Notes under the pieces: model-generated | Database searches by the model: none | The model's input: the letters and a program-made list of their open reading frames with translations, nothing else | Told to the model about the DNA's origin: nothing | Program-made: the position numbers and the translations under genes | Part shown: one piece after another, positions 1 through 64,000 of the stretch | Numbering within the stretch: position 1 is the stretch's first letter | Layout of the letters: every line of letters begins with the position of its first letter | Source of the DNA: Nemertoderma westbladi | Lineage: Eukaryota > Animalia > Xenacoelomorpha | Reading direction: 5' to 3' | DNA length: 64,000 nucleotides | Assembly: GCA_032718475.1 (NCBI GenBank) | Contig: JAUCBJ010000648.1 | Coordinates: forward strand, 62,001 to 126,000

Positions 1-556
1 CAAATAAAATCGGATAACGATATACGTTATCAAAAGGTAAATCAAACACAAATAATACGGACTAATTCAGCAATAAACAAAGAAATCGTACGGAATGCAT
101 AAATACTTGAGACAGTGGAACCCACAATAATTTTAACTAATACGGTAATGCCTAACTGATTTATGCAACTTTTCGAACTCACCCCCTCCAATAATTCTCC
201 AGAAAAACAGATTCCCAGATACAAACCGGATGTGAACCTTTCCGTTTCCAGCGTTGCGGACGAAGTGCGATTTTCCCAACCAAAATTGTTGAGTTATCTA
301 TCTCCCAAACTTGCGAAACACGGTCTTGCTCTCGTTACAGTCTAGAAATGAGCTCTGAATCCTGAAAAACAAAAGAGTTAGCACCGGTATTTTACCGGTT
401 TTTTAAACACCGGTATTCAATTCCAAATATTTTACACGCGGTTCAAATCAAAATTTTATTTCAAAAATTAGCACTTAGCTAATCAAATACAAATTTTTAC
501 CTCAAAATACAAATTTTCAAATAACTTAAGTCCTACTGAACCGTAGTTCAGTAAAA

Positions 557-643
557 CATATTCCTACTGAATTAGGAAATATGTTAAATAATACCATATT
601 CCTACTGAATTAGGAAATATGTTAAATAATACCATATTCCTAC
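557..643 (-). promoter_or_regulatory. Putative self-complementary primer-binding site of D, in three copies with a 38-bp period
   Basis: CATATTCCTAC on + at 557-567, 595-605 and 633-643; its reverse complement GTAGGAATATG lies at 1664-1674 inside the D LTR. Confidence 0.75.
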
Positions 644-2389
644 TGAAGCGAAGAGACGTACCTGATATCCTGCAATATCCTACTGTAAAGTTTGTGAATC
701 AAAACATAATCCGACCTTCTCACCAAAACAGTAAACTCTAAGTAAGCAAATCTATTGCAGTATCGGTCTCTTATAACCGGTGAGGCAGAAAACAGTCTAC
801 GAACAGACAAACTTCGATAAAACAAAATCCCGCGCAGCGAATCCTAAAATCGGGCTGACTCACTGACGGACTAAGGGCGCTCGTATACTTTGCCGCGGTG
901 TGATTTATATGTGGGTGAGAGATAGAGGCGCTAGCTAGGTGTCTAACTAGCGGGCAAAGTGCAGTACGGACAAAAATTATTTTATATATTTTGAGGTGTA
1001 AATAATTCCTAACGCATGTGTGTTTTGATTCTAACAGTCAAAATCAGTTTTAGATCCTTCATATATATAATTACTGGGTCCGGTGTACATTTTACAAATA
1101 TTCTAATTTTATAGCTTGTAGGTCCAATACTCACGAATGACAAGGCTCCTTCCCCTTTTGTGTATTTCCAGGACTCAAATTCAGGCATAAGGTTAATACT
1201 ACGCCCAGAATTCGGCAATTTAATTTACCAGGTCCCTAATACTAAGAAGAAATGTGTTAGTTTACTACAGTAGGCGTACAGTTACAAAATAGCTAGCCTG
1301 GTGTCCTATCTAGAATTTTGGTTGCCTAGGTGGGCACGGCAACTTCCTATCAGAATGTCGGCGGGGACACGGTAGATGTTAGTATCCCTAATAGCCTCAA
1401 TTTATATGCGCCTAGCAGTAAACTGCCCTACCGCCTGAACGGTACAATCCCAATTCAGGTAAAAACACAGTAACCCTTCCTGGCCTACAAGTTCTAATGC
1501 AAATGGACACCGTTGTACTACAAACGGCCACCGACGCACCTATACCTGGCAAATGAGTTAGGCGTACAGCTTGCTGCACCCTACTAATGTGTATGCCTTG
1601 TACTGGTGTGCCTGCGTTCTATCTGTGTACTAGTATCTCTCTGCCTGATCTCTTCCTCCCCCCGTAGGAATATGAAGGTCTACTGTGGGTTTTTCTGAAT
1701 TAAGACAGTACAGTCCCTAAATGTAATTTTTAGCGCACAGCGTGTCAGTACCTCTACCTTCGATCTTAGGTCTTACACTTAGGTAACGAGGCATCGAACG
1801 CTGTCTAACCTTTCAGGCGATGGGCGAATAACTAAGAATGGGTATTGCGGGTTGTCTCCTTCTACATTCCTCCGATGTTCCCGTCTATTGCCGCGGTCCG
1901 ATGTCTAGCCTGCCATCTGTCTCTCAGTTGTGTTCACCGTGGTGAAACATAGTAAAAGCAGATGTAACAAATACTTTCTAACTTTATTACAAATAAACAA
2001 TAACTAATATACAATAAATGTAACAAGACGTAGTAAGAAGTGAATGATTAGAAGATTAAGATAACTAATGAACAAATCGCACCCTTTTATAGCAAATTAG
2101 TGCTGCTAACAATCTAGATAAATCTCGATTGTTCTATGAGTTCTACTAGGTTTTTAAAGATAATCATTGGTCCAGCAAACACGTATCTTGCACGATATTG
2201 GTTACTATCTAATAACTGCAATCGCATTGGTTAATCTACCTTAAGCAGATAAAATTAAATCGTAGCGGTTAATTCAAATGAGTTGAAACTTAGCACAAAA
2301 AATAATTCACACTTGCTAGGATTAGAACTCGATACCTACTACACGATTTTCTAACGCATAACCGACTGTGCTAGGCTTGGGGTGAAACA
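644..2389 (-). repeat. LTR of element D (TG...CA)
   Basis: Homologous to B LTRs; ends ...CGCTTCA on minus at the position equivalent to the B LTR end; TATA (TTTTATA on +, 2085-2091). Confidence 0.75.
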
Positions 2390-5184
2390 GACTGCTGGGA
2401 GGGGGGAAAAAAAAATAAGAAAACCAGCAGGAAAACAATGTAAAACAGAAAGGGGAAAAGAGGGAAAAGGGAAGAAAAAAAGAAAAAATGTGAAAACATT
2501 AGACATATTGCTGAAATGATTTATTTTATAAGTAGATAAAAAAAGTATTGTTTTCATTTTTAAATAGGACATTATTTTAACTACTTCCATTGAAACCCCA
2601 GTCAAAAATGTTCATGCGTATCGCATGTGGGTCACGCATCTAATTCGCATGCAAATCGCATGGGAAAGTGTCGGGACCTTTAGAAGCGATACGCATGCGG
2701 ATATCATGCGAAGTACCCATGCGTATCGCACGTGTCTAGCATGCGATTCTCTTCAGTGTAGAATAAACCAATGGCCATATATGACCAAATAAATTAACCC
2801 TATCTGGTCCGGTCTATTTCACTACTCAATTGGCCCAGGGGGGGGGGGGGCAGAGGGGGGTCATTTTAGACATTTGTTTATATCTTGGCTCAAAAATTAT
2901 AATTTCAATGGTTTAAAGGTTTTCGAGGTCGCTGTTTACGATAAAACTTGTTAAAAAAATATTCTGGCAATGCAACCATCATTTTTAGTGCCATCTGGTG
3001 CTCCAGAATGAAAAGTACAAAGTAGCAAAAATTTCAAACTGTTAAATTTTGCCTTTGGTTTGATAAGTCTAAAGCTATACTGGTTTTCAAGGTCGCTGAT
3101 CTTGATACAACTCGTTAAAATCATTCGTGGGAATATGAATGCAACTATGATCGTCGGTGCTTGTCTGCTCTGGGACGAAAAATACAAGTAGCATAAAATT
3201 TCAAACGACAAAAATCGAATTTGATCGGATAATATGATATTGAGTGGCATATATGTGATCTACAGTAGCATCCTAAAAAACACCTTATGTCATAAAATCA
3301 GGTTGATATTTGGTAATGATTTTGGAATATCAAATTTGTGCTACTTGTATTTTTCGTGCTGCACATTGACACATCCAAAAATGCCGTAATTAACAAGGTA
3401 CGATATTTTTTAGTGTCATATTCGTGATCATGGATCAGCATCCCGAAAAACTCAAGGTGAAAATCAATTTGATTTCGTGGTGATATTTAATTATCATATT
3501 TTATTATCATAATTGAAAGACATTGTCGGACAATGTCAGAGAAAGTGAGTGGCACACACTGTCGGACAATATAACACAGGTGGTTCGAGTAAATTACGGC
3601 GAATAAAGATACAAAAAAACAAAGAAAGAAAAGATACAAGAAATGTTAAAGATATATGCTTTGATGTAATAACTTCAACGATAAACTATTACTATACATA
3701 ATGTAATTTTTCTAGAATAAAAAGAACATTTCCAGTAAACAGAAAACATTGCCGATAAAGTTTTTACATTTATTAAAAATTCAATTTCATTGATAAAAAT
3801 AATGAATCTATAAACAATGCAGGAGTGGGAAATAATCTGCGCTATAATAACTTTTAAGAAACGAGAATAAAGACACAGATATAAAAAAGAACAATAATAC
3901 CTCGTAATGGACATTGTAAGAACGTAGGCCATATTTTTTATAATTTATTTACTCCAACATTAATAAGCGCCAAATTTATAACATGGAAACGTAGACATAA
4001 TCGCCTCAACCATTAAGCAATGGAATGTCAGTGATTTAGAATCCCATCCCTCGGTGCCAGCACCCCCACATAGCGCCGCCAACCCATCCATCCATTGGTT
4101 GAGATCGGTATCGTCCTTAGCAACGAACAACCACTCAGGGCCGCCTTTTTAACATTTAAAGTTTATTTAACATATTAACAATCTTAATGATATTATTTCA
4201 TACAATAAGCAGGACAAAATAATCTCCACTCCAGTTAAAGTTTAACGGTATATACTATATATCCATCCATCTTACTCATCGCTGTCACTATCAAGTATTA
4301 TTAGTTGCATGGCCAATGGAATTTGGTCCTGGAAATGGCAGAGGTAAAGATAACGATGATTTACCACGTCTGGGTTGATGGTTCTCTTCACACGATAACA
4401 GCAAGGGTGGACCAATCAACTGATAGCTCCTGAAATGAGGTCGTCGATTACTCCGGATATCCTGGGTTTGAATTTCCTTCCGGAGTTGTTTTAATGAATA
4501 ACCATTAGCTTTCATGTCCCGACATAATAATTTAGTAAGGAAATTTAGTAAGGAAGGTATAGAAGTTATTGTCAATCATATTATTACTATGTATTATAAT
4601 TTCAGCTCTATAATATTCACCACCACCATATTTCACTTCATATGTATTAACTTTGCCAATTAAATCCCATTGAAAATTCCTAACTTCTCTCTCTAAGTCA
4701 ACCGCCCATATTGCTTTGTCATGCCGACAATATACAATTGCGTGTGTAATATCCATATCAATTGTTTAGAACATTTAGAACATCTATTTGAGATATTGCT
4801 GTTTTAATCCGTGAATAATAATCGGGTATAATAATAATCGCATAATAATGCAGTGATAATACAGTAATACAGTAATAATAAAGAATAGGGCCTAGTCTAC
4901 ATCAGATGTCATGATATATGATGCCTTGGGCTGAATTTTGAATAATAGAGAAGCTATTGAACCCCTAACCCTACAGCACCGGTAGGTATATTAAACAGCC
5001 TCTGCCTATTGCTCAGCCTCTGCCTATTGCTATAATAATAGGCTGATAATAGACCCCTAACAGCCTAAGGCAGGTATAGTATATAGATAGGCAGCGTCAC
5101 TGAAAGTACAATTTATAGTATTTAAATTTCCCTCTACTACCAGAGAACTCAATATTCTCACTGGATTTTACACTTACCTTAGCA

Positions 5185-5285
5185 GCTCCCTACCACGCAC
5201 CTTAACAAGCTACCACCGACCTTAGCACGCTACCACCGACCTTAGCACACTACCACCGACCTTAGCTTTTACCACGCACCTTAGG
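5185..5285. repeat. About 20-bp minisatellite (TACCACCGACCTTAGCACGC-like)
   Basis: About 5 degenerate copies visible. Confidence 0.7.
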
Positions 5286-5451
5286 CATTCCTACTCATGA
5301 CAGCATGAGCTACTGAACCACTTAAACAATGTTATACAAATAGATATAGTAAATGCAAATGAGGACTTAATGTAATCTTTATAGCAAATTAATTCGAACA
5401 AAATAAAATTTTGAAAATCCACGGCTTTATGGGGATATAATTCTATAGTCC

Positions 5452-6512
5452 AATCTTTGCACAGGCTATCCAACATTTATCCCATTTTTGCACAGGCTAT
5501 CCAACAGTTATCCAATTTTTGCACAGGCTATCCAACAGTTATCCAATTTTTGCACAGCTTATCCAACAGTTATCCAATCTTTGCAGAGGCTATCCAACAG
5601 TTATCCAATCTTTGCACAGGCTATCCAACAGTTATCCAATCTTTGCACTGGCTATCCAACAGTTAACCAATTTTTGCAGAGGCTATCCAACAATTATCGA
5701 AAATGTATTTAAAAAGGCAAAGGTCTCACGGCTCTCTGGGATTTCAATTTTACATTTATTAAGAGCAGGTCTCCTTGAAATAATTTTATAGTTGTACCAG
5801 TACCATATACTATGGCTAAACTGAGATCAGGATAGCATCCTTTCTTATATATAGTATTGTCTTTATGGGCTGACCGATTTTTAATTAATTAGGCCTAATT
5901 AATCCTCATCATTTAATAAATTAATCCCGCCTTCCAGTAGTTAGTGGCGTTGTTCTTTCGAAGCTCTACAGTTCACTGAGCGACTGGACTGGACCTTCTC
6001 TCTCTTGGCTCATCTACTCATCCCCAATAATACACCTTATTGTCATCGCGAGTAACAACTATCTCCATTGTTGTACCAAATTCACAACAGTGACTGGGAT
6101 GAGGTAGGCCTATGGAGAGGGGACGACGGACATCGGTATGTCGGGAAACATTGACGGAGGATGGGGACGAACAAACGACTTTCATCACTCAATACTTTCG
6201 ATATACGCCAATGTTCTTCGTTACACAGGCAACAATGTTAGGAAGCGCCAGCAGGCACGCATTTGATTCTACGTCGTCAGAAGGAAATCCGAAGACAAGA
6301 CGGAAACCATTCCAGGGTTCGGTTCCGATATAATCGGTCAGCCCATAAATACAATACTGGTACTATAACAAAGGCTGCATATCCTGATATCAGTACGTGG
6401 TACCGGTACAAAACTTTTTTTCGCCATTATAAATTCATATTCGATAACTGTTGGATAGCCAGTGCACAGATTGGATAACTGTTGGATAGCCTGTGCAAAA
6501 ATTGGATAACTG
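5452..6512. mobile_element. Possible foldback/MITE-like element with arms made of a 31-bp repeat
   Basis: About 8 copies of ATCTTTGCACAGGCTATCCAACAGTTATCCA at 5452-5695 and about 2 inverted copies at 6444-6512; no TSD identified. Confidence 0.5.
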
Positions 6513-6734
6513 TTATAACCGGTAACAACTGTCAGTAAATATTACTATCCCAAATATAACACCAATGGAATACTAAATATAGACGAAACTGCAAAATTTC
6601 ATCAATTTTTTTGGACCCGAAATAATTTTTCAGCTATACTTAGTATAAACAATTTATTCAACCATATAAATATATTTTAGAATACTAAATAGAAAAGTCG
6701 GACAAGTTGTATAGTTATCTCGTTCGATCCATTA

Positions 6735-7891
6735 CTAGATTCCATAGACTTCCTTAGCATTTAAATAGTCCAGATTGTCCTCATTCAATGCGGATTGGTT
6801 GATTATTCCAGCTCCGGTAACTTCTGATTGGTTGACATATATTGGGGATACTGTCTTACTCATGCATGCACGGTTATCTGATTGGTTGTTCATTGAGGAT
6901 TCCACTACTTGTGATTGGTTAACATAAAGTGAAGGCACCGATTGAGTGATTCCAGAAGAGCCATTAAATCGGTTGTTAATGAAAGGTGCATCATTATCAG
7001 CTGTGTTGGTATTATCTCGCCCTCTCCCCTCCACTACTGTGTTGGTATTCTCTCGCCCTCTCCCCTCCACTACTGTGTTGGTATTCTCTCGCCCTCTCCC
7101 CTCCACTACTGTGTTGGTATTCTCTTGTCCTTTCTCCTCCACTGTGTTGGTATTCTCTCGCCCTCTCCCCTCCACTACTGTGTTGGTATTCTCTCGCCCT
7201 CTCCCCTCCACTACTGTGTTGGTATTCTCTCGCCCTCTCCCCTCCACTACTGTGTTGCTATTCTCTTGTCCTTTCTCCTCCACTGTGTTGGTATTCTCTC
7301 GCCCTCTCCCCTCCACTACTGTGTTGGTATTCTCTCGCCCTCTCCCCTCCACTACTGTGTTGGTATTCTCCACAGTGATTGTGTTCTGGCAATTTGTATC
7401 AGTTTCTGTAGTTACCTTGTTTCTACCAACTTTAGATTCATCGATAGTATCATAGGGATGCTCTTCATTTATGATCTGATCATCTCGACTACTGGAGGTA
7501 AGCGGAGTAAGATTGACAGGTGACTGATTGGTTGATGGGTGATTTACAGACCTCTCATTGGCTGTTTGATTTATAGTTATGCCATTGGAAGGTGGAATTA
7601 GATAGCTCTCATTGGCTGGTTGGTTTCGAAAACTCTCAGTGGCTAATGACCGATTGTTTGAAGCTCGAATGGCTGGTATCTCTAATTCTTCGTAGGGGTG
7701 ACTCGGGATGTTAGCTGGACCATCCAGTCCATATACAACTGTGTCATCGTAGACAGGACTACGAGGTTTTCTATTCCGATATCTTTTGAGTAAAATGATT
7801 GCCAATACGACTATAACAATCACTGCAAATCCACATCCAACAACACCTCCAATGATTGCAGCAGAGGAATTGGAATTTGTAGGAATTTCAT
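6735..7891 (-). CDS. Last coding exon of an Ig/FN3 type-I membrane receptor: transmembrane helix and cytoplasmic tail
   Basis: Acceptor AG at 7893-7892; reads DEIPTNSNSSAAIIGGVVGCGFAVIVIVVLAIILLKRYRNRK..., stop at 6735; AATAAA on minus at about 6652-6657; phase matches the upstream exon. Confidence 0.85.
7000..7376 (-). repeat. In-frame 39/36-bp coding minisatellite (ENTNTVVEGRGR / ENTNTVEEKGQ)
   Basis: About 9-10 units in the cytoplasmic tail. Confidence 0.95.
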
Positions 7892-8951
7892 CTAAAAATA
7901 TAACAATAATAAAATTTTGAGTGAATAATGAAGAATAAGTGAACTTGAATCGATTTTGGGAATGAAGATACGGTTGGCTACATCACATTCAAAATATAAT
8001 AAAAGCGGTTCTGTATGTCAGAAAGCGTGCAGGATATATTGGGATATTTGTATGAGATATATATATATTTATTATTTACCTTATTTAATCCAGGCTCCAA
8101 AGGAGCAACCCATAAAAAACAATAATAATAATATAATATAAAATATAGTGCGATATAAATAATAATAAAGATTCACATGTTAACCCAACACACAAGATGT
8201 GAAACATCTTTAATAACAGTTAATGTCGACAGTCGTCAGGAAGTGCGTCCTTCTGATCGTTTGAACATAACCTGCTAGGATGGTGTTCTTCAGTATGTAC
8301 CATCTGATGCAGAGGATCGTCGATCCGGAATTCCTACGGATAGGACCTACCTAAGGGGAATGCATGAACTAAGCAGCATTGAGTGGGTTGTCTAGTCAAT
8401 GTCTAGGATTTTTCATAGATTAAATATAAAACTCAATGATCGATTATTTAGAGAAGCAGTAGAACCAGTAACTCCTAAATGAATGGCCAAATGGACTCTA
8501 AAGGTCACTAAATATCTGGACTTATAAAAGAATGCTAAGCCGCGGTCATTGAGTCAAGTACAATAGATAAATATCCAGCCAGCCCCATACAGCATCGACG
8601 GTGTCTCAATAGTCAACCAAACTTGAAACTAATATAGAACCGCCTCCGCTTTACAGGACATTGCTTTTGCCTTGATAACTATCCGGTGGAGAACATGCCT
8701 TTGCGTTATCTCTGCATTTTGAAGAGAATAAGCATGGTGGACAGTTGATGACTTTTTTGAGATGTCTCTCAAAGTACAAGAATCAAACATAGGCTTATTT
8801 AGGTTGCAGTGTTCAATCGATTCAGTCAGATATATATCAACAACAATACACAAAATTTAGAAGGCAGAAATTAATTAAAATTCTGACTCTAAATTAATAC
8901 AATGCAGTTGTTCTATAGTGTATATAAATTAATAAAAAAAAATTGTCTCAC

Positions 8952-9581
8952 CATATAAACGAAATGGTTCTCCAACAACTGGAATAGTTGGATCGCGGCA
9001 ACCGAACTTATTACAGGCCACCACTGAGAAGTAATGCCGTTCATTGGGTAATCCTGAGACGATTATAGTTGAATCAGTTGTATTTCCTGTTGTTATAGTA
9101 ACAATATTTCCTTTACTGTTGTTGTACTCAACTCTAAACCATTGATTAGATCCACCATTGAATCCTGGTGTCCAACTAACTATAACTCTGGAATTATCAA
9201 CTGCTTCTACTTTAACTCCAGTCGGCATATGTGGAGGTCCTATAGGTTCCAACCTAACGTCACATTCAACCTCAGTATTACTGCTAGGGATACCATTTCC
9301 AACCCTCCCAAAGTAGGTTAGATTAATATCATCTCTCGTTACATCATATATAGTTAGATTTAAAACAGCTGTACTTTTATACTCAGAGTTTTCCACTACA
9401 AATGATGTTCTATATTTATCACCATCGGGCAGCTTCTCATTTAAGTTAGCTCCACTAATCCAATAGACACTCGATTCAATAACAGCTGGATAACTTTCCA
9501 TTGTACATGTTAGAGTAACGACATTCCCAACATCCCCTATAACAGTTCGCTCTGTGTCTTTGTGAATCCAAATGGGTTTGT
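8952..9581 (-). CDS. Internal exon encoding an Ig-like domain and a fibronectin type III domain
   Basis: Acceptor TTTTCTTAG ending at 9582, donor GTGAG starting at 8951; KPIW...VTLTCTMESYP...VYW...LNLTIYDVTRDD, then GPPHMPTGV...VSWTPGFNGGSNQWFRVEY...YFSVVACNKFG (nephrin-like Ig-FN3 junction). Confidence 0.85.
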
Positions 9582-9762
9582 CTAAGAAAATAGAAAAACA
9601 ATTTTATTCTTGAATTGTTACTTTTTCGCTCGAATGTACCCAAAATCGAGAAATAATTACTACTTTTTTCCCTAGGGAAAAAAGAAAGCCATATGATTGC
9701 ATTGATTTTACTTTTAACCAGCGAAGTAAAATAAAATAATTTATAATATATTTTTGGTGGAG

Positions 9763-9962
9763 TCGCAATAGCTTTTGAGAGTGTGAATGTATTTTGCTCA
9801 AATTACTTGCAAACCTTTTCTACTTTGATGCTCTTTCATATAGAAAATTAAAAATAATTAACCACAATTATTTTTAATTTTCTATATTAAAGAGCATCAA
9901 AGTAGAAAAGGTTTGTATGTAATTTGAGCAAAATCCATTCACACTCTCAAAAGCTATTGCGA
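9763..9962. repeat. 200-bp near-perfect inverted repeat (hairpin/MITE-like)
   Basis: TCGCAATAGCTTTTGAGAGTGTGAATG...CATTCACACTCTCAAAAGCTATTGCGA; arms about 97 bp with a short spacer. Confidence 0.9.
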
Positions 9963-10282
9963 ATTTAGTGTCTGCAAGTCGAACCCCAAAACGGAAGTCA
10001 ATATCCAATATTGGTTTATGTTGTTAAGCGGCTCTCTAGATACGTAATAAATATTCTAGAACACTAAATTATTTAACATTGAGTAAGGCAGCATCAGGAG
10101 TTGGAGTGTACAATAATTTGAATCAAATACTTACACTAATTACATTAACACTAATTACAATCAACTCATCACTACTTGGCAACGGGTAATTACATTTATA
10201 GGACATAGGCAAGGCAGGCACTATTAGTGTAAAGTGACTAATAAGCCAGCTTGCTTATTGTTTATCTATATAACTATAGGCA

Positions 10283-10324
10283 ATGGAAATGGAATGGAAA
10301 TGGAAATGGAAATGGAAATGGAAA
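10283..10324 (+). repeat. (GGAAAT)n microsatellite
   Basis: About 7 units seen directly. Confidence 0.9.
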
Positions 10325-10517
10325 GTTTTTATTTACTTCTATAAGTAAAAACGCACCAACATGCACAACACAATAAAATAAGATCATTTTTTTAAACATT
10401 CACTGAGTGACTGATAGAGGCCGTATCTAAATAATCAAATATTAATATACATATAGTATACTATACAATACACCGATATAAAAACAAATTTATTACTATT
10501 GGTAAGTATGTTGGTGT

Positions 10518-11045
10518 ATGCGATATACAATATAAAATAAGTATGTAAGATATTGTTTTTAAAATACATAAAATAAATTAAAATAAGTCTGTAGGATAGT
10601 GATCATAAAATAGAAACAAACAGCACATTAAAATACTTAAAATTTAATAAAATAAAATAAAATGATTTAAGATTTAATTATTTTAAGTTAGTAGTTTTAT
10701 TCTTAAAATAAGCCGTGTTTAATAAAATAAGCATATTATGTAATGTAGGTTTATTGAATTAAAATAATGTATTTAAAATAATGGACGTATGTTAAAATAT
10801 GCGATATACAATATAAAATAAGTATGTAGTGAATTATTTTTAAAATACATAAAATAAATTAAAATAAGTCTGTACGATAGTGATCTTAAAATAGAAACAA
10901 ACAACACATTAAAATATTAAAATACTTAAAAATTAATAAAATAAAATGTTTTAAGTTAGTAGTTTTATTCTTAAAATAAGCAATGTTTAATAAAATAAGT
11001 ATATTATGTAGGTTTATTGAATTAAAATAATGTAGAAATAATGTA
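10518..11045. repeat. AT-rich tandem duplication of about 280 bp, flanked by copies of a roughly 75-bp repeat (10205-10282, 11186-11315)
   Basis: ATGCGATATACAATATAAAATAAGTATGTA at about 10518 and 10799; AGGCAAGGCAG.CACTA.TAGT.TAAAGTGACTAAT three times. Confidence 0.8.
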
Positions 11046-12239
11046 TTTAAAGTAATGAAATATTGAAATAAAAATATAAAAGTTTATGTTCTTTTGGACT
11101 ATTATTATGGTAGATTACGGAATGCTTTCAAGTATGAGGTCAAATCAACATCACGTAATAGAGTTTTAAAGGCAGGCAGTTTTAAAGGCAAGGCAGACAC
11201 TATTAGTGTAAAGTGACTAATAAGCCAGCTTGTTTATTATTTATCTATATAACTATAGGCAAGGCAGGCACTACTAGTTTAAAGTGACTAATAAACCAGC
11301 TTGCTTATTATTTATCTCGCAAAATGATTCCCCGGAGTATTCTGAGTTAGAATCATTAGCTAAATAATTTATTTGAGGTGTTGACATGATACATTAATAT
11401 TTCAGTATCAATGCTATCGGCTTAAGGTAAGTTTTAATAATTTTTACAAATTGGGTTGCCTCCGCACCTAAAAACATATTACTTTTAAAACACAAATTTC
11501 CTGTTAATACCTCTGCCTTTCATTAATCCTCTGTGCTCCTTTGGGTTGGGGTGGTGCAGATTAAGAGGGCGGTTGAAGCGAAGGGGGGAACTTTCCTCTC
11601 TTCTTTGATTTATTCTTATTGGCAGTTTGGTTAAATTTCTTATTTATTCATTGAAATGTCTTAAGTACCGATTTTGGGATATAATTGCTCAGTTTTAATC
11701 TGTATCTGATAACTGAGCCTCGTCCTGCAAGAAGGCTCCACGAACTAAAAAAAGTATTTTTGTACTAAAATGTCATGAGAAAGTTGAACGTTCGCATTTC
11801 TCATTCTGAAAGTCTACTGACTGTAAATACAGATGAGGGACAAAGAATTCTATGAAATAAAATATTTTATTGAAACTCGTATGTACCCAATTGATGTTGG
11901 AAATGACAAAAAAAGGTAAAAGATCTAATTTCCATAGGAAATGCTTAAAAATATGAACTTGATTCAGGTAATTTTTTAGAAGAATTATTGACAATAAAAA
12001 AAGTACGCTGCATTGTGAACCTGGAAGAACCAAATAATCCAAATAATTTCATTAAAACATTTAATGAAGGCGATGAAATTAGTTGCGAGGCCGGCAACGC
12101 ACTGGCAGGAAGAGATTGGAAAAATTGTTGCTAATGGGGTGGGGTGCTTATTGTGGTCAATGCAGTCCGATGATAAAAATGTAATAATTATGAATACTAA
12201 TAATTACTAGGATCGGCATGCTGCATTGCAGCTGCATTT

Positions 12240-12458
12240 TTAAGAATGCTGTGCCGGCTTGTCAACAAAATTGCACCGCCACAACTCCTTATCACCCATG
12301 ACATTTGCTAGATCATCCGCATCTTCAAGGTCAGTGTCCTTTAAGATGCGTCTCAAGAAAGTCATGGGCTGTCCACCATGCTTATTCACTCCATGAGGCT
12401 GCCAAAGTACAATATTATGCACTGGCTGGTCCTCACAGCGAAAGCAATGTCGTGCAAA
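12240..12458 (-). mobile_element. 3' fragment of an RTE-like non-LTR retrotransposon
   Basis: FARHCFRCEDQPVHNIVLWQP...GGQPMTF...DTDLE...VMGDKELWR resembles the C-terminal tail of RTE-clade ORF2 proteins (GH..R...LW.P...GRP...M.DR..WR). Confidence 0.65.
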
Positions 12459-12494
12459 GGATTACTAATAATTGAGGAATAGTAGGCCTATAAG

Positions 12495-12573
12495 GGGATT
12501 CATTTAAACCTAGATTGTATTGAATCCCGCTAATAAAGGGATTTATTTAAACCTAGGTTGTATTGAATCCCGT
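12495..12573. repeat. Two monomers of the 43-bp satellite
   Basis: GGGATTCATTTAAACCTAGATTGTATTGAATCCC, same unit as 54769-64000. Confidence 0.95.
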
Positions 12574-12582
12574 TTTTCTACA

Positions 12583-13980
12583 CAATAATCCTAAGGGATT
12601 TTCTGGGACTGTCAGACTTTTGTGATTTGCATGCGCCGCTACGGTAGCTATTCAATAAATGGAGGGCTAAGGTGCCGGTAGGCGGTGGGCACATCGGGGG
12701 GTTGGGCGACTAAGGGAGAGCGGAGGATTCAAAAGCGGGCAACGCTGGCGGGGGGTCACCGTTGCGGTCGGGCGTTTCGCACTGTAGCATGCAGACCATT
12801 CGCCGGTACAGTAATTAGGGGGCTGATGATCCAGGTTTTGTCTCTATTTAGTATTAGGGGGGCAAGAATCGGGTTAGTTAGGAAGCCAAGATGTACCCGG
12901 GAGAGGCCTGCACGTATTACAGTGTGAAGTGTGGAGTACGAAGAGTGAATTGCACAACTTTGGGCAGTGAACTGCATAATCGCGAGCTGTGATTGCTGAC
13001 GCTGATTGGTGTGTTACTGAAGTGTGCCTATGATTACGAATGCTTAGGTAGGCAGGCGCCTTTTCCCTTTGATTGATTTCTATTTCTTAGTTTACAACAA
13101 TTAATTACTGATTAGGTCAAAGTAATACGGTATTTTAGGCTATTACTAGCGAAACCTAGTGTGTAATAAATTAGAATTGCGCATTCTGGAACTCTTAGTA
13201 ATTAGTACGCCGTTACATATTTGTGACTGTAATTAGTTAGTGAAATTAAGAATTAGTACGCAGCATAGCGGAGAATAGCTAAGGTAATAATTAGGGTACT
13301 GTAAACTATTCACGCTGAGCGGTTATTTGCATTAACGGGCAATAAGCTAGATCGCATTATTCAGTACGCACAACACACTAGTAATTTGCTGGCCTAAAGC
13401 CAGCTGCAGGCAAGTTTAGACCCAGAGCGGTATTACCCACGTAGAGATAAAATACTGTACCATTTTTGATTATTTTAAATATTCTCGCATTCATACATTC
13501 CGTTAGGGAACCCCCAGTATTCGCGATTAGAAAAGGCGTAGGCATTATCGTATTTCAATAGTAAAATTAGGCATAAGAATACTCTGAGTGCAAAGCCTCT
13601 CGCACTCGTCTTAAGTAAGCTTAGGGAGCTGACTCGGGTTTATTGTTTTGGTTATTCCCGCGTGGCTCATAGATTCGAACAGTTAGCTCTCTGTCGAGCG
13701 ATCGGCAGAGAAAGGAACAAGCGATTTGCAGGAGCCGTGTAAATTTAGTAAAATATATTAGCGGACGGCAGATTAGCGCCATCCAACGGTAAGTAGCGGT
13801 TTTGTATTTAGCAGCCCTACAATTTAGTAATAGCACGCTCCTGATCGCCTTTACTTAACAGTAGAGCAGTCTTTGTGTCTTATTGGTTAGGCGGGAACTC
13901 ATTAGGTTGGCAGAGAAGTATACGGGTATTTGTCTGTTCAACAGTTCTGCTGTTAGTATAGGGGTCGCGGTTGTTTATCA
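12583..13980 (+). repeat. 5' LTR of A, missing its first roughly 775 bp
   Basis: Nearly identical to 53375-54768; ends TTTATCA. Confidence 0.92.
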
Positions 13981-13990
13981 GTAATACGTG
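13981..13990 (+). promoter_or_regulatory. Putative self-complementary primer-binding site of A
   Basis: GTAATACGTG directly after the LTR; reverse complement CACGTATTAC at 12911-12920 and 53703-53712. Confidence 0.7.
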
Positions 13991-15217
13991 ATTTGTTTGC
14001 TGTAGGCTGTAGCGTACAGTAAATAGAGTATTCTTAGGCTGTTAGGTAGGATTACTGTTACTGCCGTATCAGTAATACGTGTATATTGTTTTGCTGTACT
14101 GCATACAGTAAATACGAATTAGATTACTGTATTAGGCACTGTACTGCGTACAGTAAGACAGATAGTGTATTCTTAGGCTGTTAATTTAGATTACTGTATT
14201 CATTGGTCGCATGCAGTAGTACTGTAGTACAGTAGTACATTAGGCTGATTGCTGTTACTGCGTACGGTAGAAAGGACATTTGTTTTGCTGTACCACACAC
14301 AGTATCATTAGGCTGTTAGGTTGGTGTACTGTTTTACTTACTGTACTGCATACAGTGGATGTACGGTAGTGCGTTTTACTAATTGCGAATACAGCAGTTC
14401 CTTAGGCCTTAGGGCGAATAGTAATTAGTAAGTTTTTGAAAATTTTAGCTAGGTTTGCGAGAATTCAGTTTCGGTCAAAATCATTTGTAAAATTCTAGAG
14501 TTTTGTACCGGTATGTTAGGTAACCGCTTAGTTTATTTTATACCATCTGGAGATACATGGCAAGACGGAACTTCTGAGTTTGGGGTTCGTGTGGGTCTGC
14601 GGGTTCGGTTTGCAATCAGCGAAGAGCCTGAATCTTTGGACGCGGACGTGGAATCTCACAGCAAACAAGGTTAGTTGTTCTGTTGGCACCATTGTGTTTG
14701 TGGAAGCAGTAAAAAATTATCGGTTGTTTAACTGCGAAGCTGAACTCAATTTATTAGTTAGGATAGTTAGGTTTAGCCGGCCATGGTTTTTTGAATCGCT
14801 CAAGTTAGAGAGAGAGTTAGAGAGAGTCGCAGCCCGAAGATGTAGCCACGCGCTAGTGGATACATATAATATTTGAAATTAAAATTACATTGATTAGAGC
14901 TATATATGTAAAATTAGAAATATTCGGGTGGCAAATTTATTTTGAATATTTTGTATTAGATTCAGAAATTATTTTGTGTCATACCGGTATTTAATTGCTA
15001 TATAATAGCTATATAATAATATTTTTGTTTAAATATTGTGCTAGTATTTGCTATAACTATACCCCATTAAATTCACAATATTGCATTGCGAATTTATTTT
15101 GACATTTTGGACCAACTGATTATTAGACAAATAATTTGACCGTATTTTCGGTTAAATTATAATTATATCTCGAAATTTTGCGAGATTTTTGCCGGAAGGC
15201 AAAACATTATTTAGACT

Positions 15218-18200
15218 ATGAGTGTCTCAGACAAGGAGGCACTAGAGGACAGCTATGAGACGGCGGCTGGACCGCCGACTGACGATAGCGTCAATATTAC
15301 TGTTGACGACAATGCCGACTATGATGACGCAGCGAGCGACGCTGACGTAAGTGAACAGGAGGACGAGACAGTGACTAGTGAGGAAGAACAACAACCTCAA
15401 GTAATAGTATTAGGATCCCCTACCGCTACTGTAAGGAAGGACTGCACAGCAGCCCGGACAGAGGTGAGTGATAGGGATGGTAGTGTAGCAGAAGCGAGAG
15501 CCCGGAGCCCGGTTTCCAGACCTGTGGGTATGGTAAGTGCCGTGGTCCCAACGGCTGTAAGGAGTACCCGTAGTTCCCGAAATAATCCTTCAAGTCCACC
15601 GAGTGTGAGTCAGGTAAGCGAGAGAGAACTAGACATCGCGATAAAGAAGAAACTTCGCGTGCACGCCGGACATATAACTCGGACGACGGACAAGGTAAGG
15701 AAGATGTTAGCAGACTCAGCGAACATCGAAAGGGTAGGGTTAGTAGAGATTAGAAGGGGATATAACTCAGCGTTATTCAAGCAGACAGAGGAGCTTGCAG
15801 TCCTAGCGAAGAGAGCAGTGGAGTCTCAGTCGAGCGACGTGGCGACGAGGATTTACGACAGGGTTTTAGCAGCCTTGCTAGAGCACCGCGAGTTATCGGA
15901 GCGATTTCGACGAGTTAGGACGGAGAACTGGCTGCTATGGGCATCACAAGCGCAGGCGACTCAGGTGAGTGATGCAGAGTTGAGAGACTTAGTGGAGCGA
16001 GAAGAGATCCAAGATAAAGAAGAGCGCCGTTATCAGAGGGAAGTTACTAGCTGGCTGATGCAGAATGGAGTGGTGGTACCGGGCCAGGTGCTACCGACGA
16101 CGGAGAACATTCAACAGAGGACGTTGACTCCACCCGACGACGCATCCAGAGACAGTGGCGATTCCCAGGTTAGTCACGCGCGAGGGAAGGTTATATGTGC
16201 TAGATCCCTTGTTTCTCACAACTCGGCGGATGAGAGAAGACGCCGACTGGACGAAAAACAGGTGGAAGTTTTGCGTGCATCGGAAGCACGGAAGGAAGCC
16301 GAGCGGGAAAGGGAGCGAACACGTAAGTTAGACGCAAAGTTGTGGGAGTTGGAAGAGAAAGGTAAGCGTGAGCGAGCGGAACGCGAACAGAAGGAATGCG
16401 AACTCCAGCTCGAACGCGAACTCAAGGAACGCGAACTCCAGCTCGAACGCGAACGTAAGGAACGCGAACTCGAACTTGAACGCGAACAGAAAGAACGCGA
16501 ACTCCAGCTCGAACGCGAACAGAAGAAACGCGAACTCGAACTTGAATGCGAACACAAGGAACGCGAACTCGAGATCAAGAAAGAGCGACAAGCGTTGTAT
16601 GAAGAAAAGGCGCGTGTGGAAGAAGAGAGCGCAGCGAGACGAGCGAGGGAAGAAGAAGAACGTAAACTGGCGCAGTTGGAAAGTGCGAGATTAAGTTTAG
16701 AGAGCGAAGAACGGACTAGGAAGGCGAACGAAATCGCCGAGAAGGGGATGCGAATGATCGAAGAATGTGGGGCGAGTGTAGGGACCGAGTTGCGAGAACT
16801 GTTCGCACTGCAAAAGGCCGAACAGGAAGCGAGAACTCCGACTATACGCGAGTCGATGACGACCAGAATTCCTATACCCGGTCCAGCTATTACGAGTACG
16901 CGGATCGCTAAACCATTCTCTACATATCGCACGCCAGTTGGTATTAGTGCTTCACCTATCGCGCAGAATCCACAGCATCAGAACACCGCACCACTATACA
17001 CCGAACGCGACAACGGAGAGTTTAGAGGAGAAACTCCGACAGGACGAGTATTAGGCGAACCGAACCCGCGGGTTTGGAATACGCGGACGGAGCGCCGAAC
17101 CAGTGCGACGGAGAACTTCCGGGTTAAACCGGAAGAGGGATCATATGAGAGACAGCGGATTACTCAGATAGAGCCGACTATACAACAGAACCCTAGCCAG
17201 GAATTTATTACGAGGGATGAGTTGCGTGCTAGTTTAGCGCAAGCTATATCGCCGCACATCCAACCTATAACGGACATGCTTAGCAACCTACGGTTAAAGG
17301 AAGCAGCCCAGGTAAGGAGTAATTCTAATCCTAGCAGGCCTGAGTTAGATAAAGTCCAACCTAGTCAACGAGTACGCATATCAGAGGAGACTATACCACA
17401 TAGACCTCAGGTAAGGACGCCTGTCCCGAATATCCATAATCCCAATTTCGAAAATTCGGCCAAGAAATTTATTGAAGATGCTTGGGTCAGGGCCTCGGCG
17501 CGCAAACCATCGCGAGCGCTAAGGACTGACACCGAGTCAAGTGATGAAGAGGAAGACATGAGACGTCAGAAGTCCCGAAACTATAAGGAAAGAAGGACGG
17601 ATGCGGAGCAGGTAAGTTTGAACCACCGGGAAAGGACCAGACTTAACAACCCTGCAGAACTAAACCATTTGTTAACCCGGAACGACGCAACCCTTAGGGA
17701 CATAGGTAAGTTTGCTGCTAGGCAAGGACTGCCGACGCAACAACCCCAGAAGTTTATGGGCAACCACAAGCACTGGAGGATGTTTAAAACCTATGTCGAC
17801 GAACAGCTAACCAACAGCACCTTTACTCCCAACAAAGAAGTTCAACTATTTGCTTCAGATGCTCCATCGAGAACCTAGAGCCATTGCTGACAACTTCGTC
17901 GGCAATGAAAGAGCATTTGAGTTAATAATGAAGATGCTTAGCGACATCTACGGGAATAAAACCAAGATGGCACAGTCGATAGTGGAAGACTTGGGTAAGG
18001 GCGGAAGGATTACAACTCCGTTAGAGCCGTTGAACTTAGCGAACGCTATTTCGAACGCATTGGACATCTTGAAGACGGTGAATCTACCTCATCATGGTGA
18101 TCATGCCGAAGTTTTGAAGAGCGTAATAAGACGTTTAAACATGCGTTATCGACAGAAATGGCGCAAATTAGAGAATAAGTTGGAGGGCCAAGGTAAAGTA

Positions 18201-20444
18201 TTGACACTTCAGCATATTCATGACATGATAGCCACAGACGCAGTAGCAGAGATGAAATCAAACTTCTCAGAGGAGAATATGAGAGAGTCTAAACCTGTTA
18301 CCGGTAAGTCTATGGTTAGTTTTGATGATGACAGGACCACTGTGACTTATAACTCAGTAGACAGATATAATTCGAGTACCCCAGCCTTTAGATCAGACTC
18401 GCGAGTATGGTCAGGTGAGCGGTTAGATAGACCTAGGTTAAAGCAACAGGAGTTGCCGGATGGATTTGTAGGTTGCCAATACTGTTTACTAAAGGAGGTA
18501 AGATCTGACGACCATAAGTTAGATAGTTGCAGACGGTTCAAAGAATTAAATTCGGAACAGAGAAGAGTTCAAGTGCGGATGTTGGACACCTGTTGGGCAT
18601 GTCTTGCGCCAGGTCATGTACGGCGGCAGTGCCCGAACAGCAAGGATGGATGCATGGAATGCGGCAGACTACATCACAAGTTGCTACATGCGGATTTCCA
18701 TACCCCAACGGACCGTTACTTACAGCGAAATCCTCACAGGAAGGGGAGCAAAGAACCCGTATCGATAAGAAGGAATACGTACACTGGCATCCAGGACGAT
18801 GGTTACCAACCAGGTTCGTCGGATGAGGATGGCGAGTTGAGCGCGAGAGAAGTGACCTGCCAAGGTTTCACCGCGGATAGTTCATCGACCAGCGCGCGGA
18901 CGTATTTATCATCGGCCACGTCGGAAATATTCAGCGTGATTCCGGTGAAACTTACTGGCGATAAGGGATCGAAGAGAATAGATGTAATGTTGGACACTGC
19001 GTCCACATTATCTTATATCGACGAGGAAGTGGCGAGAGCTGTTTCTAGCTTCCAGGATGCCGAGGAGATCCAAATAGAGTTGAAGTCTATGCACGGGGTA
19101 GGTGACCTCAAGGGACACAGGATATCTGTAGAACTAGATTCCCTACTTCCGAGAGACCAACACACTCGACAAGAACGGAAAGCTTTGCCATTGGACGGAT
19201 TTAAGTGTCTGGCTATGAAAGGATTCGGCAGGCAGTTAGGTAAGGTGCCGCCGATGAGTCCCATAGCACAGGAGTATTTTGACAAGCTCAGGATACCGAG
19301 ACATCAGGTAGGTTATAGGAATGTTTCTATGTTGATTGGTGCAGAACAGCTGATCGCACACCAGATATGGGAAACGAGACCAGCTGAGCCGCATGTCAAT
19401 GGACCACATGCCCATAGGACTATACTAGGTTGGTATACACGAGTACCCATGTCTTATGAGTTTACAGGTGGCGACAAGCCAATGGACAGATACGACGAAT
19501 TACAGCCTATAACTCAACCACCGTTGGTAGAACCACCAGACATAGACGAGTTTAGGAGGACCTGTGTTGACCACTATAGTGACTTTAGCGAGTCGGACGA
19601 GGAGTTGATTCCCGATAATGTTAGGTTGTCGGAACCACTTCATAACGACCGGACAGATAGTGAACCCGAGGACTACTGTTATCAGACCCGTGGGTCTGGT
19701 TCAGCAGCCCACGCTACTTATCTGAGTAACGTTTTGACTTATACCAATATAGTGGAGGTTCAAGTGGCTAAATATCGAGACCTAGACATTTTCCAATACA
19801 GTGAGGAGGAGCTACAGAAGGAATTGATACGCCAGGACCTCGAGACAGGAGCCAGAACTGTCGAATGGCTGGATAGGGACGCAATGGAACCCGGTGGATA
19901 TGACCTAGCCATGTCTACTGATGAGAAACGGTCGCTGGAGATGATGGAAGACACCATACGTCTGCTACCGACTGGACATTTTGAAGTTGGAATGTTGTGG
20001 CGTCGACAACCACCTAAGTTGGAGAACAACTACAACTTAGCCTTGAAAAGTTTGAACGGAGTAAGGGCTCGGTTGTTAAGGAATCCAGTCATTAGGGAGA
20101 AGTATTGCGCTCAGATCAACAACTATTTCGCCAAGGGATTTGCTGGGAAGGTAGAGGACCCTGACTCAGTGACAGACCAGACTTATTACCTTCCACACCA
20201 CTATGTGACTCACCCTGACAAGCCAGACAAAGTCCGAGTAGTCAACGACTGCGCAGCAGTCTATAGAGGTATGTCCCTGAATTCAGAGTTGATGGATGGT
20301 CCCAACCTGAATAATTATTTGATTGGAATACTGTTACGTTTTAGACAGCGGCGATTCGCATTTACTTGTGACATCGAGGCGATGTTCCACCAGGTAAGAG
20401 CCTGTAAGGCAGACCAGGATAGCCTTCGCTTTCTCTGGTATGAG
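15218..20444 (+). pseudogene. Element A gag-pol, 5' part (Gag coiled coil, capsid-like region, zinc knuckles, protease, RT N-terminus)
   Basis: ORFs 15218-17878 and 17850-20564 are separated by a frameshift near 17830 (KFNYLLQML continues in the second frame, compare B REKFNYLLQTL); CQYC...H...C, CWACLAPGHVRRQC, CMECGRLHHKLLH; VMLDTAS; YLPHHYV...KVRVVNDC; DIEAMFHQV. Confidence 0.93.
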
Positions 20445-22338
20445 TATAGAATTATATTCTCTAAATGCCGTGGATTTTCAAAATTTTATTTTATTCGAAT
20501 TAACTTTGTTATAAAGATTACATTAAGTCCTCATTTGTATTTACTATATCTATTTGTACGATGATTATTCAAGTGGTTCAGTAGCTCAGTCGGTAAAGCG
20601 TTGGAAATTATATGTAGTAGGTATTGAGTTCGAATCCTAGTAGGTGCGAATTATTTTTTGTGCAGAATTTCAACTCATTTAAATTAACCACTACAAATTA
20701 AATTGCATTTGCCTGTACCTAGATTAACCAATGGGACTGTAGTTATTAGATAGTAACCAATGTCGTGCAAGTTATATATTCGCTGGACCAATAGTTATCT
20801 TTAAAAACCTATTAGAACTCATAGAACAATCGAGAATTTTCTCGATTGATTGCAGCACAAATTTGCTATAAAAGGTGCGATTTCGTTCATTAGTTAACAC
20901 AGTTGCAGACCGTTATTCTCACTTACATCCATTAGTTATTTCAGATTACATTGTATACATTATTATAATTGTTGGTTATCTGTAATAAAGTCAGAATTAT
21001 CGCTATATCTGCCCCTTTTCTATCATGTTTTACCAAGGTGAACTTAACTGAGGGACAGGATGGCAGGCTAAACATCGGGCCACAGCAATGAACGGGAACA
21101 TCTGAGGAATGTAGACAGGAGACAACCCGCAATATCATTCTTAGTTATTCGCCCATCGCCTGAAAGGTTAGACAGCGTTCAATGCCTTGCTATCTAAGTG
21201 TAAGACCAAAGATCGAAGGTAGAGGTAGTGACACGCTGTGCGCCAAAAATTACATCTAGGGACCGTACTGTCTTAATTCAGAGAAAACCCACAGTAGACC
21301 TTCATATTCCTACGGGGGAGAGGAGAGGAGCTCAGGCAGAGATACTAGTACACAGATAGGATGCAGGCACACAGGTACAAGGCATACACATTGGTAGGGT
21401 GCAGCAAACTGTACGCCTAACTCTTGCTAAGTACAGGTGCGTCTGTGACTGTTTGTAGTACAACGGTGTCCATTGCATTAGAACTTGTAGGCCAGAAGGG
21501 TTGCTGTGTTTTACCTGAATTAGGATTGTACCGTTCAGGTGGTAGGGCAGTTTACAACTAGGCGCAAATAAATTGAGGCTATTTAGGGATACTAACATCT
21601 ACCCTGTCCCCGCCAACATTCTGTTAGGAAGTTGCTGTGCCCATCTAAGCAACTAAAATTCTAGATAAGAACACCAGGCTAGCTATTAGTAACTGTACGC
21701 CTACTGTAGTAAACTAACACATTTCTTCTTAGTATTAGGGACCTGGTAAATTAAGTTGCCGAATTCTGGGCGTAGTATTAACCTTATGCCTGAATTTGAG
21801 TCCTGGAAATACACAAAAGGGGAAGGAGCCTTATCATTCGTGAGTATTGGACCTACAAGTTACAAAATTAGACAATTTGCAAAATGTACACCGGACCCAG
21901 TAATTATATATATGAAGGAGCAAAACTGACTTTGACTGTTTAGAATCAAGACACACGCGCGTTAGAAATTATTTACACCTCAAAATATATAAAATAATTT
22001 TTATCCATACTGTGCTTTGCCCGCTAGTTAGACATTTCTGCACCTAGCTAGCGTCTCTTTCGCCCAACCATATAAATCACACCGCGGCAAAGTATACGAG
22101 CGCCCTTAGTCCGTCAGTGAGTCAGCCTGATTTAGGATTCGCTGTGCGGGATTTTGTTTTATCGAAGTTTGTCCGTTCGTAGACTGTTTTCTGCCTCACC
22201 GGTTATAAGAGACTGATACTGCAATTTATATTCGCTTACTTGGAGTTTACTGTTTTGGTGAGAAGGTCGGATTAAGATTTGATTCACAAACTTTACAGTA
22301 GGATATTGCAGGGTATTTTGTTACTGTCTCTTCGAATA
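20445..22338 (+). repeat. 5' LTR of B (1894 bp, TA...TA)
   Basis: Matches 44649-46542; several CCAAT boxes, TATAAAA 20867-20873, AATAAA about 21567. Confidence 0.95.
20575..20659 (+). other. tRNA-like Pol III cassette inside the B LTR (also at 44779-44863 and in D at about 2297-2375 minus)
   Basis: A box TAGCTCAGTCGG 20582-20593, B box GAGTTCGAATCC 20626-20637, T6 at 20654-20659; acceptor and anticodon stems do not pair well. Confidence 0.6.
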
Positions 22339-22360
22339 GTAGGAATATGAAGGTCTACTG
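22339..22360 (+). promoter_or_regulatory. Putative self-complementary primer-binding site of B
   Basis: GTAGGAATATGAAGGTCTACTG is the exact 22-nt reverse complement of 21292-21313. Confidence 0.8.
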
Positions 22361-23165
22361 AACTACGGTTCGGTAGGACTAAAGTTATTTGAAAAAAAAA
22401 AAAAAATTTGTATTTTGAGGTAAAAGTTTATATTTGATTAGCTAAGTGCTAATTTTTTGAAATAAAATTTTGCTTTGAACCGCGTGTAAAATATTTTGGA
22501 ATTGAATACCGGTGTTTAAAAGGGTTTAAATACCATATTGTACCGGTACAAAATTTTCGTAAAAAGTAAAACCAAACTCTTTGTTTTTCAGGATTCAGAA
22601 CTCATTTCTAGACTGTAACGGGAGCAAGACCGTGTTTCACGAGTTTGGGAGATAGATAACCCAACAACTTTGGTTGGGAAAATTCGCACTTCGTCCGCAA
22701 CGCTGGAAACAGAAAGGTTCACGTCCGGTTTGTATCTGGGAATCTGTTTTTCTGGAGAATTATTGGAGTGGGTGAGTTTGAAAAGTTGCATTAATCAGTT
22801 AGGCATTACCGTATTAGTTAAAATTATTGTGGGTTCCACTGTCTCAAGTATTTATGCATTCCGTACGATTTCTTTGTTTATTGCTGAATTAGTCCGTAAT
22901 TATTTGTGTTTGATTTATATTTTGATAACGTATATCGTTATCCGATTTATTTGTTATAAAATTGGCCGTTAGGCTAATTTTATTATATACTTATACCGTG
23001 ACATTTATTTGCTGTAAAATTGGCCGTTTAGGCTAATTTTATCCATTTGCTATAAAATCGGCCGGTAGGCTAATTTTATATGACTGTAATTAGTACCGTT
23101 TTGATATAAATACGGTAAATTCGATACTTTGACACTCACATTTTACTTGAATTACAACTACCAAA

Positions 23166-26100
23166 ATGAGTGACAAACAAGAATATACGAAGAATACACC
23201 TACCGACTATGACTCATGTGACGCGGATAAGTCAGCAGTGGAAGAACTACAGGGGAAGACTCGCGAGCCTACCGAACCTACACCGTGTGCGTCACCAGTA
23301 CATCCAACGGGAGTACCGGATGCCGTAGTACGAGGCGACGGCAGGACCGAGGACTTTCTAACTGTTCCGCAACCTAGATACAGGGAAACGGACATGGTAA
23401 GTTCAGTAGGAAGCCAGGAGAGCGTAGTTAGAAGCGTCGGAGGATACATGGCGCATATTACCAGGAGTATTGGAGAAGGCCAACGCATATTAGACGAGTT
23501 GACCGCTCCGATGTCTCGGTTTGAGTTCTACACCCTCCAGGTTAGAGTATAAAGTAGAGTACATAAGTCCGTGGATAACCTTATCAGTCTACAAGATCTA
23601 GCTAGACAGAGACAGGACGTGGATACTCAACTTAGAATCCTCGAGAAACTGATGATCGCTAGAGAGAAACTGATTCAGTTTAAGTCAACCATTAGACAGA
23701 TACAACAGGAGCAAGCGGACCAGTTATTAGGTGAGTCGGTTTCCGACGAGTTGTTACAGCCCGAGGAAGAACAGGAACTGTACCGACTGGATGGACAATT
23801 GAAACACCTGACGGATTACTTACGCATGTGCGGCGAGGACGTCGGAGATTGGGAAACCGTGCCGGAAGCTATGAGGGAAACTTCACTCGCACAAATCGAG
23901 CTGGCACCAGGAATACTGGATCAATCGTTGGTAAGTATTCGTAGCGAAATTGGCGAGGGAAGTATGGTCACGTCAGAAGTTGCTCGACAACAGCAACAGT
24001 TCTACAGACAGCAACACGAAATGGAAGAACAAACTCAACTGCTAATGATACAAGCAGCGGTAGAGGAAGAGAAAATACGTGTTGCGAATGTAGCGAGAAT
24101 CTCTCATCTGCAGGAACAAGCTGAACTAGAAGCAGCCGAAATGGAAAGGTTAGAGTTAGACATTGCCCAACAAGCGGCGGCAGCCGAGTTAGCGCAACAA
24201 ACGGCAGCAGCCGAGTTAGAGCGACAAACGGCAGCGGCAGCGGCAGCGGCAGCGTCAGAGTTAGAGCGACAAACGGCAGCGGCGGAGTTAGAGAGAAAAA
24301 GGTTAGTTTCAGAAGCCAGAGTCGAGATGAAGACACGGCAAATAAAGGCTCAATCAGCTATACGACAAGCGGAGTTCGAGGCGCAACAACAACAAACGGA
24401 ACAACGAGAGAAGGAAGTTAAACTTCGTTTCGAACTCGAGAAGAAGGCGAGAGAATTAGCCAACGCCAAGGAGGATCTGGATCTTAAAGCCCGCGATAGA
24501 TCGATGAGATCTCGAGACGGACACGATTTGGACCAGATAGAGGTAAGGCACCGCCAAATTCAGGAACGAATGAAGGAAGGCTCGATAGGAGCACTTGGAC
24601 GAGAACGACAATTAGTTAAAGACTTATGTCAACGATTCCCTCAAGTAACTCCTATGTTTGCACCGATTACGACTAAGGAACCTGTTTCGATTGCTGGTAG
24701 TAGTAATATTTCTCCTATCCATGGTGCGACGGAACACAGGTTTGTTATTCCGGACAAGTTTACACCGCCAAGAGCAACGTCGTCGCCTATTCTGAAAATC
24801 AAGGTAAGTAACCCACCGATTACAGATCGTAGTAGTTTGTTGACCGGACCTGCACTACTGACGACTAAACAGGTGAGTCCACCTTCGACACCTAAACCCG
24901 TTACGCACTACACGTACCCAATGACGTTTAGGCCTACAAGGCCTTTAGATTCAAACGCTGTCACTCGACCACCGTTTAATCAGTTTACATCGCAATCTAC
25001 GACTTCGAGGAAGACCTGCGAGCCTACCGAACAACGGAGACCAGTGGAAACACGACCGTTTAACCAGTTTACATCGCAATCTACGACTTCGAGGAAGACT
25101 TGTGAGCCTACCGAACAACGGAGACCAGTGGACGATGTTCCGAAACGGAATGTTCGAATTCGTACGACGCAGCGGACACGAACACGTCAGCCACCGTATC
25201 CAGGTGATAGTAGTACTTCGAGTGAATCGGATTACCTGAAACGCGAGGTATTTAGAACAGGAGTGGCCGACGAATGTAAACGTGAGCATTCAGACAATTC
25301 CTTTATCGATAATCCTCCACAAAATACACCAACACAGAAAGCGTTACAACCAACAGACGCGATTAGTACGCAACAATTCGCCGATCTAATGCGACCAGTT
25401 GTAGACAAGTTGGCCCAGATAGAGGAACGTTTAGAGGAAACTCAAACTGATAGTTCGCGAGGTACCGAGTTCGAACACTCTAGACACCCGAAGCAGCAAA
25501 GAAAACAACCCTCGAGAGACACCTCGTATCAAAGAAAAGCGCCAAGACGAGAGAACATCAACTCGATTGCCAACCAAGGACGCGAAACTTTGAACGTGGC
25601 CGAGGAGATAGCGAAATTCGCAGCCAGACAAGGACTACCGGTGCAACAACCACCTAAGTTTTCTGGTAACTCAAAACATTGGCACACTTTTGTGGACTAC
25701 ATCGAAACACAAATAGCAGCGTGCGCCTTTTCATCAAGGGAAAAGTTCAACTACCTGCTACAAACGCTGACAGGAGAACCGAAACGTCTAGCGGAGACCT
25801 TTGTCGGTGTACCAGACGCCTTCGAACTAGCGTATGATCGCTTAACTTCGATTTACGGAGGCACCGTAAGTATGGCTAAGTCAGTGATAGAAGAACTCTG
25901 TAAAGGGGGGGCTATAACAAAACCCGTTGACTTACTGAAATTAGCTGACGAGATTAAGAACGCCATTACTACACTACGCTCGATTGGACAACTTGACTAC
26001 GCGAACACTCCGACAGTCCTATTGAAAATAATAGGAAGACTACACCATCGACTTCGTCGGGAGTGGCGAAAGATAGAATATCAGCGAGAAGAGAGAGGCG

Positions 26101-26363
26101 GATTCTTGAAGTTGGAAGACGTCTACTTACTGATATCCAGAGATGCAGTAGTCGAGACGCGTTCGAAATACACGGACCAACATATCGTAGCAGAAGGAAT
26201 CACCTTACCATCCTCGAACCGACAAAAACCCCAAACAACATCCACCAAGACGGCCACTTACGCCACATCAACAGAAACCCGACAATTTTCAGACGGTAAT
26301 AGAGTATCCGCACCCATTGGAACCAAACAGACCCGACAGCAACTGAGCACAGACTTTAGCGGT
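23166..26363 (+). pseudogene. Element B gag, 5' part
   Basis: ORFs 23166 and 23571 share a frame with one TAA at 23550-23552; KFAARQGLPVQQPPKFSGN shared with A; interrupted by C at ...DFSG. Confidence 0.9.
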
Positions 26364-27605
26364 TGTAAAAGCTTCTGTGGGATATAACTGGCCCTTTTGC
26401 TTCGCAATCCAGTTTCCCCCCAGGCGCTGGAATACTCTAAAAGGCTCTCTAACTATATATATATTCCCCTCGCCCGCAAGGTACCGTTATAGGTGTTTTA
26501 ACGGACATAAAAGTCATTCTTCTATATACGTGCTTTGGAGGACATGGTAAGGCAAAAAACCCGCAATGCACCAAATACCCTTACACAGCTTAGCCTGGAT
26601 GATTCAGATTGCGACATCTAACAGCTGGTTGCTGACATGGAAACGGCCATTGGACACATGGTTCTTTGTTTAGCTTAAGCCAATCAGAGCGATTTTTTCT
26701 GTCGATGTGGAGATATTCGGCCGATCATACTAGGAGTGTTCAGTCGTACTGTTTTGGTGATACTGTTGTGTTGTTGCTATCTAGGCCAGGAACACCGGCT
26801 CTAGAGTCAACTCGTTTTCATACTTTAGAAGAAACATTAGTAGGCTTAAGATTATAGAGCGTATAACTGTTATCAACTCACATATCGGTCCAGTCAAACA
26901 GTGTTAACATCTTAACCTACCGTCTTAATGCTATTTACTGTTGTGTTTTGATTGAATATTATTTGGAGAACATTTATAAAGAACCCAAATTTCCCAATTT
27001 TCTTGATACACTACAGGTTAGAGAGAAGGGTTATATATAGCGATTGCGACTTATATTATTGTGTTTGTAGTGAATTTAATGCTATTTGATAAGCACTACA
27101 TGGGTTCGTTGCTGTTCTCTTTATATATGATAAAATTCATTGACGGTCGGCAAATTAGTGAGCAGTATTGTGTGTTACCGGTAGTGTGCATGATTGTGAC
27201 TGATAACTAAGCATTTCCTAAAGAATGTGCCTCATACGTAAATCATAAGCCTTACCGACTTACCGTTGTGATTAGTATAAGTCATATCTCTGTTTACCTA
27301 GATAGAGCGCCACGTCCTAAAGGAACTGTTAATATTTCCCGAAAGTGAATAATATTGGTCAGAAATTATTTATTAACGATCAATCGAATAATACAGTAAG
27401 CTTACACTGCAATAATAATCTAAGCCCTCCGAATCCAGTCTCCCGGGTATATCCAGCGGGTGAATGGACGCGCACTAGGCTGGCTTCTGCTAATGTTGTG
27501 TTTATTGGTATTAAATATTTGTCATCTTCTAAAGTCTATTTATAAACCAAAAGACATATAAATTTTGGCAGGTTAAACTGCTAAAGGTCTTCAAAAGCGC
27601 GTACA
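26364..27605 (+). repeat. 5' LTR of C (1242 bp, TGT...ACA)
   Basis: Matches 37676-38917 with about 8 substitutions. Confidence 0.96.
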
Positions 27606-27616
27606 ATAACAGTTAT
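27606..27616 (+). promoter_or_regulatory. Putative self-complementary primer-binding site of C
   Basis: ATAACAGTTAT directly after the LTR; reverse complement ATAACTGTTAT at 26863-26873. Confidence 0.7.
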
Positions 27617-27949
27617 TGTCTTTATTGCAGTAAGCAATAAAGTTGAAAGTACCGGTCGACCGGTAAACCTGAACCGGTACTTCTGTAGGTCAGTAGGCCC
27701 AACTGCCAGAACCGGTACTTCTGTAGGTCCGTAGGCCCAACTGTCCTAACCGGTACTTCCAGTATAAGTACATTAGTATTATTCGATTTTGATTATTGCA
27801 TACCGGTAGGCTGTTTAAGAGATTAGGGACTGTACACCCCTTGTTTCTTTTGGAGCTTACTTATTTCTGTCAGTTTTATTTACATGTAAGTTAATATTGA
27901 GCTGAAGACGTGTAAGTCTGCTCAGATTGTTCAGATAATTGTAGGCCGG

Positions 27950-28460
27950 ACTGTTGTTAGATTGTTGTTGGGTTTGGAGAGATTGCGGCGTGTGTAGAGT
28001 TTGTCCGATAGAGTGCCAGTTAGTAAGTTGGGGCAGCCATAGCTGTAAGGTCAATCCCCTCTTAAAGAATAAGTCGTACTACCGTGTTAGAATGCATACT
28101 AACTAACCATTTTGGAATCTGCACATACTGTAGTTTATTTAGGCTTGACAGTATTCTGCCAACGTTTTGGCCTGTGTTTGTTTGTGTGGTCTGTTCAGGT
28201 ACCGTAATAGTTATTACTCAGATATTTTGTAGGCTGGATTGTTGTCTAGCTATTATTAGGTCTGAAGAGATTGCTGCGTGTGTAGAGTTTGTCCGATAGA
28301 GTGCCAGTTAGTAAGTTGGGGCAGCCATAGCTGTAAGGTCAATCCCCTCTTAAAGAATAAGTCGTACTACCGTGTTAGAACGCATACTAACTAACCATTT
28401 TGGAATCTACACATACTGTAGTTTATTTAGGCTTGGTGGTAGTCTGCCAGCGTTTGGTTT
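27950..28460 (+). repeat. Duplication with a period of about 290 bp in the 2.2-kb leader of C
   Basis: GCGTGTGTAGAGTTTGTCCGATAGAGTGCC...TTTAGGCTTG occurs at about 27987 and 28276. Confidence 0.85.
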
Positions 28461-29801
28461 GTATTTTGTTTGAGTATTCTGTATGGGTAGCGTAATATTT
28501 ATTATTCAGAGTTTATGCGATTATTCGCAACATTCATGTCCCCAAGTTTATTCCTACAGTAATTGTGTTTGTTACACATACCGTTATAGTTAAATTAACC
28601 CCGGTACTACACGGCTGCTTGGCGTAGGAAAAGACTGGTGACTTTGTGCTTCGGTCACTCCAGCAGATGCCGTGGTTCTTTTAACTGTTCAAGTATATTT
28701 AACTACTGATTATTTGTTGTACCAGTACTTGTACCTAATTTAGGGTTTAGTGTACAGTGCTTTCCGAGGTAATTAGTGTGTAGGCAGTATATTTGTGTTG
28801 TAAAGTGGTTAATAGGCACGCTGGATCTGGTAGTCCGCGGTAATTAACTTCTAGGTAGGAACACTCCGTGATACATAACGTAGTACCTATAGCGATACGG
28901 TTATAGGTCGTCAGGCGGTGGTATCTTCCTATCTGGACAACGCAGTGTATTTACTACTACTTATTATTTTCAAATACCGTAGTACCCTGTCCGTTGTAAT
29001 AACCAGAATTCTAACCCTTTGTTAGGCTGGTTTGTAGACTTCCTGTAAAATTACCCTAAAATTTCGTACGTAATATTTTTGTTGTGTTTAATTAGAGATT
29101 TAATCTCACCCGTATCGTAAGTAATTTGTAGTATTAAGTAACTTAGGTAAATTAGAATTATCTGTTTTAGTGTCCCATAGGTAGCACTTCACTGAGAGCG
29201 CACAGCTTCTGTGTAGTGACTCCCCCAGAAATAATAACATTTATTTCAAATATTGACAAAACCCCTTTTAAACGGGTATATATCTATTATAAATCAACTC
29301 AAACGATTTATAAATAGTAGGCCTGCCATACAACAACTAGGTCTCAAAATCAGTTGGACTACTGCTTAAATAACGGTAACAAAGTAATTTAAAGTAACCA
29401 AGTAACCCTAAAATATTCAGAAATTCAATTATTCTAAAAATAATTGACATACCGGTATTTACCATAGGCTTATTATATTTATTTCAACAAATTTGAGCTG
29501 AAATCATACCAGTATTCTGTAATTAATTCTAGTTCATAATTATACTTATATATACTATAAGTGTACGCTGTATACCGGTATTCACGATAGGCCTATTATA
29601 TATTTATATATATTTGTGCTAAAATTATATACCGGTACTTTGTGACAAACCTAGTTTACAATCCTTATATATACTATAAGTGTATACCGGTATTCTAATC
29701 TACTGTAATAAATTACCGGTACTAGGCCAACGGTCATACTGAATTACTAGACTTGCTTTAACTGTAACTATAGCAGTAGGCATTCAACCGTATAGCTAAA
29801 C

Positions 29802-32800
29802 ATGTCTGACACTCAGCAAAACCTGTCAGACAGTCTAATTGATACAACCATCTGTGACACAGATAGGAATGTGGAGCAATTAAGAAAAGAGTTCAGCTCA
29901 CCTCCTACTGAAAGAAAGGTCATCCCTCCAGTAGTAGTATCAGACCCTAAGCTAATCCAACACCGTAGGTCTATCATCGGCACTCGGGCCCAAGTCAAAC
30001 GGAACCAGGAAGCAGCTGTCCCACAGCAGCAACAGCCTAGTCAAGAAACTTGTTCCCAGCGATCCGATAGCTCCAGTAGTTCGGATACTGTCGAGCTGAC
30101 CCCTGAACGCGGATTGCAGATGGCGGCTAAAGCCTACTCGGACCCCCTTCTCACCCTTCCTGCCGCAGTACTAACTACTATATTGATTGCGGTGGAGGAA
30201 CATCAAGCCGATTGGGCGAGAAGTAAGCGAGCGACCCAAGATAATTATGCGGGATACGCCAGGGAAGAATTGATGTCTATTGTCGAGTCACAATGGAACT
30301 TTCCCGGACCCGGACTCCCGTTAGATTTGTCCGAAGCTACTTGGGAAGATATACACAGGATGGGAGTGACTAAAGATACAATGGATCCAGCTGTTTGGAA
30401 GAGGTCGGCAGCAGGATATGTGCAGGGATTCTTCGGCTCCTTGGAGCGATTAGAAGAACAACTGTTTCGACAACCCCAAGGACCTCAAGAGCAGGAAGAG
30501 CTGCTATATCAAGTACGCGAAAGAACCCTACGCATTAGATTAATCCTATCAGCCTTTGAGGAAACTTCCAAAAGAAGACAGGACACGTCGCTACAGGTTG
30601 CTGTCAAAACTTGGTTCCAGCGGGTAGGTCTCAAAGTACAAGAAACGGACCAGTGGAAATCCCAGCTGTCTGAGAGACTAACCTATGAAGAACCAACCGA
30701 TGCCACCCTTTCTCAAGTGGAAGGCGAAGAGACCGCAGAGAGACCACGAATGAGAGACGCCATCGACATTTATCTGTCCGACTATCAGCGATTCCTAGGA
30801 GACGAAGAGTTGAGGAGACGGCTGTCTGGACTTTCCCCTAATAGTGAAGGAACCCAGCGTGTGTTAGACTCAATCGATGCTGAAATGTTAGCTGCTAACC
30901 AAGCTGAATTTGATGAAAAACTCCGCCTCACTAGAGTCCAAGAAGAACAAATAAAGAAAAAGCGGATAGAGGACCGAAAGGCAGCTGCGGTAACAGAGGC
31001 AATGGCCAAAGTGGAAGCGGAAAGAAAGGCAGCGGCGGCAGAAGCAGAAGTAGAAAGAAAGGCAGCGGCGGCAGAAGCAGAAGCAGAAAGAAAGGCAGCG
31101 GCAGCAGAAGCAGAAGTAGAAAGAAAGGCAGCGGCGGCAGAAGCAGAAGCAGAAAGAAAGGCAGCGGCGGCAGAAGCAGAAGCAGAAAGAAAAGCAGCAA
31201 AGGCAGTGGCAGAAGCAGAACGGAGAGCCTCTGAGGAGACTACCCAACTGGAGTTGGAAAATCTGCAAGAGACGCAAGACAACATAAATAAACAGTTAAC
31301 TGCTAGTCACATGCAGATGATGAGAAGATCTACTCCCAAACGCCAGGGATATATGTCATCGGAGGAAAGCGAAACCACCGATCCTGAAGGCGGAGGAAAT
31401 AGATCTAGTCTAAGCAGGCGTAGAAAAACATCTTACCGTTACAAATTGCCTGATTTGCCCCCAGCTGTGAGAAGACAACTAGCTAGCACAGACTTAAGTA
31501 GAATAGAACCTACAGACCAAATTATTAAGGTCAAAAAACTCCCTACTATAGTTGATGAGCCTGAAATAATTAGGCCTGTCGTTACCAAAGGCACTCCTGT
31601 GCTAGAGACCCCTGTACTTCCAGAGCTTAACTCTAAGTTCCCTTTACACAGTACTACACTGCCTGTACCCGGTAGAACAGTCCATGAGAATATCCCTGTC
31701 CTGGAAGCTGAGAGAGAAATCAAGGATTTGTCTCCCGTCGTCCCGCGTCAGCCCGCTACAATGTTGGCGACTCCCGCTTCGGCGGTCGAGTGGGTAGAGG
31801 AGGGACGGTGGGGGATGAATCTCCTGCTCGGACAGATGCAGGAGACTGTCCACCAACTTAAGGGAACAGTAAGGGAAGGTAGGGCCGAATTGCAAGAAGT
31901 GCAGCAAAGTATCGCTCTAGAACACGACAAATTAGTCAATATACAAAAAGCGATACCAATACCCCCTGTAACATTGTGTCAACCTGTTAGGTCTGAAGTA
32001 TTACATGCGCAAGTTGTGGAGCCTACACGCATCTATACTGCTAGTGAAGTAGAAACTCCTATAGCAAACCCTATTAAGGGTGATTATAAACCTGTTGTTA
32101 ATGATATTCCCTATAGACCTGATAATGATCCGAGAAATTTATATACCGATAATTCGATATTAAATAACACGATGGCCCAAGAAAGCTTTACGCGTCAGAT
32201 GGCTAGAACAGAAGCCCGCCAAGCGGTCAAAGTGGGAGAGATCGTCAAATTCAATGGAGATGAGATGAAATGGTTACCTTTCAATGAATATTACAAAGAC
32301 AGCATACAGAACTCTGTACTATCTAACGGTGAGAAACTTAGGTTCCTCATCAAGTGCTTGGAAGGACCTCCCAAGTTAATGGCGTTAAAGTTCATTGGAC
32401 ATCCAGAAGGATTAAGACAAGTTTGGGATACATTAAACATCAGGTATGGTAACAAGGATAACATAGCTAAGTATTTGTATGCAAAATTAGTAGCCCCCCG
32501 AAACTTCCTTAGTAGCGGTATTATAGAGTTTCTCGATGAGATTCAGGAGATCTGTAGACAATTGGACTGGCTAGGTAAGTCTCATGAATATCAGAGTTCC
32601 ATGGTTATTGGAGCAGTAGTCTCTACTTTACCAAAGGGTGGAGTATGTACGCGTTGGGACAAGAAAGTGTTGTACATGAATGAACAACAACGACGAAGCC
32701 CTACCATGGCTGATCTCATGTCCTTCTTAGATAGTGAAGTAAAATTACAACTCATAAAGCAGTCCAGAGAGAAAACATCGGAAAATAAGGTAAGTGAGAA

Positions 32801-34514
32801 ACCCGTTTCTAGGAGAAGGATAATACCAGTGTGTTATACTGACGACGGCGAAAGCCAAGCTTCCCAAGAAGAGGACAGCGGGAAAGACACAGCAAAATCT
32901 TACTATGACAACAAGACCTATAAAGACGTAAGTAAATACAAGTCTCGAACCAGTGACAGGAGAGAACAGGTAACAACAACTCCTCCTACGTCTCCTAAGA
33001 GATTTCACGGAAGAAAGCCCGAAGAAAGAACGAGAGTGCATAACGTTACCCAAGGTAAGGTGAGTAACATCAAACCAAAATGTGCGCTGTGCGACGGGCC
33101 CCACCGTTTGAGTGCGTGTGCTGAATTTCTAAAGAAATCCCTTGTAGACAGACGTACAGTCCTGTGGAATAAGCGGTTATGCTATAATTGCCTCAGATCA
33201 GGACACCAACGGCGAACCTGTTACTCCGACGTAAAGTGTGCAAAGTGTGGCGCGAAACATCACATCTTGTTACACAGTGAGTTCGAACGAGACAACCCGA
33301 GTCAGGTAAGTGAGCCCGAACTACATGTCCAATTCAGTGATGTAAATGACACTGATCAAGAGTCTGAGATGGAAGGATTCTATACTGACGAATTCTCCGA
33401 CGCCAACGAATCCTGTTACCTAATAAATACCTCAGTGTATCGAGCACTTACTTATGAAAAGGACACCGACAATGAGTTCCCCCCAACTACTTTTGCCAGA
33501 CAACCATCTTGGAAAGCTCCAACTTCCAACGTAGGAATCAGAGAATTTCCTGTAGTGCAGGTAAGCGTTCATGGTCCTAACAAAAGTTACATAGTGAATG
33601 CCCTCCTTGACTCCGGCAGCACAGGAACATTCATCGATCAAGAACTAGCCGAAGATATCTTTGCTGGACAACCCAAATTCCGGACTAAATTGAATATGTT
33701 AGGAATTATGCAGGTTTGGAAATCTACCCTAACGGCAGATTACTATGTAGGTGTGTTGTCCACCCCCCAGGATAAATTAGGAGCACAAGGTATAAGGTCG
33801 GTAAAAATGGTGGCTATAAAGAACTTTGCTACTACCCAAGCAGACCTTTATAATTGGGACGAGGATGAGAGCATCCAACATCTTAAGATACCTCGATTCC
33901 AGACAGATTATCCTGGAGTGCAAATACTCATCGGCCAAAACGCGCATGAGGCGCTCGAGACATTGGAGAAACGGCCTGCTCAACCGCAGCCACTACAAAC
34001 CTATGCGGTAAGAACTAGAGTAGGTTGGTACTTCACTGGCCCTTCCCGTAGAACTCTCAAAGAGAGATTACCTCAACAACAGGTATACCAAGTAAAGGAA
34101 TGGGAAGTGGAGAGCAGTGATGTGTACGATCCAACTGAGGGAACACCATACTCCTCAGATAATGACGATATTAACTCCAATGTAGATCAATGGAGACATT
34201 GCCTTGGGACGATTAATCCAGCCGACATCGCTTCCAGAGGAGCAACTCCTCAAGAACTGATAGATACTCCAGGCTGGTTAGGTGGATCCGACTTCTTAAG
34301 TAAAGAAGAAGAAGAATGGCCTCCTCATCTTACCCCGGTGAAGATTAGACAGGCCAAGGGAGCGGAGAAAGTAACACAACAACTCAATCGCCCAGCTAGT
34401 CGTTTATGTTTACTGGAAAGAGATCGAAAACTGTCCGGAAACTATGGAAGGCAAGATACTCTTCCTACGACCACTTCCCCAATCCGACAAATATCTAGGG
34501 ACTCCATAACGTAA
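29802..34514 (+). CDS. Element C Gag-protease polyprotein (1570 aa) with a short pol remnant; RT, RNase H core and integrase absent
   Basis: KFNGDEMKWLPF, CALCDGPHRLSAC, CYNCLRSGHQRRTC, CAKCGAKHHILLH, ALLDSGS, then directly QWRHCLGTINPADIASRG. Confidence 0.92.
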   Translation: MSDTQQNLSDSLIDTTICDTDRNVEQLRKEFSSPPTERKVIPPVVVSDPKLIQHRRSIIGTRAQVKRNQEAAVPQQQQPSQETCSQRSDSSSSSDTVELTPERGLQMAAKAYSDPLLTLPAAVLTTILIAVEEHQADWARSKRATQDNYAGYAREELMSIVESQWNFPGPGLPLDLSEATWEDIHRMGVTKDTMDPAVWKRSAAGYVQGFFGSLERLEEQLFRQPQGPQEQEELLYQVRERTLRIRLILSAFEETSKRRQDTSLQVAVKTWFQRVGLKVQETDQWKSQLSERLTYEEPTDATLSQVEGEETAERPRMRDAIDIYLSDYQRFLGDEELRRRLSGLSPNSEGTQRVLDSIDAEMLAANQAEFDEKLRLTRVQEEQIKKKRIEDRKAAAVTEAMAKVEAERKAAAAEAEVERKAAAAEAEAERKAAAAEAEVERKAAAAEAEAERKAAAAEAEAERKAAKAVAEAERRASEETTQLELENLQETQDNINKQLTASHMQMMRRSTPKRQGYMSSEESETTDPEGGGNRSSLSRRRKTSYRYKLPDLPPAVRRQLASTDLSRIEPTDQIIKVKKLPTIVDEPEIIRPVVTKGTPVLETPVLPELNSKFPLHSTTLPVPGRTVHENIPVLEAEREIKDLSPVVPRQPATMLATPASAVEWVEEGRWGMNLLLGQMQETVHQLKGTVREGRAELQEVQQSIALEHDKLVNIQKAIPIPPVTLCQPVRSEVLHAQVVEPTRIYTASEVETPIANPIKGDYKPVVNDIPYRPDNDPRNLYTDNSILNNTMAQESFTRQMARTEARQAVKVGEIVKFNGDEMKWLPFNEYYKDSIQNSVLSNGEKLRFLIKCLEGPPKLMALKFIGHPEGLRQVWDTLNIRYGNKDNIAKYLYAKLVAPRNFLSSGIIEFLDEIQEICRQLDWLGKSHEYQSSMVIGAVVSTLPKGGVCTRWDKKVLYMNEQQRRSPTMADLMSFLDSEVKLQLIKQSREKTSENKVSEKPVSRRRIIPVCYTDDGESQASQEEDSGKDTAKSYYDNKTYKDVSKYKSRTSDRREQVTTTPPTSPKRFHGRKPEERTRVHNVTQGKVSNIKPKCALCDGPHRLSACAEFLKKSLVDRRTVLWNKRLCYNCLRSGHQRRTCYSDVKCAKCGAKHHILLHSEFERDNPSQVSEPELHVQFSDVNDTDQESEMEGFYTDEFSDANESCYLINTSVYRALTYEKDTDNEFPPTTFARQPSWKAPTSNVGIREFPVVQVSVHGPNKSYIVNALLDSGSTGTFIDQELAEDIFAGQPKFRTKLNMLGIMQVWKSTLTADYYVGVLSTPQDKLGAQGIRSVKMVAIKNFATTQADLYNWDEDESIQHLKIPRFQTDYPGVQILIGQNAHEALETLEKRPAQPQPLQTYAVRTRVGWYFTGPSRRTLKERLPQQQVYQVKEWEVESSDVYDPTEGTPYSSDNDDINSNVDQWRHCLGTINPADIASRGATPQELIDTPGWLGGSDFLSKEEEEWPPHLTPVKIRQAKGAEKVTQQLNRPASRLCLLERDRKLSGNYGRQDTLPTTTSPIRQISRDSIT

Positions 34515-36150
34515 TAACATATGGAGTGGGCGTGTGACTATATCATTTTATATTTGTTTGTATTTTATATTTATGTATGTATTATTATGTAATTTTATTA
34601 TAATCGTTTTTCTTTAATTTTATTTAGTAGAATGTTATTTTAGTGATTATTTAGTAGATTAGTGCAATATATTAGTGTTTATTACGTACGTAATTACTTA
34701 TAATATACATTTAGTGCGACGGCGAGAAAATAATTATTTTTCTCTTTCCTTACTGTCCGTATCATATTATAAATACGTGACTACAGTAAGATGAAATGTC
34801 CGTACTTATTAAAGTACAATAAAGCCACTACTATATTCAATGTATTATTGGTAGGCAGAGTATTAGGAATGCAAAGTTCAGATCCTCGTGTCTCGGCTAA
34901 ACCAAGTTCTGGGTAGACCTTGGAAACGACTTGCCTCTTCACACTGACATTGCTTCGTGCGATATTGCTCTTCTACCTTATATTAAATAATGCATATAGT
35001 AGCGTGATGTCCATATAACAGTAGCGTAAAACGCAAATAAATCTGTTAAACCTTTTGACCATCTGTAATTCTAGTCGATTAAGATATCGCGGCACCCACC
35101 GATATACTTGAAAGACAAATTCTAGAATCAGTGGTTAACGTCCCCAGACAAGTTCTGGAATAAATCGGTGCCTATCTTAAATATTAATTTAATATTTATT
35201 AAAATCTGTAAAATTCAGATCCTTTAAAATTTCTAGTCAATTAAGATATCGCAGCACTTACCGATACTCTTAAAAGACAATTTGCATAGAATTAAGGATC
35301 CTCAGTCCCCAGACATGCTCTGGAATAAAAATTGTGTCAATCTTAACATCAAATAATAAAATTCACGGGAATAAATTTAAATTCATATTTTTTAAATGAA
35401 TTTCATAAATTGTCATTTTGCGCAATTTATAACATTCCCAAAATTCCATTAATTAATAGATCACGGGAGCGGAGATTCATCCTATTGAGTGCATTAGAGT
35501 GCGAGAATCTCCAACATATAGTCAATAGCCGATAAAATTAATAAAATCATACATAAAGAGGATATTGACAATTAAAGAATTATTATTAAATAGCATCCCA
35601 GATCTGTATGCATGAGAATTACCCTAATTCTACCGCTAGCATTCCATAATGTCACCATAGCAACACCCACGCTAGAATTATAAGCAAGTTAAAAGAACAA
35701 TAGAAAGCTTGTCCCATTGCATAGCATAGAGAATACATAGCACACTGTTAGTATCCAAGGATACACAGTAATAACGTGACATTCTGGAAGGCACTGACTA
35801 ACGGACAAATGGCCTGTATGTGTACAATTGGTGACAGTTGTGTGGAATTTGTGCGTTTATAGGTGAATGTTACTGCTAAAGTATGTTTACAGTAGCTAGT
35901 CGCAATTGTGAAAGTAACCCAACTCTCCTATAGAAAGAACCTAAAGTGGATTCAAGCCTTTGGGACGGACAGTGGAGTGACTTGTGCCGGTTATCGTTGT
36001 CGTGCTGTTGCTACATGTTGGCGTAAACACCGCGACAACGGTACATCGGCGCTGAGAATCCCACTGTCCGGGGGCAAAGAGAGGTGGGCAGCGACGTCCG
36101 CTCGCCTAAACATAAACTCATTTCGATATTAATAAACTCAGATAGCAGAT

Positions 36151-37649
36151 ATGACGGAGTTGATAGAAGATGATCTTGGTATCAGTGAGCGATATACTCT
36201 ACCTTTACAAGCATTTGTGGATAGCTTGATACGCGGTGAAGCCGATCCGACTATTACGGAGGACGATGGTCGTTATATCGAACCGCCGATGTCCCAAGAG
36301 CAACTTACGCGTGAATTGGACTATCGAAAATTCACCGCTCGCTATACGCATCGTAATAGTACGTATATGGACTTCCTAACTACCGGCCATCCTATCGATT
36401 TACATGATACGGACGATGTAGACACCGAAAGGGAAATGGTTCTATTTAAATATCATACCCAGCGTAGTCGTAACGATAAACCGAGAATAGATCACGAAAA
36501 TTCTATTCGTAACAGACTGGGAAGACGAACCAATATGCCTAGAATCTAAAGAGATTCAGCCTATCGCGCCCGGAACAGCGACAACGATTACATCCTAGAA
36601 TGGTATCAAGGTCCACAGTGTCTCACTGCGTACGATTATCGACATGCCAACTATGTTTCTAGGCAACGTTGTCGGTTATGCGCATCGAGAGACCATGATA
36701 CGCCCATGGACACAAACGTCCGCTGTTCCTATTTCCACGAACAACCGGTGATGGAAATTTATTGCGCGTATTGCAGACTCAATAACTTGCACATTTTTGC
36801 GGTTTGCCCTCAATTTATGACTCAATCTCACCATTGTCAACTAAAGGGACACGCCAGTTTCGATTGCCCTTTTAATCACGATTTGGAAAGCGTAGATGAA
36901 ATGATCACACTACGTTACATCAGAGCTTGGGAAGCGAACGCTGATTTACATTGTGATTCGCGCCATCGTTATTATCCTGGACGCGCTTACGAAGGAATTT
37001 ATGCGTTCCATCCTTATCTATTCGCTTCTGCCGAACAGAAATCACGCATATCGAGTTACGAACTACGAAGCGCGTCGGAGAATGTATTTCAACCAAATTC
37101 GTACGCAAATTTCTCAGGAGTGTTAATCCTAGCGACCTTCATTCCTATAACTTAATCAATTATATCCGTCAGGATCCGGACTATGGAGACTTATTTGTTA
37201 ACTCACACCCCGAGTTACAGGAAGTGTATCGACGACCTTACGAATACCGAGCCCGTGAACGCGAGTTGGAAAGAACCATTAAACCCAGGAGGTTTCTGAC
37301 TGCCTATGGTCCACCCACGGCTCTCGTTCAGACCACTCGTAAAGGACCCGTCAGAGCGGCTGTCCTAAAACGCGCTCTCAAGGCCGTTAAACCCCTCTCC
37401 CCCGACGTTGATGTCAATCAACCCGGCACTTCGACTGGCGGATACACCGACCATAATCCTACACCCTCTGATGCAATCATATTGCACCCTTCACCCAGGA
37501 GTTATAGCCCTCCTTGTAAAGTGGCTCGCCCAAAGAGAAAAGGACTCTGGCTAGCTTTAAAAAACTGCGTAAACGCCGTCCGCGCAAGAAAGACTAACTG
37601 TTTAGAGTATTTACGTATATTAGAAACTGTGATTTTGTATATTTTATAG
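36151..37649 (+). pseudogene. Element C extra ORF (env position): zinc-knuckle protein homologous to the C-terminal half of B ORF2
   Basis: 36151 and 36706 are in one frame with a single TAA at 36547-36549; CRLC..RDH, CAYC...H...C, HCQLKGHASFDC, WEANADLH...YPGRAYEGIYAFHP. Confidence 0.75.
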
Positions 37650-37666
37650 ACTCAAATCCCATTTTC

Positions 37667-37675
37667 TGGGAGCGG
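37667..37675 (+). promoter_or_regulatory. Polypurine tract of C
   Basis: TGGGAGCGG abuts the 3' LTR. Confidence 0.8.
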
Positions 37676-38917
37676 TGTAAAAGCTTCTGTGGGATATAAC
37701 TGGCCCTTTTGCTTCGCAATCCAGTTTCCCCCCAGGCACTGGAATACTCTAAAAGGCTCTCTAACTATATATATATTCCCCTCGCCCGCAAGGTACCGTT
37801 ATAGGTGTTTTAACGGACATAAAAGTCATTCTTCTATATACGTGCTTTGGAGGACATGGTAAGGCAAAAAACCCGCAATGCACCAAATACCCTTACACAG
37901 CTTAGCCTGGATGATTCAGATTGCGACATCTAACAGCTGGTTGCTGACATGGAAACGGCCATTGGACACATGGTTCTTTGTTTAGCTTAAGCCAATCAGA
38001 GCGATTTTTTCTGTCGATGTGGAGATATTCGGCCGATCATACTAGGAGTGTTCAGTCTTACTGTTTTGGTGATACTGTTGTGTTGTTGCTATATAGGCCA
38101 GGAACACCGGCTCTAGAGTCAACTCGTTTTCATACTTTAGAAGAAACATTAGTAGGCTTAAGATTATAGAGCGTATAACTGTTATCAACTCACATATCGG
38201 TCCAGTCAAACAGTGTTAACATCTTAACCTACCGTCTTAATGCTATTTACTGTTGTGTTTTGATTGAATATTATTTGGAGAACATTTATAAAGAACCCAA
38301 ATTTCCCAATTTTCTTGATACACTACAGGTTAGAGAGAAGGGTTATATATAGCGATTGCGACTTATATTATTGTGTTTGTAGTGAATTTAATGCTATTTG
38401 ATAAGCACTACATGGGTCCGTTGCTGTTCTCTTTATATATGATAAAATTCATTGACGGTCGGCAAATTAGTGAGCAGTATTGTGTGTTACCGGTAGTGTG
38501 CATGATTGTGACTGATAACTAAGCATTTCCTAAAGAATGCGCCTTATACGTGAATCATAAGCCTTACCGACTTACCGTTGTGATTAGTATAAGTCATATC
38601 TCTGTTTACCTAGATAGAGCGCCACGTCCTAAAGGAACTGTTAATATTTCCCGAAAGTGAATAATATTGGTCAGAAATTATTTATTAACGATCAATCGAA
38701 TAATACAGTAAGCTTACACTGCAATAATAATCTAAGCCCTCAGAATCCAGTCTCCCGGGTATATCCAGCGGGTGAATGGACGCGCACTAGGCTGGCTTCT
38801 GCTAATGTTGTGTTTATTGGTATTAAATATTTGTCATCTTCTAAAGTCTATTTATAAACCAAAAGACATATAAATTTTGGCAGGTTAAACTGCTAAAGGT
38901 CTTCAAAAGCGCGTACA
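37676..38917 (+). repeat. 3' LTR of C
   Basis: Direct repeat of 26364-27605. Confidence 0.96.
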
Positions 38918-38922
38918 GCGGT

Positions 38923-40940
38923 TGCCAATACTGCGAGCAGCTAGGCAAGCGACACACCACTCATAAGTTAAGAGGTTGTCGGTTATTTCGCGAGTTAAAC
39001 TCGGAAGAACGACGGCTGCAGATACGGCCATTGGACTCTTGTTGGTGGTGTACGCAACACGGACATGTTCGCAAGGACTGCCCAAATACGGACACCTGTC
39101 CTTTCTGTGGACGCAACCACGACGGCTTGCTCCATACAGACAGCCATACGCCGACCAAACGCTTCACTAGGGAACACCCGGAAGCAGCAGTGAAATGTAA
39201 TACGGCCTACAAGAATTGTGAATCGAGAACGACTCCAACTTTCGTGACGCATATTCGGGATTGTTTTCCGGAGCAGTCCGGGTCTTCTGACGAAGAAACC
39301 GAAGATGATGACGCGTACTCAGTCGGAGACGAACAACCATCGATCGCGCTTCTGACGACTGACCAACTAAAAGGTTTCAGCATAATTCCTATTAAGATTA
39401 CTGGCACCAAAGGGAGCAAAAGGATCTACGCTATCCTGGATTTAGCCTAATCTCATAGCTATGTGGATGAGAAGGTAGCTGATGTCGTGACGGATCTCCG
39501 ACAAGGTAAGAACGTCAGTTACACCGTAAGTAGTATGCATGGACAACGTGCAATACCAGTGACACGAGTTAAGTTAAACTTAGACACTCTTCTTCCGAAA
39601 TCGCAACACAGCGAAAAGGAGAGGTCTTTGTTACCCTTCAAGGATTTGACTTTTGCGGCCACCAAGGACTTTAGTAACCTACTGGGTCCAGTGCCGGAAC
39701 AATCCTTAGAGGATCGTAAGTATTTCAGACACCTTGGTGTACCTGAATGTCCTGTCAATTATAGATCGGTAGCAATGCTGATCGGGACAGATCAATTCAA
39801 TCTACATCAAGTGTGGGAAACCAGACCATCGGTAGTCGTAGCAGGAAATGCATACGCCTGTAGAACGCCGATAGGTTGGTTTACTCGAGCGCCTGTGCGC
39901 ACACTAGATATAAGTGACGAAGAGGATGATGTACAAAGTACATGTAGTTTATTAACTACAACTTCGATTCATTCCTTTTCACCTGACATAGACTATACTA
40001 CACTACGTTCGACAAAACACGACAACGTGACAAGTACGACGTGTGTAGCAAATACGGTAAGTCATAGAAAGCAGCGCCACAACATTAGTATAGAGTGTGA
40101 GAAGAAGACGAGTCAGGCAGAGGTTCCATCGACGACAGATGATAACGCCGGAAGGCTTGCGAGTCTACCTCAACCAATAACGTTAACGATGCCCGTCGAT
40201 GTCGATGTCGACACATTAAAGAATTATCAAGTGGAACAAGCTGCACTAGACAAAGAATTAACAGAGAAAACTATCAGGTGGTTAGAACAAGATACAGCAG
40301 AACCCGGTAGTTACGAACCATGTATGTCGGAACAAGAGAAACAATCTTTGAAGATCATGGAAGATACTATCCGCCAGACGAAAGACGGACATTATGAGGT
40401 AGGGATGCTATGGTGTAACCAACGTCCTAAACTTATAAATAACTATCCGCTAGCCTTAAGACGTTTACACTCAATACGACAACGTCTATTAAAGGACGAG
40501 AAAGCCCATCTGCAGTATAATACTCAGATGGAGACGTATTTAACGAAGGGATACGCTATCAGAATGACTAACCCAGAGATTGTGACTGACCAGACATACT
40601 ACTTGCCACATCACTACGTGAGACACCCCGATAAACCAGACAAAGTACGTGTAGTCAATGACTGCGCGGCTCTGTTTGAGGGAATGTCCCTCAATAGTGA
40701 GTTGATGGATGGACCAAACATGAATAATTATCTCATGGGGGTGATTATGCGCTTCCGTCAGCGTCAAGTAGCCTTTACTTGTGACGTCAAAGCTATGTTT
40801 CACCAAGTGCGAGCGTTAGAGCGAGACAGAGACAGTTTGAGGTTCCTCTGGTACCCGGAAGGAGACTTAAGTCTACCACCGGCGACTTACCAAATGCAAG
40901 TTCGCGTTTTCGGTGCCAGGGACAGCCCAAATTGTACTAT
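38923..40940 (+). pseudogene. Element B gag-pol continuation (zinc knuckles, protease with a stop, RT N-terminal half); rest of pol deleted
   Basis: CWWCTQHGHVRKDC; ILDLA* (TAA 39448-39450); YLPHHYV, DVKAMFHQV, FGARDSPNC, then homology to A pol ends before YMDD. Confidence 0.9.
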
Positions 40941-43892
40941 GTCGCGAGCCTACCTTACCATTGGACGTCACACGATCAAACTCCAGCTAAGGAGATGACA
41001 CCGGAAGTTTTCGAAAGCATAAACTTTGCTCAAAATGTTATTCAGAGACTACAGATTGCATCCCCGGAGAGGACAAGAGAAATGCAACCATATAGTACTT
41101 CGACTACGAAACCATTGAGTACGACACTCAATTTTCCTATTAGTATACCAGTCCGACAGGATACGACGTACGAAATACCCATCGTGGATCATCCAGAAAT
41201 TATTTCATCAAACTTGGAGTTTCTTCCTGCAGTTGTTTTTAGCGATATGGGTAAGATATGTGATTTACGTAGACATATTACTCAAAAGGTCGTGTATAAC
41301 GTTCCACCTCATATTCAAGACTTTAGGGAACTGGATAGAGCTGGTGCTGATATAGCTCCGAGTAATTTGAAAGGATATTTAACCAGAACGATTCGTTTAT
41401 GGATTGGAACTGGAACCTTCGAGTCAGATACAGATATTGCCACGAATTGGCAAGGTAAGGTTATTCGTTTCGAAGATGATAAGGACATAGAGAAGATTTG
41501 GCAACCTTCGGAAGAATTGTTGGACGAATGGAATAGAACGTTTAGATCGTTTCAGGAAAATGGTTACATGTTTTACGATAACGAGGGCGGCAGTCATCAA
41601 CAGAGTTTGACTTCTAAGACTATACAAATTAGAGCGACGGACGGAGTCTTGCACATTTTCAGTAGACAGAGGAGCGACAAACGAATGCCGATACCTCCAG
41701 CAAATACAAAGCGACACCATCTCATCACTGACATAGTAAAGAAGATGGACCAAGCTTTTAATATCGATGCTAGAATGCTACCGAAGATGGTAAGAAATAT
41801 GATTTTAGATAACACTGTTGTAAAGATTGGATCAGGAGTAAGAGAGGACTTAATTAGCGACTTCGCCGGCATGACGAACAGCGATGACCGACTACCGACA
41901 CCTTACGTCGACACTCGACCTCTTATTCTGTGGTCTATAGAACAAGGATATTTTCGTGAGTATAATACTCAGAAGACCGGATCTGGATACATTTCCTACC
42001 TGTTATTCAATTGGGATTATAAGGAAAGTAAGAGAACCAAGTATATTGAGACTTATGGAGAAGGTGATACTCCAGATATGAGTGAGTTTGAATCACAGCT
42101 CAAATGGAGAGGATGCGTGTATTGGGCTATTACGTCACCTCCAAGAGCGGTCCTACAATATTATTTAGCAATAGAGTTGTCAGTGAATGTTTGCTTAATC
42201 GCCGACATTGTGTCTCAGACTCTTAAAAGACATCCACTTTGTCTCGGAGAAGATCATACGTTCTACATGGAAGGGAGAATTCATACCGACGTGTTTAGAC
42301 GATTTCTTGAACCCTTCTACAACTCCGACGCTCAGTGCAATGCCTTTACTTGAGCAGGATTTAGTATATTTCGAGACGTGTATCTTCGCTGTGCGGGATC
42401 TCTTATCGAAAGACCATCTATGTTTACATTGTTACCCTATGAAGGAGAACGTATCGTGGAGATTACGGATGAATCACGGCAGACGCGCGCGCCTATCGGT
42501 CACCTTGGTGATGATTTCGAAGTAACGACGACGATCACTGACGATCCTTTAGAGGAACTTCTTGAGATAGAAAGGAACCTCCCGAAGAAATCTCAGGCGG
42601 AGATTCGACAACTTGAAGCAACAGATGCTGTAGTTTGTATACAACCTTCAGAAACCTACCAACCCATAGATCCAGATGATTATGATTATAGTGTGGGAGG
42701 AAGAGCTCGACCAATTGGAGATCTTATATACGAACGAGTGTGGTACCCTGCCAATACGATGTGTGGTAAATGTGGCGTCGCTGGACATCATTCGACCAAG
42801 TGCAGTGGAAAGCACATTACTACGACTCAACTAATCTGTGGATGGTGTGGGGATCAAGGGTCTCATACCTTTTATACTTGCTGGAGATTTATGGCTCAAT
42901 GTACTTATTGCAATATAAAGGGACATCGAGCATCTGAATGCCAACTAAGAGACATACCTTATGAACACGAATCTGTAAAACTCGTGAGAAAACTATTCGA
43001 TGAGTGGGAAGATTTAGCCGACGAACATGTATCGGCACAAAGAAGACGATTCCCGATGAGAGCGCATCTTGGATTTTGGGCGGTAAATCCCCAAACGATG
43101 ATGTCGGAAGGATACATCTCCGCTATGCCCCAATATGACAAACTTATCGAGGTAGTCGACATTTTGCCTCACGATAGTGGATTTAGAGTGGTGCGCGAGT
43201 ATCTGTTACAGATTCACCCGGACAATAAGAATACGTGGAATTTTCAGAAAGTTGTTAATCGTATCACGTATGGTGAATTTGATCGTTTCCGAACTGAAAA
43301 GCGGAATAAGGGAGCTTGGTTAACCGTCGCATGGGCATACCGAGCCGCGTTTTACCACAAACGTATACGAGCGAGCGTATTCGAGGAAGAGGAGATCCTA
43401 GAGGCGACAAATATACCAGCCACTCCGGTTGCGCCGTCTGCACGTCACCCTCGGGAGGACGGACAGGGTAGGATCATAAGGGTCCAGAAAGTGAGCCAAC
43501 AATTAAAGAAGTCTATTAATATAGAAGAACGCAAGGGAGTTGAGCCGACCATTCGAATTACTCGGGATACGGTATCGCTTCCTAGAGAACCAACAGGAGG
43601 ATCGGGACATACACCAGCTGATCAAAGGGGGGCGCAAGCTACTCTTGGGTCTGCGTCGTCCGCTTCCCGCGCGTTCCCAGACGTTTTACCAACTGTAGTG
43701 ACAACTGATCGGTCACGAGGAATCGGTCGAGGTTTCGGGATACCAAATAGACGAATTTGTGAGGAAATGGTCGCACCGTCTCCCAACGTACAAGCGAAAC
43801 CAGTGACTCGCCCCACGAGTCCCATATCGCGAGCAAAGTCACCTGTGCGCAGTTTTCGAGGACGCGGCTGGGCTCGATCTACTAAGCAATAA
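40932..43892 (+). pseudogene. Element B extra ORF2: DEDD(y)-like 3'-5' exonuclease, three CCHC knuckles and a disordered tail; one in-frame TGA
   Basis: ORFs 40932 and 42378 share a frame with only TGA 42351-42353 between them; FYDNEG, IQIRATDGVLHIF, LPKMVRNMILDNTVVKIGSGVREDL, YVDTRPL, YLAIE; CGKCGVAGHHSTKC, CGWCGDQGSHTFYTC, CTYCNIKGHRASEC. The true start may be lost in the deletion. Confidence 0.75.
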
Positions 43893-44640
43893 AAGGGAGG
43901 GCAAGGGTGGACGGAAGACTCGTGAGCCTTTCTTGTGAATTTTGTGATTTATTTGAGTTATATATTTTATATTTAGTAAGATTTATATTTAGTAAGAATT
44001 TATATTTGCAAGATTTATATTTTATATTTGTGTTTATTCCGAACTTATGCAATTTATATTGTTCCGAATATTATGCAATTTATATCTTATAAGCAGTATT
44101 TGTATTTACAATGAAATAGAAAGTAAGAGTAGATGGAAGACTCGTGGGCCTTTCTTATAGTTTCATTTGTAAAGCATTATATTTTGTATTTAGAAAGTTT
44201 TATAGTTAGAAAGTTTTGAACTTAGAAAGACTCATATTTGTAATTATTCCGAACTTATGCAATCTACATTTAGGCACGAAAGTATTTGTAATTATTTGAA
44301 TTTATGCAATATTTGAGATGCAAGAGTAGATGGTAGACTCGCGAGCCTTTCTTATGATTTTCATTTATTTGTATTTGTAATTATTTTGTATTTATGCAAT
44401 ATCGAGATGCAATAGATTTATATTGGTGAATTTAATTTAGATTTATATTGTACTTACTTAGTAAAGCCTTAAATATGTAAGGTTTGAATTTCTAATTATT
44501 TTGTATCGAATTATTATGTAGAAAGGAAGTATTGCTTGAAATTTAATTTGTAAATATGTAGGTACGCCCCAAGTATTCTATAATTTGATGGATTATTGGT
44601 GAAAACCGTATATTTTATGCACGATAATATCCTGTTTTCA

Positions 44641-44648
44641 TGGAGCGG
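44641..44648 (+). promoter_or_regulatory. Polypurine tract of B
   Basis: TGGAGCGG abuts the 3' LTR. Confidence 0.8.
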
Positions 44649-46542
44649 TATAGAATTATATTCTCTAAATGCCGTGGATTTTCAAAATTTTATTTTATTC
44701 GAATTAACTTTGTTATAAAGATTACATTAAGTCCTCATTTGTATTTACTATATCTATTTGTACGATGATTATTCAAGTGGTTCAGTAGCTCAGTCGGTAA
44801 AGCGTTGGAAATTATATGTAGTAGGTATTGAGTTCGAATCCTAGTAGGTGCGAATTATTTTTTGTGCAGAATTTCAACTCATTTAAATTAACCACTACAA
44901 ATTAAATTACATTTGCCTGTACCTAGATTAACCAATGGGACTGTAGTTATTAGATAGTAACCAATGTCGTGCAAGTTATATATTCGCTGGACCAATAGTT
45001 ATCTTTAAAAACCTATTAGAACTCATAGAACAATCGAGAATTTTCTCGATTGATTGCAGCACAAATTTGCTATAAAAGGTGCGATTTCGTTCATTAGTTA
45101 ACACAGTTGCAGACCGTTATTCTCACTTACATCCATTAGTTATTTCAGATTACATTGTATACATTATTATAATTGTTGGTTATCTGTAATAAAGTCAGAA
45201 TTATCGCTATATCTGCCCCTTTTCTATCATGTTTTACCACGGTGAACTTAACTGAGCTACAGGATGGCAGGCTAAACATCGGGCCACAGCAATGAACGGG
45301 AAAATCTGAGGAATGTAGACAGGAGACAACCCGCAATATCATTCTTAGTTATTCGCCCATCGCCTGAAAGGTTAGACAGCGTTCAATGCCTTGCTATCTA
45401 AGTGTAAGACCAAAGATCGAAGGTAGAGGTAGTGACACACTGTGCGCCAAAAATTACATCTAGGGACCGTACTGTCTTAATTCAGAGAAAACCCACAGTA
45501 GACCTTCGTATTCCTACGGGGGAGAGGAGAGGAGCTCAGGCAGAGATACTAGTACACAGATAGGACGCAGGCACACAGGTACAAGGCATACACATTGGTA
45601 GGGTGCAGCAAACTGTACGCCTAACTCTTGCTAAGTACAGGTGCGTCTGTGACTGTTTGTAGTACAACGGTGTCCATTGCATTAGAACTTGTAGGCCAGA
45701 AGGGTTGCTGTGTTTTACCTGAATTAGGATTGTACCGTTCAGGCGGTAGGGCAGTTTACAACTAGGCGCAAATAAATTGAGGCTATTTAGGGATACTAAC
45801 ATCTACCGTGTCCCCGCCAACATTCTGTTAGGAAGTTGCTGTGCCCATCTAAGCAACTAAAATTCTAGATAAGAACACCAGCCTAGCTATTAGTAACTGT
45901 ACGCCTACTGTAGTAAACTAACACATTTCTTCTTAGTATTAGGGACCTGGTAAATTAAGTTGCCGAATTCTGGGCGTAGTATTAACCTTATGCCTGAATT
46001 TGAGTCCTGGAAATACACAAAAGGGGAAGGAGCCTTATCATTCGTGAGTATTGGACCTACAAGTTACAAAATTAGAACATTTGCAAAATGTACACTGGAC
46101 CCAGTAATTATATATATGAAGGAGCAAAACTGACTTTGACTGTTTAGAATCAAGACACACGCGCGTTAGAAATTATTTACACCTCAAAATATATAAAATA
46201 ATTTTTGTCCATACTGTGCTTTGCCCGCTAGTTAGACCTTTCTGCACCTAGCTAGCGTCTCTTTCGCCCAACCATATAAATCACACCGCGCCAAAGTATA
46301 CCAGCGCCCTTAGTCCGTCAGTGAGTCAGCCTGATTTAGGATTCGCTGCGCGGGATTTTGTTTTATCGAAGTTTGTCCGTTCGTAGACTGTTTTCTGCCT
46401 CACCAGTTATAAGAGACCGATACTGCAATATATATTCGCTTACTTGGAGTTTACTGTTTTGGTGAGAAGGTCGGATTAAGATTTGATTCACAAACTTTAC
46501 AGTAGGATATTGCAGGGTATTTTGTTACTGTCTCTTCGAATA
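44649..46542 (+). repeat. 3' LTR of B
   Basis: Direct repeat of 20445-22338. Confidence 0.95.
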
Positions 46543-46547
46543 ATGAG

Positions 46548-49500
46548 AATGAAGACTTATCCGGCCCAGTGGTTACATACCAGATGTACGTTAGAATATT
46601 TGGTGCCCGCGATAGTCCAAATGGCACGCTGTTTGTTCTAAAGAAAACGGCAACAGCCCAGATTGGTAAGTATCCAGTGGAAGTGATCGAGTCCATCTTG
46701 AGAAACTTCTATATGGACGACGGATTGGTGTCCAAGGACACGGCGGAGCAAGCCATAGAAGTAGCTCACGGCCTGCAAGAGTGCTTGGCTACAGGGGGAT
46801 TTCCTCTGACCAAGTTCACTACGAATTCGAAGGCCCTATTAGAATCGTTCCCGGTAAAAGATCGTGGGAGCGGAGACATTGAATTGGGGGTAGAACCAAT
46901 TCCCATGGCGCGAGTACTGGGACTCGCTTGGAATCCAAACTCGGATAAATTCCAGGTAAGAGTTAGATTTGAGCCCAGTAGCCCAGACAAAGTTTTGACT
47001 AAGAGAATTTGCCTATCGACATTAAGTAGACTATTTGACCCGATGAACTTTATCAGTCCGGTAATATTACAGGCACGAGCGTGCATGAGGAAAATTTGGT
47101 TGTCCGACATAGAGTGGGACGAACCAATATCTCCTATACATGCAAAGCAGTGGAGGGAGTGGGAAGCCGAGTTACATCTATTGAAAAATATAGATGTACC
47201 CCATTCCTACTTTCCGAATCAGCTGGTATTCCCAGCTGATCTCGAACTCCACTTATTTAGTGACGCAAGTGACACCGGCTTTGGTATGGTAGCCTACCTT
47301 CGCCGAGAGGTGAGTCAGGACAAATTTGAGACGGCTTTTGTGACTTCTAGATCAAAGACAATGCCGGTCAAATACATGACTGTCCCTCGTGCAGAGTTAC
47401 AGGCGGCTGTAGTTTCAGTTGAGGTAAGTAAGCAGATAACAGAGGAATTAGACACGACATTGACCTTATTCTATTGGACGGACGCATCCTTAGTGTTAGT
47501 ATACATTGTGGCCGACAATATTGCACTAAAGACATTTGTGGCCAATAGTCGCGCTCAGATCGTCGACTTTTCGACGAAGGAACAATGGAGACATTGTCCA
47601 GGAGTGTTAAACCCGGCCGACATAACTTCGAGAGGTGCAATGCCGGCGGAATTCTGTCAGGAAGAGTCGCAGGAGTTTTGGTTGCATGGACCTGATTTCC
47701 TAACGAGGACACAGGAACATTGGCCGGAGCGACTAAAGATAGTGACCAATCCGATGCCTGAAGATGCAGAAGTCAAGGTGGAGAAAGTCTCTAAGTCGAA
47801 GTCTAAAGCCAAACTTAAGTCATTGGAGCGGCTTGAAGAGTCATTGGAGCGGCCCGGAGACCTGTCAGACCTACAGACTTACGTGACTACTAGGTCAGGA
47901 AGGGTAAGTTATGACGTAAAACCACCCTTACAGACTAAACCAGAGTCACAATTGGTAAGTGACGGACAGAAAATGACCGACACAATGGAGCCTTTGGTTT
48001 CCAAACCTGCGGGTTTGGATTCGAAACTTCCATCAATTAGCGGACAACCGTCGCTGGCATTAGAGCCATGTAGTATTTATGACAAATTACTAAATTCGTC
48101 TGCCTCTTGGCTGACAATTTGTAAAAGAACTGCGTGGTTAAGCCGATACATTTCGTACCTTTGTATAAAACATTTGGAACATTTGAGAGAACAAACGAGC
48201 GCTAATATTGAGCGAATTCAGAAATTGAAACAACCTCTGACAGAGGATGAGATTGATCAAGCGGAATTAAAGCATTTGAAGCATTATCAAATGTGTGCCT
48301 TCCCAAAAGAATTCCATCTATTATCGGCTCAACGACCAGTTCTCTATAAACCCCTTAGAAAATGGAGTCCATTAATCCATAAGGGTTTAATTTGTCATAG
48401 ATCGAGAATCCAGACTGTCGACATAAACTCACAGTTTCGGTTCCCAGTGATAATCCCTAGTCACCCAATAGAATTGCAAAGAGCGATTCTATGGGATATA
48501 CACAAGAGGTTGCATCACGCGGGAAAGTTACACTGTTTGTCGGCAGCGAGACAGCGATTCATTCTATTGCAGCCAAGCAGGGCAGCAGGCACTATGTATG
48601 ACGCCTGTCTGGTTTGCAAGAGGGTGAACGCCAGAGTATTGGAACAGGAGATGGCTGAACTCCCGGAAGCGAGAGTGCAGGCATATGACCCACCCTTTAC
48701 GAACACAGGGGTGGACTGTTTTGGTCCGATTGAAGCAAAGAGTGGACGGCTGACCCACAAGCGATGGGGTCTGCTACTGACATGCATGGCTAGTAGAGCC
48801 ATACACATTGAGCGTGTGGCAGACATGTCGACCAAATCTCTGCTCCTGGCCTTAAAGAGATTTATGGCCAGGAGAGGACTAGTAAAAGCGTTTTACTCTG
48901 ACAAGGGTACAAACTTTGTCGGAGGGAATAGCGAGTTGAACACGGCTCATAAAGCGGCGCAGAATAAGGAAATTTCTGCAGCACTTTTGCCGCAAAGAGT
49001 AGAGTGGAGATTTAATACTCCAGAAAGTCCTTGGAGAGGAGGAAGTTGGGAGCGTTTAGTTCGCTCTGTAAAACAGGCCATTGCCAAGACGTTGCCTGTA
49101 AACAAACAACTTACCGACGACGAACTGGTCACAGCTTTCATCGAAATCGAGCATACCCTAAACTCGAGGCCGATAGCTATGTTGCCAGACGGTGTTGCAT
49201 TAACGCCGAATCATTTGCTAATGCAGAGTCCAGCGTTTCTTGTGCCGGCATCAGAACCCATTAGTGCCGACCTATACAGTCGTAAGAGCTGGAAAATAAC
49301 CCAATTTGTCGCGTACACATTCTGGGAATATTGGCGGGAATATTATCTTCCCACCATATCCACCAGATCAAAGTGGTACAAAACGGTTCGGAGTCTCCAA
49401 AAGGGAGATTACGTATTGATAACCGAACCTATTGTCAAGAGAAAATATTGGGAGACAGGAGTGATCTTGCATACACACCCAGACGTGCAAAACATAGTGC

Positions 49501-49664
49501 GCACAGTCACTGTAAAAATTAGGTGCAAGTGTCCGCACCCAAAGAAGTGTAAAACTAATGGTTTACACACCTTGGACCGACCGGTCCAAGATATCGTGTT
49601 ATTAGAGGAGACACGCATCGAGACGGGAGATTATAATTTGTCTCCTGCCTCAAAACAGAATTAG
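46548..49664 (+). pseudogene. Element A pol, 3' part (RT, RNase H, integrase); open frame
   Basis: FYMDD, RVLGLAW, LHLFSDAS, VPRAELQAA, HKRLHH...CLVC, GVDCFGP, YSDKGTNF, GGSWERLV, FWEYWREYYLP. Confidence 0.95.
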
Positions 49665-50441
49665 TGTTGGACGCAACTCACTTCGTATGCATTCCTCGTA
49701 TGCAAATACAAGGAAATGCATAGGAGCGGGGTTGTGGTGATTTGCGTTGAGTTTTGTCTGGTGGGTATTAAAACAAAATTTTATTTCAAAAATTTTTTGG
49801 AAAATATAAAATTTTAAAATTTTAGAAGCGAACCCAAGACAATTCCAGACGCTGTGTATAGACGCGTTTTTGAATTCGTCTATAGATAAACAGTAATTTG
49901 AAAAGTCGTGAAGCCTGGAAAATAGCATTTAGAAACCATGGTGACGGCTATATTACGTAGGAGTGTAAATTGAGTTTAGCAACTTCCACAGATTGGTGCC
50001 AACAGTGCAACTAGGTGCTAAAGGTTAGTAGCACCAAAGGCGTACACGGACCCCACTCAGTAGTTTGCAGTGAAGTGTGATGTTCGATTATCAAACCTGT
50101 GGGTTTGGTATAGTCGAGTATTGAGGCTATGATCCTTTCTAACTACTGTAGTTTAGTACGAGTAATGGGAGTAGTTTGGGCATCAAAAAGTGAGTTGGTC
50201 ACGGCCAGTTTATCTCCAAAGTTTTTGCGCTATGCATGGGAATAGGTTAGAGGATAGTTAGTTAGGAAGAGACGGGATCTAGAGAGTCGAACCTGAACTA
50301 CTGGAAGGCGGGGGGGGGGGGGGGGTTCGGGAGGTCTGTCCTTTGGCGACATCTAACTGATTTACCCACAGTGTAATTGGTTACGTAACGGATAATTATT
50401 GGGGTAATTATTGGAATATATATGTATATACGCGGCGTATA

Positions 50442-51431
50442 ATGGAGAAGGATATTAGAGCGCAACCGCGCAGAGGATTTACTGCCAGAGAGGAGGCGGA
50501 GTTACCATTCGCGCGACCAGGATGTAAAGATTCGAACGTTTACTACCATGGGAGGTCGGTGATGGAGCTAAATGGGAAATATAAACCCACTTATGATAAG
50601 GAATTATGGAGGGAAAGAATGAGAGCGTTGGGGGACCGTATGGAAGTTTTGCGGAAAGAGTATCGCACTCGGTATCCCTACGACTTCGCTTTAGACGTAT
50701 GTGACATTAGTGCAGACCCGGATGAGGAGATCGCACGGCTGTACCATATGAATATGTATTTACGACATGAAGAACCCCTACCTGCAGTCTGCGATCAGTT
50801 CGACGGAATGCATCTGTACCGGAGGACTCGAGGCGAGGATCAGGAGACGCCGAAAATCTTCAGCGTGTACAAGTTGTTTTATAAGTGTGGTGAATGCATG
50901 AACAAACAAGACGTGGCGATTCCCGACCGACTAGACGAGCAACATCCAGAACCGATATTAACGCGATGTCAAGCTCACCAGTTCCTTAGATATAACGAGG
51001 GAGGTTACCCGATGAGCAACCCGATGATCAGTATCGACTTCAGCGGAAAGCGACCTCCAAGACCCATTACGCCGACCGTTACGACATTAGATCCGTATAC
51101 GGAGATTAAACCCTGTTCGACACCCAGTTTGATAGACACGGCGGCGGCCATTTCACTATACCGAGCCTATAAAGACCTAGAGGCGCGGCGCGAAGCGGCA
51201 CGGGACTCGAGTTCCTGGACCACGTTCACTTCGCTTCACCAGGAGAGGAAGCTCACGCCTGAGTATCCAGACGAGATTCGCGCCGTCCATCCTTCTACTA
51301 ACTATACCCACGATCCGCGGTTTATACGATATTTACTCCAAATTATTTCGGGAAGTTTCGACGAACGCATTATTAAGCCCGAATATGTCCAATCCTTTAT
51401 ATATCATCGTCACTCTGATATATACGTCTAG
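50442..51431 (+). CDS. Element A extra ORF (329 aa, unknown function)
   Basis: ATG-initiated ORF between pol and the PPT; CGEC...CQAH possible metal site; no signal peptide or transmembrane segment visible. Confidence 0.6.
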   Translation: MEKDIRAQPRRGFTAREEAELPFARPGCKDSNVYYHGRSVMELNGKYKPTYDKELWRERMRALGDRMEVLRKEYRTRYPYDFALDVCDISADPDEEIARLYHMNMYLRHEEPLPAVCDQFDGMHLYRRTRGEDQETPKIFSVYKLFYKCGECMNKQDVAIPDRLDEQHPEPILTRCQAHQFLRYNEGGYPMSNPMISIDFSGKRPPRPITPTVTTLDPYTEIKPCSTPSLIDTAAAISLYRAYKDLEARREAARDSSSWTTFTSLHQERKLTPEYPDEIRAVHPSTNYTHDPRFIRYLLQIISGSFDERIIKPEYVQSFIYHRHSDIYV

Positions 51432-52590
51432 ATTTATTACCCAGCGCACAATTAGCGGCCTAAGGAGACTCGTTTGGGGTCATTGACCTCTGAACGAGTG
51501 GAGGATCAGGACCGCCGCGCCCACAGCGACAACAGCCAGAGCTCACAGCTCACGGCAAGTACCAGAAGGAGGAGTCCTTGGCGGGGGGCCACAGGGACAC
51601 GGCAAATGGGACGAGGCCGAGGGAGGAGCACCAGTCGGGAGATAGTCGGTGCCCAGGGAACGTCGTCGCCGGTTCCGGGAAGTGACGCCTCAAGGACGCC
51701 GTCAACAGAGTCTACAGGGGGTAGACTGGTGTATCTGGGGAAGGAGCGAGTCCGAGAGACCCAGGAGCTAGCCGATAAGACTATAATATCACGGAGCGAC
51801 AGACTCTAGACATATACATCATCGTCGCTCTGATGTATATCGTAGGTTTTATTTTCGAAGGCCGAAAAATATTGAAAGGAAATACTTTTACTTTGTAGTC
51901 CGTTGGAAATATGATTTTGAGCCTATACTATATTTGATTTTGTGTATATGACTTTATTTGCTCTAAAGTTTATTGAAAGAGGCAAAGGAAGTGATTGGGG
52001 AGACAAACCCGCGGGTTTGGCTTACTCCTTTCACTTACCTGAGCAATCATCAAACCAAGATGATTTGCGTTTTTATAAGAAATTAAGTAAAGTCCGAAAA
52101 TGAGAGAAATTATTACGTATTTTATATTTAATTTGATTATCGGCCTTTAATGCAATTTAGTTAAAAATTTAGCCTCAAATACGTTTATATTTAGTTTATC
52201 TTGTTAATGTTGATCGTTAATTTGAGATGGGAAATGGGGGACATTGTCCTAGCCATGTTCCATTTCAATAGGTAGACAGTCAATTTGTAAATAAATAAAG
52301 GAAGTAATATTTTGAAAATTTAATTTTGTATGTAGTAATCATTATGTAGTACGAACGAGAAAACAATATTTTGTAAATTTAATTTGTATGTAATTATCGT
52401 TAAACAGTGAGAGATAATATTTGGTACATTTAATTTGTATGCAATTCATTATGCAATATCTATGGCAATATTTGTAAATAGTAGAATTTATAGTATCAAG
52501 TATTTTAGATTATTTGAAAGAAATTTATTTTGTTTGTATACATCACCTTATACTCTTCTACAGTTGGAGGGAAACATTGTATGATTTCCC

Positions 52591-52599
52591 TTGGAGCGG
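52591..52599 (+). promoter_or_regulatory. Polypurine tract of A
   Basis: TTGGAGCGG followed by TGTTAC; same motif as in B and C. Confidence 0.75.
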
Positions 52600-54768
52600 T
52601 GTTACGGTATATGGCGCTGTATCCACATTATTAGTCCATTATACAGTACGCAATATTAGTCCGTTGTGCAGTATAATTATTTAGATAAGGCATAATAGCG
52701 CAGTGACATTTAGATAAGGAAATTGAAACGCCCATATATTTGAATTCATCCATTTTGTATAGTATGTAGCCCTACCTACGTAATTTTGTATTAGGATATA
52801 AGTAGATAGTTCCAGGGTAGCAAGTTCAGTTGGACCCTGGATATGTGCTTGCTGTTATTAGCTTCGATAGGGCTAGCATCTAGGGACGCAATCCTAACCA
52901 TTCCGCAGCCAGGGACATGATCCATTACCATATATGGTAATAATTCGCGGTTTGGAAGCCCTGAGGTTCACAATCCGGCTTTCTTATTGGACTAACTGCT
53001 TCCAGGTTGGTCTAATGCTAGCGCGGACTGGAGAGCCAATAGGAGAGCGATTGCATCACCCTTATTGCATCATCCTTCTCGGATCACCTATAAATTGGCG
53101 GTTTGCCGGTAGAGCCTCACCTCACAACAATTTCAATTCCAACAACCTTATTGCTCTTACCACTCACTCAGACATATTTAGTACCATTAAGTTAGAAGTA
53201 TAATTTGCGTATTTTTGCAATTTTCTACCTTTTGATTAATTTTCTTGGAATGATTCGTTAGTGCTATTATTCTCAATTGTGTTTCTCAATCAATCCTATC
53301 GATTACTGCTAATTACAACCGGAACTATGATTTCTACCCCTTTTGTAAATGGTTCTATGTGATTCATTTCTAGGCAATAATCCTAAGGGATTTTCTGGGA
53401 CTGTCAGACTTTTGTGATTTGCATGCGCCGCTACGGTAGCTATTCAATAAATGGAGGGCTAAGGTGCCGGTAGGCGGTGGGCACATCGGGGGGTTGGGCG
53501 ACTAAGGGAGAGCGGAGGATTCAAAAGCGGGCAACGCTGGCGGGGGGTCACCGTTGCGGTCGGGCGTTTCGCACTGTAGCATGCAGACCATTCGCCGGTA
53601 CAGTAATTAGGGGGCTGATGATCCAGGTTTTGTCTCTATTTAGTATTAGGGGGGCAAGAATCGGGTTAGTTAGGAAGCCTAGATGTACCCGGGAGAGGCC
53701 TGCACGTATTACAGTGTGAAGTGTGGAGTACGAAGAGTGAATTGCACAACTTTGGGCAGTGAACTGCATAATCGCGAGCTGTGATTGCTGACGCTGATTG
53801 GTGTGTTACTGAAGTGTGCCTATGATTACGAATGCTTAGGTAGGCGCCTTTTCCCTTTGATTGATTTCTATTTCTTAGTTTACAACAATTAATTACTGAT
53901 TAGGTCAAAGTAATACGGTATTTTAGGCTATTACTAGCGAAACCTAGTGTGTAATAAATTAGAATTGCGTATTCTGGAACTCTTAGTAATTAGTACGCCG
54001 TTACATATTTGTGACTGTAATTAGTTAGTGAAATTAAGAATTAGTACGCAGCATAGCGGAGAATAGCTAAGGTAATAATTAGGGTACTGTAAACTATTCA
54101 CGCTGAGCGGTTATTTGCATTAGCGGGCAATAAGCTAGATCGCATTATTCAGTACGCACAACACACTAGTAATTTGCTGGCCTAAAGCCAGCTGCAGGCA
54201 AGTTTAGACCCAGAGCGGTATTACCCACGTAGAGATAAAATACTGTACCATTTTTGATTATTTTAAATATTCTCGCATTCATACATTCCGTTAGGGAACC
54301 CCCAGTATTCGCGATTAGAAAAGACGTAGGCATTATCGTATTTCAATAGTAAAATTAGGCATAAGAATACTCTGAGTGCAAAGCCTCTCGCACTCGTATT
54401 AAGTAAGCTTAGGGAGCCGACTCGGGTTTATTGTTTTGGTTATTCCCGCGTGGCTCATAGATTCGAACAGTTAGCTCTCTGTCGAGCGATCGGCAGAGAA
54501 AGGAACAAGCGATTTGCAGGAGCCGTGTAAATTTAGTAAAATATATTAGCGGACGGCAGATTAGCGCCATCCAACGGTAAGTAGCGGTTTTGTATTTAGC
54601 AGCCCTACAATTTAGTAATAGCACGCTCCTGATCGCCTTTACTTAACAGTAGAGCAGTCTTTGTGTCTTATTGGTTAGGCGGGAACTCATTAGGTTGGCA
54701 GAGAAGTATACGGGTATTTGTCTGTTCAACAGTTCTGCTATTAGTATAGGGGTCGCGGTTGTTTATCA
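52600..54768 (+). repeat. 3' LTR of A (2169 bp, TG...CA)
   Basis: Start inferred from PPT+TG; CCAAT about 53036, TATAAA 53089-53094; 3' two thirds match 12583-13980. Confidence 0.88.
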
Positions 54769-57700
54769 AAGGGATTATTTTAAACCTAGGTTGTATTGAA
54801 TCCTGTTGATCAAGGGATTCATTTAAACCTAGGTTGTATTGAATCCCGTTAATCAAGAGATTCATTTAAACCTAGATTGTATTGAATCCCGTTAATCAAG
54901 GGATTCATTTAACCCTAGGTTGTATTGAATCCCGTTAATCAAGAGATTCATTTAAACCTAGATTGTATTGAATCCCGTTAATCAAGGGATTCATTTAACC
55001 CTAGGTTGTATTGAATCTCGTTAATCAAGGGATTCATTTAAACCTAGGTTGTATTGAATCCCGTTAATCAAGGGATTCATTTAAACCTAGGTTGTATTGA
55101 ATCCTGTTAATCAAGGGATTCATTTAAACCTAGATTGTATTGAATCCCGTTAATCAAGGGATTCATTTAACCCTAGGTTGTATTGAATCTCGTTAATCAA
55201 GGGATTCATTTAAACCTAGGTTGTATTGAATCCCGTTAATCAAGGGATTCATTTAAACCTAGGTTGTATTGAATCCCGTTAATCAAGGGATTATTTTAAA
55301 CCTAGGTTGTATTGAATCCTGTTAATCAAGGGATTCATTTAAACCTAGGTTGTACTGAATCCTGTTAATCAAGGGATTCATTTAAACCTAGGTTGTATTG
55401 AATCCCGTTAATCAAGAGATTCATTTAAACCTAGATTGTATTGAATCCCGTTAATCAAGGCATTCATTTAACCCTAGGTTGTATTGAATCTCGTTAATCA
55501 AGGGATTCATTTAAACCTAAGTTGTATTGAATCTCGTTAATCAAGGGATTTATTTAAACCTAGGTTGCATTGAATCCCGTTAATCAAGAGATTCATTTAA
55601 ACCTAGATTGTATTGAATCCCGTTAATCAAGGGATTCATTTAACCCTAGGTTGTATTGAATCTCGTTAATCAAGGGATTCATTTAAACCTAGGTTGTATT
55701 GAATCCCGTTAATCAAGGGATTCACTTAAACCTAGATTGTATTGAATCCCGTTAATCAAGGGATTCATTTAACCCTAGGTTGTATTGAATCTCGTTAATC
55801 AAGGGATTCATTTAAACCTAGATTGTATTGAATCCCGTTAATCAAGGGATTCATTTAACCCTAGGTTGTATTGAATCTCGTTAATCAAGGGATTCATTTA
55901 AACCTAGGTTGTATTGAATTCCGTTAATCAAGGGATTTATTTAAACCTAGGTTGTATTGAATCCCGTTAATCAAGGGATTCATTTAAACCTAGATTGTAT
56001 TGAATCCCGTTAATCAAGGGATTCATTTAACCCTAGGTTGTATTGAATCTCGTTAATCAAGGGATTCATTTAAACCTAGGTTGTATTGAATCCCGTTAAT
56101 CAAGGGATTTATTTAAACCTAGGTTGTATTGAATCCCGTTAATCAAGGGATTTATTTAAACCTAGGTTGTATTGAATCCCGTTAATCAAGGGATTCATTT
56201 AAACCTAGGTTGTATTGAATCCTGTTAATCAAGGGATTCATTTAAACCTAGGTTGTATTGAATCCCGTTAATCAAGAGATTCATTTAAACCTAGATTGTA
56301 TTGAATCCCGTTAATCAAGGGATTCATTTAACCCTAGGTTGTATTGAATCTCGTTAATCAAGGGATTCATTTAAACCTAGGTTGTATTGAATCCCGTTAA
56401 TCAAGGGATTTATTTAAACCTAGGTTGTATTGAATCCCGTTAATCAAGGGATTCATTTAAACCTAGGTTGTATTGAATCCCGTTAATCAAGAGATTCATT
56501 TAAACCTAGATTTCATTGAATCCCGTTAATCAAGGGATTCATTTAAACCTAGGTTGTATTGAATCCCGTTAATCAAGGGATTCATTTAAACCTAGGTTGT
56601 ATTGAATCTCGTTAATCAAGGGATTCATTTAAACCTAGGTTGTATTGAATCCCGTTAATCAAGGGATTCATTTAAACCTAGGTTGTATTGAATCCCGTTA
56701 ATCAAGAGATTCATTTAAACCTAGATTGTATTGAATCCCGTTAATCAAGGGATTCATTTAAACCTAGGTTGTATTGAATCCCGTTAATCAAGGGATTCAT
56801 TTAAACCTAGGTTGTATTGAATCCCGTTAATCAAGGGATTCATTTAAACCTAGGTTGTATTGTATCCCGTTAATCAAGGGATTCATTTAAACCTAGGTTG
56901 TATTGAATCCCGTTAATCAAGGGATTCATTTAAACCTAGGTTGTATTGAATCCTGTTAATCAAGGGATTCATTTAAACCTAGGTTGTATTGAATCCCGTT
57001 AATCAAGAGATTCATTTAAACCTAGATTGTATTGAATCCCGTTAATCAAGGGATTCATTTAAACCTAGGTTGTATTGAATCCCGTTAATCAAGGGATTAT
57101 TTTAAACCTAGGTTGTATTGAATCCTGTTAATCAAGGGATTCATTTAAACCTAGGTTGTATTGAATCCCGTTAATCAAGGGATTCATTTACACCTAGGTT
57201 GTATTGAATCCCGTTAATCAAGAGATTCATTTAAACCTAGATTGTATTGAATCCCGTTAATCAAGGGATTCATTTAACCCTAGGTTGTATTGAATCTCGT
57301 TAATCAAGGGATTCATTTAAACCTAGGTTGTATTGTATCCCGTTAATCAAGGGATTCATTTACACCTAGGTTGTATTGAATCCCGTTAATCAAGAGATTC
57401 ATTTAAACCTAGATTGTATTGAATCCCGTTAATCAAGAGATTCATTTAAACCTAGATTGTATTGAATCTCGTTAATCAAGGGATTCATTTAAACCTAGGT
57501 TGTATTGAATCCCGTTAATCAAGGGATTCATTTACACCTAGGTTGTATTGAATCCCGTTAATCAAGGGATTCATTTAAACCTAGGTTGTATTGTATCCCG
57601 TTAATCAAGGGATTCATTTACACCTAGGTTGTATTGAATCCCGTTAATCAAGAGATTCATTTAAACCTAGGTTGTATTGAATCCTGTTAATCAAGGGATT

Positions 57701-60700
57701 CATTTAAACCTAGGTTGTATTGAATCTCGTTAATCAAGGGATTCATTTAAACCTAGGTTGTATTGAATCCCGTTAATCAAGGGATTTATTTAAACCTAGG
57801 TTGTATTGAATCCCGTTAATCAAGAGATTCATTTAAACCTAGATTGTATTGAATCCCGTTAATCAAGGGATTCATTTAACCCTAGGTTGTATTGAATCCC
57901 GTTAATCAAGGGATTCATTTAAACCAAGGTTGTATTGAATCCCGTTAATCAAGAGATTCATTTAAACCTAGATTGTATTGAATCCCGTTAATCAAGGGAT
58001 TCATTTAAACCTAGGTTGTATTGAATCCCGTTAATCAAGGGATTCATTTAAACCAAGGTTGTATTGAATCCCGTTAATCAAGAGATTCATTTAAACCTAG
58101 ATTGTATTGAATCCCGTTAATCAAGGGATTCATTTAAACCTAGGTTGTATTGAATCCCGTTAATCAAGAGATTCATTTAAACCTAGATTGTATTGAATCC
58201 CGTTAATCAAGGGATTCATTTAAACCTAGGTTGTATTGAATCCCGTTAATCAAGGGATTCATTTAAACCTAGGTTGTATTGAATCCCGTTAATCAAGGGA
58301 TTCATTTAAACCAAGGTTGTATTGAATCCCGTTAATCAAGAGATTCATTTAAACCTAGATTGTATTGAATCCTGTTAATCAAGGGATTCATTTAACCCTA
58401 GGTTGTATTGAATCCCGTTAATCAAGGGATTATTTTAAACCTAGGTTGTATTGAATCCCGTTAATCAAGGGATTCATTTAAACCTAGGTTGTATTGAATC
58501 CCGTTAATCAAGAGATTCATTTAAACCTAGATTGTATTGAATCCCGTTAATCAAGGGATTCATTTAAACCTAGGTTGTATTGAATCCCGTTAATCAAGGG
58601 ATTATTTTAAACCTAGGTTGTATTGAATCCTGTTAATCAAGGGATTCATTTAAACCTAGGTTGTATTGAATCCTGTTAATCAAGAGATTCATTTAAACCT
58701 AGGTTGTATTGAATCCTGTTAATCAAGAGATTCATTTAAACCTAGATTGTATTGAATCCCGTTAATCAAGGGATTCATTTAAACCTAGGTTGTATTGAAT
58801 CCCGTTAATCAAGGGATTCATTTAAACCTAGGTTGTATTGAATCCCGTTAATCAAGAGATTCATTTAAACCTAGATTGTATTGAATCCCGTTAATCAAGG
58901 GATTCATTTAAACCTAGGTTGTATTGAATCCCGTTAATCAAGGGATTCATTTAAACCTAGGTTGTATTGAATCCCGATAATCAAGAGATTCATTTAAACC
59001 TAGATTGTATTGAATCCCGTTAATCAAGGGATTCATTTAAACCTAGGTTGTATTGAATCCCGTTAATCAAGGGATTATTTTAAACCTAGGTTGTATTGAA
59101 TCCCGTTAATCAAGGGATTCATTTAAACCTAGGTTGTATTGAATCCTGTTAATCAAGGGATTCATTTAAACCTAGGTTGTATTGAATCCTGTTAATCAAG
59201 AGATTCATTTAAACCTAGATTGTATTGAATCCCGTTAATCAAGGGATTCATTTAAACCTAGGTTGTATTGAATCCCGTTAATCAAGAGATTCATTTAAAC
59301 CTAGATTGTATTGAATCCCGTTAATCAAGGGATTCATTTAAACCTAGGTTGTATTGAATCCCGTTAATCAAGAGATTCATTTAAACCTAGATTGTATTGA
59401 ATCCCGTTAATCAAGGGATTCATTTAAACCTAGATTGTATTGAATCCCGTTAATCAAGGGATTATTTTAAACCTAGGTTGTATTGAATCCCGTTAATCAA
59501 GGGATTCATTTAAACCTAGGTTGTATTGAATCCCGTTAATCAAGGGATTCATTTAAACCTAGATTGTATTGAATCCCGTTAATCAAGGGATTATTTTAAA
59601 CCTAGGTTGTATTGAATCCCGTTAATCAAGGGATTCATTTAAACCTAGGTTGTATTGAATCCCGTTAATCAAGAGATTCATTTAAACCTAGATTGTATTG
59701 AATCCCGTTAATCAAGGGATTCATTTAAACCTAGGTTGTATTGAATCCCGTTAATCAAGGGATTATTTTAAACCTAGGTTGTATTGAATCCTGTTAATCA
59801 AGGGATTCATTTAAACCTAGGTTGTATTGAATCCCGTTAATCAAGGGATTTATTTAAACCTAGGTTGTATTGAATCCCGTTAATCAAGAGATTCATTTAA
59901 ACCTAGATTGTATTGAATCCCGTTAATCAAGGGATTCATTTAAACCTAGGTTGTATTGAATCCCGTTAATCAAGAGATTCATTTAAACCTAGATTGTATT
60001 GAATCCCGTTAATCAAGGGATTCATTTAAACCTAGATTGTATTGAATCCCGTTAATCAAGGGATTCAATTAAACCTAGGTTGTATTGAATCCCGTTAATC
60101 AAGGGATTCATTTAAACCTAGGTTGTATTGAATCCCGTTAATCAAGGGATTCATTTAAACCTAGGTTGTATTGAATCCCGTTAATCAAGGGATTCATTTA
60201 AACCTAGGTTGTATTGAATCCCGTTAATCAAGGGATTCATTTAAACCTAGGTTGTATTGAATCCCGTTAATCAAGGGATTCATTTAAACCTAGGTTGTAT
60301 TGAATCCCGTTAATCAAGGGATTCATTTAAACCTAGGTTGTATTGAATCCCGTTAATCAAGGGATTCATTTAAACCTAGGTTGTATTGAATCCCGTTAAT
60401 CAAGAGATTCATTTAAACCTAGATTGTATTGAATCCCGTTAATCAAGGGATTCATTTAAACCTAGGTTGTATTGAATCCCGTTAATCAAGGGATTCATTT
60501 AAACCTAGGTTGTATTGAATCCCGTTAATCAAGGGATTCATTTAAACCTAGGTTGTATTGAATCCCGTTAATCAAGAGATTCATTTAAACCTAGATTGTA
60601 TTGAATCCCGTTAATCAAGGGATTCATTTAAACCTAGGTTGTATTGAATCTCGTTAATCAAGGGATTATATTAAACCTAGGTTGTATTGAATCCTGTTAA

Positions 60701-63700
60701 TCAAATGAGTATTTTAAACCTAGGTTGTATTGAATCCTGTTAATCAAGGGATTCATTTAAACCTAGGTTGTATTGAATCCCGTTAATCAAGGGATTCATT
60801 TAAACCTAGGTTGTATTGAATCCCGTTAATCAAGGGATTCATTTAAACCTAGGTTGTATTGAATCCCGTTAATCAAGAGATTCATTTAAACCTAGATTGT
60901 ATTGAATCCCGTTAATCAAGGGATTCATTTAAACCTAGGTTGTATTGAATCCCGTTAATCAAGAGATTCATTTAAACCTAGATTGTATTGAATCCCGTTA
61001 ATCAAGGGATTCATTTAAACCTAGGTTGTATTGAATCTCGTTAATCAAGGGATTATATTAAACCTAGGTTGTATTGAATCCTGTTAATCAAATGAGTATT
61101 TTAAACCTAGGTTGTATTGAATCCCGTTAATCAAGGGATTCATTTAAACCTAGGTTGTATTGAATCCCGTTAATCAAGGGATTTATTTAAACCTAGGTTG
61201 TATTGAATCCCGTTAATCAAGGGATTTATTTAAACCTAGGTTGTATTGAATCCCGTTAATCAAGGGATTCATTTAAACCTAGGTTGTATTGAATCCCGTT
61301 AATCAAGGGATTTATTTAACCCTAGGTTGTATTGAATCTCGTTAATCAAGGGATTATTTTAAACCTAGGTTGTATTGAATCCCGTTAATCAAGGGATTCA
61401 TTTAAACCTAGATTGTATTGAATCCCGTTAATCAAGGGATTCATTTAAACCTAGGTTGTATTGAATCCCGTTAATCAAGAGATTCATTTAAACCTAGATT
61501 GTATTGAATCCCGTTAATCAAGGGATTCATTTAAACCTAGGTTGTATTGAATCCCGTTAATCAAGGGATTCATTTAAACCTAGGTTGTATTGAATCCCGT
61601 TAATCAAGGGATTCATTTAAACCTAGGTTGTATTGAATCCCGTTAATCAAGAGATTCATTTAAACCTAGATTGTATTGAATCCCGTTAATCAAGGGATTC
61701 ATTTAAACCTAGGTTGTATTGAATCTCGTTAATCAAGGGATTATATTAAACCTAGGTTGTATTGAATCCTGTTAATCAAATGAGTATTTTAAACCTAGGT
61801 TGTATTGAATCCTGTTAATCAAGGGATTCATTTAAACCTAGGTTGTATTGAATCCCGTTAATCAAGGGATTCATTTAAACCTAGGTTGTATTGAATCCCG
61901 TTAATCAAGGGATTCATTTAAACCTAGGTTGTATTGAATCCCGTTAATCAAGAGATTCATTTAAACCTAGATTGTATTGAATCCCGTTAATCAAGGGATT
62001 CATTTAAACCTAGGTTGTATTGAATCCCGTTAATCAAGAGATTCATTTAAACCTAGATTGTATTGAATCCCGTTAATCAAGGGATTCATTTAAACCTAGG
62101 TTGTATTGAATCTCGTTAATCAAGGGATTATATTAAACCTAGGTTGTATTGAATCCTGTTAATCAAATGAGTATTTTAAACCTAGGTTGTATTGAATCCT
62201 GTTAATCAAGGGTTCATTTAAACCTAGGTTGTATTGAATCCCGTTAATCAAGGGATTCATTTAAACCTAGGTTGTATTGAATCCCGTTAATCAAGGGATT
62301 TATTTAAACCTAGGTTGTATTGAATCCCGTTAATCAAGGGATTTATTTAAACCTAGGTTGTATTGAATCCCGTTAATCAAGGGATTCATTTAAACCTAGG
62401 TTGTATTGAATCCCGTTAATCAAGGGATTTATTTAACCCTAGGTTGTATTGAATCTCGTTAATCAAGGGATTATTTTAAACCTAGGTTGTATTGAATCCC
62501 GTTAATCAAGGGATTCATTTAAACCTAGATTGTATTGAATCCCGTTAATCAAGGGATTTATTTAACCCTTGGTTGTATTGAATCTCGTTAATCAAGGGAT
62601 TATTTTAAACCTAGGTTGTATTGAATCCCGTTAATCAAGGGATTCATTTAAACCTAGGTTGTATTGAATCCCGTTAATCAAGGGATTCATTTATACCTAG
62701 GTTGTATTGAATCCCGTTAATCAAGGGATTCATTTAAACCTAGATTGTATTGAATCCCGTTAATCAAGGGATTTATTTAACCCTAGGTTGTATTGAATCT
62801 CGTTAATCAAGGGATTATTTTAAACCTAGGTTGTATTGAATCCCGTTAATCAAGGGATTCATTTAAACCTAGGTTGTATTGAATCCCGTTAATCAAGGGA
62901 TTCATTTAAACCTAGGTTGTATTGAATCCCGTTAATCAAGAGATTCATTTAAACCTAGATTGTATTGAATCCCGTTAATCAAGGGATTCATTTAAACCTA
63001 GGTTGTATTGAATCTCGTTAATCAAGGGATTATATTAAACCTAGGTTGTATTGAATCCTGTTAATCAAATGAGTATTTTAAACCTAGGTTGTATTGAATC
63101 CTGTTAATCAAGGGTTCATTTAAACCTAGGTTGTATTGAATCCCGTTAATCAAGGGATTCATTTAAACCTAGGTTGTATTGAATCCCGTTAATCAAGGGA
63201 TTTATTTAAACCTAGGTTGTATTGAATCCCGTTAATCAAGGGATTTATTTAAACCTAGGTTGTATTGAATCCCGTTAATCAAGGGATTCATTTAAACCTA
63301 GGTTGTATTGAATCCCGTTAATCAAGAGATTCATTTAAACCTAGGTTGTATTGAATCCCGTTAATCAAGGGATTCATTTAACCCTAGGTTGTATTGAATC
63401 CCGTTAATCAAGGGATTCATTTAAACCTAGATTGTATTGTATCCCGTTAATCAAGGGATTTATTTAAACCTAGGTTGTATTGAATCCCGTTAATCAAGAG
63501 ATTCATTTAAACCTAGATTGTATTGAATCCCGTTAATCAAGGGATTCATTTAAACCTAGGTTGTATTGAATCCCGGTAATCAAGGGATTCATTTAAACCT
63601 AGGTTGTATTGAATCTCGTTAATCAAGGGATTATTTTAAACCTAGGTTGTATTGAATCCCGTTAATCAAGGGATTCATTTAAACCTAGGTTGTATTGAAT

Positions 63701-64000
63701 CCCGTTAATCAAGGGATTATTTTAAACCTAGGTTGTATTGAATCCCGTTAATCAAGGGATTCATTTAAACCTAGATTGTATTGAATCCCGTTAATCAAGG
63801 GATTCATTTAAACCTAGGTTGTATTGAATCCCGTTAATCAAGGGATTTATTTAAACCTAGGTTGTATTGAATCCCGTTAATCAAGGGATTCATTTAAACC
63901 TAGGTTATATTGAATCCCGTTAATCAAGGGATTCATTTAAACCTAGGTTGTATTGAATCACGTTAATCAAGAGATTCATTTAAACCTAGATTGTATTGAA
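54769..64000. repeat. 43-bp palindromic tandem satellite, about 214 monomers, running off the window
   Basis: Consensus GTTAATCAAGGGATTCATTTAAACCTAGGTTGTATTGAATCCC. Confidence 0.99.

What the first reader, a model, noticed from the sequence alone, without database searches (positions are those of the whole stretch)
557..27616. BEL/Pao elements with no tRNA PBS: the primer site is complementary to their own LTR (candidate self-priming system)
Seen: in all four elements the bases directly after the 5' LTR lack TGG and are the exact reverse complement of an internal LTR site. A 13981-13990 vs 12911-12920 (10 nt); B 22339-22360 vs 21292-21313 (22 nt); C 27606-27616 vs 26863-26873 (11 nt); D 633-643 vs 1664-1674 (11 nt). 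The duplex always ends exactly at the LTR boundary. A, B/D and C have unalignable LTRs and different PBS sequences, so the pairing is conserved rather than the sequence. Known: S. pombe Tf1 and the sushi group (Ty3/gypsy) self-prime with about 11 nt of their own RNA; described BEL/Pao elements use tRNA PBSs. Inference: a self-priming BEL/Pao lineage.
Basis: partly seen in the sequence, partly recalled or inferred. Interest (0 to 1): 0.95.

Follow-up and report, generated by a model that had tools for sequence, protein, structure and literature searches.

The report
Internal self-primer in BEL/Pao retrotransposons
Three nested families of animal BEL/Pao jumping genes lack the usual tRNA landing site and carry there 10-22 bases that pair exactly with a spot inside their own terminal repeat, so they likely start DNA copying with their own RNA, probably from a spot too far inside the RNA for the known yeast scheme, which would need a second copy of the RNA.

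Summary
Observation confirmed. Three nested BEL/Pao families (A, B/D, C; D is an 87% relative of B) have no TGG primer site. The first 10-22 bases after the 5' LTR are the exact reverse complement of a site in their own LTR. The match starts at offset 0 and is followed by a hairpin. It was reached in 4-8 of 4000 shuffles per family; cross-family matches are 4-7 nt. Self-priming is likely (about 0.75 in any form) but untested. Against a plain Tf1 copy: the site lies 425-614 nt behind the likely TATA box (A, B/D) and behind the AATAAA that B and D share. One public-run contig shows a canonical intron whose donor is 125 nt upstream of B's site. B's two LTRs differ almost only downstream of that AATAAA. 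The site is therefore probably in U5, and priming would need a second element RNA. No relatives with DNA, no genome and no raw RNA reads were available, so covariation across copies and host tRNA fragments are untested. Not found in print for BEL/Pao in five literature searches. This scan has noted the same signature before in other animal genomes (unchecked notes).

The parts
12575..13980 (+). Element A 5' LTR, truncated by about 770 bp at its 5' end, at the edge of a 43-bp satellite
12911..12920 (+). A: LTR site complementary to the PBS (LTR nt 1104-1113; copy in the 3' LTR at 53703-53712)
13981..13990 (+). A: PBS, 10 nt, starts at the first base after the LTR
13992..14027 (+). A: predicted hairpin abutting the PBS (-17.8 kcal/mol)
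14066..14118 (+). A: second, diverged copy of LTR end + PBS + hairpin; the PBS 10-mer (14072-14081) is unchanged
15215..20444 (+). A: gag, protease and first part of RT in two overlapping frames, interrupted by element B
46543..49664 (+). A: rest of RT, RNase H and integrase; YMDD, RNase H and integrase acidic motifs present
52593..52599 (+). A: polypurine tract GGAGCGG flush with the LTR (same motif in B 44642-44648 and C 37669-37675)
52600..54768 (+). A: full 3' LTR, 2169 bp, TG..CA; TATA at 53089, AATAAA at 53446 and 53953
20445..22338 (+). Element B 5' LTR (TA..TA, TSD ATGAG); TATA 20867, AATAAA 20984 (kept in D) and 21567 (not kept in D)
21167..22591 (+). B: candidate GT..AG intron that removes the site, U5 and the PBS; seen as a joint in one contig of run X4
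21292..21313 (+). B: LTR site complementary to the PBS (22 nt; the 11-nt core 21303-21313 also pairs in D)
22339..22360 (+). B: PBS, 22 nt; its second half overlaps the 5' arm of the hairpin
22352..22380 (+). B: predicted hairpin with a C-UACG-G loop
44649..46542 (+). B 3' LTR; 22 substitutions against the 5' LTR, only 1 in the first 565 nt
26364..27605 (+). Element C 5' LTR (TG..CA, TSD GCGGT)
26863..26873 (+). C: LTR site complementary to the PBS (near-palindromic 11-mer)
27606..27616 (+). C: PBS, 11 nt
27620..27642 (+). C: predicted 9-bp hairpin next to the PBS
37676..38917 (+). C 3' LTR
644..5447 (-). Element D LTR (B family), split by a 2.9-kb insertion at 2374-5287
1664..1685 (-). D: LTR site, identical to B's 22-mer
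530..643 (-). D: three tandem PBS copies (633-643, 595-605, 557-567); the last runs straight into a 12-bp hairpin (557-530)

Best explanation
These BEL/Pao elements likely prime minus-strand DNA synthesis with their own RNA: a 10-11-nt segment of the LTR is complementary to the first bases after the 5' LTR, is predicted to stack on the hairpin that follows, and would be cut at its 3' end (probably by the element's RNase H, as in Tf1) to give the priming 3'-OH. Unlike Tf1, the segment probably lies several hundred bases behind the cap and downstream of the poly(A) site, in a 1.3-kb U5. A cut in the template itself would then strand the strong-stop DNA short of R. So a second element RNA in the particle is inferred to take part, either as the sacrificed primer donor (priming in trans) or as the template for one extra jump. 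Shown: complementarity, register at the LTR end, BEL/Pao identity. Predicted by folding: the hairpins. Inferred: RNA ends, pairing in vivo, the cutting enzyme, the second RNA.
For: Exact complement at offset 0 in 3 of 3 families with unalignable LTRs; 4-8 of 4000 shuffles each; cross-family 4-7 nt. The LTR's 3' end is set by where minus-strand synthesis starts (established knowledge), and the PPT is flush with the LTR start in all three, so the primer should end against the first base after the LTR, where the complement ends. No TGG in the 50 nt after the LTR in A, B, C. A hairpin abuts the PBS in A, B, C, D. Long-range helix probability in folds of the site-to-PBS stretch: B 1.0, A 0.38-0.91. 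For an internal site: TATA 425 nt (B, kept in D) and 614 nt (A) upstream; AATAAA 308 nt upstream kept in B and D in a poorly conserved stretch, while the downstream AATAAA is not kept in D. One X4 contig joins a donor 125 nt upstream of B's site to the best acceptor of B's leader, with no such joint in X1, X3 or X5. B's LTRs differ at 1 site in nt 1-565 and 21 in nt 592-1894 (binomial P 0.004), as expected if U3 came from one RNA end and U5 from two templates. Pairing can continue 5' of the core in B (22 nt), D (11+7) and C, so the primer strand is not confined to 11 nt. A's RT, RNase H and integrase motifs are present.
Against: No priming, cleavage or strong-stop product was observed. The X4 joint rests on one contig with 22 letters on its short side, below the tool's own 31-letter bar, and X4 is listed as 'DNA?'. 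No canonical joint was seen for A or C among the 15 of 18 joints shown. A and B also have an AATAAA 250-275 nt downstream of the site, which would put the site in R. C has no AATAAA and no clear promoter. C's helix drops to probability 0 when 30 more upstream bases are folded, and its core is only -10.1 kcal/mol. The LTR-difference boundary was examined after seeing the data, rests on one element, and could be LTR-LTR conversion; C shows no significant asymmetry. No covariation among copies could be tested: B and D share the same site and core PBS.
Confidence: 0.5

Rival explanations
1. Plain Tf1-type cis self-priming: the genome-length RNA starts at or just before the site from a TATA-less start, ends at the downstream AATAAA, and the upstream promoter makes only the spliced mRNA.
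For: The core is 10-11 nt as in Tf1. A and B have AATAAA 250-275 nt downstream. B and D can form an extra stem between the bases after the site and the LTR end. Alternative start sites govern Tf2 (PMC5341516, passages).
Against: No TATA within 120 nt upstream of the site in A or B. The downstream AATAAA is not kept in D. Six B LTR-LTR differences lie in nt 592-860, most of which would be U3 and should be identical. The extra stem is weak in A and C.
Confidence: 0.2
2. The pairing is a structural or regulatory helix (it loops out about 1 kb of a leader intron, or dimerises RNAs), and the primer is something else not yet found.
For: Both partners lie inside the candidate 1425-nt intron of B. C's site is a near-palindrome. 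Leaders are rich in hairpins and ACCGGT palindromes.
Against: It does not explain why the complement ends at the first base after the LTR in 3 of 3 families, and it leaves the elements with no primer site although their LTR pairs are 98.8-99.4% identical.
Confidence: 0.12
3. The primer is the 3' end of an element transcript that stops at the site, made by cleavage or by 3'-5' trimming back to the duplex (B carries an exonuclease-like ORF), or a separately spliced LTR transcript.
For: A good splice acceptor lies 59, 21 and 34 nt upstream of the core in A, B and C (crude rank 2 of 102, 11 of 81, 2 of 36). B's ORF 40785-42353 resembles 3'-5' exonucleases (Atlas score 0.93, 24 of 30 hits). Earlier scan notes describe splice-built and poly(A)-site primers (unchecked).
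Against: No AATAAA within 250 nt upstream of the site. No GT..AG junction inside an LTR pairs better than the unspliced site. A, the only element with RT, RNase H and integrase, and C show no homologue of the exonuclease-like ORF. The acceptor score is crude and post hoc.
Confidence: 0.1
4. A host tRNA fragment or other small host RNA primes, and the LTR match is secondary.
For: Half-tRNA primers exist in Ty1/copia lineages (PMC6317226, passages). No host tRNA set could be searched.
Against: Three different fragments would each have to be copied by chance inside the cognate LTR. None of six 7-mers from the PBSs and sites, nor the D TGG motif, occurs in a table of metazoan tRNA 3' 12-mers (tests 3' ends only). 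Rfam and ARAGORN found no tRNA in the window.
Confidence: 0.06
5. Chance complementarity.
For: About 1.1-1.5% of shuffles give a 10-mer match if offsets 0-5 are allowed.
Against: Three families, each 0.1-0.2% at offset 0, and 22 nt in B.
Confidence: 0.02

Closest known systems
Tf1/Tf2/Tj1/Tosmo and the Tf1/sushi and Tcn1 chromoviruses (Ty3/gypsy)
   Same: No tRNA PBS; about 11 nt directly after the 5' LTR are complementary to the element's own LTR; adjacent secondary structure (bioRxiv 10.1101/2022.12.06.519325, PMC4600332, PMC6317226; passages).
   Different: BEL/Pao proteins, no chromodomain seen. Site 730-1060 nt from the PBS. [quoted passage not shown] The flanking structure is a local hairpin after the PBS, not the two R/U5 duplexes of the 'pretzel', except for a partial stem in B/D.
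TAR lineage of Ty1/copia (Houba, Osr-1), predicted self-priming
   Same: Self-priming predicted by the same criterion, at least 10 bp starting 0-5 bp after the LTR (PMC6317226, passages). A, B, C and D all meet it.
   Different: Other superfamily and plant hosts; those predictions are also sequence-only.
Belpaoviridae (BEL/Pao, Semotivirus) as described by ICTV
   Same: Gag DUF1759, Peptidase_A17 and DUF5641 domains; order PR-RT-RH-IN; LTRs; 5-bp TSDs; PPT.
   Different: ICTV gives an 18-nt PBS for tRNA-Arg or -Gly, LTRs of 0.2-1.2 kb and genomes of 4.2-10 kb (PMC8742986, whole text). Here: no tRNA PBS, LTRs of 1.2-2.2 kb, elements of about 12-17 kb with extra ORFs, at most 40% identity to any protein found.
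DEDDy exonuclease ORF3 of bdelloid Juno/Vesta LTR retrotransposons
   Same: An extra 3'-5' exonuclease-like ORF after pol (PMC5408684, passages).
   Different: Here only in non-autonomous B, assigned by Atlas features and motif inspection only; the paper's elements belong to its Juno and Vesta clades.

Membership tests
BEL/Pao (Belpaoviridae) | BEL-type Gag/Pol domains in the order PR-RT-RH-IN between LTRs | tested here: met
   Pfam DUF1759 in A (below cut-off), B and C; Peptidase_A17 E 3e-38 and DUF5641 in A; top homologues carry the same families
BEL/Pao (Belpaoviridae) | LTRs, TSD and a PPT flush with the 3' LTR | tested here: met
   B has TA..TA ends instead of TG..CA; A's TSD is lost with the 5' truncation
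BEL/Pao (Belpaoviridae) | 18-nt PBS complementary to a tRNA 3' end (ICTV profile) | tested here: not met
   no TGG within 50 nt after the LTR in A, B, C; no match in the tRNA 12-mer table
BEL/Pao named clades (Sinbad/Sailor, Pao, Dan, Flow, Tas, Suzu, BEL) | RT/RNase H tree placement with reference elements | tested here: inconclusive
   A and B form a long branch, 0.68 apart and at least 1.5 from any of the proteins fetched; no labelled clade references were available
Self-priming elements (Tf1 type) | At least 10 nt starting 0-5 nt after the 5' LTR complementary to the own LTR | tested here: met
   10, 22, 11 and 11 nt at offset 0
Self-priming elements (Tf1 type) | Primer segment is the 5' end of the RNA (start of R) | tested here: inconclusive
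   Leans against: TATA 425-614 nt upstream, splice donor upstream, LTR-difference pattern; no cap mapping available
Self-priming elements (Tf1 type) | Three-duplex 'pretzel' around the primer:PBS helix | tested here: inconclusive
   one flanking stem in B/D, weak in A and C; a local hairpin follows the PBS in all
Self-priming elements (Tf1 type) | RNase H cleavage releases the primer; primer RNA joined to strong-stop DNA | not testable with these tools
   needs biochemistry; RNase H motifs are present in A
Tf1/sushi group (lineage) | Chromovirus RT/IN with chromodomain | tested here: not met
   proteins are BEL/Pao; no chromodomain hit in Pfam
Splice-junction primer (earlier scan notes) | PBS pairs only across an exon-exon junction made inside the LTR | tested here: not met
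   the unspliced site already pairs fully; no GT..AG junction does better

The most novel reading that the evidence does not exclude
A BEL/Pao lineage primes reverse transcription in trans: one packaged element RNA (or a separately spliced LTR transcript) is cut at an internal U5 site and primes its partner. This would be a priming mode distinct from tRNA priming and from Tf1's 5'-end self-primer, and it would leave LTR pairs that differ in U5 but not in U3.
Probability: 0.35. Interest if true: 0.87.

Novelty: new variant of a known kind. Interest (0 to 1): 0.7.

Why it matters
Self-priming is proven in one Ty3/gypsy element and predicted in its relatives and in one Ty1/copia lineage, while ICTV defines Belpaoviridae replication as tRNA-primed and calls it poorly understood. 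A self-complementary PBS in BEL/Pao would extend tRNA-independent priming to the third LTR superfamily and bear on whether tRNA priming is ancestral. If the primer site is really in U5, the standard strong-stop/first-jump scheme cannot work with one RNA, which gives a direct test of why these particles carry two genomes. In practice, PBS-based LTR annotation misses such elements, and LTR-LTR dating would overstate their age (B is nested in A, yet its LTRs differ about twice as much).

Tried and rejected
No genome is held for the window, so no genome-wide set of copies could be collected. The tool that returns DNA around database proteins was closed, so the PBS of the nearest named relatives (Tubulanus, Lineus, Glandiceps, Amphiura, Antedon proteins) is unchecked. 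Related loci: none confirmed in viral contigs (2 scans) or metagenome contigs (2 scans). Protein searches found only general BEL/Pao proteins at up to 40% identity over pol. Sequencing runs: no RNA holder listed and no raw reads, which is no evidence on expression. The variant tables showed 40 of 1034 and 40 of 606 rows, so variation at the site and PBS could not be read. X4's depth profile differs from X1 and X3 (X4/X1 0.06-0.13 upstream of the donor, 0.004-0.019 downstream; X3/X1 0.54-1.24), but contig depth cannot rank parts, so it is not used as evidence. The X4 joint 12912-12987 in A has no splice signals and looks like a diverged copy. Exonuclease trimming as the general mechanism is rejected because A and C lack the ORF. 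That ORF had no relevant Pfam hit up to E 10, no PDB sequence hit, no homologue and an unusable single-sequence model (pLDDT 31). The Atlas did not answer for A's extra ORF. Rfam gave 2 chance-level matches below gathering score, outside the elements. The first acceptor scan had an indexing fault and was redone. The primary Tf1 papers (PMC109269, PMC230564, PMC1563812) are not held, so Tf1 details come from citing papers or recall.


Full report
ANATOMY. The window holds a nest of BEL/Pao LTR retrotransposons. Element A (12575-54768) sits at the edge of a 43-bp satellite and is the only one with RT, RNase H and integrase motifs. B (20445-46542, TSD ATGAG) is inserted in A's RT. C (26364-38917, TSD GCGGT) is inserted in B's gag. 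B and C lack most of pol and are non-autonomous. D (minus strand, LTR 5447-644) is an 87% relative of B and runs off the window. A's 5' LTR is truncated; its full LTR is 52600-54768. All three families share the polypurine tract GGAGCGG flush with the LTR, yet their LTRs do not align (best E 0.35). A and B RT fragments are 71% identical. C's gag-protease is 21-26% identical to theirs. No database protein exceeds about 40% identity over pol. In FastTree trees of the fetched proteins A and B form a long branch; the integrase tree grouped A with five other long branches, which I treat as possible attraction. No named clade could be assigned.

OBSERVATION. The four stated pairs are exact. With LTR ends fixed by TSDs or by 5'/3' LTR comparison, the complement starts at the first base after the LTR in A (10 nt), B (22) and C (11). 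D's end is known only by homology. Shuffled LTRs gave the match in 8, 4 and 4 of 4000 trials, and cross-family matches are 4-7 nt. Internal positions of the same elements reach the same length in 6 of 2931 (A), 0 of 2931 (B) and 4 of 2931 (C) cases. There is no TGG in the 50 bases after the LTR in A, B or C. The count of independent cases is three.

FURTHER STRUCTURE. A predicted hairpin abuts the PBS in every element: 13-15 bp in A, 9 bp in C, 12 bp with a C-UACG-G loop in B and D (that this loop type is unusually stable is recalled). In B, C and D the 5' arm of this hairpin can instead pair with the bases just upstream of the LTR site. B's 22-nt match is this extension made perfect, while D has 11+7. 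It may be a selected switch or a trace of the primer strand being copied past 11 nt; either way the pairing strand extends 5' of the core. LTR end + PBS units are duplicated in A (second copy at 14066-14118, PBS unchanged) and in D (three copies). In folds of the whole site-to-PBS stretch the helix has probability 1.0 in B, 0.38-0.91 in A and 0-0.41 in C, depending on the upstream boundary.

WHERE THE SITE LIES IN THE RNA. [quoted passage not shown] Here four hints point inside the RNA. (i) TATA boxes with CCAAT boxes upstream lie 614 nt (A) and 425 nt (B) before the site, and B's is kept in D. (ii) AATAAA occurs both before the site (A -257, B -308) and after it (A +250, B +275); only the upstream one is kept in D, within a poorly conserved stretch. 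(iii) One contig of run X4 joins 21164 to 22590. This is a canonical GT..AG intron (21167-22591) whose acceptor is the best in B's leader and whose donor is 125 nt upstream of the site; X1, X3 and X5 show no such joint. The intron removes site, U5 and PBS, as a spliced gag mRNA would. It is weak evidence: one contig, 22 letters on the short side, run type guessed as DNA. (iv) B's two LTRs differ at 22 positions, 1 in nt 1-565 and 21 in nt 592-1894 (P 0.004 under a uniform spread, boundary looked at after the fact). D polarises 8 changes to the 5' LTR and 9 to the 3' LTR, with 5 unresolved. B is younger than A but its LTRs differ more (1.2% against about 0.6%). This fits U3 copied from one RNA end and U5 from two templates, but LTR-LTR conversion would also fit. 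C has no AATAAA and gives no such test. Together these favour R at about nt 453-565 of B's LTR and the site (848-869) in a 1.3-kb U5.

MECHANISM. The LTR's 3' end marks where minus-strand synthesis begins (established knowledge of LTR elements), so a complement that ends exactly there, in three families with different letters and no tRNA site, is best read as a self-primer. I put self-priming in any form at about 0.75. If the site is in U5, cutting the template's own site would leave strong-stop DNA without R. The simplest remedies are priming by the second packaged RNA, or one extra template switch onto it; I cannot tell these apart. I commit to this internal, two-RNA version at 0.5. The cutting enzyme is inferred by analogy with Tf1 (primary papers not held). 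Rivals: plain Tf1 priming from a second start at the site (0.2); a regulatory helix with an unknown primer (0.12); a trimmed or spliced element transcript as primer (0.1), prompted by good acceptors 21-59 nt before the core in A, B and C and by an exonuclease-like ORF in B only; a host RNA fragment (0.06); chance (0.02). Earlier scan notes on splice-junction primers led me to test junctions: none pairs better than the unspliced site.

COMPARISON WITH PRINT. ICTV describes Belpaoviridae as primed by tRNA-Arg or -Gly at an 18-nt PBS (PMC8742986, whole text). Self-priming is reported for Tf1/sushi and predicted for Tcn1 and the copia TAR lineage (PMC6317226, passages). Three BEL/Pao papers have no occurrence of 'PBS' or 'tRNA' in the main text (PMC3118150, PMC554778, PMC6238403; term searches). 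Five full-text searches (listings only, plus passages of PMC3601003 and PMC6317226) showed no report of BEL/Pao self-priming; subscription papers and Repbase reports were not searchable. From PMC13524379 I saw passages, part 1 of 34 of one supplementary file and two searches of that file; it covers tRNA 3' ends only. PMC5408684 (passages) shows that DEDDy ORFs are known in other LTR elements. This scan has logged the same signature in other animal genomes; those notes are unchecked and are not counted as support. No note concerned this genome or a look-alike sequence, and none held the word U5 together with the other terms.

VERDICT. The feature is real and not chance. It is a new variant of a known kind: probable self-priming in BEL/Pao, with sequence hints that the primer site is internal rather than at the RNA's 5' end. 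What is missing is covariation across copies, RNA-end mapping and the host tRNA test. Interest 0.7.

Noticed in passing
window 40785-43892: Element B carries an extra reading frame after its truncated RT, broken by one in-frame stop: a 3'-5' exonuclease-like domain (Atlas 0.93, PF01612 set; no Pfam, PDB or homologue hit) followed by zinc-knuckle-like repeats. C has a related zinc-knuckle ORF (36550-37155, 28% identity, E 2e-11).
   Followed up: partly
window 20574-20655: tRNA-like stretch with A-box/B-box-like motifs and a T run in B's U3 (motif names recalled); ARAGORN and Rfam are negative. D's 2.9-kb insertion landed in it.
   Followed up: partly
window 20445-22338 and 44649-46542: B's LTRs start and end with TA instead of TG..CA, with a clean 5-bp TSD; D starts with TA and ends with CA.
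   Followed up: no
window 14507-29720: The palindrome ACCGGT is enriched in the leaders: 2 in A, 2 in B and 11 in C, against 0.04-0.27 expected from base shuffles; candidate dimerisation or packaging motif.
   Followed up: partly
window 50361-51431: Element A has an unexplained 356-codon ORF after integrase, with no relevant Pfam hit.
   Followed up: partly
window 2374-5287: 2914-bp insertion in D's LTR with TG..CA ends (minus strand) and no long internal repeat; possibly a solo LTR or another element.
   Followed up: partly
window 54769-64000 and 12495-12574: 43-bp satellite array at about 95% identity; element A splits it, and the left junction has lost the TSD and the LTR's first 770 bp.
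   Followed up: partly
window 6735-9603 (minus): Exons of a host receptor-like gene: Ig-like and fibronectin type III domains (Pfam fn3 E 2e-7), a transmembrane segment and a repetitive cytoplasmic tail.
   Followed up: no
window 29796-34514: C's single long ORF joins gag-protease directly to a short piece from just after RNase H, an in-frame internal deletion; the B and C families are held at very high depth in DNA runs X1 and X3.
   Followed up: partly
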